Part shown: positions 1 through 64,000 of the stretch, in pieces
Position numbering within the stretch: position 1 is the first letter of the stretch
How the letters are laid out: each line of letters begins with the position of its first letter
NCBI GenBank assembly: GCA_036630325.1
Contig: CP142731.1
Span: 620,001 to 684,000 of the forward strand
Direction: 5' to 3'
Source of the DNA: Vairimorpha necatrix
Lineage: Eukaryota
Length of the DNA: 64,000 nucleotides
Notes under the pieces: generated by a model
What the model was told of the DNA's origin: nothing
What the model saw: only the letters and a program-made list of their open reading frames with translations
The model's database searches: none
Position numbers and translations under genes: made by a program

Positions 1-655
1 ATCTGGGATTGATTATTTTTCGAGAAAGGGATTTGCAAAGATAATCAAGTCAAGACAAGATAGGAATGTCCTTAAGTTTGTGAAGGAACTTTATAAAGAA
101 TTAAAAATTCAGATGTTAATTTTAGATCAATCTAAGTAAAATTTGAGTAAGAAAATCCAAGATTTTGCAAGAGAAGAAAATTTTGAACTGCATTACACCT
201 CTCCGTTCCATCATCAATCATATGGACGGGTTGAGAGATTCAACAGAACTCTACAAGACCTAATATATAAGAATAAACAGGATAAACTTCTTACAAATAA
301 GCTAGCAAGAGCAATAAAAAAATATAATGAGTCATATCACACTGGCATAGAGATGACGCCTGAAGAGGCCTTAAAAGAAGAAAATCATCAACGTTTAAGG
401 GAAATACAATTTAAGAAAAGAATTAAGTTCAGTAAAGAAAACTACAACAAAGAGAGGGAGGAAATATTAAAAAAGGATGATATAGTTTTAATTAAGGAGG
501 AAGTAGGTCGGACTAAGGGACAACCCAGATTCAAAGCCAGAGGAATAATTCTTAACAAGGTTGGAGAGAATTCATATAACATTAAAGTAAAAAATAAAAT
601 AATCAAAAGGCATGCGTCACAACTTAAAGTAATTGTAGACGAGCTTTCCTCTTGA
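1..655 (+). mobile_element. 3' end (integrase) of a Ty3/Gypsy retrotransposon, inserted into the integrase of the next element
   Basis: rve motif SPFHHQSYGRVERFNRT; SH3-like tail ending KRHASQLK; in-frame TAA at ~137. Confidence 0.9.
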
Positions 656-664
656 CCGGTGGGA

Positions 665-740
665 TGTTGTATTATTTAAAAATTTATATATTCACCCCTT
701 AATTTTATCATGAATAAAGAACTTAAAAATAAAAGCTGCA
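665..740 (+). repeat. Candidate 76-bp 3' LTR (TG...CA)
   Basis: Follows the IN stop and ggtggga, contains a CCCC motif, and ends where the neighbouring element's integrase resumes; partner LTR is outside the window. Confidence 0.55.
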
Positions 741-3700
741 ATTAAATATCTATCTTCTATCGGTCCTATGATGTCAAAAGCGACTTTTCTCCTGGCCCAA
801 ATGCTTCTACATGCCTGAATCCCTTAATTCTAACCGGATATTACTCCTTACATTTATAACATCTTTTTAAAACATCTTCTACTCTCTTTAGTGTTATACT
901 TTTCATGCTTTGTTCCTTCTTTAGTTGTTCATATGTAGCTTTTGCGCCTCTATGAACTAAATTTTCGTGTATCTTCATGATCAAGTCATCAACTTCTTGT
1001 TCTTCAATCACATTTATTGTCCCATAGTGTCTCGAGAGAGCATCCACATGCTCCAAATCTGTGGGTGTTTTGTATCGTATATTGAAATCGTACATCTGTA
1101 ATCGTTCTATCCATCTCATTATCCTAGGAGAATTTATCTCTCCTTTGCAGTTTAAGGCTTCCAGTGCCTTGTGATCCGTGTATATTGTAAATTTCCTTCC
1201 GAGGAGGAAATATTTAAAGTGTTCCATTGCCCAAAGTGTAGCTAACATTTCGTTTTCTGTAATCGTATAATTCCCTTCGGCCTGTCGTAACTGCCTCGAG
1301 GCAAACGCAATTGGTCGTTCTTGCCCGTCTATTTCCTGGCTAAGTACGGCACCTAATCCTGTGTTCGATGCGTCTGTTGTTAAAACAAAGTCTCGTGTAA
1401 AGTCAGGTTGATACAGGCATAAATCCGATATTAATGCATTTTTCAACGTTTGAAATGCTGTTTCTTGTTCCTTTTCCCAAATGAAAGATTGTTTCTTTTT
1501 TAATTGTATTACGAGTGGGTAGCACATCTCTGCACAATCCTTTATGAACTTTCTGTAATAATTCACAATGCCTAAAAATTTTCGCACCTCCTCTACATTC
1601 CTCAGGAATGTATATTTTTTTATTCCTTCAGTATTATCTGTCAACGGAGTTATCTTATTATATGTTATGTTGTGGCCTAAAAAGTTTATCTCTTCTTTTA
1701 ATATTTCAATTTTTTCCATGTTTGCTGAGAATCCTGCGTTGTTAAGTAATCTACATACTCTTCCCACTGCCTTTTCATGCTCTTCAATTGTTTCAGTATA
1801 TATTAGAATATCATCCACATACGCAAAACAACATCTCCCAATTTCCTGTTTAAGAACTTTATCAACTATTCTTTGAAATATTGCTGGTGAGTTCTTAAAC
1901 CCCATAGGCATCCTGATGTATTCGTATGTTCTGTTTTTATCCTAAAAGCTGTTTTCATCATGTCTTCCTTTTTCAGCTTTACCTGAAAAAATGCTTCCTT
2001 TAAGTCTATCCTAGTAAAATATCTGCTTTTTCCCAGGCGGTAAATAAGCTCTTCTATCCTTGGTAGCGTATAACTATCTAGTGCCACTATTTTGTTAAGT
2101 TTTATTAAATTTATCGTAAGTCGTATGCTTCCATCTTTTTTTTCGACAGGTCTAACGTTATTTAACCATGTAGAGTGGAATTCTCTTATGTAGTTGTTTT
2201 TTAATAAACTCTGTATTTCCTTTTCAATTTTATCTTCCCATGCTTACGGTATTCGGTATGACTTATCTACAACCTTTTTACCTTCCTCCGTATCTATATT
2301 ACATTCAAATCCCTTAATTCCTTCGTTCTTCCAAGCACATAACTTATTTATTTCTTCTTTAAAATCGGTTACCTCGGCAATAGGATTTATGGGCTTTGGA
2401 GTTCTCATCCATTGACGTCCTATTATCACCGTCTTATCATTCCGCTTTGGTAAAATTTAAAACTTCTCTTTAAAACGTTTTTTGCTATGCTCAAATTCGA
2501 TTTCCACATATTCGTCTATCTTAAACTCTTCTAATAAGCAAATATATAGAGTGATCGGTGTGTTCAATAAAGTTGCTTTGACCTGCAAGAGTGCTTGTAT
2601 TGGGTTTGTTATAAAACTATATTCTGAACCTGTGTCAAAAATAGCCCTAAACTGGAGACCTTTGATATAAACTAAATTTTCTTTAATAATTTCATCGACC
2701 GTTTCGACGTTATTAAGCTGTTTTTTTCTTGTCCGTTCCTATTGCGTTGTCTGATTTTGTATTATGTCTTCTGTAATACGCTTCTCTCTTGATTACCTCT
2801 ATCTTCTTTATAGTGTCTAGAAATTCCTCATCAATTTTTTTAAACTTAAGCGTTGCTTGTTCACACTCCTCTCTCAACTTCTTCAATCCAAGGAAACCAA
2901 TCTCTAGTATCAGCTCGTCATCGTCAATAATAGTTTCCCTTAGCTTTCTCATCCTTATAAAAAAATCGTAGCACGTTTCTTCCTTTTTCTGAAATTCTCT
3001 CAAGAATTCTCTTTTGGTTATTTTTTATCAAACTGGGAAAGCATGTATTCCTTCCATGCTTCATAGGGGATCTTTCTGAGTTTTTTATCTCTTTCGAGGC
3101 GTTCGTGGGCTTCAATTATAGGTTGGTGGAAAAGTCCGCCAAAATATAAAAGAAAATTTGAAAAAAAAATAGCCCTTAAAAATGAATGTCGAAACGGACA
3201 AACAGCATCAGGAAGAAACACCATAAACTAAAATCACAAATTTAAAATAATATAATACTAAATAAATAATTATTTGCCATATAACAAATGTATTAACCCT
3301 TCATATACAATTTTTAGACATTAAATTATTATTCGGATTTTTATAAAATTATGTTCGTCCAATAATTTTTCGATACCCTCTTAATATGGAAAATGAAAGA
3401 AGATTACAGGAACAGAAAGAAAGACCTGTTGATATGAAAGGCATAAAAAATAAACATTTGAATTTATACAAAGGATACAAATACTATATGAAATACACTG
3501 GGGCTTCTTTTATAAAATGGTCTTGTTTTTTAAAAAATTATAATGGAGTATACGCATGAACATTGTAACAAATAAAGTATGTAATTATCAAGATCATAAT
3601 CATGAGGAATTAAGTAATTCACAAATTAAAATCTTATTTGTAAATGAAGATATAAAAAGAGATAGCCTCACAAGCAGAAAACTAAAATCGAAATTGTATG

Positions 3701-5190
3701 TGCAACAACATCAATGCTCGATGATTCAGAAAGACAGTTACTTCCAAGTATACGTAACATAAAGAGAAGAATTAGAAAACTTCAATATTTAACTCAAAAT
3801 TTTAGCTATTCTAATAATTATGATATTCCAAATGAGTCACTAATGACACGATCTGGACTTAAATTTGTACAGTATGATAATTATTTTAGTACCAAAGAGA
3901 GAATAATAGCATGCTGGTCTGATAAAAATTTAAACAACGTCATGAATAAGAAAGTCTTTGCAGTTGATGGGACATTTTACTCGTAGCCTCTAGCCCTTTT
4001 CCGCTTTTCGAAGTATTTTTTGTAGATGAATATACTTACATTCCTTTTGCTTATTTTCTATTACCTAATAAAAAATATGAATCGTATGTGGAAGCTTTTA
4101 AAATGCTATTTAATTTAGCAAATGTGAGAAAAATGGAAAATATGATAATAGATGGTGAATTGACTATACATAAGGCATTGCATAGTGTATATCCAGGCAC
4201 CAAATAAGACTTTGTGTCTTTCATTATTCACAGGCGGCTTTTAAAAAATTTAAATCATTGGGATTTTCTAAATTATACAAGGATGATAAGATTTTTAGAT
4301 TTTATATCAAATGTTTGCTTTGTTCAATATTCATTATTGAAGAAAAAAAAATATTACATTTAAATATTTAGTTAGGTTAATATGTCGCGATTATAGTGGA
4401 CATGCAATTAAAGAATTTCTTAACTATTATATAACGAATTGGTTAAATAAAGACTTTTTCCGTTATAACGATATGAAAGAAAGAATAGAATATGATATAC
4501 CATTTACAAATAATGGAGCGGAAATTTTTAATTCTTCATTAAAAAGAGAATTGAGATCTCCACATCCAAGTTTAACTGAGCTTTTAATGTGTTTGAGAAA
4601 TCGTGATTTTTTAAATGAAATATACAAACATAATACTAAAAGCAAGAAAAACAATTTTATAACAAAGACCAGAAATTCAAAAATAATAATAAAAATAGAA
4701 TATTTAAAAGACAATGTTTGTTTGGAAGTTTTAAAAGAAATTACATCTTTATATAACTTTAAAGATGATATTTTACAATAAATTTGATCATTTTGATTTC
4801 TCCTTCGAAGGGCTATTTTTTTTCAAATTTTCTTTTATATTTTGGCGGACTTTTCCCCTTGCGCATGTATTCCTTCCATGCTTCATAGGGGATCTTTCTG
4901 AGTCTTTTATCTCTTTCGAGGCGTTCGTAGGCTTCAATTATAGCCGTATCTGCTCTGTCTAAGATATCTTCAATCTTTTCTTCATCCGTTAAGGATTTAA
5001 AATCTTTCGTCCTTTCTAATTTTTTTAAAGTGGCCTTAAGATCTTTACCAGTTATTTGTATGGTGAGATCAGCCAGTAACTTCATAATGCCTTGTTTTGA
5101 AATATTCTCCACCATGTTAGACATATCCAAGTTAGGGGGTATTTAATAATAAAAATATAAAGTAAACAATGACATGAAAATGTCACAACA
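741..5190 (-). mobile_element. Degenerate Ty3/Gypsy element (gag-PR-RT-RH-partial IN), split by a MULE
   Basis: PR FDTGS (~2630), RT YVDD and RH TDAS (841-1911), IN start DIIGP (~770), gag at 2713-3120 and 4863-5130; candidate 5' LTR 5115-5190 followed by PBS TGGTGGAGAAT. Confidence 0.9.
3125..4858 (+). mobile_element. Mutator-like (MULE) DNA transposon with pseudogenised transposase
   Basis: ~48-bp TIRs (ggaaaagtccgccaaaatataaaag...agccc at 3128-3175 and 4810-4856); FLYWCH-like N-terminus from 3387; VDGTF and TNNGAEIFN motifs. Confidence 0.85.
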
Positions 5191-5952
5191 CTTAGAAACT
5201 CAAAAGACAATTATTTTGATGTTTTAATAAATTTATTATTTTAAGTATTTCTCCTCCTTTTTTTCCATTTTGATTTTCTAAAAAAGGGATATTTTTTAAA
5301 AATTTGTATTTATATATGTAGGGGGGGGGGCATAAAGTGAAAATTGGCCAATTAATTAGATTAGATAAAATAAATAATACTTTCAAAACGCCAAAGAGAC
5401 TGAATATTCTCAAATATTGTTCCATTAAAAAGAACATATAGTGGAAGAAAGTATAAGAACTAAATTGTATTGTCAAGATACAAAGAATTCCTTACGTAGT
5501 GAAAGTTCTCCTCAAAGACCTATGTAAGAAAAGTTCTCCTTTTGAGAATTCCATCATTAAGCAAGAAAGTTCAGAAGAAGAGACCCGTCTTTTACAAAAA
5601 TAATAGTTGAAAAACTACGCGCAAATTTATTTATTGTGGCGCGCGAACGTTGGCCCAAGGATTTTCAGCTTGTGCAAGCATTGGCCTCAATGAAACTTCA
5701 ATTCCTGCAAGCATTGACCCCTAGGATTTGCATCCCGTGCAGGCGTCGACCCCTTCTTTTGGAAAGCCCTGTCTAAGTTAAATCTTTTTTAAATAAAATA
5801 ACGCACTAAACTGGATTCGAACCCGCGGCAATGTGAAAGAATCAAGCAAGCATAAGACTCGACCTTGGATTAAGATAAAATAAAATAAAAAATAAGAAAA
5901 TACATACATAATGACAATTGATAAATAAAAAGATTTTTTTATCCCCTTAAAA

Positions 5953-7106
5953 ATGATTCTTTCTCCAAGAAATGCCAGTGAATACAGTAATTTAAAATTA
6001 GTTTTACTAGGCAGGGACAATGAAGTTATTTTAGAAAAGCAAAAAAACGGTTGAAACAAAAAGCTGGTAATTACCTTCTTATAGATGGGGCGCTATATTT
6101 AAGAAACGAAGCCAATGGGAACCACCTCAAGGTTTTTCATAGTGAACAGCCTGAAGCCATGGAAGTTGAATGTAGAGTTTTTCACCAGCTTCATCACAGG
6201 GGCGTTAACCGATTCGAAGCATCATGCAATAAGGTTTTTTTTCAAATTCCTAGGGACATTATAAGAAAAATCGTTTCCGATTGCATCACATATGGACAAT
6301 CACAACCGTTAAAAAATAAAGAGCGCCAAGTACATATTACGGCCTCTAAACCGATGGAACGAATTATGATCAATTTAATCGATATGACACGCTGTAAAAG
6401 GTTTAACGATGGGTATTGTTGGATTTTAATAATAATAGATGTATATTCTAAGTTTGCCTGGGCCTTTTTATTGAAAAGTAAAACGGGTGATGAGGTTACA
6501 AAAAACCTTAAATTTTTATTTTACGATATGACTGGTCCGCCCAAGATCCTTCAAAGCGATAATGGTAAGAAATTCTGCAATTCCTATATAAATAAACTTT
6601 GTTCAGACTTTTTTATTGTTCAAAAACATAGTAGGCCCCGTCACCCACAATCAAACGGGCAAATAGAAAGGTTTAACCAAACTTTAACGCGAACAATACA
6701 AATACATGTATTTGAAGAAAGTTTGTTAGCCGTTGGCAATTCTATAACTGAATAAGAAAAGGAATGGCCGAAACATCAATAAAGTAGTTTACAACTCCAA
6801 TTTGGCCAAACATAGTGCGACAAAGCAGGTCCGTTTAATGTATTCTTAAAAATACCAGTATTTAATTCTGTTTATACGCAAGATGAGAACGAGTCTTCAA
6901 ATGAAAGCTTAAAATAAATCGAAATGATACTCGAGATAGAAAATAAAAGAGATTTGTCGAATAGTGTTTTTAAAGAGCAAATTGAAACTGGTACAGTTGA
7001 TCCAAATTACCTTGCAAGAATGGATCGTCATTCATTGGTTCATATCTCAAAATATACTTTTGAAATTGGTGACAAAGTCATTGTAGCTAAAGACTTTGAT
7101 AATAAA
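5953..7106 (+). pseudogene. Stand-alone DDE integrase (Ginger/GIN/KRBA2-like), frameshifted
   Basis: H..H.G..C zinc region, IDVYSKFAW, LQSDNG, PQSNGQIERFNQT; cccc motif before ATG 5953; no RT or LTR adjacent. Confidence 0.75.
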
Positions 7107-7179
7107 GGTGCCCTTAGCACAGTGGTAGAATGCAATGCTTCCATTGAGCAATGGCTGGGTCCGATTCCCAGGGGCTCCA
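7107..7179 (+). ncRNA. tRNA-like head (Pol III A/B boxes), probably the 5' end of a SINE rather than a functional tRNA
   Basis: Acceptor GGTGCCC/GGGCTCC, D-loop AGTGGTAGAA, T-arm CTGGG-TCCGATT-CCCAG; irregular anticodon arm; no oligo-T terminator. Confidence 0.75.
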
Positions 7180-7870
7180 AAATTGTTTCTACTTTCTATG
7201 ATGCAGTTGGAACAACTCAGATGATGAAAATGTCCACGATAATCATTAAGTTGATTCAATGAAACTTGTGTGTGTCCAGCCACAAGGGGATTAGCATCTA
7301 GTGTAGAAACGCACCTCAAGGCCAAAAAGCAGTATCACTCTTTGGTGACTTAATGATACATAAAAGTATCTAATGGGTACGGCCTAGTTGGAGCCCATGG
7401 CTGGTGCACTCTAGAGTGGGATCCTAGAGCTAACTAAGAGACTAGACGAAGTAGGGCAATAGAAGGTCTCGTGGACCCCATCCTACATGATTCTGTAACA
7501 TGGTGGCCGAAACTAGTGGGAGACTGGTGGTCAACGCAGCCCAATAAAAACGCCGGGCTGGGGATGTGGTCGTGTAAGGAGCCGTGTGTGCAATACGGAT
7601 GATTGTAGGGACCTTTGAGTCAGTACGATGATGTCTCTCCTCGGGTTATAGATAACCATGCCCGTTAAGTATATCCGCTGTGAGGTCACTCTGGACGCGA
7701 TTTGAGGCCTAAATGAATTATTCTCCTGAAGCCAAGTCTAATGGTTACGGCGGAGATTGCTACACCGACATGTATATGGGATGTATAGTGAACAAGAATC
7801 AAACATCGCCGTTCTGAAAGGGTCACACTCAAAAAATTCTGGTCCAGGGCATGGGTTATATCTACCTCTT
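7107..7870 (+). mobile_element. Putative tRNA-derived SINE inserted in the integrase tail
   Basis: Abrupt GC-richer non-coding block starting at the tRNA head, with many hairpins; 3' end approximate, no TSD found. Confidence 0.6.
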
Positions 7871-9763
7871 ACAAGCAAAGAAAAACATGAATTTTTAATG
7901 TCCAGTGGGTTTTCTTCGCTTTGATAATTCGGTTTTTTACACTTTAAATTTTATTTTATTTTTAGGATTACAGACCACGGGAATAACTTTTTACACTACA
8001 GGAGAGGCCGCGAAGGTATGCTGGCATATAAGGCAATTATTAATGATTTTTCTTTATTAGGATAAGTTTTTATCTACTCGGAGCTTTTCTTTCTTAGCTG
8101 ATTGTGTCTTTTTTGCATAAATATTATAATTTTATTTTTTACAATTCCGTCTTTTTTTACAATAAACAATTTTATTTTTATTTATTTTTTGGTAATTTAG
8201 TTTTAAAAGTAAAATTAAAAATTTTGTTGGTTGGTTTTTGTTCGAGGACTTTGTTGTTTAACGAACGTTCCATGAATTTAAAAAGTATAAAAAGAAAAAA
8301 ATTATCAAAAATTATGAAAGGGTCAGAGTCTAGATATCAATGTTCATGACACAGTAAAAGCATGGGGCTATTATATGATGCAATGTATACTACAAATGAA
8401 ACCTGAACCAGTTCATATTAAGATATGTTTTGTTTTTTCAATTTCTCATGTATATCAGATTATCTCTTTATGCGTCGTTGGTAGCCTAGAAAACTTTAGA
8501 ACTATTCTTAAATATAAAAAATCAACTTATGCGGATTTATGAAAGTTGCTTTTTTTTTCTGTATTAGATTTTCAAAATTTTATCCAGTTTATGTCTTTGG
8601 ATAATCATCCTTTCCCCCTAAATGTTTAAAATCAATTTCCAATTTATTTTTCAAATTAGAGTAATTGAATTTCTTTTATTTAATACAAACTCTTCAAAAA
8701 TTTAGGACTCATAAAAACTATTCTCCGTGATATTTTAGATCATCATATATTTATGTGATATTCTTGTGGAACGTTATATGTAGTTATAGCCCAAAAATTA
8801 TGTTTTTTTCCAAACAAATACTCAGTATCGTACATAATGTCTTTCATTTATTTTCTTGTACATCCAAGAAATAGCAGCTAACTACAAATAAGCCTTTAGT
8901 AATGGCACCAGTAATTATTTTTTGTAACTGTTCATGTAGACCTTCAAATACTGCATTTCTTTAAAACATTCAAGCCTTATTTTAAAATTATTTAAATATC
9001 GATATTATCCAAATAATTCCTCCTGCCTATTGTTTTCAATATGACGAATTTTTATTTTCAATGCTTCATTTTTACGTCACATTACACTCATCTGTAATTA
9101 TTTTACAAGGGGCTGTTTGTTAAGTATAATTCACCAACGTGCTTCATAGATAATAATAAAAATGCCGTAAGAGTTTATTTGGCCCATTTCTATATCATAA
9201 TTCTTTATAAGTACTAAAAAACATAATTAAGCCAATAAATGCATGATATTGCAGAAATTAGTTTCACACCTTACACAGGATAAAAAATTATATATGTATT
9301 TTTCAAGAGCTAATAAAAAAGTAAGGGCTATATCTCATAAATATTACAAAATTAAGAATATCGTACCTTCTTTTACAACATAGTTATCTATCAATTTCTT
9401 TTACATTATTTCCAGAATGATAATAGAAAAAAATGGAATCTAGGAGTTCTTCTAATATGTAAAATCGAGGTTTTTTTTGCTAGATTAAATTAGGACAAAT
9501 TCAAAAAAAAATGTTACTTAAATATTCTTGTAAAAGAATTTTAAAAAACTATGATAATGTACACTTAAACGGAATAGATTATTGTCTTTGATTTTTGACT
9601 CTAAAATCACAAAACAGTAAAAAATTACATGAAAACAAAAATAACAAAGTAAATTTGGAGCATAGAGTCGAAACACAAGTTAAACCCCCAAAGCATACTA
9701 AAATACCTTTATGTCTGTTTTAAAGGTGAATTACATAATGTAATTAATTTTTAAACATGACTG

Positions 9764-10870
9764 GGTGCATCTTTAGTAACGTGCCGGAAGGTAACACCCC
9801 CCCCCTTACAGAAAAAAATTTAACAAAATTTTGAATAAAAATATGAAAACGATATAAAAATGCTTATTTAATTCAGTAGTTTAGATAAAAGATCAACAAA
9901 ACCCTTATAGAAGTCTACCATAACATCTTCTCGAAGCATAAATTTCCTATACATAAATTCATCGAGCAATGTATCTATCTCCGACCGTTTTACTCCATGT
10001 TCTTTGGTCATTTCAGACTTCATTTGAGACCATACGTTCTCAATATTATTTGTATGGATACCATCAGGAGATAAAAAACCTATAGAATGATTAACAACTT
10101 GATGACTTAGACATAAATTTTCTGCCACCCCGGAATAACTAGGATGACCATCGCTATGTAAAACCGAACCTACACCAATTCTTCCCCCTAGAGCAGCAGT
10201 AAGGCACTCAATGGTTCTATTCTCTACCCTCGTAATGTAGAAGTTTGAAGGATTTTGAGCATCTATTATGCCCAAAATCCAAACGGTGTCCCTTATAAAG
10301 TCGTCCGAAGAGGTAGGAGATCTTATTTTACCCCCTCGGCACATAACAGACTCATCTACTTGAACGACTTGCCCGGGTCCTCCGATTATAATTCTATGCA
10401 TATCCTTATAGATCTTTCGGAGGCTGCTTTTTACGGCAGAGATTGTAGCTGTTGAAACGCCTAATCTTGCCATCAACTGAAAGTAAGAATATCTGCATAA
10501 TATTCCAAATACAAGGTCACAGAATGTTTGAAGAGGGACCTTGCTGGGTTTATTAACAGCCAGCCTCGCACTGCATTTAAGTTCAAGCAGCGATATGCTA
10601 ATCTTGTAACGATTTCTTTCTTGACAGGACCCAATCTCATGTTACATCCACATTTGGAACATGATTTTTGCTCCTTCAGCACTTCTAAGTCAATTAAAGC
10701 TTCTAAACAGGTGTCAATGTTATGGAAGAGCCTTTGTATATACACAAGTTTCATTTTTGTGCTTTTCTTTAGTAACGTGCCGGAGTTTTCTAAATCTAAG
10801 TTTTCCATTTTAGGGGTAAAAAAATATTTTTTAAAAAAACAAAATCCCGGCACGTTACTAAAGATGCACC
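9764..10870 (-). mobile_element. Merlin (IS1016/ISXO2-like) transposon
   Basis: TIR ggtgcatctttagtaacgtgccgg; 8-bp TSD catgactg; transposase 10808-9868 with frameshift (VQVDES, HSDGHPSY, VNHS, HTNNIENVWS). Confidence 0.95.
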
Positions 10871-13800
10871 CATGACTGAATTATATATTAACATATTTGC
10901 ACAAGATATTTTGTTAGTGCGCTAGTTTTTTTAGGTTCAATTCAAAGTTCAATGAATTGTTCCCAAAGAAAAAGATTTTACATATAGTTAATATTGTAAA
11001 TTATGCCTGCTTTATTTATGTTTAGGTATAGTTGTATGATCGAATAAGAATATTCAATAATTTATTGATTTTTTGTTTTTGGTGAATACATAGATATTTA
11101 GAATATTTCTGTAGGACTGATTTTGTTCAATATGTTAAAAATACGTAGGGCATATTGATTTATGCACTAATATTTATGCGAACATGCAATCATAAAAGTT
11201 GAAACAAACTAATGAAAGGATTATAAAAAAATATAAGTGATATTTGCCGAAAATGAAGTTTAAATATTTTATAAAAAAATTGTGGCAGAATACCCATAAG
11301 AATTTAAAGTAAAAGTTGTTAAAACATACAAAATCGTTTAAATAAAAACAATTTGTAGCCTTGTAAACAAGATGATTGCATATAATTACATTTGAAAAAA
11401 GATATGTCACAACCCTTTTCATATACTATACTAAATTTGGCATTTAATAGTAATGAAGGTTTTTTATTTCAAGGAAGGGGTTCTCTTTGTCACAATTGCA
11501 TTGTAGTCTCTTGGCTGTTGCATTTTTATGAATATCGATCAAAAGTAATAGTTATGATTTTTTATTTAATAACGTTGACTGTTATTGTATTCTATATTAA
11601 GCTCAACATTATTACTGCAATGAATAGCTTTCTTGCCTTTACACAGATTGTTAGTTTTTGGATCCGAATTTATTGAACATCTATCTGTTTTATACAAATA
11701 TATGACGGGAGCTCATCAAAACAAGATTTTACATTCATCCTGCCCAAATCGCGATAGTGTCTGGGTTGAATTCAAACGGAAGAATTAAAATTATCCGTTA
11801 ATAACAATATTCTAAAGAGCATTTTGGCATATTGGCCATTATATGTTCGAGTAACGACATTAATACATACAGAGTAGAGGTGTCTTAATTCTTTAAATGC
11901 TGATCTTTCTGTTTTTATGTAAAAAATCTTAGAGAGTATATTTTAAGATAATTTTCATTAGATTTAAAAAAAAGAAACATATTCCATCATTATAAATTTG
12001 GGAGTTGAAACAGCGATAGGGGTTTTATCATGTTGCCACAGATTGCGTCTTATATTCAAATCTCTAATATAATGCGGGTTGTTTATACTATATAAGAACA
12101 TTTATATTAATTTTGAACTATCCAAATCTTAACAAATATCTCTAATTTCTCAAATTATCACTTGTCTAATACAAAAAAAATTCATCTTCTCCATCTTTGA
12201 TATTGTGATACGAATAATTGTAATTTAGTATCTGTTATTACTTCGTTGGCGTGTTCCTTTTTGATTTTGTATTACAATCACGGGGAAAATATCTTTAACA
12301 AAAGCTTATATCGTTTACGGGATCTAATTGCCTTGTTTGCTTTTTCGGGTGTTTTATTGTATATTTTTTTAATCAACTCTGGAATTTTAAAATTTGATGG
12401 CCACTTACAAAGCAATGTAAGAATGTAAGTTACATATTAAATCCCCTTTGATAAATACCCAGATTAAAATCAAGTACTTCACGCTATATTTCCGCATTCC
12501 CATGATATTATCGTAGTCTCACAAATATGAACACGTTATTATATTCTATTTCATTTTATTAGTTTTATAAAAGAACTTTGCAATCATTATTTCATTTATA
12601 AAGGTCGCCTGAATTTATGATTAATTATCGGTAAAAAAGAGTACGATGTATTTAAAATTCCATGCCCTTGAAACATTATGTTTTTGTCTCTAACGAATAA
12701 AACGAAGGGAAATCATTATTTAACCAGACAAACATAAAAAACTCATAAATACTTTGATTAAAAGTAGATAAAGGGTTTATCGAATATTCTTCCGCATGTT
12801 TTTTATTCATTGATTTTTATGTAACATATTATCAACTTTTAGTTCTAAAATAGTTATTTTTGTTGAAAACATGTGGAATTTTCATCTTAGATAAGTATTT
12901 TTGTTTTTTTTCATTTGTCATTCCTAACAATATTCTATCTTTTCATTTGTGGCAAAAAGGATTATCAATGTGAGAAAATATCGCTTTGTTTTGAAAATTC
13001 TATGTATAATTTTGATAATTTAAATATAATATGAAATTTTTTTTTTAAAATATAAGATGTCCTACCTCTCGTCAAATATATCTAGCTCATAAGGAGATTC
13101 CCGCTTTCATGATTTGGCAGTTGCATAGAAATTACTCAAATCTATATTATGATTATCTTTACTCATTCATTTTCATTTTTATGTTCTCATAAGATATAGC
13201 TTTGTAACATAAACAAAATTTACTAGCTGCAAACTTTTCATATTAAATTAGAGATGAATTTCAGTCTATAAGTAACATTTATTTATAAAACTTTACGCCA
13301 AAAGAGAAATACTTACGCTTTAGTATATAGTTTTTGTATTAGAATTTGATATAATCAAAACAGTACTATAAAAATGACGAAAAAGCATACTCAGATTTTT
13401 TATTGAAATAATATCTAATATCTCTTCTATTTTGTGAATTCTAAATAATTATCAGTAATATGGTTTGTGTACATCGAGAATCTATTTATATCCTGTATAT
13501 ATATTATAAAGGCATCTAAACATCTCTTCTCTAGTAACGATGGCTTTGTAAATTAGCTGAATAGAATTATTAATTCAACTTCTATTCTTATTTCAGGAAA
13601 ACAATATTTTATTTAACTATTATATATATTTAAAAATTCCTAAAAGCCTGAAAGCTGCACGAATAAACAAACTTGTGTCTACTATATCCAAGGATAATGC
13701 TATAAAGATATGAATGTTTTCATCACCATTGGTATCATCAGTTGTCTGAACTTAGTTCAATTATTGCTTAATTTCAAATTTCTAAAGATATTAGTTAGGT

Positions 13801-15156
13801 CGAGATCGATTTCTATTCAGACGTTACGGACTACTAGTTTGTGTAAAAATGAATCAAGAGTTGTTATAGAGTTGTGTATCATGGATTTATAGAAAAGTTG
13901 TTTCTGCGCATATTATTTTGTTTATCTTTATAATGATGTATTTATCCAGAAATTATATGAGATTACCTTTGAAATATAGTAATTTTTTATAGAAAAAATA
14001 AAAAAAACTGATGCTTGCAACAGTTCACAAGAACTTTTTACGAATATATGCTTTAAGTTAGATCTAAAATCTTTCACGAAATACAAGTACGAAGTTCTTT
14101 TTCTTGCTAAAATATATTACAAATTATACCATCAGGCGGATTACAATACAGAGTGAAAGAAAGGTTTAAATTTCACCATTATATTTCTTAAATTGTTGTA
14201 GCTATTAAGTTTTAATTGTGCGGTTTCAGTTTAGATGTTTCTTTTATTTACAAAAATACAATTTTTTTGTACTAATATAATCTTTAATTATTATAGTTTC
14301 TTAAAGAATAGATTTTTTAAACTATAAACCCAATTGATAATATATTAATCATTTCTAATGAACGCTCCTAGCTAAAACAGTTTTTCTAATATATATGAAA
14401 AGTACTTTATGTTCTAACAAAAATATTTTATAGGCTTGTTGAAGAATAAGATAAAGTCCAAAATTACTTTACAACCGGAATATTAATATTAATAGAATAA
14501 AATATACAATTGTACCTAAACAAAAAATATTAATGTTATATTAAAGATGATTTGTCCAAAAATACAGATACAACCGCTTTATATTCCATTTAAATTTTTA
14601 TACGATCCAAGAAGAGTTAGAAGTATCAAAAAAGGTATATAATATCTTATGTGTTTAGTTCTTGGTTTCAAGTCGATAGAACATTGTTATTTCATTTTTT
14701 AATTGGGGTTTATTCCAATTTTTAAAAAACACATAAATGAGTTAGTAAGATTTCAAATTTAAGAGGTATCGTGGTCATTGTTCTTGTCGAAATTGATGCC
14801 TTTTATTCTTAGGCAGTACACAATACAGCCCCAAATTAACTTTATGATGTTTATAAGGGTAAATTTATTGGAAATTCACAAATTTGTCCTATTTATTTCA
14901 GTTAGTGCTCTAAATAGATGTTAAATTTTTTAATATATTTCTTCAAAAATTTTCTCATATAATCAGGATGTGATTTAACTAGTAAGATTTTAATATATTT
15001 TCTTTGCTAAATTATATGTTTGAAAAAAAAAAACTACATTCGCGCCCATTACTATGTGGTTATGATATTATAATCGTCTTTGGAAAATTATATAATATTT
15101 AATAAGAGATTTGAGAGCAAGTTTTCAAGATATGTCCTAATCCGGTAAGTTATTGC

Positions 15157-15179
15157 TATATATATATATATATATATAT
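15157..15179. repeat. (TA)n microsatellite
   Basis: Direct reading. Confidence 0.9.
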
Positions 15180-16478
15180 CGGTACCTGGTTTTCGGGGCG
15201 AACACTATTATCAGGACATTGTTCATATTCTAAACGACAACAAAGATTAGAACATATTTTTTTTTGGACTTTGACATATATATATACATGAAAAAAATAA
15301 TATCAAACAAATTTTAAAAGAAATACATAATATAGAGGTCAAATTCAATTTTAAATATAAAATCGAAGAACTTATGATTAGTTTAAGCAATGTATCAATT
15401 AATCCTGTTAAAAGTCAACAATTAAGTAAGTGCGACGTTTTAGAATTCAATTTCCTCATATACATATGGAGATAAGTTGACAATATAAGACAAGAATGAG
15501 GTTTTACTGCTGTTATAATGGGAATTGATATCAAAAAGTCGTTTCCTAAATTTGATAAATTTTGTCATTAACGACAGAAAAAAATACACATAATCGTATT
15601 GTAAACTGTGCATTCACATACTTGGAATAAAGCTGTATTATTGACCAAATATCATCATATGAAATTATAAATTACTATTTAAAAATAGCTTTATTTTTGT
15701 TTAATCTGTACTAAATGCTTAAGAGAAAAAACATCAGAGACTAATAGATTTGATATTATACCTTTTCTGTTGAAAGTTTTCGATAAATTCATTGCTCTGT
15801 GTTATTATTTCACCAATATCTTCTATGTATTTTTTGGATTATGAGTAGATAGGATTCAACTTAGTGATATAATACGCTCAATGTTTTTTGTAATGTTGAT
15901 GTGATACAACGCCAATCTATGACTTTTTATGTAATAGTCTACTGTAATAGAGCCAGATTTTTGAATAAATTGTTTTACGTCGATTTAATATTTTCGGTTT
16001 AAAAGTTTTGGACCTTTAGCTATAAGTTGATGTTGTATCGTAGTATATTTGTAAAAGATATTCGATAATTTTTTGTAATTACAAAATCTGAACTATTATG
16101 AAAAAAAATATTAATTTTGGTCAAATTTCCGCTCTAATTATATCAGATGTTGGTAGGACATTTTGCACTAAAAAATCTTCAGTTTTTTATTTATAAAAAA
16201 TGTGAATCTGCATGCAGCAACATATAGATTAAATTTAGTTTGCCTATAACTGTTCAATACAAAAGCATCACATAACATCATAAAACAATGCCGACTTATT
16301 GCACCAAAACTAATTGACTATTTACAATGGAAGATTTTTGTTCCAAAAATATTATTATATGTATAAGAACTGAAAAACATTATATAATATTTATTTCTTC
16401 AAAAAAAATAATAGTCTTATGAAAAATGTAGAATAAATAAAATATATATAAATAGAAAAATCACTTGTAAGAATTTAT

Positions 16479-17093
16479 TTATAACGCGATTAGTAGTAAT
16501 GTAAATCCAATGACAGAAATAGACACCAATACTTTGTCTGCATTGCTACTTACAGAATCTTCATCAACGTTTTTATCGTCGTTTTTTACTTTCGTATTCT
16601 TTTTTTTCGTTTGCGGGCTAGAAGCTACATTCTTTTGTTGAGAGGTTGGTTTATACTCATAAAAGTTAGCGCTTTTGTCGGTCTGTATTCCTTCTATAAA
16701 CCTAGGTTTGGAATTATAAACAGCTTTGATTGTTTTTTCGTCATTAGCCATTTCTTTGTATTCTTGTATATTATAATTAAATTTTTCTGGTTTTAACTGA
16801 AAATCATTCGGTGTTGGGGCATATGCAAGAATGTATTTGTTACCTTCAGTCTTGACAATAAGAGCTCCACTATCAAGTAATTCTCCGGCGTTTTCATGTA
16901 CAGCAATTTTCTTAGGCATACTCCATTCATTATCATTTGGCCCTTTTGATTTAATTTCTATTCCTCCTCTACCATCAGTCTTTATAGAATAGGCCACATT
17001 GTCTTTTAGATTGATCAATTCTTCAACGTAAATGTCAAGCTGTTCTTTAAGACTAACATTGTTGAATATGAATACTAGAAGTTGCAGGTCCAT
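16479..17093 (-). CDS. Hypothetical surface protein, 204 aa, with signal peptide and C-terminal hydrophobic (GPI-like) tail
   Basis: Intact ORF; hydrophobic N-terminus; SSN then VLVSISVIGFTLLLIAL at the end; GGG motif ~10 nt before ATG. Confidence 0.85.
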   Translation of the reverse strand: MDLQLLVFIFNNVSLKEQLDIYVEELINLKDNVAYSIKTDGRGGIEIKSKGPNDNEWSMPKKIAVHENAGELLDSGALIVKTEGNKYILAYAPTPNDFQLKPEKFNYNIQEYKEMANDEKTIKAVYNSKPRFIEGIQTDKSANFYEYKPTSQQKNVASSPQTKKKNTKVKNDDKNVDEDSVSSNADKVLVSISVIGFTLLLIAL

Positions 17094-19020
17094 TTTTATT
17101 TACCCTCATAAAAATTTTATTTATATTTTACATGTTTATTTACACCACAAGAAAACACTGTGAATTAACAAACTTAAACAATTGAATAAACAAATTTCTT
17201 AAAACAAACATACGAGTATTAAAAAAATATTATGATAACTTTGATTGCTTTTTACTTATAAGAAAAAATTAGAATGTTCAAAGTCGATTTTCCATGTCAT
17301 ATAAATCCTATTGTTGGAATGAAAACATAGGTTTATTTATTATAAAATATTTAAAGAACAACATGTCAAATGTCTCAGAAAGGCCAATGCGTGATTTGAC
17401 ATGTGTTACACTTCCTATACTAACCTACCTTAAAAGCTTAACATGATTTTGACTTGTCATAACCCTTTTTTCCATTATCAAGCATCACTTCAAATGAATT
17501 TAATCGCAGTTCTACAACCGTTCCTTTTTCTTCCCATTTTGGTTTGAATTTTTTTCTAAACGGTAGAATTAAATAATACCAAACTCTACTTTCCACCTTA
17601 ATGGCATTCTGTTACCGGAATTAGCTTTTTACTAGTGTCGTTTTCTCGTCTGTAAACATCCAAGTTTTTAATTGCTTGCTCCTAAAACTCTTTTTTATCT
17701 TTTTGGAGATGCATTCCTTCTTTATATCTATCTTATTTGAAGCTCTTCCTGTAAAAAGTTCTCGCTGCACACCCTATTGCCCTAGGATATGATTGCATAT
17801 AGACTCTGACTACTTTAGGAACTCCTTTTACCCAATCAAATTTCCTTAAATTCTGTAACCTTCCTTAACTTTATGGATAAAGTTCTATTAAACATCTCAA
17901 CAAGCCCCGTAGTTGTAGGTTTATTAGGTGAGCCATGTTTCCCTTGAATTTTTTTGGTCTTCGCATATTCCTCACATATATTATTTTTGAATTCTTTGCC
18001 ATTATGAAAAAAATAGATTTTTTCATACCATACTTCCTGATTATATGTTTATCTACAAAATAAATAACCGTGTTCTTGTCTTTTGCATAAATCGGCACCG
18101 CCTTAGCAACTTTCAAAAGGTGGGGAATCATTGTCATAAGAATTTATATCCTTGCTCGTTTTCTCTCAAGGGCCCTAATATGACTATTTCCTAAATAATT
18201 CCTATTGTCTTTGATACTAATACCACCATATCTCCGAATTTCCTCGGAGGCTTTTCTTTTTGACACGTTTCACATTATTCTACGTATTTTTCATGTCTCT
18301 GCCTAAATTCTTCCAAGTATATTTTCGACCAATATTATATTTCATATTCTGTTTTGATCCATGCCCTGATAAATCATGATTAAATTTTTATAATACTAAC
18401 CTACTATCTGTTTTGATTTTTTTTCTTTTGTATTGAATTTATTTCTAAAACAGTCTCCTCATGTTTTTTAAATTCTCTGCTTAGGTGATTTGTATAGTTT
18501 GATGGTCCCGTAATGTATTCAATATCGAAATCATATTCTTGTAGCAGTAATGACCATCTAGCCAACCTAGCTTTTACATTAATAGACTTAAACAAATATT
18601 CCAAAGCCTGATGATACGTTTTTAATGTAAATTTTCCTAATAATAGATATTCTCTGAGGTATTGAATCGATTTTATAACTCTAGCAGCTCTTGCTCAGTA
18701 GTGGAATGGTTTTTAATAAACTTTAAGCAATAGTTGTATTACCCTGTGGTATTACGACCACATGTAAAATTCCATTATTCTCAAAATGGAATTTCTTAAA
18801 TAACTTAAAAAAAAATTCGTTTTCTCCCCAACAAAAAGAAAAAAGAGATGCAGACAAAGGACACAAACAATAAACGATTTATTTATAAAAAAGCTCAAGA
18901 AGTCTATTATAAGTAGCTTACTAGAAGCCTACTATCAACGAGGGTTCATCCCTCGTGACCACCTCAAGTTGAATTCAACGAGGAAAACTCATATCAAAGA
19001 TCAAAAGAAAGAAAAAGAAC

Positions 19021-19369
19021 TGTGATGTATATTACTACATCACATGGACAGCTGCTAAAACCATCAGCTGTCACTTATGTCTAAGGACATGTCAAGCATT
19101 TCAAATGACCTGTCAAGATGAGTCACACAAACAAACAAACAAACGAAAGTTGGATGGTCGTTACTACATTCGTAAGTACGCCAATGTTTGTGTTTAGTGT
19201 TGACAAGAAATAATAAATTAAAAATAAACTATAAAAGAAAGTCTGTCTGTGAAGGGTATGGTATATATGGAGTATAAGAGAAATAGAGAAACCATCAATA
19301 AATTATATAATATTAAAAATTATTTAGAAAGCTATTTTAAATATAGCAAAGTCCCGTCTATACAGGACA
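19021..19369 (+). mobile_element. Solo LTR C (349 bp)
   Basis: TG...CA ends; 5-bp TSD agaac on both sides. Confidence 0.85.
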
Positions 19370-20033
19370 AGAACATACAGAATTTGAAAAAATATACAAG
19401 GAACTGCAGTTAAGAATAAAGTAAAAATTTATAACATTTATGAGATCCAACAAGATTTAACCATAAATCAACTCCAAAAATTTGAGATGTTAGCTAAAGC
19501 AAATGATTAGAATGACGAACAAATGGCTTTGATTTACATGGTTTTCATGCACGATCCAAGAAAGGATTATTTATCATCAGATTCTTATGTTGCATTAAGA
19601 ATGTCACTGTTAAATTTTATTTAGCCATCGGAACAAAAAAGACGTGCTATACGTAAATTAGATAATACGAGCCAAATAAGTTATTTTAGTATTAAAGAAT
19701 ATTTGAAACAATCAAGGAAAGACTTAACAGTTATTCATATCATAATGATCATAAAAAGAGAAGCTCTGCATAAAATGAAAGAAGTGATTCTAAAGAGACT
19801 AGGAGATTTCACACATTTAGAATTAACAAGACAAAATATGATCAGTTGGAAATCTATATAATTTATATTTACCTTGTTCTAAAAGAAAATAAAATTGTAA
19901 CTTAAGTCGAGAAACACAATTACCCATTATGAAAAAGAGAAATTCGATAATAACAGAAATACTCAACTTAATAGCCCGAAATGGTGTTAACTTCATAGGA
20001 GTAACTGTACTTATGGTATTAAGCGTTGCTACG

Positions 20034-23000
20034 TGCCATGTCTTGGCGGTACCTTGTTGGTTTTTAAAAAGGAAATGTAAATAGATTTACAAGTTGAAGA
20101 GTAATTCATATTTATTTAAAAATAATTTTCTTAAATAGTTTTTTCTGAATCAAATCAAATATAATTGGTTACACGAGTACCAATTAAAACATTGATCTGA
20201 AACAACTATTTCCTTGAGTATAATTGGTCATAGTGAGGGTATGACAGTTTCCCCCACCTTAGCCGGCCTTACTCTTTTGATATTTACCAATGTAAATTTA
20301 TCGTCTTCCAGAACCTTCAACTGATCCCCTTGTATAGATTCCACAATAAAAGGACCTAGCCATTTGTCCTCGAGTTTTTCTTTTGCGTTTACATTCTTAA
20401 TGTAAATATAATCACCTTTAGCAAATTTGTGACCGATTATTCTAGACTTGTTTAATTTAGCATTATCTTTAGCTGTTTTTGTATGTATGTTTTGGATTAT
20501 ACTTCGAGTGTCAAATGATAAATTTCGTTTGAAGGGATCGAGTGGACTATATTTAAACCTAAACTCAAATGGAGATAACCCGGTTGTTTTATGAGCAGCG
20601 TAATTTAAGGCTCTAAACGCTAATTGAATCGTCTCGCTTAAAAAGTTTCCTTTATTGATTCTTAGTATCGTAGCGATGGTTTGGTTAATCCGCTCACTGA
20701 TGCTATTTCCCGTAGGATTATATGGAGAAGTAAGAATATGCTTGATTTTATACGCTTGTAAAATATTTTCAAATTTTTGCGATATAAATTGTTTACCCCT
20801 ATCTGAAAGTAGAGTTTGCGGGATGGGGCACTGTTTAAGCCAATTGTTTTCGAATGCCTCAGAAACTGCTGCTGCGGTAATCTCTGGAAGTATAATTAGT
20901 TCTGTCCATCGTGTCAATCTGTCTGTGATTCTTAGTATGTAAAATTTGTTTTCAACTATATTTGACTTAAACTCGTCTGAGCGAAATGGACCTATTATGT
21001 CCGTAGATATATCTTTAAATGGCGTGTTTGAAGAAAGGTTTCCTTTTAGTTCTCCATAGTTTGCGCGAAAGTTTTTACTTGTTTGACATTTAAAGCATTG
21101 CTGACTAATATTTTGAATGCTTCGTTTAACATTATTTCACGTTAGATAAGTTTTTATGGAATTATAAAGCTTAACTTCTCCTGGGTGTCCTAAATAGTCA
21201 TGAATTCGCTTTAAATATGTTGTAAATATAGTATCTGGGAGGATAAGTCGGTTTACATTGTCTGATATAATGCCCGAATCATGGAGTATATATCTTTGTG
21301 GTGAATCTGCTACGCTTTCTTGCAGTTTAGAATCTTGCAGTTGTTGTTCTAAGATTTCTTTTAGGTTATATTTAAAATTTCCAAAAATGTAGTCCATTAG
21401 TGCACAACACCTTGATAAGTGATCTGGAACTACGTTTGTTTCTCCTTTAATATGAGTGATTGTGTAATCATATTCGTCAAGTAATAGTTTCCAGCGTTGA
21501 ACTCGTTTATTCAGGGCTTCTGTTGTAAAAAGTAAATTTGCGTTGTCTGTCTGGATGTGTATTTTTAAATTAAAAATGATTTGCTTAAAGTGTCTGAGTG
21601 ATTTAATTACTGCTAGAAATTACTTTTCCATAACCGTGTATCTTTTTTCGGCTTCTGAAAATTTGTAACTATAAAGTCCTATAAGGTTTTCGTCTTGAAG
21701 TAAAGTAGATCCTAATCCCTCTTCGGATGCATCTGTAGTAAGTAGAAAAGGTTTTTTGTAGTCGGGATAATTTAACATTGTTTGTCGTTTGATCTCCGAA
21801 ATAATGTTCTTTACTGAAGCATCTTCCTCTTTGGTCCACGAAAATTTGCTTTTCTTTGCTAGTTTGTTGGTCAAGAATGCTATTTTACTTGAAAGATTTT
21901 TGATATAAGGTCTGAACCAATTAATGAATCCAATAATTTTCATCAAGTCTTTCTTCGTTCTTGGGTTTTTTTTATAGTAAATTTATCAACCCGGGAAATG
22001 TCTGGTTTTATTCCTTTAGATGAAATTATATTTCCTAAATAGGTTACTTCTGGCACAAAGAAAGTGGATTTTTCAAAATTAACTGATGCGCCTGCCTTAC
22101 ATAGAAGTGATAATACAATTTTAAGATGTTCTTCATGGTCTTGTTGACATTTAGAATATATTAGTACGTCGTCTAGAAAAATTTTTACAAATTCGAGATG
22201 ACCCAAAAGGTCGGACATACATCGTTGGAATTCTCTGGGCGCATTGGCAAGCCCAAAAGGCATTCTTAGGAATTCATATTGTCCCCATGGAAGCACAAAC
22301 GCCGTTTTGTGAACATCTTGTTTAGCGACTGGGATCTGGTAATAGCCCATATTTAGATCTATTTGTGAAAAAATAAATGCTTCCTGTAATGATCGTAATT
22401 GTTCATGAATATTTGGAAATGGGAATGCTTGTTTTACTGTTACTGAGTTAAGTTTTCTGTAGTCTATTACTAACCGAATTTTCCCGTTTTTCTTCAGAAT
22501 AGGGAATGCCGGTGATGCGTAATGAGACGTGCTCTTTTGGATTATCTTTAGTTTTAAAAGATTGTCAATTTCTTGCTTGAGTGGTTCTTGTATGTTTATG
22601 GACACTTGGTAAGGTTTTGAAAATACTGGAGTATTAGTAGTTGTTTTTATCTGAAAACCTTGCAAAGGTAGTTGCCCAAGTGACGGATTGTTTTCTTGTA
22701 CGTCTTTTATGTATGATTTAATAGAATCTGGAATATATGTACTGTCGTCTTCTGTGATCATTTTTGTTTTAGAGTAAATGATATAGTCTGGATTGTTTAT
22801 CCAATCTTGATAATCTTTGTTCGTAAATTGAAACCTCTTATTCTGAATATAAATAGATTTTTGGTGATAGTCTATTACTGTATTGGTATTATTTAAAAAG
22901 GGTCTTCCCAATATACAGTCCAGAATGAGATCGTCGAGTACGATTAAAATAACTCTTTCTTTAACGCTTTCTGATTGTTTTATTGTTAAATATACTTCGA

Positions 23001-24230
23001 CGGCCTCGTTAGTATTCGAGGTAATACCGTTTCCATATTCGATTCGCCTGTTTCTGACTATAAGAGGGGTAAGTTCAAGTTGTTTTACCATTGATCTACT
23101 CATATAGTTGCTGCTTGCTCCTGTGTCGAATGATAGGGTAATTTGGGTTTGGTTGACATTTCCCAGTAGTTCGGGCAACCCAATTGGGGTATCTGGTTCT
23201 TTAAGAATTAAATTTTTATCATTTCTCTGGGTAACGCTTCCCTTAGAGCTGTTTAGCGCTCTACAATCTTTCGTGTAATGTCCACGGCTTTTATGAAATG
23301 TACAAAATGGTTTCTGTTGGTTGTGTTCTTTTTTATTCTTCATGGATTTAAAATCCAATTTAACACATGGCTCTTTTCCAAGGTTAATAATTGTCTGTTC
23401 TATTTCCTTAATTTGATTCATTATGGATATAGAATCCCTTAGATTAATCTTGGCCATTTCTAATTTCGTTGTTATATCTAAACCTTGGTAAAAATACTCA
23501 GATATTCTACTATTCATATCTTTCTCGGAGATTCTTAAACACCATTTTAGTTTCGTTGTAAGGTCTTTAATTCGATTATGATATTGTTCGATATATGTAA
23601 AATCATTCTGTTTTGTTCTTTGGATCGCATCTAAGTACCAATGGGAATCCTGTTCGGGATAGGCGCTGTAAATTAGCGCAAGAAAATGCTTTTCTATGTC
23701 CAAAATTTTCTTCTTTGGAAGTATATCTAAAAGCGAAGGTGTAACTACTGAATGCAGCACGGCAATTGAAAGAGATGCTGACCATTGGCATTGTTCCATG
23801 GTTTCTTTGAACTCTGAAGTCCATTGAAAAATATCCTGTATTGTTAAATCGTTAAGTTCTGTGATAGACTTTGAAAGTTGTAACGAATTTGTAGGATCGG
23901 GAGAAAAGGTAAAAGAGTACTGTTTAAAGTCTTTCTTTATTTTTGACAGATTTGAACCTGGTTTGTTAAAGCTCCCTGCATGAATAAAATCTTCTTTGTC
24001 GGCGTATGACGTCATAATGCCATGTCTTGGCGGTACCTTGTTGGTTTTTAAAAAGGAAATGTAAAAAGATTTACAAGTTGAAGAGTAATTCATATTTATT
24101 TAAAAATAATTTTCTTAAATAGTTTTTTCTGAATCAAATCAAATATAATTGGTTACACGAGTACCAATTAAAACATTGATCTGAAACAACTATTTCCTTG
24201 AGTATAATTGGTCATAGTGAGGGTATGACA
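20034..24230 (-). mobile_element. Full-length Gypsy element D
   Basis: 213-bp LTRs (20034-20246, 24018-24230; 1 mismatch seen); TSD ctacg; PPT ggtgggggaaac; gag CCHC-type knuckle, PR FDTGA, RT FLDD, RH and IN, with a few stops/frameshifts. Confidence 0.97.
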
Positions 24231-24976
24231 CTACGCCCTACAGAATAAAAAAAGATTGCTTGAATTTGCAGATCATAAGGATAAAAATATGATTATAAAA
24301 CAACGTGGCTAATGTCCCGAAGACATTACTGTAATTAAAAATAGGTAATAAGGATGCGAAAATGATATTAGATAGCGGATCAAGAAGATATATAATTCTA
24401 AAAGAGCAGTTATGAATTCAATTAAAGAAAGAAGAAGGTGCGCAAATTGAAGCCATAATTGGAAATAATGAAACAGAAGAATCAAGTGAAATAATCAATA
24501 CTGTTGTTACGATAAAAGAAAACCCCTTTGAAGTAAAATTTTGCGTTTTAGAAAAATTCCCCGTTAATTTTGTTCTAGGAAACGAATTTCTTGACATATT
24601 GTGCAAAGTTAGATTACGCCGAAGGAACGGTAGAATTAGATGGACTACGAAATGACATGGTACATAAAGCAGGAAATGCGGAAGAATTGCTAGATAAAGA
24701 AATAGTTAATAAATTATGTCAGGTTAGCGAAAGCAAAGAATAATAAACTATTAGACTTCTATATTAATGAAAACAAAAAATTTACCTTTATGAAAGCAAA
24801 CCTAGCTTCGTTTAATGTAATACGACCAGTTTTAAAAACAAAGAAGATTACCTATACAGTTTCATTTAAATATATTGAAAAAGCGAAAATGGAAATTAAA
24901 AGACTTTTAGATGCAGATATAATTATAAAAAAGTTTTTTTTGATACAATAAGTTCTGCATTTTTCATAGAAAAGAA

Positions 24977-26074
24977 GGTGCTTCTTTGGTATGCGATCAG
25001 ATTTTTTTTTTAAAAAAAAATTCTGACCCCCTAAAAATGGAAAATAGTGACTTTAAAATTTCTGATCGCATATCAAAGAAAAGCACGTAAATAAAAATAA
25101 GGCAATACAAGGGCTTTTCTATGGTATTGGCGACTGTTTAAACTCATTGCTTGAATAAAAGTCTTGAAAGAGCAAAAGACATGCTTTAAATGCAATGAGA
25201 TTTCAAATTTGTTTCATATAAGGAGAGAGAGGTTAAAAGAGTGGTATACAGGTGTTCTAATTATAAATGAAGAGCTAAAATACAGTTAAAAACAGAAGCA
25301 AGTCACCTTTATATAATTTTTGTGGATTAATATTTTTAATTTTGTGTAGGAGCAGTTATTTTACTTTAGAAGCAAAACTAGGAGTTTCTTCATCGACAGT
25401 TTCCGATGCAAAAAAAAGAATTAGAGAAATTTTTAAAAACAAAATTTCTAAGTGGCTTATTATTGGTGGCCAGCGAAAAATTGTTAAGTTGATGAGTCTG
25501 TAATTTGTAGAAGAGATAAAATAAGAAATCCAACAAGTTGTGACGATATAATCCCTGATACCGTTTGGATACTAGGTATAGTAGAAGCATCTAATCCTAC
25601 GAACTTTTACATTACAGTGGTGGATAATAGGAACACGAATGTTTAACAGTTGCTCTAATAGGTAAAATAAGCGTTGGTTCGATTTTACATAGTGATGGTC
25701 ATCCGTGTTATCCAAGTGTAGCACGAAATCTTTGTCTTGAACAAAAGGTAGTAAACACTCTATCGGGTTTAAATCTGCAGATGGTACTCATACCAATAAC
25801 ATTGAGAATGTATGGTCGCAGCATAAATCTGAAATGACCAAAGAACATGGAGTTAAGAGTAATGAAATTGATTCATGGCTCAATGAATTTATATTTAGGA
25901 AAAGTTTTTGTAGAGGGGACAATTAAAAGGTGTTTCCCGACTGTTATGTTGATTAATTATATAATTTACTCAATTAAATCAAATTTATAGTATTTTTAAC
26001 GTTTTTTCATATTTTTTTCATTTTTTTCCTTTACAAGGGGGTCTTGGTGTCCGATCGCATACCAAAGAAGCACC
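24977..26074 (+). mobile_element. Merlin transposon E (pseudogenised)
   Basis: TIR ggtgcttctttggtatgcgatc; TSD gaaaagaa; HSDGHPCY and HTNNIENVWS remnants; related to 9764-10870. Confidence 0.93.
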
Positions 26075-26346
26075 GAAAAGAAAAATAAGGATTTGCGTTT
26101 AGTAGTAGATTATAAAGAAGTAATTAAAGCCTTGCAAGATGGCCTATAAATTATACCCAAAATTGAGGATTGTCTAACAATAATGGGATCTAACAAATTT
26201 TTTACGCAGATTGATTTGAGTAACGGATTTAATCTGATAAAAATAGATGAAAAATCAAGAAATATACATCGTTTTTTTTTTATTAGGACAACAGTTGCAA
26301 TACAAGAGAATTTCCTTTGGGATTAAGCCCGGTCCAAAATTATTTC

Positions 26347-29300
26347 TAAACATTTATTCTAGAATAGGGGCTATAAATAATTATTATTTCACTCAACATC
26401 CCCCTCATTCAAAATAATCCTCTACTATTAGCTTAAGTTGCGAGCCATGTCGCTTTATAGTTTTATTATGGACCTTAACGTTATAAGAATTATTTCCTAA
26501 AATATTAATAATTATACCTTGCGATTCCAATCTAGGTTTCCCCTTTGTTAAATCGGTTTCTCTTCTAATTATAACTCTATCTCCCTCTTTAAAAATAAAT
26601 TCAGCTCCTCTTTTCTTCTGTCGTTGGTTGAATTTTACGATTTCTTCGAATTGTTTTAGTTTAATCTCCTGAGCTCTCTTAGGATTACATGCTTCGTCTG
26701 GCGACCTGCCAAGAGCGGAGTGTCTAACATTATTGTATACATCTAGTACACGCTTAGTTTTTGTCTTCAAATTTCCAAAACTATTATCTTTATATATACC
26801 TTCCTGTATTGTCCTATTAAATCTTTCTATTCTTCCGTTTGATTGGTGATGAAAAGGGGAAATATAATGAATTTTAACATTATTTCTCGTTGCCCATTGT
26901 TTTACCTCAATACTCAAATTTTCTTTTGACTGATCAAGAATTAGTATTTTAATCTTTATGTCATTATAAACTTCATCAAAAAATTTCACTGGCTTATTAC
27001 TCTCTCTAGTAGTAATGACTTTAGCCCATGCTTTCCTTGTAAAATAGTCGATCGCCGTAATTATATAGCTTCCATTGATTGGTCCTATAATATCGGCAGC
27101 TACCTTTTAGCCAGGTTCGTATGCTGTCACAAATATAAATTTTTTTCCTCTTTGTGGATTGTACATCTTACATCTTAGACATTTATTAATTTCCGTTTTT
27201 ACCATATGCGACATATCTTTCCAATGATATTTTTTCCTTAATTCATTTTCAATAACTTTTGATCCTCTGTGAACTAATTCTATATGTTTATTCCTTATGA
27301 TAGACCTTTTTTCTTCTTCGCTAAATTCAATCATATTTATTTCATCCGTATTTAACTCATTAAGATAAGATCTTGACAAACAATCGACGTGAGGAATATC
27401 TGTCCCCTTTTTGTACTCGATCGTGTAATTATACTCACTCAATTTATCAAGCCACCTTTGTATACGTAACGATTTTATTTCGCCTTTATTTAGGACCTCT
27501 AGAGCTTTGTGATCAGTTATTACTTTAAACTCATTTCCATATAAAAAATATCTAAAATTTTCCATTCCCCATAGGACACCCAAGCATTCTTTCTCGCTGA
27601 TACTGTAATTTCTTTCCGCTGGAACCAATCTTCTAGAAGCGTACGCGATTGGGTACACATGCCCTTCATTTTCTTGTGACAAGATCGCTCCCAGACCAGA
27701 GTCACATGCATCCGTTTCTAATATGTAAGGTTTACTAAAATCTGGCTGTTTAAGCACACTGCTCGACAATACAATTTTCTTTAATGTATTAAAAGCAGCA
27801 TCCTGTTCCTTCCCCCAATTAAATTGAATATCATTTTTTGTAAGATCATATAAACATCCTCCGATTTTTGAACAATTAGAAATAAATTTTCTATAATAAT
27901 TAATAAGTCCCAGAAATTCTTGCAGTCATTTTTTATTGATTGGTCTTTTCATATCGTTAATTGCTTGGTCCCGTGTAATTTTTGGCTTAATTTCGTTATA
28001 TGCTATTAAATGTCCCCAAAAGGTAAGTTCTTTAACCTTATATATTGTTTTATCCTCATTAATACCTAAGTTATAGCTTTTAAGCTTTGTTATGATCTTC
28101 TCATAATTAAAATCATGTCCTTCCTCGTTTTCTCCAAAAACCAGTATGTCATCCACATACACGAAGCAACTTTTCCCTATTTCTTCTTGTAAAACATCAT
28201 CTATAAATCTTTGAAAAATTGCCGGAGCATTTTTAAACCCCATTGGCATAACGTTCCATTCATATAATAGGTGCTTAAATCTGAAATCGGTCTTATATCT
28301 ATCTTTTTCCGCCAATTCTATACAAAAAAATGCATCTTTTAAATCCAATTTACTAAAATATTTTTTCCCACGAAGCCCGTATAAAAGCTTACCAATGTGT
28401 GGTAAGGAGTAATTATCTAGCTCTATCAATTTGTTTAACGAAACTAAATTTGTAGTAACTCTTATAGAATCATCTGGTTTAATTACTGGTCTTAAATTAT
28501 TCAACCACGTTGATTTTGATTTTCTTATGTAATTTTTCCTTAGTAGTTCTTTGATAGATTTTTCCACCCCTTCTTCTAACTTTTTTGGTAGTGTATAGAC
28601 CTTTTCAACAATTTTTTCTCCTTTTATCGTATTTATTTCACAAATTCTATTGCTAGACACCCTTTTCAATATTTCTTGTAATGTCTTTTTTCCTACAAGT
28701 ATTTTAAATTTTTCCACCTTAGGGAATATAAAAAATTTAGAACGATAACTTTTACCACCATAAGAGAAATCTAATATCACATATTCTGTAATCCCGAATC
28801 TTTCTTCTAAACATGTAAAAAAATATATTTCCTCTGTACTTCTATAAATTTTTAAAGTTAGTTCAGAAGCAGCCTTTTTACTCATAAAATTATAGTAAGA
28901 ACCCGAGTCAAAAGTTACATTAATTTTTTCATTATAAACATATATTAAATCTTTTTTATTGTTAATAAAGTTTGCATCCAACATTCCGCCTTCTTGGTGG
29001 ATCTCATTTATCCTTTTATACTGTAGTTGTTTACCATCAGTTCTTTTCTTCTTCGCAAAACAGTCTTTAGCAATATGCCCATTTTTGTGGCAAAAATAAC
29101 ATGAATATCTTTTGTTGATGTTATTGGAGGCAGGTTGTCTTATTTTTGTTATATCGTTATTTTCCTTTTCCATTTCATCAATTATTTCAAGGAATTCTTT
29201 ATTAATTTCATATTGCCCTGTTAAAACCATTTTTATAGCCTTATATCTTGGTAAAATTCCATTTCTTATGATCTTCCTTTTATCAGTATTTCTGATATTT

Positions 29301-29680
29301 TCCTTTAGACATTTCTTTTCTACATCTTTGATAAATTCCACAATACTTTGGTTTTCTTTTTGTTTTTGAGTATATAATTCGTACAATCCAGTACCGCAGT
29401 CAAATTCCGTTTCTGCCAACTCTTTCCACATTTCAAATGTTAATGAACATTTCCGTTTCTCCTTCATTAACTTACTATGCCAATCTAGTATCTCAATGTT
29501 GGCTTTATGAATAAAATAATCAATTTTTTCCTCATTTGATAATTTATTAAAACTGGAAAGTAAAGAAGCTCTTTGTAGCTCCTGCAAGATATTTTCACTA
29601 CTAATCTCTGTTTTCATATTCTCCACCATAAACATTTATTCTAGAATAGGGGCTATAAATAATTATTATTTCACTCAACA
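26347..29680 (-). mobile_element. Full-length mini Gypsy element F (3334 bp)
   Basis: Identical 52-bp LTRs (26347-26398, 29629-29680); TSD atttc; PBS TGGTGGAGAAT; PPT gaggggga; CCHC, FDSGS, YVDD, TDAC and IN motifs. Confidence 0.97.
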
Positions 29681-30780
29681 ATTTCAAAGGAATATTTCAA
29701 ACATTTTAGGAGATTTAGATAATGTATTTGTTTTTATAGATGATATTGTGATTGGCGCTACTTAAAAATTCGCACCCCCCTAAAAAAAATTACATTGACC
29801 AATTAAATTCATATAAAAAAAAATATTTTTAACCCTTAAAATCATATTTAAAACAATATTTTTATGAAAATATGAATTTACAAAAGTTAAAATATTTAAA
29901 AAAACAGTTATAACATATTATTTAGTTCAAAAATTTAATTACTTTAACATAGAAAAAATTTCAATTATTTTTACGAAGGCTAATTTGATTGTAAATGGTT
30001 TTGAATATTCTATATTTTCTTTTTTCCATTTAAACTCATCTAACCAACATTTAATTCTTATTTTATTTATTCCTCCACGCTTTCTATAATCATGATTAAG
30101 ATGCGACCACATATTTTCTACATAATTTGTTTTGTCCTTCTTCATCACAAAATCCCATAGAGTGACTTACCACATTATGTTGAGAATTAAATTCACTTAT
30201 AGCATGTGGATAGGATGGATAACCATCAGTTACTATATCCGTGCCTACTTTTACATATTTTTTTAATACTAGTAAAATCGTTTCCCATTTTCTATTGGGT
30301 ATTAGTTCCACAAAAAACTCTCTACAATTTCCTTCCAACACACCTCCTATTATCCACTGAATTCCAGGTTCAGAATTTAATCGACTAGACGGATTCGATA
30401 CTATAATTCCATTACAAATAGCTGTTTCGTCTATTTGTATCCTCTGACCAACTCCACCTATCGTTGTAACAACAGTAGAACACTTGGAAATTGTTTCCAT
30501 TATTATTTCTTTTACAGAAATATATGTTGGTTCAGAAGTTTCACACATGTTGATGGCCTGAAAATTAGTATATGACAAACACCAACAATAAATGCTTCGA
30601 AGAATTTTTTTAAATTCAATATCTAAAGATTCAAATTTAGAACCTTTATTTAATGAACATCTTCGTTTACAAATTTTTTTGCTACATTTGTACCCCTTTC
30701 CTTGAGAAAACAAAGATATGTTTTGAATAAACATAATTCCTTTGCACTGATCATTAGTACAGGGAATACGGGGATATAAC

Positions 30781-32843
30781 TGTGGTGTTTCCACCAGGAA
30801 GATGGCCATAATGTAAATAGCATTTAAGAATGCTTCTCCCTGCAATATTGTAAAGTATATTTTTATTTAAATTATGTTTATTAAATTGCCCCTGTGGGCT
30901 TTCATAGTTCCTCATGTGAGGGGGTAGGGTGTAAGATACCCTCCCGTTATCGTTGTAGACTCTCTGTTCTCTTCTCATCTAAAAATCGATGGGTCAAAAT
31001 AAAAGAAAATATTTATAGCAAAATATTTTCTAGAAAATTCATTTGGAGGGAAAATAAAATAAAAATAAGTAATGTGGTAAATAATACCACATACTACCTC
31101 CTCCACAGAGTCAACAATGTAGAATAGGCGTTCCTCCGTAATCGCCAAATGATTCTTTCCATAATTTTTTAGTATTGGTTGGGCTTGATGTTTGTGACCT
31201 CAAATCAAGGTTAGAATTCAATTCATGATACTTCAGCTTCTTACGTACACGTTTTCCTCCATATCTACTTCTATCAAATAGCATCTGCTGTGTCCTATTT
31301 CCTCGCCAATGTTTTCTAAATGCGCCACGATTTAATTTATTTTCAATCTTATCATTACCATTTTTAGGTAATGATAAAGCTTTCGGCTGCAGGTGGTTAT
31401 CTTTAACATTTTCAGGCGGCTTACTTCTTTCTTTGTTATATAATTGACATTTTCTTGAATATACACCTTCTAATGGTAGTGTATTCCCTGTCTTTTTCAC
31501 ACAGTTAATTTTAATATTAGCAACTTTTGCTTGTTCAGCTTCGATTTTTTTATTTGAGACACCTTCTATTCCATACCCCGTTCGAATGATATTTTTCTTT
31601 ATTGGGGGTAGTTGGTCGATAGTAATGTTTTTAATTGGTTTCTGAATTATAAAGCAATTACTCTCGTTGTCGTTTTTGTTTAATATTTCACCCTTATTAT
31701 TATAGTTGTTGAGAATTTTCCTATTATCTGTAATTTCTCCATTTTTGACATCTAGTCCTTTCATACGGCAATCTTGTGTATTATGTGATCTCGCTCGATG
31801 TATAGAGCACCATTTATTATTATTCATGGGGGTATTTGATACTTCCCGATTATTATTATAATTTCTCGTAAGATCAACGGGTCTTATATTCATGTTAGCT
31901 AGTGTTCCCTGCAAGATAATATTTTCTTCCAACCCTTGCAGATATCTAACTAATTCAACTGTCGGGCAGTTGTCTAATCGTTGTTTATAAATTTCAATTG
32001 CAGTAAAACTGCTCAATCCTCTATTAAATGCTTCATATAATCTGTTTTCAGACTCTTTCTTGCTCAAGGCATTCATAATACCATAAATTTCAATTATACT
32101 CGCCACTTCATTATAATAGTCGACTATATACTTATATTGAACCTGTTTTACGGTTTCCAACTTTATCAGTAATAACCTGGCATCGCTTTTAGGATAAATT
32201 TCTTCAATTATCTCTTCTCTCAGTTTCCTATAGCTGTTTCTTGTTAAGCTATCTTCAATTCTATCATCGTCAATTAAAGAATGGTAAATTATACCCATCT
32301 GTTCATCCGTCCATTCATTGGCAGTAGCCAATGCTTCAAATTTCTCCATATGTTTTAAATTACAATCTCTTTTAATGTCTTTAATTTTATAGATTTTTTC
32401 TTGGATGGTAATTGGAGTTCCAATTACTTTTTTCTCAAAGGTTACACTTTCCTTTGGAACATTAACTTCACTCAATAGTACTTGGTTTTTTTTCTTTATT
32501 GTAAGTGAATCTCTAACACTTAATGAATTCATTGTGGTGTTTCCACCAGGAAGATGGCCATAATGTAAATAGCATTCAAGAATGCTTCTCCCTGCAATAT
32601 TGTAAAGTATATTTTTATTTAAATTATGTTTATTAAATTGCCCCTGTGGGCTTTCATAGTTCCTCATGTGAGGGGGTAGGGTGTAAGATACCCTCCCGTT
32701 ATCGTTGTAGACTCTCTGTTCTCTTCTCATCTAAAAATCGATGGGTCAAAATAAAAGAAAATATTTATAGCAAAATATTTTCTAGAAAATTCATTTGGAG
32801 GGAAAATAAAATAAAAATAAGTAATGTGGTAAATAATACCACA
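30781..32843 (-). mobile_element. Gag-only non-autonomous LTR element H
   Basis: 311-bp LTRs (30781-31091, 32533-32843; 1 mismatch seen); TSD ataac; PPT ggaggaggtag. Confidence 0.95.
31111..32730 (-). CDS. gag: Intact Gag-like protein (539 aa) starting inside the 5' LTR
   Basis: Retrotransposon gag helical core and WCSIHRARSHNTQDC knuckle; no PR, RT or IN motifs. Confidence 0.85.
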   Translation of the reverse strand: MRREQRVYNDNGRVSYTLPPHMRNYESPQGQFNKHNLNKNILYNIAGRSILECYLHYGHLPGGNTTMNSLSVRDSLTIKKKNQVLLSEVNVPKESVTFEKKVIGTPITIQEKIYKIKDIKRDCNLKHMEKFEALATANEWTDEQMGIIYHSLIDDDRIEDSLTRNSYRKLREEIIEEIYPKSDARLLLIKLETVKQVQYKYIVDYYNEVASIIEIYGIMNALSKKESENRLYEAFNRGLSSFTAIEIYKQRLDNCPTVELVRYLQGLEENIILQGTLANMNIRPVDLTRNYNNNREVSNTPMNNNKWCSIHRARSHNTQDCRMKGLDVKNGEITDNRKILNNYNNKGEILNKNDNESNCFIIQKPIKNITIDQLPPIKKNIIRTGYGIEGVSNKKIEAEQAKVANIKINCVKKTGNTLPLEGVYSRKCQLYNKERSKPPENVKDNHLQPKALSLPKNGNDKIENKLNRGAFRKHWRGNRTQQMLFDRSRYGGKRVRKKLKYHELNSNLDLRSQTSSPTNTKKLWKESFGDYGGTPILHC

Positions 32844-33172
32844 ATAACAAGTTGTTCTTCAATCCGTAGTCGATTGCCCTGTCATTATCAGTGAAAATAG
32901 GATTGTATGGATTGAATTGAAGCATTTCGTCCATCATACTGTTCATTATAAGGGATAGATAAAATAAAAAAATTTCACGTTCAAAATACCATTACTTAAA
33001 AATTCGCACCCCCGGAAAAAAATCCTTTAAAATTTGATTTTATCTCATTTTATACCAAATAATTTTTTTTCAGTGAACGTATTTTTTAGGGGGGTGCGAA
33101 TTTTTAAGTAGCGCCTTGTGATTTATAATAAAACAAAGGAAAGTCATTTAATTTTCTTAGAAAAAATACTAG

Positions 33173-33385
33173 TGCCATGTCTTGGCGGTACCTTGTTTGT
33201 TTTTAAAAAGGAAATGTAAATAGATTTACATGTTGAAGAGTAATTCATATTTATTTAAAAATAATTTTCTTAAGTAGTTTTTTCTGAATCAAATCAAATA
33301 TAATTGGTTACACGGGTACCAATTAAAACATTGATCTGAAACAACTATTCACTTGAGTATAATTGGTCATAGTGAGGGTATGACA
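33173..33385 (-). mobile_element. Solo LTR of family D
   Basis: 213 bp, near-identical to the D LTRs; TSD actag. Confidence 0.95.
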
Positions 33386-34125
33386 ACTAGAAATATTATT
33401 CAGCAAAAATGTCCAATAAATTTCGAAAAATCGAAGTTTTATACACATGAAATTGAATTTTGGGTTACAAAATAAAACACGAAGGAATTTTCCATAAAAC
33501 CAATTATTTGAATAATAGAATATTCGAGAAGAAATAAAAACAAAAAAAAATTTACAAAAACTGTAGGAGTAATAAACTGGTACAGAAAGTTTATTCCAGA
33601 TCTATCGATATGGATTAATAAATTAACCGATATGTTAAAGAACAAGAATGAATATAAAATCAAAGTAACGACCGAAATGAGAAAGACAATTGACAGAATT
33701 AAAGAGTGGATTTTGTGTAATCACAAGTTATTATTTCCCGATTACGATAGTAAATTTACATTACAAGTTGTCGTAGCGAAATAGGGTTAGGAAGTACGCT
33801 AAAACAAAAGGGTAAAATCATTAGATATTATAGTAAAAAATTTTCTGGTCCAGAATTAAATTACAGTATTGTTGAGAAGGAATTTTTGGCAATAGTTTTA
33901 TCTATGCTCAATTTTAAAAACATAATCCAAGGATCTTATGTAATGATTTATACTGATAGTAAATATTGTATCTATGAAAATAAAATAGAAACATCAAGAA
34001 TTAATAGATGGAAATTGTTGTTAAATGAATTTAGTTTTTCACTAAATCATATAGATGGAAATAAAAATTGTATGGCATATAACCTATCAAAAAATTTCAT
34101 TGGAATCGGAAATAATGAAAACAAT

Positions 34126-34431
34126 TGTGGTATTATAAATACCACAAATTATTTATTTTTATTTTATCAATTTTCCCTTTTTGGAAAATAGACCATTCGA
34201 CCGGTCTATTCCAAAAATCAAATATTTATTTCCTTTTTGCCCTGACCCCCACAAAATTATGAGACAAGACAAAGATCAGTACCCTTGGAATCTACGACCA
34301 AAAAAGGGCCTCAGAGCCAGGGACCAGTATCCCATTACGGATGCCCAACGAGGCTTTAATCAATCAAATAAAACGTATAATTTAATAGAACTATATTTGT
34401 CCAGAGGTAGCTCCTCTGGATTGCGTCAACA
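34126..34431 (+). mobile_element. Solo LTR L (306 bp)
   Basis: TGTGG...CAACA ends; TSD acaat/ataat; same architecture as the H, B and I LTRs. Confidence 0.75.
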
Positions 34432-34552
34432 ATAATCACGAAAAAATTATTAAACTAAACCAAGAATGTTGTCTTAAAGATAAAGGTGGTGACTTTATAG
34501 TTGATAAAGAAAAGCGCTACATAGTTAAATTTAACTAAATAAAGAAATTTAT

Positions 34553-37014
34553 GGTGTCCGATGAATTCACCGACAGCAATTCACCGAAAAATTGAAATAT
34601 ATATTTTTTATAAGGATATTTATGATATATATATATTTCATTTTAAATTTTTTCTTTTATGTATGTATCAATATCTTGTGCAATATAGCATTTGGATGTT
34701 AGGTACATGACCGTTTGGAACCCGCTTTGGGAAAATGAACCCGCATTGGGAAAATGAACCCGCTTTGGGAAAATAAACCCGCATTGAAATTTTAAAGGAC
34801 CCCCCTTTAAAAAAATGGCAAAATTGGCAAAAACAATGTTTGTTGAGGCAGATGAGGTTTTTAGTGATGTAATGTATTTATACGTGGAATATAAAGAAAA
34901 GTTTATTTTGGAAACATTTGATGCTTAATCGGCGTGCGCCTTGCTCGTTTCTGTAACTAGTAGAATACTGCTTTTTTCTTGAGGTGATACAAGAAAATGT
35001 ATAACCTGTTTCTATATGATCTCTAATCAATGGGCAGCATATGATGTCACATTAGCTAAGCAAAGGGATGGAGCACAGTACTAAGAATCACTCCATAAAT
35101 GCCGTAACCTCTAGCGATTCTGAGTCACAATATTATATAATTTAGTTGGTTTCGGCTCATTCCTATAAGAGATATTTGATCTTAACATAAACAAAGAAGA
35201 ACACTATGAGTACCTTTTACAGTTTCACTAGGCTTTTCAAATTCCCAAAAATTAACGGATAAATTGTCTTCTGTCATTATTTAAAATAAATCATCAAGTC
35301 CTTTTTTTATAACTTTTTTTTATTTTTCCCTTTTTTTAAATTTTTCAAAGCGGGTTTATTTTCCCAAAGCGGGTTCATTTTCCCAATGAGGGTTCATTTT
35401 CCCAAAGCGGGTTCCAAACGGTCATGTACCGAATATTAATATATTTATATCACTTTTTGAATTAAAAAATGTAAAAAGTATCAGAATGTTTATAAAAATA
35501 AAAAAATAATATTAAATATAAAAATCTATTTAATTTAATATTAAAATGTCAGTTTATGGGCAATGGCACGAAAAAATTCTATAATATTTTCTCGATGAAA
35601 ATTGGACACTACATTTAGAATTCTCGTTCTACAATCGCGATACTTTTTTTTTAGAAGGAGGAGCTATAAAGCCAGACGGTAATTGTTCTATTCGAACTTC
35701 ATTTAGAGATTGTTCCTTTTTTAAGCAATTTATAAGCTTACAAATATTCAGGAGAGTACCACCAGCTTGCGACTCGAACCCACGATGTCAACCTTCGACC
35801 GAGTTTTTGGTCCTCGGAGGACCATCTATTGTTCTGGAGTACATATTCCATATGTGCTATGTAAATTTCGGGGCTTGACGTCGTCTTCGGTTTGGGCGGC
35901 CAATCCAAGTATCTTCAAAATAATCTAAGACGGCCAGAGCTTCGATGGGCAGTATTCTGTCACACAATTCTTCAAAAAACTATAACAACAAAATTGAAAG
36001 GCACAAATGCGATCATTGCCAGCGATCTTATTTGCAGTGCAAATTCTGGATCTGCATCGTACAGTAGTTTGAATCCATGATTTTAAACGGCTCGAAAAAT
36101 GCACTGTGAGAAATGAAAAAAGCATCCTTTTACACTTGCACCAAGAAACTGTACTGAAATAGGATTCATCATGGCCTTTTCAAAATCTACAGTTATGGAT
36201 TGCGCTTTAATGATGGTTCCAAATCTTTTAAAATGCAAAGAAACTTAGAATATGTTTGCTCTAATTTATTTGGCAATAGAGCGAAGACCAAGGAAATAGA
36301 AGCACTTTGTTTTAGACCGTGAATTGTGTACAATTGATGAAATAATAATGGTACGATTTTAAAGGTGTCATCTGCGTACCAAAGTTGACTATCTGCCAAA
36401 AGCCGTAAATTGTGATTCGTCGAAAAAATTAAAATTCTGTTTTCATCTGCTCCAGAATCATACAGTAGAAAGGGGTCACCTCTTGTCGTTTCTTTAACTT
36501 CGTCTGTAAATTCAATTTCATGCTGCGAATTTAGGAGTGCTGGCTGGATTCTGCAATTTGTCGAATATAACGAACGCTACGTTTCATATTGTCGATCGAT
36601 GGCAGTTTTGGAGCTGCAGCTTGGCTGCATAGGGACAAACAATTTGATATAATTGATTGTGGCGCTTCTCTAGAGGGTTTTTCCAAGTCTCGAACATTTG
36701 CATATATTTTATCGGCTTCGACTTTAGCAGCATCTCCAGAATGATTGTGTTCGACGCACGCTTTAATTGCCCCATTACACATTGTAATCACTCTGTCTTG
36801 AACTTGTACTTTTGATAATATTCACATTTCCAATATATTTTGGATTTTTCCCATCCCTCTTTTTCTACAAAGAAAAGATGACCTTCTAGAATTAATTTTT
36901 TCTTCCCCTTTTCAAAGAGTAAATTTTCGATCTGCATTATTAAAATTTGGGGTTCAGAATTAAAATGTTTGAAAATTTAAAAAAAATGTACAATTTTTAC
37001 GTAAAATATACATC
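34553..37014 (-). mobile_element. Second MULE (FLYWCH + MULE transposase pseudogene, ~35540-36937)
   Basis: YWKCE..HNH, LWYADDTF, QLYTIHG, LLPNK motifs; TIR-like end at 34553; other end not found. Confidence 0.8.
34702..35430 (+). mobile_element. Non-autonomous Merlin derivative (MITE-like) with 19-bp subterminal repeats
   Basis: TIR ggtacatgaccgtttggaacccgc; unit gaacccgcWttgggaaaat x3-4 at each end; TSD ggatgtta/gaatatta. Confidence 0.85.
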
Positions 37015-40000
37015 TGTGGTACCCACCACATAATTTTTACATTTCTTCTATTTTTTATTTATCTCAATATTTAACAAAAATGAATTTTCTAGAAATTATT
37101 GTTTATAAATAAAAAATATTCAAAAAAGGGTACGACAAAATGATAATGAACAAGAATAATATTAATTACAACAAAGGCAACATAGGAACCACAAAGATGA
37201 GTTCCGCCCCTAATAAATCATTTAAAAAACAAACTTACATCCACTCCCTGTTGGAGCAATATTTTCGTTTTGGCTCCCTCACTAGAGGGTACAACAATTT
37301 GAATATAAATGATAAGAAAGCGCAACAAGACGAGAAAAAATTTAATAAAAAAAGGTACAATTTGAAGTCCCAATACCAGGGCAAACTAAAAAATTTATAG
37401 AAGAAATCGAAAAAATAGATAACCTAAGCCAAGCTGACCTATTAGGCTGGTTTAAAAAATTCGATAAAATCAGGATTGGAAATAAATGGAGCGACGAAGA
37501 CTTGCAGATAATTATGAGCCATTTGATTACAGATATAGACGTTGACACTGACATTTTTACCAAGAAGTATATTACTATCAAAGAGCTGCTTAGAAGTGGT
37601 CATCAAGAAATTAGAAAAAAACATATCAAAGTAATTACACCACAATCAAGGAATTTGTACAAGAGATAAAGACATGTTTGAAAGTATATGCCTCATTGAC
37701 AAAAATAAACAAAGCTGAATATACGAGAAGCCTACAAGAACATTTCATCAATAATTTGGGAAGAGCTACAAAGATGCAGCTACAGATTTTAAAAAAAGAT
37801 GATGATTTTGATACGATCGTTAATTATTTGACTCAAGTTGAGAAGAAGCTATTAAACTCGCAATTGGAAGAAGAGATCCAAAATTTGAACATTTCAAACC
37901 TACAATTAGAAAAATCAGGAGTATTTTCTAGCCAAAAGAGTTGGAAAGAAAATGGACGCGTCATCAAAGACAATATAAAGAATAATCTTACCCAGAGAAG
38001 AAGGATATAAAAAACACGAATATAGAAAATAGAATGAAAACAGAACGACATAATATTATGTTGCATGAACCCAAAGAGGTCATTCCGGATATATATGTTA
38101 AAATTAGATTAGATAATTCAGAAGAGGTATTGATTTAATAGATTCCGCATCAACAAGAAACATCATAAGGGAAACGCTAGTGGATAAGCTAAAACTTACT
38201 AAAGTAGAAAATAAGGAAGTTAATTTAAAAATAGGAAACAGTGAAGTAATTACATTGAGCGAGACAGTAGAAACGAAATTCAAAATTCCAGGAATACAAG
38301 AATCATTTAGATCGGAATTTTATGTGATGAATAACCCAGGACATCCTTTAATTTTAGGGAATGTTTTTCTAGCGAATAATGGTAGCATAATCGATTATGC
38401 TAAATACGAATTACGAGTGAGAAGAGAAAAGACCCCATTACTATATACGAAACAAACGGAAGAAGAAAAAATAACGGAACCAGACAAACTCTTTTTTTAA
38501 AAACTTTAATTATCAGAACGAAATTACACCCGAACAGGATTTTTTAAATAAATTACTTAATAATTACTTGTATCAACTGAATGTGAATCGGCCAATTAAA
38601 ATGAAACCAATTAAACTAAAATGTACGAACGAAGAAATAGTCACAGCGGTACATGACCGTTTGGAACCCGCTTTGGGAAAATGAACCCGCATTGAAAAAA
38701 TTCAAAAAAAGGGAAAAATAAAAAAAATTATAAAAAAGGGAAAAATAAAAAAAGGACTTAACGATTTATTTTAAATAATGACAGAAGACAATTTATCCGG
38801 TGATTTTTGGGAATTTGGAAAGCCCAGTGAAACTGTAAAAGGTACTCATAGTGTTCTTCTTTGTTTTGTTAGATCGAATTTCTTATAGAAATGAGCGAAA
38901 ACCAACTAAATTATATGGTGTTGTGAATTAGAATCGCTAGAAGTTATAGCATTTATGGAGGGTTTCTTAGTACTGTGCTCCATCCCTTTACTTAGCTAAT
39001 GTGGCATCATATGCTATCCATTGATTAGAGATCATAATAGAAACAGGTTATACATTTCTTGTATTACCTCAAGGAAAAAGCAGTATGCCTACTAGTTACA
39101 GAAACGAGCAAGGCGACTACTCTTCAGCATCAAATGTTTCCAAAATAAAATTTTCATTTATTTCCATGTTTAAAAACATTTCATCACTAAAAAGCTAATC
39201 TTCTTCAACAAACATTGTTTTTGCCAATTTTGCCATTTTTTTGAAGGGGGGTCCTTTAAAATTTCAATGCGGGTTCATTTTCCCAAAGCGGGTTCCAAAC
39301 GGTCATGTACCGTCACAACTTATAAAAATTACCCGGTGCCAGAAATATTTAAAGAAGCAGCATATGAAGAAATACAGCGATTATGTAGTGAAGGCATTAA
39401 AGAAAAGTCAGAAAGCACAATAACGTCTCCTGCATTCTTAATCTATGTGAAAAACGGCCAAGTCAGACTTGTTGTTGATTATAGATATATAAATAACTAC
39501 ATAGTAGATGAACCGTGTGCTATTCCTAATATTTTAGAAAGAATAAAGTCTATAGGATCAAAAAAGATCTTTTCACAAATTGATTTAAAAAATAGTTTTA
39601 ATCAAATCCCATTAAGCGAACACTCGAGACACCTAACCACATTCGTATTATTTAACCAAAGATTTCAATATACGAGAATACCTTTTGGGTTAAAGTTGGG
39701 TCCAAAATTATTCCAAAGTCTAATACAAGAAGTTTTGGCCAACATAAAAAAATATATTTGTGTACATTGACGATATAGTCATTTTTGCAGGTACTCTTGA
39801 AGAACATGGCCGAATATTAATCGAAGTCATTGATAAACTAGGGAAAAGTAATATATTAATTAATCTTGAAAAGTCAAATTTCTACAAAGATAGAACCACG
39901 CTTTTAGGAATTAACATCTCAAGTGACGGAATAGAACCAGTAGGAAAATATCTAGAACATCAGATGTTTAAAGCAAAAATAAAAAGAAGAAGCAACTGCA

Positions 40001-41619
40001 ATGTTTAATAGGAGTGCTTAATTGGTACAGACCATTCTTAAACAATTTGAGTACTAGAATTCATGAAATACAGAATTATTGAAGGTATATAATATTACAC
40101 TGTCAGAAAACCATTATGAAATAATACGTGAAATTGAAAAGGACATAAAACAAAAAACTACGTTAAAATTTCCAGACTACAACAGAAAATTTAATCTTGA
40201 ATGCGATGCCTCAGATACAGGGATCGGCGCAATATTGTATCAAGAACACGGCATTTTAGGATATTATAGCAAGAAGCTAAACGATACAGAAAAGAACTAT
40301 TCCATAGTAGAGAAAGAGTTATATGCCATAGTAAAGGCAATGATCTTTTTTAGAAATACAATACAAGAATTTTATACAATAATCTACTCAGACAGCCAAA
40401 ATTGCATCACTACAAAACCATCAACGTCGACAAGAATGAAAAGATGGCAGCTACTTTTAGCAGATTTTAATATGGATCTTAAGAAAATATTAGGCAATAA
40501 GAATAGGATAGCGGATAGTCTGTCGAGAATGGCAATTTTGAGCGAAATAAAAAAACGCCAAAAGAGAAAAAGTATAAGGAAACAGTAAAACAGTTTATAA
40601 CGGAAGAAAAAGATGAAAATAACAGATACATAATAGATAAGAACAAAGGTTTTGAATTTATTAATTATATACATGAACTCGGCGGACACGTAGGTAGAAC
40701 AAAAACTTATAGCAATATTTACAAATATTATAAGATAGACAATATTAAAGCTTAAGTCGCTGAAGTGTGGTCGAGTTGCAAAAAATGCAACTTTTTTAAG
40801 ATACAAATTGAGAGAAAGAAACCAAATATTAAAATGTATTCAAAAAAAATGTTTGATAAAATATCGACGGATACTTCCGGACCGTTTTATTTAGAAGAGA
40901 TAAAACACGACAGTACACAGGAACAAGGTTATTTTATTACCATAACTGATATATATTCTAGAGTAACGGAAATATATTTCACATATAGTGCTACTGGTGA
41001 AGAAGTAGTTAGATGTTTTAAAAAATGGATTAAAAAGTATGAGAAGCTGAGAATTATTATCTCAGACAATGGGACGGAATTTAGAAATAGTGTAGTAGAA
41101 TAATATCTTTTAAAAAATAACGTGAAACAGATATTTATTCCTCCTTATGCACCGTGCGCTAACGGAATCAGTGAAGCTATCAATAAGACAATTTCTGAAG
41201 TAATTAAAATGAAAGAAAATAAGGATATAAAAAAATCACAAAGCGAATCATTTTTAGATTGAACAAAAACAATAATCAAGGATTAGGAATATCACCCAAC
41301 TCACTTTTACGCGGATACAACTTCTTCGATTTAGATCAGAAACAAGTAGCATATAGAAACACGGATAAAGAAATGGTAACTATTGGAAAATATTATGTTG
41401 GACAGGAAGTATATATAAAGAATCATAATCAGCAATTAACAAGCCAGGAATACACAGGACCCTATAAAATAAATGAAATAGGTAAAATGCAAAGATGGAT
41501 CAAGGTTGACAACATAAATGTTTGGATCCATGTGAGGAATATAAAGCCTTGAGAGAAGCGGAATGTGGTATCCTAACACATAATTTTTACATTTCTTCTA
41601 TTTTTTATTTATCTCAATA
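37015..41619 (+). mobile_element. Gypsy element I (degenerate, 3' LTR truncated)
   Basis: 5' LTR 37015-37296; gag, PR IDSAS, RT YIDD, RH CDAS, IN SDNG; PPT gagagaagcggaa; 3' LTR 41564-41619. Confidence 0.92.
38648..39311 (-). mobile_element. Second copy of the Merlin derivative, opposite orientation
   Basis: Same TIR; TSD gtcacagc/gtcacaac; internal sequence is the reverse complement of 34702-35430. Confidence 0.88.
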
Positions 41620-41650
41620 CTAGCGTATGCTTTCCCGTTTTAAAAACGGG
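41620..41650 (-). mobile_element. Helitron-type 3' terminus
   Basis: Hairpin cccgtttt-a-aaaacggg 10 nt from a terminal CTAG; inserted at an A|T site of the element I LTR with no TSD. Confidence 0.7.
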
Positions 41651-42137
41651 ATTAATATATTTTGTTTATGGCATGTACTTCCTCCTATATTTTTTGAGTT
41701 TCCATTTTTGGTTTGAAAAAGAAAAGGAAAAAGTATGTTTTTAAAACACTTTTTATGAACATTTAAAGAGTACAATGAAGTTGAAAACACTTATGAATCT
41801 CAATGAAATATGTTTAAAACTATTTAAGTTCAGTTTTTGACACTTACATTCAATTTCTTCTTAGTTAATTGTTTTTAGGAATTTTCGTAGAAGGGTTAAA
41901 TAAATTCTAAAAAACGATTCTGACGATATTTTGGTTTGAGTTTCACAAAAATAATGATTAGAATAAAAAAAAGCAGTAATAAATAGTATATGCACTTAAA
42001 ATTATTAAATTGAAACAATAACCCCAATAACACTATTTTTAAAACTTAATAAGACCAAAACAAATAGTTTTGAAATTTCCAAACCACAAAAAAGAGAGGT
42101 AAAAAATTAAATAAAATTCTTTTATATATATTGTCTT

Positions 42138-45100
42138 ATGAAAAAAATGAGGGTAAGGACAGAGCAGGAGGAAGAAACCGAAAAAATTACAAAACAAACC
42201 TCTATAGCAAACATAGACAAAGTAGACACAGAAGAGAAAGAACAGGGGCCAGAACACACTAGTGTGCCCACTCAATCCACTTCTGAGACTCTTGCAGCAG
42301 TACTTGTGAGTACCGAAGCGAGTGAAGAAGAGTGGCCTCAAAGAGTATTTCTATCAATCATAAATAGATTTGGTAGAATACCAAGAGGAGGGTGGAATAA
42401 AGCTACCGAGTTCTTCTGTGGGAAATTTGGGTCTAACATGAGTTCACTAGAATTCAAGGGCAAAGCGAAGAAAGCACTCACTAGTAATAGGGGTAGACAA
42501 ATGACGGCCCGGGAATTTTTAGTGAACCCTGCCAAAAGAAGAAAAGCCGAAGCTGGCTCGAAAGAAGGGAATAGTCTCTTTGAAACCGAGCTCTTTCTGA
42601 AAGCACAAAAATTGTTCTTGGAGAAACTCGGTTGTATTCAGAACACATGTGTCGACCAGGTAGAAAGAACAAGGAAGATTTCTTCCTTGAAGGTTGATCT
42701 GTTGAAACTTGATGCTACAGTCAAGGCGGTAGATAGTCATGTTAGATACCACCCCCCTCATAACATGACAGAGATGGCAAGGGTACTGCAAGCTGCACAG
42801 ATCTGCTATCAGGAAATGGCCAGTAAGAAGCCTAAACCTTCGTCTTGGAAAGAAAGTATCTTGAAAAAGATTACTGAGATCAAAGACAAGGTAGTGCTTA
42901 TCAAAAAGGCCAGGGCTTTTGATAAACTCTCAAATGAGGAAAAGCGTGAAGTCAAGAAGGTAATGCGTGAACTCAACATGCTTGCATTCTTACACCGAGA
43001 TACTTCTGAAGCTATTGCTATACTCAACGAGAGGAAAGCCATATACTGAAGGAAGCTAGAGGTCGCAGACCGACGCAGAGAGTATAGGCGTGAAAATTAA
43101 AACTTTGAGCTATATAGAAGCAATTTCTATAGAAAACTCAAGTGTGCCAATGAGGTTACTCATAAAGTAAGTAAAGAAGACATTAGTTCATTCTGGTCTA
43201 CCATGTGGAATAAGAAAGAGCAATCCGAAGACTGCAATAGTTTCGAGGAGTATCTTCTAGAATACATTCCCGATAGCCAAGATCAGATCACTTTCCTAAC
43301 CTTGCAAGAATTTGTAGATATTATTAAATATTTACCAAATTGGAAGGCTGCAGGCTGTGATGGAATCTTCAATTTCTTTATTAAGAAGTGTGCAGCTCTA
43401 CATCCATTCCTTTACAAGATTGTTAAGGAAGTATGCCTGGATGGGAAAGAACCCGAAGCTTGGTTCTACAAGGGGATTACTTATTTAATACCCAAAGCTA
43501 CTCCCACTAGTGGTAATGACTTCAGGCCTATTACCTGTATGTCGAACCTCTACAAGCTTACAACGAAATGCACTACGAGAGTAATGCAGCTAATTGTAGA
43601 AAGTAGAGGGCTACTAGCAGAGAACCAACTAGGGACAGTTAGACAAGTCCAAGGAGCAAAAGAGCAAGCTATGGTTAATATAGCAGTCAATAAGGAGCAT
43701 GGAAACAAGCTGAAGACTATGTGGATAGATGTAAGGAAAGCCTACGACTCCGTAGACCATTCTTATCTATTAACATGTATCAGCAAGTTGAATCTCCCTC
43801 AATGGATAAGTAAATTCTTAGAAGTCACGGTTAAAAGGTGGCAATTGAGATAAAATCAGGATCGGAAACGATACTGAATAAGAAGATTGAAAGAGGCATA
43901 TTACAAGGTGATTCCTTGTCGCCGCTTTTGTTTGTACTATGTATGGACCCGTTGAGCAGGAAACTGAATTCAACTTACCCAAAAGTAGGAATACAGACTC
44001 ACGAAAGTGTTTATGTAACAAACCATCTTCTATTTATTGATGATCTTAAGCTCCTCGCAGAGAACGATGACGTTTTAAAACTGATGAAAAAGGAAACTAA
44101 AAAGTTTTTCTCTGCTGTAGGTTTAGAAATGAACAGGAGTAAGTCTGCAACTAACTGTAGTGATTGTAGTGAAGATGCAGTAGTACTAGAAGGGCATCAG
44201 GGATACAAATACCTTGGAATAACAGAAGATGCCTCTAGTGCTATCAAAAGAGAGACTTTTGAAAAAGTGAGAAGTGAGATCCTACAGAGGGTTGAAAAAC
44301 TGTGCAAGACTCAATTAAATGGTAAGCATACGATTCGAGCTATAAACGAGCATGCAATATCAGTAATAAACTATCATGTAGGATTATTAAAATTAGAACC
44401 AATAGATTTCAAAAGTCTCGATTTTGATATCCGACAGGTACTTATCAAGTACCAGGTCCATCTACAGCCAGCCTGCAAGGAAAGACTATACCTTCCTAGA
44501 TCCGAAATGGATAGAGGCCTCATAAGTATCAAAGATAGAAGCGAATTTATGCTTCTGAATATTTATAAAACGTTAGATGGGTCTAGAAATAGCTCACTAA
44601 GACGGGCAGCGATACTTAAAGTAGAGGCGGAGAGCAAATCCCACTTGTTTACAATAAACGAGTATCTAAGGATTAGGTATAGCTTTGTAGGAGAGATAAC
44701 CCAGAAGATGCTAATAGAATCCCAAAAAGAGGCGCTTTACAACAAAATTAACATAGGGACAAACCATGGAAAGTTGTTTAAAGCTTAGGACAATGATTTA
44801 GTGTGCATTAGGGACTCTTCTACCTGGCTGTTTAAAGGAGACAATCAGGCTAGATCCGAAGCAATTTACTGCTTCCTACAGGATAGAAATATCTTCTGTG
44901 GACAAGAGGGACAATGTCCCCATTGTGGATCTCATAGGAAGACCGTGGATCATTTAGCTACCAAGTGTGATCGAATGTTGGGTTTTGATTATATGAAAAG
45001 ACACAACGAGGTAGTTAGATGCATTCATCTCTTACTATGTATTAAATATGGGTTTAAGAAGACAAAGAAAATACGTTGGACTTTCAGTACAAGAGATCAT

Positions 45101-45575
45101 GGAAAATGATCGTGCTGAAATAAGAGTAGATACGAGAATATCTACTAATATAAAGGTAACCCATAATAAGCCTGATATTCTTGTTTTTGACAAGAAGAAG
45201 AAAGAAATTTTAATAGTTGAAGTTGGTATAACCAACCAGGATCGACTTACTATAGTTGAGAATGAAAAACTAAGAAAATATGACCTTCTTGCAAATGAAC
45301 TGGGACTAATACATAAATCCCAGACAAGAATAGTTCCTTATGTAATGACATGGGATGGAGTGGTGACCAAATATCACAGAAAGTACATCAGGGAGCTAGA
45401 AATCCAACCCTACCTGGAAGCATATATCCAGTCTATTGTGATGAAGAAGACTCTAGAGTCCATCTCTTTGGAACGACGACGAGGATACGATCAGGAGGAT
45501 GCAGGAGAAGAAGAAGTGGCTAGAGCTGTAAGCGCACTAGCGAATATGGTGACTGTTAAAGAGTGGTGTCGGTAA
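42138..45575 (+). mobile_element. Non-LTR retrotransposon of the restriction-like endonuclease type (R4/Dong-like), disrupted ORF
   Basis: WKAAGCDG, FRPITC, GILQGDSLSP, LFIDD, CPHC..H..C, RHNEV, KPDILV..IVEV..KLRKY. Confidence 0.92.
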
Positions 45576-45736
45576 AGGGGAATGAAGCTGCTAAAGTGAA
45601 GTTGGAAAACATTAATAATTCCACAGAAACCAAAGTCTGTGAAGAGCTGAATCCCATGAGCGATACCGGGGAAAGCTGTGCTATGAATATCTAATCTTAA
45701 TGATAAATTAACTCAATAAATCTTTTATATATATAT

Positions 45737-48700
45737 TGTCTTTATTTATCATAATGGGGATAGAAATTATACAAATATATCACATCCCCCCTCAAGACGG
45801 TTAGTCTCATCTAATTTTCACATCTACCCCAAGCATACCCTTCAGATCATAATGTCTCTTCTTCACAAGCCTACCATTACTAAGTTTTACAATATAAGAA
45901 TCCTTTCCACACTTTTCAACAATTTTTCCTGTATCCAAAAATCTTCCTTTTTCATACTTATTAACACCTGCCAAATTTTCTCGTTTAGCTATTCTTACCA
46001 ATTGACCTTTATTAAATTTTTCGATCTTTCCTTTTCCAAACCTATTACAATATTTCCCTATAGGGCTATTTTCAAGCATTACGTCTCCAGTTTTATCTTC
46101 AGTCGCTTCTAATGGTGTACATTTTATTCCCGTATGATAGCTCTGATTATATATATCGATACTTTTATACACTTCACCTTCAAAAGTTTTCGCATCCGAC
46201 TTTAAAATACTTTCTCTCAAAGTTCCTATAACACGCTCTACTCTTCCGTTACTTCTATGCGCTTCTATACTTACTTGTCGGTGTATTATATCGAGATCTC
46301 TACAAAATTTTCTAAATTCCACGTTAATAAACTCTTTCCCGTTATCTGTAATAATTTCTTCTGGTTTCTTCCCTTGCTCACATAATCTTTTCAAAAATCC
46401 AACAACATTATTACTTGACTTGTTATTTATAACTACTCCCCATACTCTACGTGTAAAATAATCGATAGCAACTAAAACATATTTCTTCTCATTTCTAAAG
46501 TCTATCAAATCTAATGCAACCTTCTCTAAGTATCTCGACGTATCTACAAATTCACAACCACCCATATTTTTCCTGTTATATATCTGACAATTCTGACACT
46601 GTTTTATAACCTCGTTTATTTCTTTTTTTACTCCTGGCCAATAGTATTCTTCTCTCATTGCATAATAAACACTTGTCATGCATCTGTGGCCTACTTTTTC
46701 ATGATATTCTTGGATTAATTGTCTCCTTATATTCTCAGGTGGTATTTCAACTTTACGTCCTGAGTCAAATTGCCAATATTGCTTTCCATTTACCTTCTGT
46801 TTGCTTGATTGTTCGCTCTTTATTTTTCATTTATTTAATATCCTCTTCCATATTTATTCGACTCAACGCATCTGCTACCACCATCCCATCGGGTTTTTTA
46901 TATTCAACGATAAAATCATATTCCTGTATCTTCTCGATTGAACGATTTATTCTGTTATTATTGAAAAACGGGTTATTTCTTATCTCCACCAGTGCTTTGT
47001 GATCCGTTTCTATCTTGAATTTCCTACCCCTTAACTCGTATTTAAATTTATCAATGACCCAATATATCGCAAGCATTTCCTTTTCTGATATTCCATATCT
47101 TATTTCGGTAGGTGTTAGCTTTTTAGATGCCCATTGTATAGCAACCCATTCCCCATTCTCACTCTTCTGAAGTAACACCGCACCCAATCTCAAATTGCTA
47201 GCGTCTGTTCTTAGTATGAACTCCTTATTATAGTCCGGTAATCTTAGTCTTCTCCTATTTCTTAACATATTTTTCATTTTAGTAAATTCCTCTTTCATCT
47301 CTTCCGTAAATTTCCACGAATTGCCATTTTTCTTCAAACTATCTGTCATTTTCAACGTCAGCCCGGCATAATCTTTTATAAATGGTCTGAACCATCCAGT
47401 CAATCCTAGAAACCTCCTCAATTCCGTCAAAGTTTTTGGATCCGGATACTCCAAGGCTTCATTTTTCTTTATTTCGTCGGCCGTCATGTCTATTCCATTC
47501 AGCGTAACACCTAATAATTTTACTTCCGCTTGTCTAAACTGTATTTTCCCAATATTTAATTTCATTTTATTTCTCTTAATTCTTTCTAAAACCTCTATTA
47601 CTAATTCATCGTGTTTACGTTTATTGTTGGCATGTATTACTATATCGTCCATGTATACCTCATCACCATTTCCCCGCAAATCTTCAAAAATCATATTCAT
47701 CGTTCTCTGTAGTATCTGTGGGGAATTTTTGTATCCCATCACCATACTATTCCATTCGTAAACTTTTTTATTAAATTCAAACGCCGTCTTATGTTTATCT
47801 TTTTCTTCGATTTCAAAATGATAAAATGCTTCTTTTCAATCAACAACAGTAAATATTATCGACCCTTGCGTAGCTCTTATTATTTCTCTCATATTCGTTA
47901 GCTCATACGGGTCTTTCTCGACTAAATCATTCAACCCTATAAAATTACTAACTACTCTTACTTCACCACTTGGTTTAAGTATCGCTCTTATTAAGTTCCG
48001 CCATTCCGAAGACGATCTTCTTATAATTTTTCTATTTTCTAAATCATTAATATATTCCTCAGTCTGTTTGATCAAAGCCTGTGGGATCGTCTGTCCCTTT
48101 CTGACTATCTTCTTACCCTCTGGAGTATCTATCTTACACTTCTCTAATGTACAATAACTTATAACCTCATCTCCTTGTTTAAAAACTTCTTCATATTTCG
48201 CTTTGAGATCTTCCAACGTAAATTCCCTCTTCAGTAATCTTCTTTTCGTCTCTTTATTGCTCGCATATATTTTTTCTTTATGTCTTCTATCACTATTATT
48301 ACATTCCTTTAACTTAACTCGTTTTGTCTTTCCACTTGGTTTATATTCTTTATTATCATTACTGCTACTACAACTTTGGTTTTCGTCTAAATTTAAGTAC
48401 TTATTAAACTTTTTATTATTTTCCTGATTATTGTTCCTTCCTAAATAGCAGTTCCTAGCCATATGGCCAAATTTACCACAATTAAATCAATTCCTATTAT
48501 TTCTTATTTCTTGTACTGTACTCCTTAAAACTAAATCTTTCTCTTGAATTTCTTTTCTCACAGTTTCTCAAACACCCACAGCTATGACCTCCATAAGTTC
48601 TCTCCTATTTTCTTCTTCTTTTTTAGTTCTTTCTTCTCTACATATTTCCTCCTCTAATTTCTCAATTATTTTATAATAGTCGTCCTCTTTACTAATTCTT

Positions 48701-48926
48701 TCTACCATGAAATTTTTTATTTCTTCACTTCCTTCCATAAATATTCTCTGCTTCCACAAACTGATTTCTACTTCCTCCATCTCCAACCTATACATTATTC
48801 TTCTGACTTCCTTTAATAACTTTTTGGCCTCTAGACCACAGTCCACACTTGTAAACTGACGATTCGGTATCGCCCCCATGTCTTTATTTATCATAATGGG
48901 GATAGAAATTATACAAATATATCACA
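45737..48926 (-). mobile_element. Mini Gypsy element J (3190 bp)
   Basis: Identical 48-bp LTRs (45737-45784, 48879-48926); PBS TGGGGGCG (tRNA-Pro-like); PPT gagggggga; RT YMDD, RH and IN; flanks tatat/tttat. Confidence 0.95.
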
Positions 48927-51900
48927 TTTATTTTCGTTTGTTTCTTTTCTCCTTCCATAAGATGGGGTAAAATATTATAAAAATATAAAGAAATATCCAA
49001 GCATTATAAATGCTCGGTTTAAGCGTAAGTAATTACGACATCCTCTCACCTCTAATAACAGCCTTTAAATGAGCTTTATTGGTTCTTCGTTCAGTCTTTC
49101 CATTTGTTACTAGGTATGCGTCGTCTGAAAGTCTTTTCAAAATTTTAAATCCTAAAGTCCAATTTGATCCCATTTTATTTTGAGTGGATCGAAATACGGC
49201 CACATCATCTCCTTCCTTATAAACATGTTTGGGTTCTTTTTTTCCTTTAATGATATGTTGCTTATATTTTTCAAATATTCTCTTCCTTGTCTTTTTTCGA
49301 TTATTCATTGAAATTAAAACTCTAGGTTGATTCAAAGTTTTATCTATATTCAATTCTGGTAATCTTCCTTTTTTATATACGAATGGTTAAGTCCCAATAT
49401 CTCTGTTATAAGATTAATTTACGGCTAAAGTTGCAACCTCCACCAGCTTTGTTCAATGACTCTTTCCAAAATCGGTAAGCTTTTTCAATTTGTTCATAAA
49501 TGTTTGGATCACACGTTCAACAGCTCCAGTGGTCCGATGATGGAATGGGGACGAGAAGTCCCATTTAATACCGACCCTTTGGGCCCAACCTGAAACCTTT
49601 GTATTTGCAAATTCTAGTCCACAATCTGATAATATTCTATTGGGGTTTTCGTTGGACTTATTCATAAATTCTATCAAGTACTTTTATAATTTCTACAGAG
49701 GGTTTCTGGTTGATTATTTTCGTCTTAATCCATTTAGTATGGTGGTCTATACAGATAACTATAAATTTGGTTTTACCGTTGTCATTTAATCTACCTACTA
49801 GGTCTCCTTCCCATAGTTCGTTGGGGTTTTTTGTTTCGATTACTTTATTTTTAGTTTTGACTTTTTTCGCCACCCACTTTTAAACATGTTAAACATTTGT
49901 TGTAATAGTTATCTATATCAGTGAACATTCCCTTCCGCCAGTATCTTTCTTTTATAATCGCTTTCATGTTATTTGCTGATCCATGTCCTAATGTAAAATG
50001 ATATTCTCTCAAAATATTCTGTCTTTCTATTATAGTTATATTCATATTCTCTTCGCGCGTTTTATGTACGCTACAAACTCTCGAGTATCCATCGGCTGCG
50101 TTGTCTTCACCTTTTATGTATTCGACTTTAAACTTATATTCTTGAAGTTTCATAGCCCATCTAAGTAATCTTGTAGTCAGGTCCTTGCATTCCCACAAAT
50201 AAACTAGCGCACGATGGTCGGTCTTTAATATAAATTCATTCCCTACAAGATAGTGCCGATAGTTTTCTATTCCTTTTACAACGGCCAGAAGTTCTTTGTC
50301 TGTTACAGAATAATTCAACTGATGTTTGTCAAAGCTTTTACTGTATACTGATATCATCCTCTCTGTGCCATTTGCGTCTACTTAAGCCAATATTGCTCCC
50401 ATTCCTATATTAGATGCATCGGTTATTAAAATAAATTCTTTGGGAAAGTCTGGCTGTATTCTTGAAGTCTCTTCAGTCAATTCTTTCTTTAATGATTCAA
50501 ATGTTAGGATGATTATCATCGTGTTCTATTTTCTTGCAGCTTTTTTTACTTTCTCCTTTTAATAAATTAAAAATAGGTCTTGATTTTTCAGCATATTGTT
50601 TTACAAATTCTCTACGATAATTTATTAATCCCAAGAAAGATCTTAGTTCTCTTAAATTAGTTGGAATCGGATATTTTTCTTATTGTCTCTATCTTTTCTG
50701 GGTCTGGTTTTATTTTTCCTTCAGTTATTACGTTTCCTAGTATCTTGAGCTCAGTCTTATAAAATTTACATTTTTTTAAGTTAAGAGTGATTTTGGCCTC
50801 TTTAATTTTAATTAATACGAGTTCCACATGCTTTTTATGTTCCGTAATGTTTTCTGAATAAATAATAATATCATCTAAATACGCAATAACAAATTCTCCC
50901 AAATATTCTCTCAAAATTCTATCCATAGTTTTTTGGAAAGTTGCTGGAGCATTGCAAAGCCCGAATGGCATTCTTACGAATTCATAATGGCCTGTTTTCC
51001 ATGAAAATGCAGTTTTTTTCTCTATCCTTCTCATCGACCTTAATTTATAATATCCTGATGTAGCGTCTAATGAAGTAAATATACTTGACTTATTAATTTT
51101 TCAAGAATTTCATCTATCCTTGGGATAGGGTATTTATCTTTTATAGTGATCTTGTTTAGTGGTCTGTAGTCTATACACATACGCAAGGTGCCATCAGGTT
51201 TTGTTACTGGTACTATTCTGCTGTTCCATGGACTCTTACTATAAGTGATAATGCCCAATTTAAGATTTTTGTTTATTTCATCGTCAATTGCTTTTTCATA
51301 GTGTATTGGGATTCGTGATGATTTACAGTATATCGGTTCACTTTCTCCGACATCTATATTATGTCTACCTTCTTGACAGGTCTGTTCTGTATTGATTTCT
51401 TCTTTAAACAGTTCTGGATATTTTTTCAAAATATCTTCCTTGCTTTTTAGATGTTCTTCTTCTTCGACCTGATTAATAGTTAGGAACTTCTCTATTATTT
51501 TTTTTGACACAAGTTTTTTATTTGTCAGTACTTTAATTAATATTTCTGGGTGCTGCGTTATCACATCTGTCCCAACTATGATGTATCTTGGTTCTGTTTC
51601 AGTAACAAGAGGAGAGAAATTTTTTTTGGATCCAAAGATTTCTATTTTGATATTTTTTAACTTTGCCGTTAATTTCATATCTGTTCCACAAGCCGATCGT
51701 ATCGTATTCTGATGTATGTATTCTTTCATATTAGAACTAACTATATCCCGATGTATTATCGAGACATCGGCTCCAATATCTATGAGACATAATCTTCTGG
51801 TATTGTCAATTTGTGCATATATAAAGAATTTGTTTGATGTATTGTTTAGCGTATTTACCGAATAAATAAAATCAGTTTTATTTTCATAGATTGTACTGTC

Positions 51901-52761
51901 TTGGTCAATTTCTTCTTCGTCTTCTTTCACTACATTAATTTTTTTTTATTTGATGGTTCTATCCAACCCATATTCTTTAGTTTTTTTATTGTGAAACAGA
52001 ATTCTGTATCATGATTACCCGTCCCATGGATCTTACAAAATCTTTTTTGTTTATGAGGGTTTTTATATTTAGTGGGTTTTGTATAGTTAGTTTTATTATA
52101 GGTGGTTGAAACTCTGTTTAGTAATTTATCTGGATATGCTATCCATGATAGTTGCTCTGCTATTTGGCAGAAGTGTTGCCAGTCTCTTGCCTTTTCGGCT
52201 GTTTCAAAAAGAGAGGCTTTAATTGTATCTGGGCACTTGCTAATGAGTACCTGCATTAATGCTCTTACATTCATAAAATTTTTGTTTAAAAGAAATGTTC
52301 CAGTCTTAAGTAATTCTGAAAATTCTTCTCTTGATAAGGGTGTAGGGGAAGTAAGGAATTTTGATAAGGTAAATTCCGTGTCATTATACTTGACAAATCG
52401 TTTCTTTAGAAGGGTTGTAAATTCATCGCCTCTTATTTTCCATTGCCTGCTTTAAAATAATAACGAAGCCCAAGAAAGAGCTATTCCTCCCAGCTTCATC
52501 ACTATCAGTTGCATTGAATCTTCCTCTCCCAAACCTGTTAATTTAGTAATAATCAGTAGATATCTTAGCCATACTACTATATCTTCGTCTGGATTACCAT
52601 GGAAATTTATTATACCATTGGCCATTGTCGCCATGTTAGTAAAATTATTTATTTTCGTTTGTTTCCTTTCTCCTTCCATAAGATGGGGTAGAATATTATA
52701 AAAATATAAAGAAATATCCAAGCATTATAAATGCTCGGTTTAAGCGTAAGTAACTACGACA
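48927..52761 (-). mobile_element. Gypsy element K (3' LTR clipped by J)
   Basis: 5' LTR 52634-52761; 3' LTR remnant 48927-49040; PBS TGGCGACAA (tRNA-Ser-like); gag, PR IDIGA, RT YLDD, RH and IN. Confidence 0.93.
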
Positions 52762-55604
52762 ATAATAAAACGATTAAATCTTCTACATTTTTAATCATTA
52801 ATGGATTTAACATTTATGACCAATTACAGAGAGATTACAACCATATTAGTATCTTAAAAGAAGAAAAAAATCTATTTGGTAAAAGTTGGAGACATTTGTA
52901 GAGAAAGAATATGTAATGCTAGAAAATTGGGACAAAAATGGAGCAAGAGGAAGAAGGTATTATGTGTCGGCAATAAAGGGTACTGGATCAAACCGAAATG
53001 AAATAGTAGATGGACTCATATTAAGAACATTAAACTCTATGGGGGCAGAATATGGTATTATAACCACATGGAAACGTTCATTTTCCCCAAAAACAAATTT
53101 CTTAAATATTTTTAAAAAAATTATTGTTGTTTCCCAACAAAAAGGAAAAGGAGGTGCGGACAAAGGACACAAACAATAAACAATTTATTTTTAAACAAAC
53201 CAGGCCCAAGGAGCCTATTATAAGTAGCTTACTAGAAGCCTACTTTCAACGAGGGCCCATTCCTCGTGACCACACAAGTCCTAAGAAGGATCGTAATTTC
53301 TTCTTACTTTTAGGAACTGGTAATCCTTGAATGCTTTTCATTCTTTCTCCATCCACACTTATTCCCTCTTTTAACACAACATGACCTAGGATTTTTATGT
53401 GGGTATTTTGAATTCGCACTTTTTCTTTTTAAGTTTTAGTCATACTGATTGAGCTTTTCTAGTACCCTCTTCTCATCTCTCCTATGATCTTTTCCATTTT
53501 ACTATAAATTAGTATATCATCTATATATACTGCAACAAATTTGAATAAGAATTCTTTTAAAATGTTATTCATCGCCCGCTGAAATGCAGCAGGTCCATTA
53601 ACAAGCCCTAATGACATTTTTGTAAATTCAAATAATCCTTCTCTACAGGCGAAGGCTGTTTTTTCGATATCACACAAGGTCATATCAATTTGATGATATC
53701 CCGATTCTGCATCCAATCTTGTGAAGTAAGTAGCTCCCTCTAATGCATTAATAAATTCTTCTACTCGTGGCATTGGGTATGCATCTTTAATAGTCGCATC
53801 ATTCAATCTTCTATGGTCCACACATGACCTGTGGTCTCCATTCATTTTTGAAACAATTATTATCGGACTTCTCCATGCACTTTCACTAGATATTATGATT
53901 TCCATGTTCAATTATTCTTTTACTATTTTAGAGGCTATATCTTCTTTCGCATCACCTAACTTGTATAACTTTGCAAGTATTGGTTTATCATCTTTTGTGA
54001 TGATCTTGTGGTAACCTATGGCTTTACGCTTTGCCACTAACCCGGATTGGATTTCCATTCTATTATTCCCAGATATCAAAATTAATTGTTTTAAACAGTA
54101 ACTATGTCCTATGATACATGGAATAGTAATATCTCTTGTTATAATAAATTTATTTCAAATATCAACCCACTAATCAATCTTTATTTTAATTACTTTTTCT
54201 GCAATGATCTTTTTTTTCGATCCATTGGCTGCCCAAAACTGTTGTTTAGAACGATTAACGGCGGGGTTGTTTGGCAAAGCTCTGGTCTAAATAGATTTAT
54301 ATCAGCTCCAGTATCGTTAAGCATTTTAAACTTAGCTCATGAATCGTTTAAGGACGCTTTCTGAAGCGTAGTCCTACTATCCTCGAACTTTGGAACAGAG
54401 CAATTATAAATAAATTTCTTTAGATCTACCTTCTTTTTGACTTTTCTTGTCTTCTCTTATATCACTATGAAAACTATATAATTTACATCCTGACACTATA
54501 TGGTCTTTTTCCCGCGAATAAAACACCTTATTTAGCCGTTACTCACAGGATCCCCTTAATTTTAAAAGTGGTCCTTGCAACTTTTCGCTTTTGCATTCCT
54601 AATACCTCCCCTGCGAAATTATTGTATAACATCTATCTTCCCCAGCGCTAACATTACTTAGGGCTTTGTATATATATATATTCGTAAAATAATATGTCCT
54701 ACTGATTATTAAAACTATGTTTGCTATATGATTTAATAATCCTTTCAACACAAAGGCAATCAATATGTCTTTTGGAACATTCCCCCTTCGCGCCAATCCC
54801 GCCATCTTATCTAAATAGTTGACGAGATATCCACCATGATATTAAGAGGAGATAAGTTTATCTATGGTCACTTTCGTCGCCATGTTACCAACAAACCTTT
54901 CTTATAAAATTGTCAGTCTTTCAAGTTAAAGGCCAATTGGCTGGGGGATTATCCAATCCCTTGCCTCTTTTTTTATGCAGACATTTTTAACAGGAGTACA
55001 AGTTTACCCTCACGTACTCTCTCAGTCTTCTCACATCTAACAAGTCCTCCAAGAATTGCTGTATATCATCTTTCTCTTCATTTCTGAAAATGAGAAAGTT
55101 CCTGACGTTGTTGCCAAATTGTTGGAATGAAAACATGGGCTAATTTATTATAAAATATTTAAAGAACAACATATCAAATATTTTAGAATGGACGCTGCCG
55201 AATTCGTCATGTGTTACACTTCTTACCCTTTTAATTATAAAATTTTCTTGATTATCAAAATCTATTAAAAGTAATCCGTATAGTCAACAAAGATAAATGT
55301 GTGGATCCAATTATATATTGTAGAAAATAGACATGTTGTAATATGGAAAAAAGTAATCAATAATTCTTTTGATTAGCAAGGTTGCATAGGGAATTAAAAT
55401 TAAATAAAACTTAAGATAGAGCATCGAAAATACTTTTTATCAGGTATTGACTGGACATCATAAATTATAAAAAGCAATTTAATCATCTATACCATATGTA
55501 TTTGCCATTAAAATGCAGAAAATAACTTATAATAACAAAAACTAATGTGATCGGATAATCCCACGTTTTTGCAAAACATAAGTTAGCATATTAATCAAAA
55601 TATA

Positions 55605-56814
55605 GGCGCTACTTCATTTTCTTGCCCTCCCTAGAAAAAAAAATTATTTAGAAGAAATTTTATTTATTCCAACCTACAAAGTTTTAAAATTTTTATATAA
55701 GCACACCTATGATCAACATTATTGAAATGATTGATATTTTTTTTTCCAAGCGAATTCTTTTAGAAATAAATTTATCCTATGCCTTTTAAGCCCCATTCTC
55801 GATCTATATTCATTCTTCAAATGGGACCACAAATTTTCTATATTATTTGTGTGGTCTCCTTCCGCATTTATAAACCCAAGCGATTGATTTACTTTGTAAT
55901 GTTCACTCCCAAAATTTCTAGAGGCTGGGGGCATAAAGGGTATCCATCAGAAATTATAATAGAGCCACGTTTTACTCTGTGTCTAAAAAACTCTCTAATA
56001 GTACCAGATTGTCGATTCGGTAGCAATTCAAGAACAAATTCTCTACAGTTACCTTCTACTATGCCGCCTATAATCCATTGAATTCCAGACATGGAATTCA
56101 AAGTTGAAGAAAGATTAGATACAATTACCCCGTTGCATATGGCGGTTTCATCAAATTGTACACAAACAGAAGTTCCTCATATTTGGTAGCTATCATCGCT
56201 TTTAGAAGTAATGACTTCCATCACTGTATCCTTGATTTTAATATATGAATATTCACATATTTTGCAAAGATCTATTGCTTGGTAAGTAGTATAATTTAAT
56301 ACCCAGCCATAGAATGCTCTAAGAATTTCGTGAAATTGAACGCTTATCCCTTTAAACATCGTACCATTTTTAAGTGAGCTCTTCGAACTACACTTTTTAT
56401 TAACACAACGATAAGCTTTACTGTCAATTTAGCCGGAACATCCATTAATGTTCATACGAACAGTTCGTTCTGATGTCGAACAATGTCTGCAAGCAATCGA
56501 TCTTTTTAAAAGACCATTATCTAAAAAAAAATCAATTGCTGCTTCATTGTGCCTAAAGCACGCATCTTCGCAGATATTTAGCTCCCGAATAGCTTCCTTT
56601 AAATTTCTTATTAAGGATTAAAAAATTAAAATTTTTTAACCCCTTAATGAGAATCTGAATGAGGCATTTAAAAATTCTCAAATCGACAAAAAATACCTTA
56701 ACTTCATTTTTTTGCCCCCCTCAAAAAAAAAATGTTTAGATTTGAAAAATAACACGTTTTTGTATCTTTTTATGTATGTTTTTTTTTAGGGGAGCAAGAA
56801 AATGAAGTAGCCCC
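55605..56814 (-). mobile_element. Merlin transposon related to G (pseudogenised)
   Basis: TIR ggcgctacttcattttcttgc; QWIIGG, ISDGYP, HTNNIENLWS; TSD not preserved. Confidence 0.88.
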
Positions 56815-56829
56815 GAATAATGCATAAAT

Positions 56830-57268
56830 GACGGTTGCCTTACTTGTTTTGTTTGCTGTATAAATGCGGCTTTTCTCCTTGAGGTAATGCAATATAATAT
56901 ATCATCATGTTCTATTGTGGTTACTGATCAAAGGAGAACATATGTTGCTGTACAGATAAATCGCGCTGATAAGCACAGGACTATGAACCACGTCGTCAAT
57001 TTCGTTTACTTATACGATCCCGAGACACAATACCAAACAATAAAGAATTTGTTTTCGTTTCAAGAGATATATTTAGTAAGAATGGAATTAATAGGACAAC
57101 ACTCTGAGTACCTTTTATAGTTCCTTTGTCTTATAAAATACCCCCGAACCGATGTAAAAATAATCATCTTTTTTTTGATTTAAAATAAATTTTAAAGTCT
57201 CTTTATATATTTTTATTTTATATTTACTTTTTTAAATTAAAAATGCAGGTTTCAGACGGCCATGTACC
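56830..57268 (+). mobile_element. Truncated Merlin remnant related to the 34702/38648 family
   Basis: VVTDQ...MNH..NFV remnant; right TIR gacggccatgtacc. Confidence 0.7.
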
Positions 57269-57778
57269 GATTAAAGTATATTTAGAGATTCTACAATGTT
57301 GGATTTTAATATCGAATCAATATTTGATTTTGTAGTATCTTTCTTATTTAATTTAATTTAAATTCTAACTCGTATAATTATATGTACACAGATCTATAGC
57401 TATCATTTCTTTGTTTTAATTCTTTTAAAAAATTAAAAAATAATGCGAAATAAACAATAAACATTCATTGTGTGTTGTATGGTACAAAAATAACATACAT
57501 ATAGTTACAACAATGGAGATTCATCAGGAATTTATTCTTAAAATATCATAGACGTACAGAACTCAATAATTAACTAAAATATGTGTTGTCAACTAGCACA
57601 ATAATTTCTTTAAATAGAATTAAGGATAAATACCGACAATATCAACTTGGTAGTGGGAATGGTTTTTCATAAATCACTTATTTTACTTTTGTTATCATGT
57701 TAAAAAACATGACTTGTCATATTTGTCCTGTTATATTTATATCTACATTATAATCTTTTGTATTAATAAATTTGTTTC

Positions 57779-57912
57779 ATTGTTTATGTTTGTGTGCGAT
57801 ATTGTTTAAGTTCCATTTTAAAATTGTTTAAGTTTGTTTGCAATATTGTTTGAGTTTGTTTGTAATATTGTAAAATTGTTTGAGTTTATATGTAAAATTG
57901 TTTAAGTTTGTT
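57779..57912 (+). promoter_or_regulatory. Six-copy ATTGTTTRAGTT motif array upstream of the EnP1-like gene
   Basis: Copies start at 57779, 57801, 57823, 57845, 57875 and 57897. Confidence 0.6.
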
Positions 57913-57975
57913 GATTAAAAAGTTATTTAAACAAACAAATAAAACTATAAATAAAGAAAAAAATTTAACCCCAAT

Positions 57976-59412
57976 ATGTTTTTCGTGAACTTGCTCATTG
58001 TTTTCATTAAAACAATAAGACCATTTACTGCTGTCATTGCAGAAGGAACATGCGAACAAATACCCGAAGATATTTGTAAGGCTGTAGGTAGACGAGGGGT
58101 TGTAGCTAATTCTACAAATATCAATGCCATGGTAAACTTATTGAATAAAATGAACATTGAAAAGGCCTATGTATTTGGGTGGGAAGATTGCCCCGAGACC
58201 ATGGTATTGTATTCTAATGGAGCTCTTGTCCCATACATCAAAGACAGAATCAGTAGTAAATACGCAATGTGCATAGGAGATTGTCCATGTAGACCTAAAA
58301 TACTAGGTGAATCTACTAAAGAATGTTGTGCTATTAAGGAAGAGAGACCTAAATCATGTTGCGGAGCAAAGAATGTAGAATCCAAGACCTGTTGTAGTAC
58401 AGGTAAAAGGGCCGAAAGTCTATGCTCGTGCAATCAGATGCTAGTCAACAAATCTGGTTTTACATTGAAAAGCCAACCTCACGTGTCGTGTTGTAATACG
58501 CAAGAAACAACATCATTCTGTAACATTAAAGATCATGAAGGTAAAATGTCAGAACCCAAAAAGTGTTTTTTAACTCAAGAATCAGCGCCCCGTCAATTTG
58601 AAAGATATAAAGGTTCATGTTGTTACATTGACAAGAAATCGTGCTGTAGGCAGACACGACCGAGAGCTTGCACCAATGATCGTAAAAATAATTGTAGATA
58701 TCAATTAAATAAAAGACCGTGCTGCAGTTATGATTATAAACAGCATTGTTTTAAAACAAAAAGATGTAATATTGATAAAAACTCATACAATGATAAGTAT
58801 CATAAGCGACGACCTTGTGATAATCGCTCATATTGCTTATCCTCAAGATCATGTTGTGATAATGAACACTACGAAGAATCTCATGGATTAAGACAAGAAA
58901 GCGAGTCTTCTTCAGACATTTATATTCAGAGCTCGGAAGAATATTGTGACGTGAAAATAGATAATTGCTTAGTACCTCCTACTATCGAACATAATGAATA
59001 TTTTCAAGAATTTTTTTATGCCGATGAAGAAAGAAAAAATAAAACGACGACAATAAAATCAAAATCTTTTGAATTTAAGACAGTCGAAGATGGAAATATT
59101 TCTTTAGCAGAAAATGAACACACATATCAACACACAAAAAAAGAAATAGTAATTGACAAATGTGATGGTAAACTGTTGAAAATTCCTAGAAAATTATATG
59201 ATCCATTCCTACTCTATCAAATTACTAGTAAACTCAGTTCCAAGCATCGTATGCCCGTGTGTCTATATATCACTGACGATGATTTATTATTTGTGATGAT
59301 AAATCATAAGATGTATTACGTTGACATAACATGTAGAAAGTTAGTACTTGAAGAAGTATGTAATAAAGATAGGGAAATGCTTCAATTGCATCTCATAAGA
59401 TTTAGAAATTAA
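57976..59412 (+). CDS. EnP1: Cys-rich microsporidian spore-wall protein, EnP1 family (478 aa)
   Basis: Signal peptide; MNIEKAYV..W..MVLYSNGALVP..KY..C...CPC matches my recollection of the Encephalitozoon EnP1 N-domain; aaatttaacccc before ATG. Confidence 0.8.
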   Translation: MFFVNLLIVFIKTIRPFTAVIAEGTCEQIPEDICKAVGRRGVVANSTNINAMVNLLNKMNIEKAYVFGWEDCPETMVLYSNGALVPYIKDRISSKYAMCIGDCPCRPKILGESTKECCAIKEERPKSCCGAKNVESKTCCSTGKRAESLCSCNQMLVNKSGFTLKSQPHVSCCNTQETTSFCNIKDHEGKMSEPKKCFLTQESAPRQFERYKGSCCYIDKKSCCRQTRPRACTNDRKNNCRYQLNKRPCCSYDYKQHCFKTKRCNIDKNSYNDKYHKRRPCDNRSYCLSSRSCCDNEHYEESHGLRQESESSSDIYIQSSEEYCDVKIDNCLVPPTIEHNEYFQEFFYADEERKNKTTTIKSKSFEFKTVEDGNISLAENEHTYQHTKKEIVIDKCDGKLLKIPRKLYDPFLLYQITSKLSSKHRMPVCLYITDDDLLFVMINHKMYYVDITCRKLVLEEVCNKDREMLQLHLIRFRN

Positions 59413-60553
59413 ATAAATACTTAGTGTAACATATTTTCTCAATACACAAAAAAAACACTTTTCTTTAACACTTCTTTTTTTTCTGATATATTACTATTAA
59501 AGTAATGACTTAAAAGTTTGAATTTGAATCTTATAATAATGTGTCTTTGTAAAGAACTCATGTCGTTTACAAGCGTGAAATATGCATTATTTATTTTTTA
59601 TGAAAATCATTATTAATAGAGTTTATTTCTAATTGATATTTGCTCGAACAAACATAATAATACTAATCTACATAAAAACTTCGTTTAGCATATTTTTACT
59701 AAAATTTATCTTAATCATATTTTTTTTTCTTGGCTTATATACTTATAAAATCATTTTTTTGTTGTAAAAGGTCTACGTATTACTAGACGTAAAATTTAAT
59801 GAGTTTAGAAAGATTTAGAAATGATATATTTATTTTAAATCATCAATTTGTATTTTGTAATTGACAATTCGTTATGTACGGTAATATATTAATTAAATTT
59901 ATATTTTATGTTTTAATTCGTTTTGAATGAGATCTACGATATATTTTATGATATATTTCGTAGGGACCAGGGTATACATCATATCATGAGACTTAAAAGC
60001 ATCGGCATTAGAGTATAGTTTTTTGTACTTAAAAATTGGGATATGAAACATTTGGATTCATTTCACCTTTAGATCATTATTACTATAAGTCACATCTATG
60101 TCAGATTAACAAACTCTGATTAAACTTTCTATTTTTAAACAACCCCATTTTTGTGGCTATAAAGTCAATGATGGCATTATATTTTTTATATATCTACTTC
60201 TACTATATTACACTAATAATGTTAAATGGTTTTTATTTTTTTCGTGTTTTAAAACACACCAATTTTATAACTTCATACTTATTGTGTCATTAAGATTTAA
60301 TCTAGTTGAGATTCTCAAACTGATTTTTCGAAGAGCATGTATTATATTTTTATACATCTCTATTCGAATTATGTTTTTGTAAAACTTAAATCCAATATAT
60401 CATAAAGACATTTTTTAGAATTTTTTTAACATTTCCACAAAAAAAAACGAAAACATATTACTCAAAAAAAATGTGTATAATTAGTATAAAACAATTGAAC
60501 CTAAAACATTTAGAAGATACTTCATTATAGGTATTAGGTTGGTATGATTTAAT

Positions 60554-61701
60554 GGTTAAATTGCGATGTTGCCCCCCCCCCCCCACACCTAAAAAAATAA
60601 AAAAAAGGGGAAAAAATAAAAAAAAGGGGGAAAAATGAAAAAAAAGGGGAAACAAAATTTATTCAATTAATTCAAAATCAAATTCGGGCGCTAAATCGTA
60701 ATTTAAAAATGATATATTATCAATCTCAAAAAAGCATAACATTCTTTCAAGTAGTGATTCTCTATAAATTAACTTAAAACGAGCTATATAAAGTTTTCGA
60801 ATGAGATTCATTAAAGAACCATGGCTTGTTCCTTCTTTGCGCAATTCCCTTTTAGTTACAGACCACATTCCCTCAATTGTTTGGGTGTGGGCGCCTGTTG
60901 TTGAATTTACAAAATTTTGGCTATGATTTACAGTTAAATGTAAATAGTTATAATCCGGATATAGTTCCGAAAACCCTTCATAACCCTGCCAACAATCAGT
61001 AATAATTGTAGATCCAGGTGCGATTTACCGTTTTATTAAATCGACAAGAGTAGTTCTTGATCGACTTTCAACACTTTCGAAAAATAAGAATTGCTGTCTC
61101 CTCGTACAACTCCACCAACGGCCCAAACTTGGTATTGAAGGATTCTACCGTTATGGTTTTTACTTTTAACAAGCAATGTCTCGTCTATTTCAACTACGCA
61201 ATTTAAACCTCCTATGGTTTTGTTTTGAAGGTAGTTGAAATAGGATAAGAATACAGCGTTATTAAAACGCGTAAACCAGCGAGATACGGTACTACTTCTA
61301 AATCCAATTCGATAGTAGCCGAAACATTGCTTACACCTTTAACCCATTCACACAGCAAAATGAAAAGATCTTCGATATCTAATCTAGAACTTTTAAAAAT
61401 GCTTTCTTTGTAAATGTTACCTTTGTTTGAGCATTTTCTCCAATTTCGTCGTAAGTAACAACGATATTTGTCCAAATTATTTCTAATTTTGGTCATGGGT
61501 GTCATGCACTTATTGTACATTGGTACCTTTAATATATTTTTTTCAAGAAGATATAAAAATAATTCTTCTTTTTTATATATTAATTTTCTAAAATTTTTTA
61601 TGTTCATTTTAGGGGCATAATTTTTCCCCTTTTTTTATTTTTCCCCTTTTTTTTATTTTTTTAGGGGTGGGGGGGGGGGGGGGCAACATCGCAATTTAAC
61701 C
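60554..61701 (-). mobile_element. Merlin transposon with long poly-C/G TIRs (pseudogenised)
   Basis: TIR ggttaaattgcgatgttgcccc...; TSD gatttaat; VEIDET, ITDCWQGY, VNHS, HTQTIEGMWS. Confidence 0.93.
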
Positions 61702-64000
61702 GATTTAATTTTCTATTTAAGTTTTGCTTAGATGTAATTTCTACTTTTTTAGAAACCATGATCTATTCTTTTTAAATTCACCCAGCACAGGTAGAAGTTT
61801 AAACAAAAAACAAGAAGAAGAACGAATCAAGTTGATAACGTTATAAAAAAAGAATGCATACGCTAGTGTACTTTTAAAATATTAAGAAAAAAAAATAATT
61901 AAAAATTAAAACAATAATACTGTTATGTCCTTTCATAACATAATTTTATTTTATTTATTTTATTTTCCCTCCAAGTTTTTAAAAAAAAATTATAAATAAA
62001 ATTTTAAGAAAGGAGGGCATGATGAATTTAGGAAACAACCGTAATCAAAATAATAAATATAATAGTAATAAAAACATTAAAAATATTAAACATAAAAAAG
62101 GCCTCATAGAGGCATATCTGAAAAATGGCCATGTCCCCATAGGACATCTCAAATACTTATATAAAAAAAATATGAAAATAACAAATTGAAAATTTATCCA
62201 GGATATTTCAAATTTTTTAAAAGGATGCAAAGGTCTTATTGAAGATGATGAAAGTCGAGTTGTACAAAGGGAATTAAAATACTAGTAACGGGAGTGTCTT
62301 ACACGATTATTGTTTTTATATGATGAATAATGACTACTCTATTCAAGAAAAACTTTATAATATGAGAAAATGCATAAATGTTATATGTAAATAGATATTG
62401 GAAGTCCAACATAAGGTTTTATGTTTGTCTGAACAATACAATGTAAATTGATCCTGTTTCTAAAACAAATATTTTTTTAAAAATAATCGAATCGGCTCTT
62501 TATGTCTAAAAAAAAATTAGATAAAAAAGATATTGCAGTTTTTTTTTTCGGAAAGATTTTTAACACGAACCACAAAAATCTGAACTCAAATAGGAAGTTT
62601 AAGCATCCTATTAAATGCCCGAAACCGATAGGGTGTTTATACAAACAACTATGTACATTCTGTCATTGTTTTTTACTTCTTCGTATTTCAATGAATTGAT
62701 ATGTTACACAAAAGCCAAATATCTATAATATAATTATCGACAATATAAAAATAATCCAGAAAAAAATTATAATTTATAATATAAAAATCCATACTTCATA
62801 TTCTACTATAATGTAACATATTGACGTATAAATTAAGAAGAGCACGAAGTTTACACATTTTATATGACGTATAATAATTTCGCATAAATGAAATTAATTA
62901 TAGTTTCAAATTAAGTATTAAATTTTTTTACGATAATAAAGACCTAAAAACATTTTGGATAGGGTTTAATCTAAATGAAAATAGAATCAGATTCTACTAG
63001 TGTTTTATTAGAAATCAAAACTCAGTTGTAAGTTCCGTATCTCATACATTGCGACAAAAAGATTAACGATACAATGATTTCTTTAAATATTGAAACCATA
63101 TTTAGTTGTCATTGTCTATAGCAAAATTAAATAAAGCTTATAGAAAACATATGAACTGTAAAATACGTAATATGTTATTGTTAAACACCACAGTATATAT
63201 GCTTTTGAACTGAAGCTAGAAGACTGCATTGAGACATGATACAGACAAGATACATAAAATGAATTTGGAACCCAGAGAAAATTTAGATAATAAAGTACGG
63301 AAGAAGAAATAAGCCATTGAGCCCGATTCTAGAGTTTTTTGGGTCGCTTCGCAAAAAACCCAAAGCCGTGAGACAATTCTCAATTGTATATTTTTTTATT
63401 TCACTAATCTAATGCAAAAATTATTTTCATATTTTTAATTTATAATCGTTATATTTATTTTATATTTATACGACTGTTTTTGATAAAAAATTTTTCTTTA
63501 TTAAATCAAGAGCCTATTTCTAAAAAAAATTATTGTTTTCTATTTTTAGACATAATAATGCATTTTGTTAATATTTTCTAAATTTTTTGTTAGAGACAAT
63601 ATATCTTGAGAGACACAAAGACGTTTGACAAATTCAGAAACATAATCTTAACAAGTTTTAAAGAAAGTTTTTACTAAACGAGGGGTACTTGTAAATATTG
63701 TTAATTACAGTCAAACTAAATAGATCCACAAGAGTTCAAATAATTGAATGTTATTTTTAAGTTTTTAAATAGTTTTAAAACATATATATCAATGAGAAAC
63801 TAAAAATTTTAGAAATATATGTTTTTTTATATATTCTTGCTGAAGTATACAATCAAATATCGACGAAACATATTTTTACAAGAAGAGATTTGTTTGCATG
63901 CATAAAGCATTAAAAACATTTTCAAAAAAGGATGAGATATCATAATAAAATATTTACAATTCCTGTAACAGCTACATCGATCTCCCATGTTAATATACAG

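Follow-up and report, generated by a model that had tools for sequence, protein, structure and literature searches.

The 64,000-nucleotide stretch of Vairimorpha necatrix DNA analyzed here, called the window throughout, carries LTR retroelements with two kinds of site next to the 5' LTR. In four of them (B, D, H, and I) a palindrome lies 0–1 nt past a 5' LTR. Others, among them E1, E2, and E3, have a TGG-type primer binding site (PBS). The features used below are the following, with coordinates counted from the start of the window.

18745–18966, plus strand: 5' LTR of B (TGTGGTA... ...CACCTCA), with an 82%-identical copy at 53051–53273
18968–18979, plus strand: perfect 12-nt palindrome of B, GTTGAATTCAAC, one A past the LTR end
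20034–24230, minus strand: element D, Ty3/gypsy, 4197 bp (gag-PR-RT, RNase H, IN)
20034–20246 and 24018–24230, minus strand: LTRs of D, with TG..CA ends
20029–20033 and 24231–24235: target duplication of D, CGTAG, 5 bp
24005–24016, minus strand: perfect 12-nt palindrome of D, TATGACGTCATA, with the spacer T at 24017
26347–29680, minus strand: E1, TGG-type PBS at 29628 (minus), 52-nt LTRs, target duplication GAAAT
30781–32843, minus strand: element H, 2063 bp, gag-only (non-autonomous)
30781–31091 and 32533–32843, minus strand: LTRs of H, 311 nt, 99.7% identical
30776–30780 and 32844–32848: target duplication of H, GTTAT
32522–32533, minus strand: perfect 12-nt palindrome of H, AATGAATTCATT, whose first A is the last LTR base
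33173–33385, minus strand: solo LTR of the D family, flanked by a separate 5-bp target duplication
37015–37296, plus strand: 5' LTR of I (inferred), of which the first 55 nt alone recur at 41564–41619
37297–37310, plus strand: decayed palindrome of I, ATTTGAATATAAAT, the 12-mer being 37298–37309 by family alignment
45737–48926, minus strand: E2, TGG-type PBS at 48878 (minus), LTRs of about 48 nt
48926–52761, minus strand: E3, TGG-type PBS at 52633 (minus)

The original prediction had named these four palindromes, and we recovered all of them where it had placed them: those of B, D, and H are perfect 12-mers and that of I is imperfect. Its description of the sites as lying after the 5' LTR is right for D and H once these are read in the orientation of the element, both being on the minus strand. 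The LTR ends are exactly proven in two of the 11 palindrome elements considered in this work (D and H), and in the others they were read from the ..CA terminus and homology. The junction of D consists of the LTR end GGCA, a single T, and the 12-mer, and the solo LTR at 33173–33385 indicates that both the T spacer and the palindrome lie outside the LTR. The end of the B LTR is placed to about 4 nt only, and homology with the second copy stops at ..GACCAC; decayed gag homology begins at about 19388. The 3' LTR of I is truncated at 41619, leaving no LTR pair, so that the end of its 5' LTR was placed by homology with a related element (L105). Its 12-mer has one G-T and one A-A position. The four families had also been said to have dissimilar LTRs. 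This holds in part: B, H, and I have in common the terminus TGTGGTA..ACCACA and a motif in the promoter region.

The two elements with proven ends differ in their state of preservation. D encodes PR and RT (21943–24099), RNase H (21137–21619), and IN (20228–21136), all on the minus strand, and this copy is damaged: its frame shifts near 21950 and is interrupted by a stop at 21137. The in-frame stops of E1, E2, and D are a mixture of TGA and TAA, which points to ordinary decay and not to a change of genetic code. For H, the empty site is present in contigs from two public runs, in which 30775 is directly followed by 32844. Together with the 99.7% identity of its LTRs, this indicates that an element of the palindrome type moved recently.

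The palindrome elements have the usual traits of Ty3/gypsy. D has the domain order PR-RT-RNase H-IN and its relatives carry these domains too; the LTRs have TG..CA ends, target duplications are short (5 bp in D, H, and the D-family solo LTR), and a polypurine tract precedes the 3' LTR, with purine-rich tracts directly before those of D and H. The trait that they lack is the usual PBS matching a tRNA 3' end (TGG...): no TGG or other tRNA-type site could be read after their LTRs, as had been claimed. The five other LTR/PBS junctions of the window are indeed of the TGG type, and the TGG-type sites TGGTGGAGAA and TGGCGAC were each found again in different hosts.

Paired changes and distribution of the palindromes

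The feature is present in 11 elements from three sources. Six or seven of them are outside the window, in a contaminated bacterial MAG and in metagenomes, and a scan of IMG/VR returned no relative. The palindromes are listed here by element.

D and L001: TATGACGTCATA
H and L007: AATGAATTCATT
L002: GCTGATATCAGC
C178 (L004/L093): GATGAATTCATC
L105: ATTGAATTCAAT
B: GTTGAATTCAAC
L009: TTTGAATTCAAA
L066: TATGAATTCATA
I: decayed form

Across the 11 elements the sites follow the consensus NN-TGA-(AT/CG/TA)-TCA-NN, in which the core is fixed and the outer and central pairs covary. The six pairs of the palindrome give 66 cells, of which 64 are Watson-Crick; the exceptions, one G-U and one unpaired, both belong to the dead copy I. 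In three pairs both sides have changed (UA/AU/GC, AU/UA/CG, and AU/CG/UA), and the outer positions, though variable, are complementary in all 22 of their cells. Covariation scores 0.458, whereas shuffles give 0.142 (0 of 500 reach 0.458) and sliding the partners gives no more than 0.124; as the palindrome elements are kin, these shuffle statistics overstate independence. The paired changes are evidence that the symmetry of the palindrome itself is probably under selection. The central dinucleotide is self-complementary in every case (AT, CG, or TA), which is required for a full duplex and not for a hairpin loop.

In most elements the gag ATG lies inside the palindrome or adjoins it. In D it is at 24015–24013 (minus), in frame with gag, and in H the ATG at 32532–32530 (minus) opens a gag frame of 473 codons. 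Part of the conservation may thus reflect a coding or start-site constraint; D and L001 are identical over 17 nt and encode the same five residues there. We considered the ATG alone as the cause of the site and rejected this explanation. The palindrome of B contains no ATG; B and L009 have TTG instead, and the ATG of L105 and of I comes only after the palindrome (that of I, at 37308, is counted so).

Different palindromes occur in one host, three in the window and four in the genome G001, and the same palindrome occurs in related families of different hosts (D and L001, H and L007). Such a pattern suits an element-encoded primer and not a single host RNA; the TGG-type families show the opposite, with sites that recur across hosts. 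The palindrome elements had been proposed to form a group, and on an RT tree the palindrome type indeed falls on only one side of a branch with support. The palindrome rows (nine, for 7–8 elements) and the TGG rows (11, for 10 elements) are split by one branch with an SH-aLRT of 95, in a tree of 47 rows, 27 of them unlabelled, hand-picked from 93 plus six partial rows. The palindrome side comprises D, I, and five of the six further elements counted outside the window, namely those with RT/RNase H sequence preserved. One further candidate, L080 (TTTGACGTCAAA), was discarded because its palindrome, which lies between two ORFs downstream of pol, has no LTR end next to it; its RT also groups outside the palindrome clade. 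Within the window, five palindromes of at least 10 nt have the TGANNTCA core. Three of these are the element sites, and the other two (at 11766 and 15525) showed no obvious adjoining LTR end on reading.

A proposed model of priming by the element's own RNA

In the established replication scheme of LTR elements, minus-strand synthesis starts at the edge of the LTR. The palindrome would thus be the PBS, with the 3' end of the primer on the sequence abutting the LTR. The original prediction rested on this placement, and rightly so, as the palindrome occupies the sole spot open to annealing of a minus-strand primer and its edge is exact for D and H. Our main reading is that the 12-mer is the PBS of a compact, microsporidian-type Ty3/gypsy clade whose primer is its own RNA and not a host tRNA. 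We give this a probability of about one half. The most probable primer is RNA of the element itself, in the form of a co-packaged copy or a fold-back. The interpretation offered in the original prediction is thereby borne out in part.

We infer the RNA-RNA pairing, the cut, and the enzyme of the following scheme. Two co-packaged genomic RNAs would pair palindrome to palindrome in a 12-bp duplex, and the U5 end of each would pair with the bases after the palindrome of its partner, adding 3–5 bp on either side. One strand would then be cut at the 3' edge of its own palindrome, by analogy with the self-priming of Tf1/sushi elements described by Levin and colleagues, in which an RNase H cut of an RNA duplex frees the primer. 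The freed 3'-OH would face position 1 of the partner's palindrome, and its extension via the 1-nt spacer into U5 and R would yield minus-strand strong-stop DNA. The same site would then serve both for dimer linkage and for priming.

Predicted structures are consistent with such a duplex. Pairing of at least 3 bp between the U5 end and the bases just past the palindrome is present in 10 of 10 elements when each is matched with itself, and in 17 of 88 combinations of different elements. The predicted free energy of the homoduplex ranges from −10.6 to −19.4 kcal/mol, and that of the hairpin formed by the 12-mer from 0 to −3.5 kcal/mol. Monomer folds place the palindrome outside loops. In homodimer cofolds the 12-mer is used in 9 of 10 dimers, a result which is nearly built in, as any hairpin converts to a duplex.

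Further points speak against the model. A long primer (R-U5-palindrome) raises a problem for the termination of plus-strand strong-stop DNA, a cut of both strands would leave no template retaining the site, and an element-encoded protein could bind a symmetric site as a dimer. We extend the model only tentatively, and with less confidence than the main reading, to the proposal that dimerisation and priming are one event. Here the primer would be the co-packaged genome after a cut at the duplex edge, and the family-specific outer pairs would be a code against cross-family priming. This may be a third way of priming in the fungal lineage, beside the tRNA and Tf1 types. An ascomycete Copia lineage has a related palindrome with a TGA/TCA core in the same place, so the mechanism may be old or have evolved repeatedly.

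Alternative readings and other candidate primers

The alternative with the best standing, which we nonetheless consider unlikely, assigns the palindrome to dimerisation or packaging, or to binding by a dimeric protein (Gag/NC, IN, or a host factor), and leaves priming to some host RNA, e.g., a tRNA fragment, whose 3' end would pair with just the few bases next to the LTR. In retroviruses and Ty1, dimerisation is driven by palindromes, the dimer initiation sites and PAL being short self-complementary RNA sequences joining two genomes. Subtype-specific palindromes of retroviruses limit heterodimers, and by analogy the family-specific outer pairs of our elements could have the same role. Such signals are found in the loop of a hairpin or at another place in the leader and accompany a tRNA PBS, whereas the palindrome described here takes up the PBS position itself, without a second PBS. 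Two half-sites for a protein may also be what the invariant TGA..TCA core represents, and TGACGTCA resembles a CRE-type site. As for the host primer, neither another candidate PBS nor a TGG-type site was read past the LTR, and each family within one genome would need a different primer, given the three palindromes of the window and the four of G001. A fixed partner would not explain the complementarity of the outer positions in all 22 cells.

Host tRNAs, too, may be partners of the sites. Some LTR elements, such as copia and Ty5, are primed by a half-tRNA or an internal stretch of a tRNA. The one tRNA-like gene of the window (found by ARAGORN and not confirmed by Rfam) has at most 6 nt in common with any site, and Rfam at gathering thresholds gave no match in the window. 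In the MAG G001, 76 tRNA matches form arrays characteristic of its bacterial portion. When 28 of these tRNA loci were compared with the sites, chance matches of 7–11 nt were found; the TGG-type sites taken as a positive control were also unmatched except for one 10-mer, so that this comparison says little for or against a host primer.

Next comes self-priming in cis, also doubtful, in which the outer 4 bp of the palindrome would form a hairpin stacked on the U5/downstream helix and, after a cut, the 3' half of the RNA would prime on the 5' half. Tf1 priming is intramolecular, which is a point in its favor. In monomer folds the palindrome and the flanking helix, which is found in 10 of 10 elements, form an interrupted hairpin in 7 of 9. 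The GalEa site of fungal Copia elements is likewise drawn as a larger predicted hairpin, bulged where it meets the LTR (PMC5445492). Yet hairpins of the 12-mer alone are weak, and the central four positions, which would be a loop, are constrained: positions 5/8 are invariant, and 6/7 stay self-complementary through double changes. In addition, a cut template would lose its own site, leaving the second strand transfer without a complement unless another RNA is used.

Ordinary priming of the Tf1/sushi type, in which the first 11 nt or so of the transcript, within the LTR, fold back onto the site, is very improbable. The original prediction had named such a complement as a ground for its refutation, and our searches mostly fail to supply one. 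The longest exact match is 5–9 nt in all nine elements tested, never above shuffles (equalled in 45–488 of 500) nor beyond the complements found in the LTRs of other elements. The 9-nt candidate that had been suggested in I (ATATTCAAA) lies directly past a TATA-like box, and it is equalled by 45 of 500 shuffles. H has an 8-nt match, which is upstream of its TATA-like box and inside the GAAttTTCtaGAA motif; relative to this box the places of the matches are inconsistent. L007 has a G-U-rich 10-bp duplex (−10.5 kcal/mol, reached by 2 of 200 shuffles) and is the only one of nine elements with a duplex energy below 5% of shuffles. This type of priming also offers no reason for a palindrome. Complements downstream of the site fared no better. 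Within 100 nt the longest is 0–6 nt in 10 of 10 elements, and the duplex energy is inside the shuffle range in nine of them (in L002 it is reached by 14 of 200).

Chance or an annotation artefact (AT-rich palindromes, misplaced LTR ends) can be practically dismissed: although the DNA is AT-rich, with 59 perfect palindromes of at least 12 nt in the 64-kb window (nested ones included), and the LTR ends of B and I are inexact, this background predicts about 0.017 palindromes at nine LTR ends with two offsets each, where three were seen, a strong enrichment of the kind that the original prediction required, and the site recurs in the 6–7 elements found elsewhere, with paired changes and with those that have RT/RNase H sequence lying on one side of a supported branch.

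Relation to known priming systems

A similar palindrome, which the original prediction does not mention, has been described before. In 2017, the GalEa Copia elements of fungi (Pezizomycotina) were reported to have a short conserved palindrome abutting the 5' LTR and no tRNA-type PBS (PMC5445492). As this is already published, the present feature is a further variant and not wholly new. GalEa belongs to the Copia superfamily (PMC5445492), whereas the elements described here, from microsporidian-type genomes, are Ty3/gypsy by domain order and relatives, and the palindrome at the primer site is now present in a second, unrelated superfamily. In both, a conserved palindrome takes the place of the tRNA PBS, the LTRs are TGT..CA, the target duplication is 5 bp, and there is a single ORF; the TGA/TCA core is also present in the commoner GalEa form (A+CTGATCAGT) (PMC5445492). 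In GalEa the site is palindromic once the last A of the LTR is counted in, and the same is true of H, whereas the other palindrome elements here have a 1-nt spacer. The GalEa palindrome is 10 nt long, without the central dinucleotide, in place of 12 nt. GalEa elements have a second complementary sequence 12–41 bp downstream with a fixed A/A mismatch; here none of 10 elements has one of more than 6 nt. Their sites are near-uniform, with two forms in 85% of families, unlike the family-specific outer pairs of our elements (PMC5445492). The authors of that report likewise found no Tf1-type complement, compare the palindrome with dimer initiation sites, and leave its function open (PMC5445492).

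The Tf1/sushi elements are likewise of the Ty3/gypsy type without a tRNA PBS, and by our model they would have in common with the palindrome elements a primer encoded by the element, so that site and primer can change together (PMC5445492, PMC5006619). Their PBS pairs with the first 11 nt of the transcript and is not palindromic, and no such complement is present here. [quoted passage not shown]

The start of reverse transcription is a defining step for every LTR retroelement. To our knowledge, exceptions to tRNA priming are few, and that of Tf1 alone is understood. Our literature search found no paper on palindromic primer binding sites, nor on the PBS in microsporidia, and the main text of the main survey of microsporidian transposable elements is silent on PBS, tRNA, and palindromes (PMC4202319). 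The elements described here make the puzzle raised by the GalEa site in 2017 testable, and H, which is 2 kb long and recently mobile, is a small element suited to experiments. Annotation tools that seek PBSs complementary to tRNAs will miss or misfile palindrome elements, for which NN-TGA-NN-TCA-NN past a ..CA terminus is a simple marker.

Palindromes at the LTR edges of the window

The window (G+C about 30%) is made up of nested transposable elements. On several sets of ORFs, Pfam models recognize PR, RT, RNase H, and IN in the order of Ty3/gypsy elements; fragments of Merlin-type DDE transposases are matched as well. According to the original prediction, four LTR elements (B, D, H, and I) lack a TGG-type primer-binding site (PBS) and carry a palindrome right behind the 5' LTR. 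We found the four palindromes where they had been placed, and the five other junctions of the window are indeed of the TGG type.

Elements and fragments of the window
20034-24230, minus: D element, 4197 bp, with an LTR pair and the target duplication CGTAG
30781-32843, minus: H element, 2063 bp, with an LTR pair and the duplication GTTAT
18745-18966, plus: B 5' LTR, its end fixed to about 4 nt by an 82%-identical copy at 53051-53273
9868-10641 and 30096-30866, minus: Merlin-type (IS1595-like DDE) transposase fragments

The LTRs of D (213 nt, TG..CA) are 99.5% identical and flanked by a 5-bp target duplication. A third copy, at 33173-33385, has its own duplication and is therefore a solo LTR of D type. 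All three copies end in ..GGCA, and only behind the 5' LTR does one T followed by TATGACGTCATA come next. In H, whose LTRs measure 311 nt and are 99.7% identical, the palindrome (AATGAATTCATT) begins inside the LTR, at its terminal A. Two public runs have the empty site: in their contigs 30775 runs straight into 32844, with 5 letters in common. Since H is present in the window, the insertion is polymorphic and recent. Its only product is a Gag-like protein whose CHHC knuckle is the one seen in D; H is a gag-only, non-autonomous LTR element. Downstream of the B palindrome there is decayed gag homology from about 19388. The stretch between them (18990-19290) has several nested inverted repeats and a very high word depth in run X2 (about 100,000, where other parts have tens); a small, MITE-like repeat of high copy number has probably inserted into B here. 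The LTR end of I had to be deduced, because its 3' LTR is cut after 55 nt, and its site is akin to those of the related elements L105 and L009, but decayed. At 7107-7179, ARAGORN calls a tRNA-Met that scores below the gathering threshold of the Rfam tRNA model; decay of a tRNA, or a repeat derived from one, may account for it.

The window contains 59 perfect palindromes of at least 12 nt (counting nested ones in a TA run). Three were seen at LTR ends when about 0.017 were expected (nine LTR ends times two offsets), which bears out the enrichment implied by the prediction. Five palindromes of at least 10 nt have a TGANNTCA core, three of which are the B, D, and H sites; on reading of the window sequence, the other two have no obvious LTR end adjoining.

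Relatives and conservation of the site

Among the 352 proteins matching the D polyprotein at E <= 0.001 (8000 candidates scored), the closest named relatives are from Microsporidia (Enteropsectra, Nosema granulosis, Dictyocoela, Hepatospora), and further ones come from a bacterial MAG (labelled Clostridium sp.), where they lie on short contigs. On this basis the host of the window is probably a microsporidian or something closely related. The scan of genome contigs gave four contigs, all from one MAG (G001), whose search gave 34 matches; that of metagenome contigs covered the best 80 of 471 loci. G001, deposited as Clostridium sp., has its tRNAs in bacterial-type arrays, and at least 20 of its short contigs (L001-L004, L087-L114) consist of Ty3/gypsy elements of microsporidian type. 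These contigs are eukaryotic contamination of a bacterial bin. L001 has 47% protein identity to D, and the first 17 nt behind ..GGCA are identical in the two: a T, the 12-mer, and CGCC. In relatives whose contigs have a single LTR, its end was taken from ..CA and homology, not from an LTR pair. One further candidate, L080, was rejected.

Palindromic sites of other relatives, each 1 nt after ..CA
L002: GCTGATATCAGC
L007: AATGAATTCATT, as in H
C178 contig (L004/L093): GATGAATTCATC
L105: ATTGAATTCAAT
L009: TTTGAATTCAAA
L066: TATGAATTCATA

In an alignment of 11 sites, TGA and TCA are invariant in the ten intact elements, with TCA departing only in the decayed I, while the two outer pairs and the central pair vary on both sides; nine different perfect 12-mers exist. 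The 66 pair cells comprise 64 Watson-Crick pairs, one G-U, and one unpaired, the latter two both in the dead copy I, and the covariation score is 0.458 versus 0.142 when shuffled (0/500 reach 0.458) and at most 0.124 with partners slid, figures that overstate independence because the elements are related. The end of U5 is also complementary to the bases just past the palindrome (GAC/GTC, CTC/GAG, GGC/GCC, GTC/GAC, CAC/GTG), with at least three consecutive pairs, allowing a small bulge, in 10/10 elements versus 17/88 mismatched combinations. Different palindromes occur within one genome (three in the window, four in G001), whereas TGG-type sites do the opposite, one and the same sequence turning up in different hosts.

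When 93 RT rows are placed on a tree, all six palindrome elements that carry a label there share a single clade (11 rows, SH-aLRT 96), in which L003, L008, L017, L024, and a fragment at 33760 have no visible LTR junction. In a tree of 47 rows, a subset of the 93 that we chose plus six partial rows, one branch (SH-aLRT 95) separates nine palindrome rows from eight elements (D, I, C178, L001, L002, L007, L009, L066) from eleven TGG rows from ten elements, the other 27 rows being unlabelled. The tree does not include H, B, and L105, which lack an RT. A further RT at 43101-44788 (plus) was not hit when P0003, the full-length polyprotein of a palindrome-clade element, served as the tblastn query; it may belong to another class of elements.

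Probable priming at the palindrome

Minus-strand synthesis starts at the LTR edge, so the 3' end of the primer must lie on the palindrome. Self-complementarity is selected, centre included, which points to a full duplex. Together with the predicted energies (homoduplex, -10.6 to -19.4 kcal/mol; hairpin, 0 to -3.5 kcal/mol), this favours pairing of two packaged RNAs at the palindrome. The two palindromes would pair, a cut would be made in one strand at the 3' edge of its palindrome, and that strand would be extended into the U5 of its partner; the bulge of the terminal A and spacer could mark the place of the cut. This cut-and-extend scheme seems the most likely by analogy with Tf1 (summarised in PMC5445492). 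Fold-back priming, i.e., from the hairpin, may operate instead, as may a separate primer. Ordinary Tf1 priming, the alternative raised with the prediction, does not fit: exact complements of the site within the element's own LTR extend over at most 5-9 nt in 9/9 elements, no better than in shuffled LTRs or those of other elements, and the duplex energy is within that of shuffles in 8/9 (the exception is L007).

For comparison, Donnart et al. 2017 (PMC5445492) describe fungal GalEa Copia elements with a palindrome at the place of the PBS (A+CTGATCAGT or A+CTAATTAGT), then a second complementary sequence downstream. The elements studied here differ, since none of the 10 has a complement longer than 6 nt within 100 nt downstream. 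In dictyostelid Skipper elements TGG is likewise missing, and a polypyrimidine stretch is present (PMC5006619). Our literature search, which covered main texts, found no report of a palindromic PBS for Ty3/gypsy or microsporidia.

Gag start and compact LTRs

The palindrome elements have no leader. An ATG at palindrome positions 2-4 opens gag in D, L001, H, L007, C178, and L066; it spans the junction in L002 and follows the palindrome in L105 and I. In TGG-type relatives the ATG is supplied by the junction of ..CA and TGG itself. With an ATG in or near the palindrome, coding or start-site constraint may explain part of the conservation. The gag frame of D, L001, and H is open upstream to an ATG inside the LTR (28, 28, and 66 codons, respectively). 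Gag of Ty1 starts in R/U5, and by analogy the same may apply to these three. The pol stop codon of D lies 19 nt inside the 3' LTR.

Features in and around the LTRs
24018-24099 (D), 32533-32730 (H), and 1-115 of L001: extension of the gag frame into the LTR
26347-29680: E1, LTRs of 52 nt, 100% identical, target duplication GAAAT
45737-48926: E2, LTRs of about 48 nt
31025-31038 and 32777-32790 (H), about 37080-37093 (I), 26355-26366 and 29637-29648 (E1): TTCTAGAA-type LTR palindromes
About 32580-32600, minus (H LTR), and about 158-180 of the L105 LTR: shared U5 hairpin

E1 (about 3.3 kb) and E2 (about 3.2 kb) have TGG-type PBSs and look like complete Ty3/gypsy elements, and their LTRs are far shorter than the usual lower bound of about 100 nt. 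In run X1, one contig represents a single E1 unit in circularly permuted form. The TTCTAGAA-type palindromes of H, I, and E1 (GAAttTTCtaGAA in H and I) lie just upstream of a TATA-like box and look like candidate heat-shock elements; they may explain why the H LTR matches its own primer site in part, over 8 nt. A conserved U5 hairpin of the GCATTC-TYGA-GAATGC type, located about 50 nt upstream of the LTR end, is common to H and L105 and gives the leader a second self-complementary element.

Follow-up and report, generated by a model that had tools for sequence, protein, structure and literature searches.

A conserved peptide at LTR ends as the probable Gag N-terminus of microsporidian Ty3/gypsy retrotransposons

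The window analyzed here, the whole 64-kb stretch of Vairimorpha necatrix DNA, is a nest of microsporidian-type Ty3/gypsy LTR retrotransposons. Seven of its ten LTR families carry a similar peptide motif at their ends, and the transcribed part of the LTR (R/U5) very probably encodes the N-terminus of Gag, judging from the sequence. These families (B, C, D, H, I, L, and M) probably belong to one clade in which Gag starts in the LTR and U5 both codes and folds. We infer actual translation, as well as the roles of the helix, the hairpin, and the palindrome described below.

LTR families and their terminal peptides

Direct LTRs were found for D, H, and the B copies, all of which begin with TGT and finish with ACA or GCA, and purine tracts lie 5' of the D 3' LTR (GGTGGGGGAAAC) and of the second B copy. 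Pfam detected aspartyl protease and RVT_1 domains in D and the complete PR-RT-RH-IN order in the relatives P0006 and P0128, and a zinc knuckle (CX2CX4HX4C) is visible in D and H. Parisot et al. (2014; PMC4202319) reported Ty3/gypsy groups that are specific to microsporidia and encode one polyprotein, and the present elements share their single gag-pol ORF and Ty3/gypsy domain order. In its main text that paper uses 'gag' once and 'PBS' 0 times, and it describes neither the motif nor the palindrome nor a Gag encoded in the LTR; among open-access papers, no published description of these features in microsporidian elements was found.

An earlier note on this DNA had listed 17-residue peptides ending within about one codon of the LTR terminus in six families. 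All six were located where it had placed them, with one match each, 0-3 nt from the LTR terminus, and variant peptides were present in further LTR copies of B, D, and H. A relaxed form of the motif pattern gave 13 matches in the six frames of the 64 kb, 8 of which lay at LTR ends in six families, and a seventh motif-bearing family, M, was identified. The motif was absent from E, F, and G, the three other LTR families of the window. The seven are distinct families, since no two LTR families matched each other in blastn at E 1e-5. The features are as follows.

H 5' LTR, 32533-32843, minus strand: pairs with 30781-31091 (99.7% alike); contains a 5' hairpin TGTGGTA..TACCACA, TATAAATA, an ATG (32730-32728), the motif, and terminal ..ACCACA
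H peptide, 32536-32586, minus strand: SILECYLHYGHLPGGNT
H SL2 hairpin, 32535-32548, minus strand: TGGTG-GAAA-CACCA
H 3' LTR peptide variant, 30784-30834: SILKCYLHYGHLPGGNT
H palindrome, 32522-32533, minus strand: AATGAATTCATT, perfect, 12 nt, at the primer-binding-site position, read in frame as M-N-S-L
D 5' LTR, 24018-24241, minus strand: 3' LTR at 20034-20257, solo LTR at 33169-33396
D ATG, 24093-24091, minus strand: opens the 716-aa gag-PR-RT ORF
D peptide, 24019-24069, minus strand: SFYISFLKTNKVPPRHG
D SL2 hairpin, 24019-24031, minus strand: GCCA-AGACA-TGGC
D variant peptide, 20035-20085 (3' LTR) and 33174-33224 (solo LTR): SIYISFLKTNKVPPRHG
D palindrome, 24005-24016, minus strand: TATGACGTCATA, 1 nt beyond the LTR end, read as M-T-S-Y
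B copy 1 (B1) LTR, 18745-18966, plus strand: variant peptide SLLEAYYQRGFIPRDHL at 18915-18965, SL2 at 18938-18956
B1 palindrome, 18968-18979, plus strand: GTTGAATTCAAC, read as K-L-N-S-T
B copy 2 (B2) LTR, 53051-53276, plus strand: preceded by the purine tract
B2 peptide, 53226-53276, plus strand: SLLEAYFQRGPIPRDHT, SL2 at 53249-53267
C LTR, 19021-19369, plus strand: ATG at 19258, peptide NYLESYFKYSKVPSIQD at 19318-19368, SL2 at 19351-19368
C gag-like region, 19388-20002: in a different frame, decayed copy
I 5' LTR, 37015-37296, plus strand: ATG at 37140, peptide SLLEQYFRFGSLTRGYN at 37245-37295, SL2 at 37276-37289
I 3' LTR, 41564-41619: shortened
L LTR, 34126-34431, plus strand: apparently solo, ATG at 34259, peptide NLIELYLSRGSSSGLRQ at 34379-34429, SL2 at 34400-34420
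M LTR, about 61921-62151, plus strand: TATAAATA, ATG at 62019
M peptide, 62100-62150, plus strand: GLIEAYLKNGHVPIGHL, SL2 ATGTCC-CCATA-GGACAT at 62131-62147

The LTR ends of D and H were set from LTR pairs, and the peptide stops 1 nt (D) or 3 nt (H) short of them. The B end was set from two copies that are 82% alike, in which the likeness stops 0-3 nt past the peptide, and that of C was placed at 19369-19371, 1 nt past the peptide, where contigs from other copies break or join. For I, L, and M the ends were set only by the match of the first bases (TGTGGTA.. or TGTTATG..) to the last bases, and the peptides stop 1-2 nt before these putative ends. The LTR ends of a metagenome contig, L001, were likewise set solely from terminal inverted repeats.

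Reading frame and conservation of the peptide

In all nine LTR copies the longest upstream open frame was that of the motif, with 10-80 open codons compared with 0-39 for the two alternatives. Six families (C, D, H, I, L, and M) start this ORF at the first ATG past a TATA-like box, 28-39 nt away. The claim that the motif is in frame with gag from an ATG inside the LTR of D and H was borne out, as uninterrupted ORFs run through gag from 24093 in D (716 aa) and from 32730 in H (539 aa). The open frame following the LTR ATG reaches the LTR end in C, I, L, and M, and the motif frame is open past the motif start for 36 codons in B1 and 51 in I. D, H, L001, and many relatives have a further ATG at the junction of the LTR and the internal region; Leu stands there instead of Met in 11 of the 17 motif-bearing relatives, as well as in B1 and I.

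A phmmer search with D returned gag-pol proteins of 29-42% identity. The motif lay within the first 120 residues in 17 of the 151 listed proteins (one of the 17 being a near-duplicate and one doubtful), followed 15-24 residues on by [ML]xS. The nearest named relatives, two of the ten looked up, are proteins from Nosema granulosis and Dictyocoela roeselum that also bear the motif, and contig L001 has the same LTR/ORF layout at the DNA level. No relatives of the H Gag were found in a word-based search. A motif HMM, which had been suggested as a check, was run on the relatives' proteins: the top five matches in 221,881 residues all fell within the relatives' first 45 residues, but only 2 matches of the seven-sequence HMM alone scored above the best reversed-sequence control. 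Structure prediction placed a confident helix on the motif. The AlphaFold model of D Gag (24-row alignment; mean pLDDT 80) has a helix at residues 10-17, with a mean pLDDT of 90 over residues 11-20, a disordered stretch at 25-42, and then a predicted capsid-like domain, for which Foldseek gave weak E-values of 0.05-0.7.

We compared protein-level and nucleotide-level conservation across the seven families. The sum-of-pairs BLOSUM62 score was +434 in the motif frame, the five others scoring between -107 and -271, and shuffling nucleotides within columns gave 222±43, with none of 5000 shuffles reaching 434. The excess lay in codons 1-10 (394 vs 200±33; 0 of 3000 shuffles), where Ser at position 1 is encoded by AGC in B and H and by TCC or TCT in I and D. 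Codons 11-17 had no protein-level excess in the same seven-family column shuffles (40 vs 23±26, p 0.26). The pattern proposed earlier, [SN]-h-h-E-x-[YF]-h-x-x-G-x-h-P, thus shows a protein-level signal in its first ten codons but none in its G-x-h-P half. Identity by codon position at the LTR ends, another check named in the earlier note, was 0.395, 0.546, and 0.364, which is only weakly coding-like (permutation p 0.056). Since peptide likeness was what first drew attention to the families (7 of the window's 10), permutation testing is somewhat inflated.

U5 hairpin, palindrome, and alternative explanations

The last 57 nt of the LTR folded better than shuffled sequences in all seven families (z -0.75 to -3.2, Stouffer -5.56), and three flanking segments had no comparable excess (-0.86, -1.86, and +1.23). 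The GC-rich hairpin overlaps codons 11-17. Because the G-x-h-P half coincides with it, nucleotide-level structure in U5 also appears to act; the early suggestion that such structure alone might explain the conservation is not borne out for codons 1-10, but the either/or choice was itself wrongly posed. The position of the hairpin shifts by several nucleotides against the peptide register between families, so the hairpin cannot account for the fixed peptide pattern. The sequence AATAAA lies 12-51 nt 5' of the motif and is in phase 0 whenever it is within the ORF.

Directly 3' of the LTR is a conserved perfect palindrome of 10-16 nt with compensatory changes. H, D, B1, and L001 each have a perfect 12-nt palindrome beginning 0-2 nt past the LTR end, and that of another relative, L011, is 16 nt; the background is 59 such palindromes per 64 kb. 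I and C, both decayed copies, have none. In frame, the palindrome would read through as [M/L]-[N/I/T/S]-S. L011 keeps both hairpin and palindrome, its LTR does not code, and its Gag begins immediately past the palindrome; hairpin and palindrome thus do not depend on the LTR ORF. None of D, H, B1, I, and L001 has a TGG-type tRNA primer site following its LTR. Such TGG sites do occur in E and F, two other families of the window, and the E site (TGGTGGAG) corresponds to the 3' terminus of tRNA-Met, whose gene lies in the window and was the one tRNA gene used for comparison. Complements to the LTR in the 30 nt after it were at longest 6-9 nt, no better than with shuffled LTRs (P 0.09-0.77), and no second complementary copy was seen within 80 nt downstream (longest shared word 0-5 nt), in five of five elements each.

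It is unlikely that nucleotide-level function is the only cause, with the last ~52 nt serving as U5 (as the integrase end and as a hairpin for initiating reverse transcription), the upstream frame open by accident of an A/T-rich, Lys/Asn-like composition, and Gag starting at the junction ATG. That ATG, present in D, H, L001, and many relatives (M-N-S), could be the true start, but Leu takes its place in B1, I, and most motif-bearing relatives, and frame 0 is the longest open in nine of nine copies. The folding of the last 57 nt in every family, the lack of protein-level signal in codons 11-17, and the non-coding LTR of L011 with its hairpin and palindrome would all fit, whereas the amino-acid likeness of codons 1-10 beyond their nucleotide columns, the switch of Ser codon family, the sliding of the hairpin against a fixed peptide register, and the confident AlphaFold helix speak against it.

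Distinctly less probable is that the LTR frame is a separate short uORF, or gives an alternative long Gag isoform of the kind known from MLV glyco-Gag, with the main Gag made from the junction ATG. Both ATGs are present in D and H, and the modelled disorder between helix and capsid-like domain would suit such an arrangement; however, neither D nor H has a stop between these ATGs, which makes a separate uORF impossible in both, a near-leaderless mRNA would use the first ATG, and many relatives are without the junction ATG. Chance likeness picked by eye from A/T-rich LTR ends is scarcely credible: the motif is short and its HMM gave just two matches above the control, but this reading is contradicted by the fixed LTR-end position in seven families (M found independently), the negative scores of the other five frames, the N-terminal positions of the top HMM matches, and the motif plus [ML]xS in relatives.

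Proposed mechanism, known systems, and meaning

The proposal that R/U5 encodes the Gag N-terminus agrees with the ORF, codons 1-10, the relatives, and the helix model, and is not supported as protein conservation for codons 11-17. In the mechanism we favor, U3 would comprise a terminal hairpin, a promoter box, and a TATA box, and transcription would start almost at the first ATG. R would encode a basic, Asn/Lys-rich, poorly conserved N-terminal tail of Gag, with the in-frame AATAAA of a putative poly(A) site translated as Asn-Lys. U5 would be the last ~52 nt, coding the conserved 17 residues, of which codons 1-10 (S-h-h-x-x-[YF]-L-x-x-G) may be kept for the protein, as a short amphipathic helix before the capsid-like domain, and codons 11-17 mainly for the nucleic acid, as a GC-rich hairpin beside the integrase end (..ACA). 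The palindrome would substitute for a tRNA primer-binding site and be read through by the Gag frame. R, U5, and primer-site sequences are non-coding leaders in most LTR elements. Since microsporidian mRNAs are almost without 5' UTRs, an element that needs these sequences at its 5' end likely must translate them; microsporidian 5' UTRs of <7 nt, and CCC/GGG motifs 5' of start codons, have been described (PMC2803860).

The oddity seen in the earlier note, that LTRs are normally non-coding, was overstated. GAG of yeast Ty1 already initiates in U5 of its 334-bp LTR, with the primer-binding site within GAG (TIPIRT domain), and the published Ty1 RNA starts at nt 241, with a 53-nt UTR and a primer-binding site at RNA nt 95-104 (PMC5454406, PMC4974528). 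An LTR-encoded Gag start is an extension of this precedent in a more extreme form, and is not unprecedented. Shared with Ty1/Ty2, as these are described, are an ORF opening in the LTR, a translated primer-site position, and 5' RNA structure overlapping coding sequence. However, Ty1 is copia-type, with a structured 53-nt UTR and a tRNAiMet primer site, whereas the present elements are Ty3/gypsy without a tRNA-type primer site; about 14 Ty1 codons lie in the LTR, by arithmetic on the published figures, in comparison with 25-66 here, where nearly the whole R-U5 is coding and the motif is conserved across families.

The sushi-type element Tf1 of Schizosaccharomyces pombe is self-priming, with a U5-IR stem-loop and a primer site that must pair with the start of the element's own RNA. 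Like Tf1, the present elements are of Ty3/gypsy type, lack a tRNA primer site, and have a U5 stem-loop adjoining the priming site, but they differ in having no significant complement to the LTR in any of the five elements. In the fungal GalEa copia elements, a 9-bp palindrome called the 'Conserved Hairpin Site' (CTGATCAGT / CTAATTAGT) replaces the primer-binding site and forms a hairpin with a second complementary sequence (CHSeq2) 12-41 bp downstream (PMC5445492). As described for GalEa, the palindrome here adjoins the 5' LTR, is without a tRNA complement, has central positions that covary in pairs, and is completed by the final A of the LTR (in H and L001, A|ATGAATTCATT). However, the superfamily and the sequence are different, CHSeq2 was lacking within 80 nt downstream in five of five elements, and the palindrome mostly falls within the Gag ORF.

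We tentatively raise a further possibility, though a doubtful one, in which Gag helix, U5 hairpin, and palindrome form a U5/primer-site module for tRNA-free priming: the palindrome would pair two packaged RNAs, and the 3'-OH of a cleaved strand would be extended on the partner. If true, such priming would amount to Tf1 self-priming in trans, and the GalEa palindrome would be explained as well. With its compensatory changes, the conserved palindrome points to a mechanism of priming or dimerisation that is testable in two unrelated superfamilies.

For annotation, the start of Gag in these elements would be sought inside the LTR; LTR-finding programs that require a tRNA primer site will miss such elements. 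Within a stretch of ~75 nt, parts apparently selected as protein, as RNA, and as palindrome adjoin one another. The near absence of microsporidian 5' UTRs would thereby have reshaped a mobile element, whose cis-acting R, U5, and primer site are probably read as protein.

LTR retrotransposons of the window

The window carries a nest of LTR retrotransposons and one non-LTR element at 18.7-53.3 kb. LTRs were defined by self-comparison of the window and by reading of their ends, and no likeness between families was detected by blastn. The termini were taken from LTR pairs for families D and H and from two copies (B1 and B2) for family B. For family C, contigs of other C copies break or join at 19369-19371, and the termini of I, L and M were placed by terminal inverted repeats only.

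LTR families of the window, with the 5' hairpins of the motif-bearing LTRs
Family B: LTRs 18745-18966 and 53051-53276, copies 82% alike; 5' hairpin 18745-18762
Family C: LTR 19021-19369; 5' hairpin 19021-19044
Family D: LTRs 24018-24241, 20034-20257 and solo 33169-33396, minus strand; 5' hairpin 24230-24211(-)
Family H: LTRs 32533-32843 and 30781-31091, minus strand; 5' hairpin 32843-32825(-)
Family I: LTR 37015-37296, 3' copy shortened, 41564-41619; 5' hairpin 37015-37030
Family L: LTR 34126-34431; 5' hairpin 34126-34146
Family M: LTR 61921-62151, newly found in this analysis; 5' hairpin 61921-61940
Family E: LTR of 52 nt, without motif; tRNA-type primer site TGG
Family F: LTR of 49 nt, without motif; tRNA-type primer site TGG
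Family G: LTR of 115 nt, without motif

The D open reading frame (ORF) encodes a protease, a reverse transcriptase and a capsid-like fold, and its relatives show the complete Ty3/gypsy order of domains. In one contig of run X1, position 20033 is followed by 10 other letters and then by 24247; since copies of C without the D element thus exist, D is a nested insertion into the gag of C.

Several other features were observed. The 5' hairpin is present in every LTR of the motif clade, and its second arm repeats the terminal sequence of the LTR (as in TGTGGTA-TTATT-TACCACA, in an LTR that ends ..ACCACA); the related genome-scan locus L011 has it as well (TGTCGT..ACGACA). The LTRs of H (32778-32789 / 31026-31037) and I (~37081-37100) share the box AATGAATTTTCTAGAAA, which contains the palindrome TTTTCTAGAAAA and lies upstream of TATAAATA; a weaker version occurs in B, and the box is likely a promoter element. 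A LINE-like non-LTR retrotransposon with a reverse-transcriptase ORF, at 42111-45575(+), adjoins the shortened 3' LTR of I. A run of about 20 G with T/C-rich repeats (61620-61684) stands directly upstream of the M LTR. Three related ORFs, 30096-30866(-), 55889-56428(-) and 60659-61634(-), share ..ETAICNG.IVSN.. / ..TDGYPSYP..; one of them passes through the 3' LTR of H in a different frame, and our guess is that they may be fragments of DDE-type transposases.

A peptide encoded at the LTR end

The 17-aa peptides that an earlier note had described at the LTR ends of B, C, D, H, I and L were all found in place, ending 0-3 nt before the terminus. A loose pattern scan of the six frames of the window added a seventh family, M (GLIEAYLKNGHVPIGHL at 62100-62150), and LTR ends accounted for 8 of the 13 matches. 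The motif at LTR ends is a real feature. In all nine LTR copies the longest open frame upstream was the motif frame, at 10-80 codons vs 0-39 in the other two. The ATG of this ORF is the first ATG past the TATA-like box, at a distance of 28-39 nt, in C, D, H, I, L and M; in B, the ATG of B1 is replaced by GTG in B2, and B1 is not in phase with the motif. The joining of the motif frame to gag in D and H, also claimed earlier, was borne out, the frame running into intact gag in both (716 aa in D and 539 aa in H).

We then compared conservation at the nucleotide and amino-acid levels. Identity at codon positions 1, 2 and 3 was 0.395, 0.546 and 0.364 (p 0.056), so that the codon-position bias proposed as a check is weak taken alone. 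Sum-of-pairs BLOSUM62 scores of the seven families were also compared with shuffles within nucleotide columns. The score over all 17 codons was 434 vs a null of 222±43, which none of 5000 shuffles reached, and over codons 1-10 it was 394 vs 200±33 (0/3000 shuffles). Codons 11-17 scored 40 vs 23±26 (p 0.26), and the other five frames gave sums of -107 to -271. The test is favoured by the families having been noticed through their peptides, yet these make up seven of the ten LTR families in the window. The first serine is encoded by AGC in B and H and by TCC/TCT in I and D. The data showed that the pattern is conserved as protein in codons 1-10, with amino-acid likeness above that of the nucleotide columns, but the earlier note's extension of this to codons 11-17 was not supported; a hairpin overlaps these codons.

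Relatives of the D polyprotein were sought by phmmer among 1.8 billion representatives, which returned gag-pol proteins at 29-42% identity. The motif lay within the first 120 residues in 17 of 151 proteins (including one cluster mate of another and one doubtful protein), with [ML]-x-S 15-24 residues further on; in 10 of these 17 proteins the spacing was 18 residues. Examples are SLLETYLATGRAIHRCD, SIYNFYLKTGRVPHGYN and SLYESFLSHGRLRVNPD, as well as ILESYFRTNKVPVIQD from a protein named for Nosema granulosis; organisms named among the ten relatives looked up include N. granulosis and Dictyocoela roeselum. The suggested peptide HMM placed its best five matches in 221,881 residues all within the first 45 residues, but only two beat the reversed-sequence control (best reversed-database score 6.5 bits), a profile of seven sequences being too short. 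For residues 1-330 of H Gag, a word-based search of proteins gave no match at E 0.01. Locus searches with a 4-sequence alignment gave 10 metagenome loci, one of which (L001) holds the LTR-gag junction, and two genome-scan loci, one of which (L011) holds it; the viral scan with the same alignment returned no loci. The DNA of L001 runs from an integrase end through an LTR beginning TGTGGTGAC, whose limits are inferred, to ATG..SIYNQYVKHGYITP.. and then ATGAATTCAT. The N-terminal Gag helix of the earlier note was recovered in an AlphaFold model of D Gag 1-300 (24 rows), which predicts a helix at residues 10-17 (block pLDDT 90), followed by a disordered stretch at 25-42 and a helical capsid-like domain.

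Hairpin and palindrome at the LTR-gag junction

Every motif family has a GC-rich hairpin within the last ~30 nt of the LTR, and its sequence varies by family.

Hairpin arms near the LTR end
B: ACGAGG / CCTCGT
L: TCCAGAGG / CCTCTGGA
I: CCCTC / GAGGG
M: ATGTCC / GGACAT
H: TGGTG / CACCA
D: GCCA / TGGC
C: GTCC / GGAC

The last 57 nt were more stable than dinucleotide shuffles in all seven families (z -0.75 to -3.2, Stouffer -5.56); the flanking 57-nt windows gave -0.86 and -1.86 upstream and +1.23 downstream. The hairpin shifts by several nt relative to the peptide register between families, and it accounts for the G...P likeness (GG...CC) better than for the fixed first half of the motif. A first hairpin, SL1, over codons 1-6 is not claimed; folds show it only in B1, B2, H and I, in differing registers. 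An AATAAA is found 12-51 nt ahead of the motif and, where the ORF includes it, is read in phase 0 as Asn-Lys, so the motif would roughly correspond to U5.

No tRNA-type primer site stands directly after the LTR in D, H, B1, I or L001. Perfect palindromes of 12-16 nt, starting 0-2 nt after the LTR, take its expected place.

Palindromes following the LTR
H 32522-32533 (-) and L001 ~391-402: AATGAATTCATT
B1 18968-18979 (+): GTTGAATTCAAC
D 24005-24016 (-): TATGACGTCATA
L011 1735-1750: TAATTGATATCAATTA

The background was 59 palindromes of twelve nt in 64 kb, and the decayed copies I and C had no palindrome after the LTR. The palindromes show compensatory changes, with AT, CG or TA at the centre and A..T or T..A outermost. 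Read in frame, the ten-nt form (A/T)TG-Axx'-TCA-(T/A) predicts N, I, T or S as the second residue and, three residues on, a codon starting with T after Met or with A after Leu. The second residue was N, S or I in 16 of 17 relatives, and the codon rule was kept in 6/6 relatives with Met and 11/11 with Leu (Fisher p 8e-5); the four DNA-verified palindromes fit both predictions too. The encoded [M/L]-[N/I/T/S]-S-x suggests that the pattern is conserved across relatives. L011 has a non-coding LTR, its Gag starting immediately behind the palindrome, and still has both the palindrome and a U5 hairpin (CCAGC/GCTGG). This argues that both act as nucleic acid, and the layout indicates that the helix-coding part is an addition in one sub-clade.

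Other primer arrangements were considered. TGGTGGA in the H LTR has a 7-nt match to the 3' end of tRNA-Met, but it is present in both LTR copies and was rejected as a primer site. Tf1-like self-priming was also rejected, no significant complementarity to the LTR being found in 5 of 5 elements.

Comparison with known elements and a proposed mechanism

The precedent for a Gag start in the LTR is Ty1, which has a 334-bp LTR, with RNA starting from nt 241, a 53-nt UTR and a primer-binding site inside GAG (PMC5454406, PMC4974528). The earlier reading of R/U5 as doubling as the coding region of a Gag N-terminal amphipathic helix was right in its core, but the arrangement is already known in Ty1 and the clade is a variant of it. 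A palindrome analogous to this one has been published for fungal GalEa copia elements; the authors, where they describe it, offered no model (PMC5445492). A second hairpin arm is described in GalEa elements; it was absent in 5 of 5 elements here, and a GalEa-like pairing was rejected. The main text of a survey of microsporidian transposable elements makes no mention of these features (PMC4202319). Beside the probable LTR-coded Gag start, the palindrome is of interest as an unexplained candidate priming site.

Microsporidian mRNAs are reported to have 5' UTRs of < 7 nt and CCC/GGG motifs ahead of the start codon (PMC2803860); CCC/GGG-type motifs were seen ahead of the ATG in H, I, L, M and C. 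Families E (26347-29680(-)) and F (45737-48927(-)) have a TATA-like box in extremely short LTRs of 52 and 49 nt, and their Gag ATG falls within the final LTR bases or straddles the LTR end (E: ATGTTTA/TGG; F: ..GACA/TGG, the slash being the LTR end). Their tRNA-type primer site would be translated, and that of E, TGGTGGAG, agrees with the 3' end of the window's tRNA-Met (7107-7179). The E/F arrangement is a second way to cope with short leaders.

The RNA of an LTR element must nonetheless carry R, U5 and a priming site at its 5' end, and the motif clade would translate all three. R would give a basic tail, U5 the helix and a hairpin-encoded linker, and the palindrome [M/L]-x-S; these are the roles that we infer for helix, hairpin and palindrome in the motif clade.
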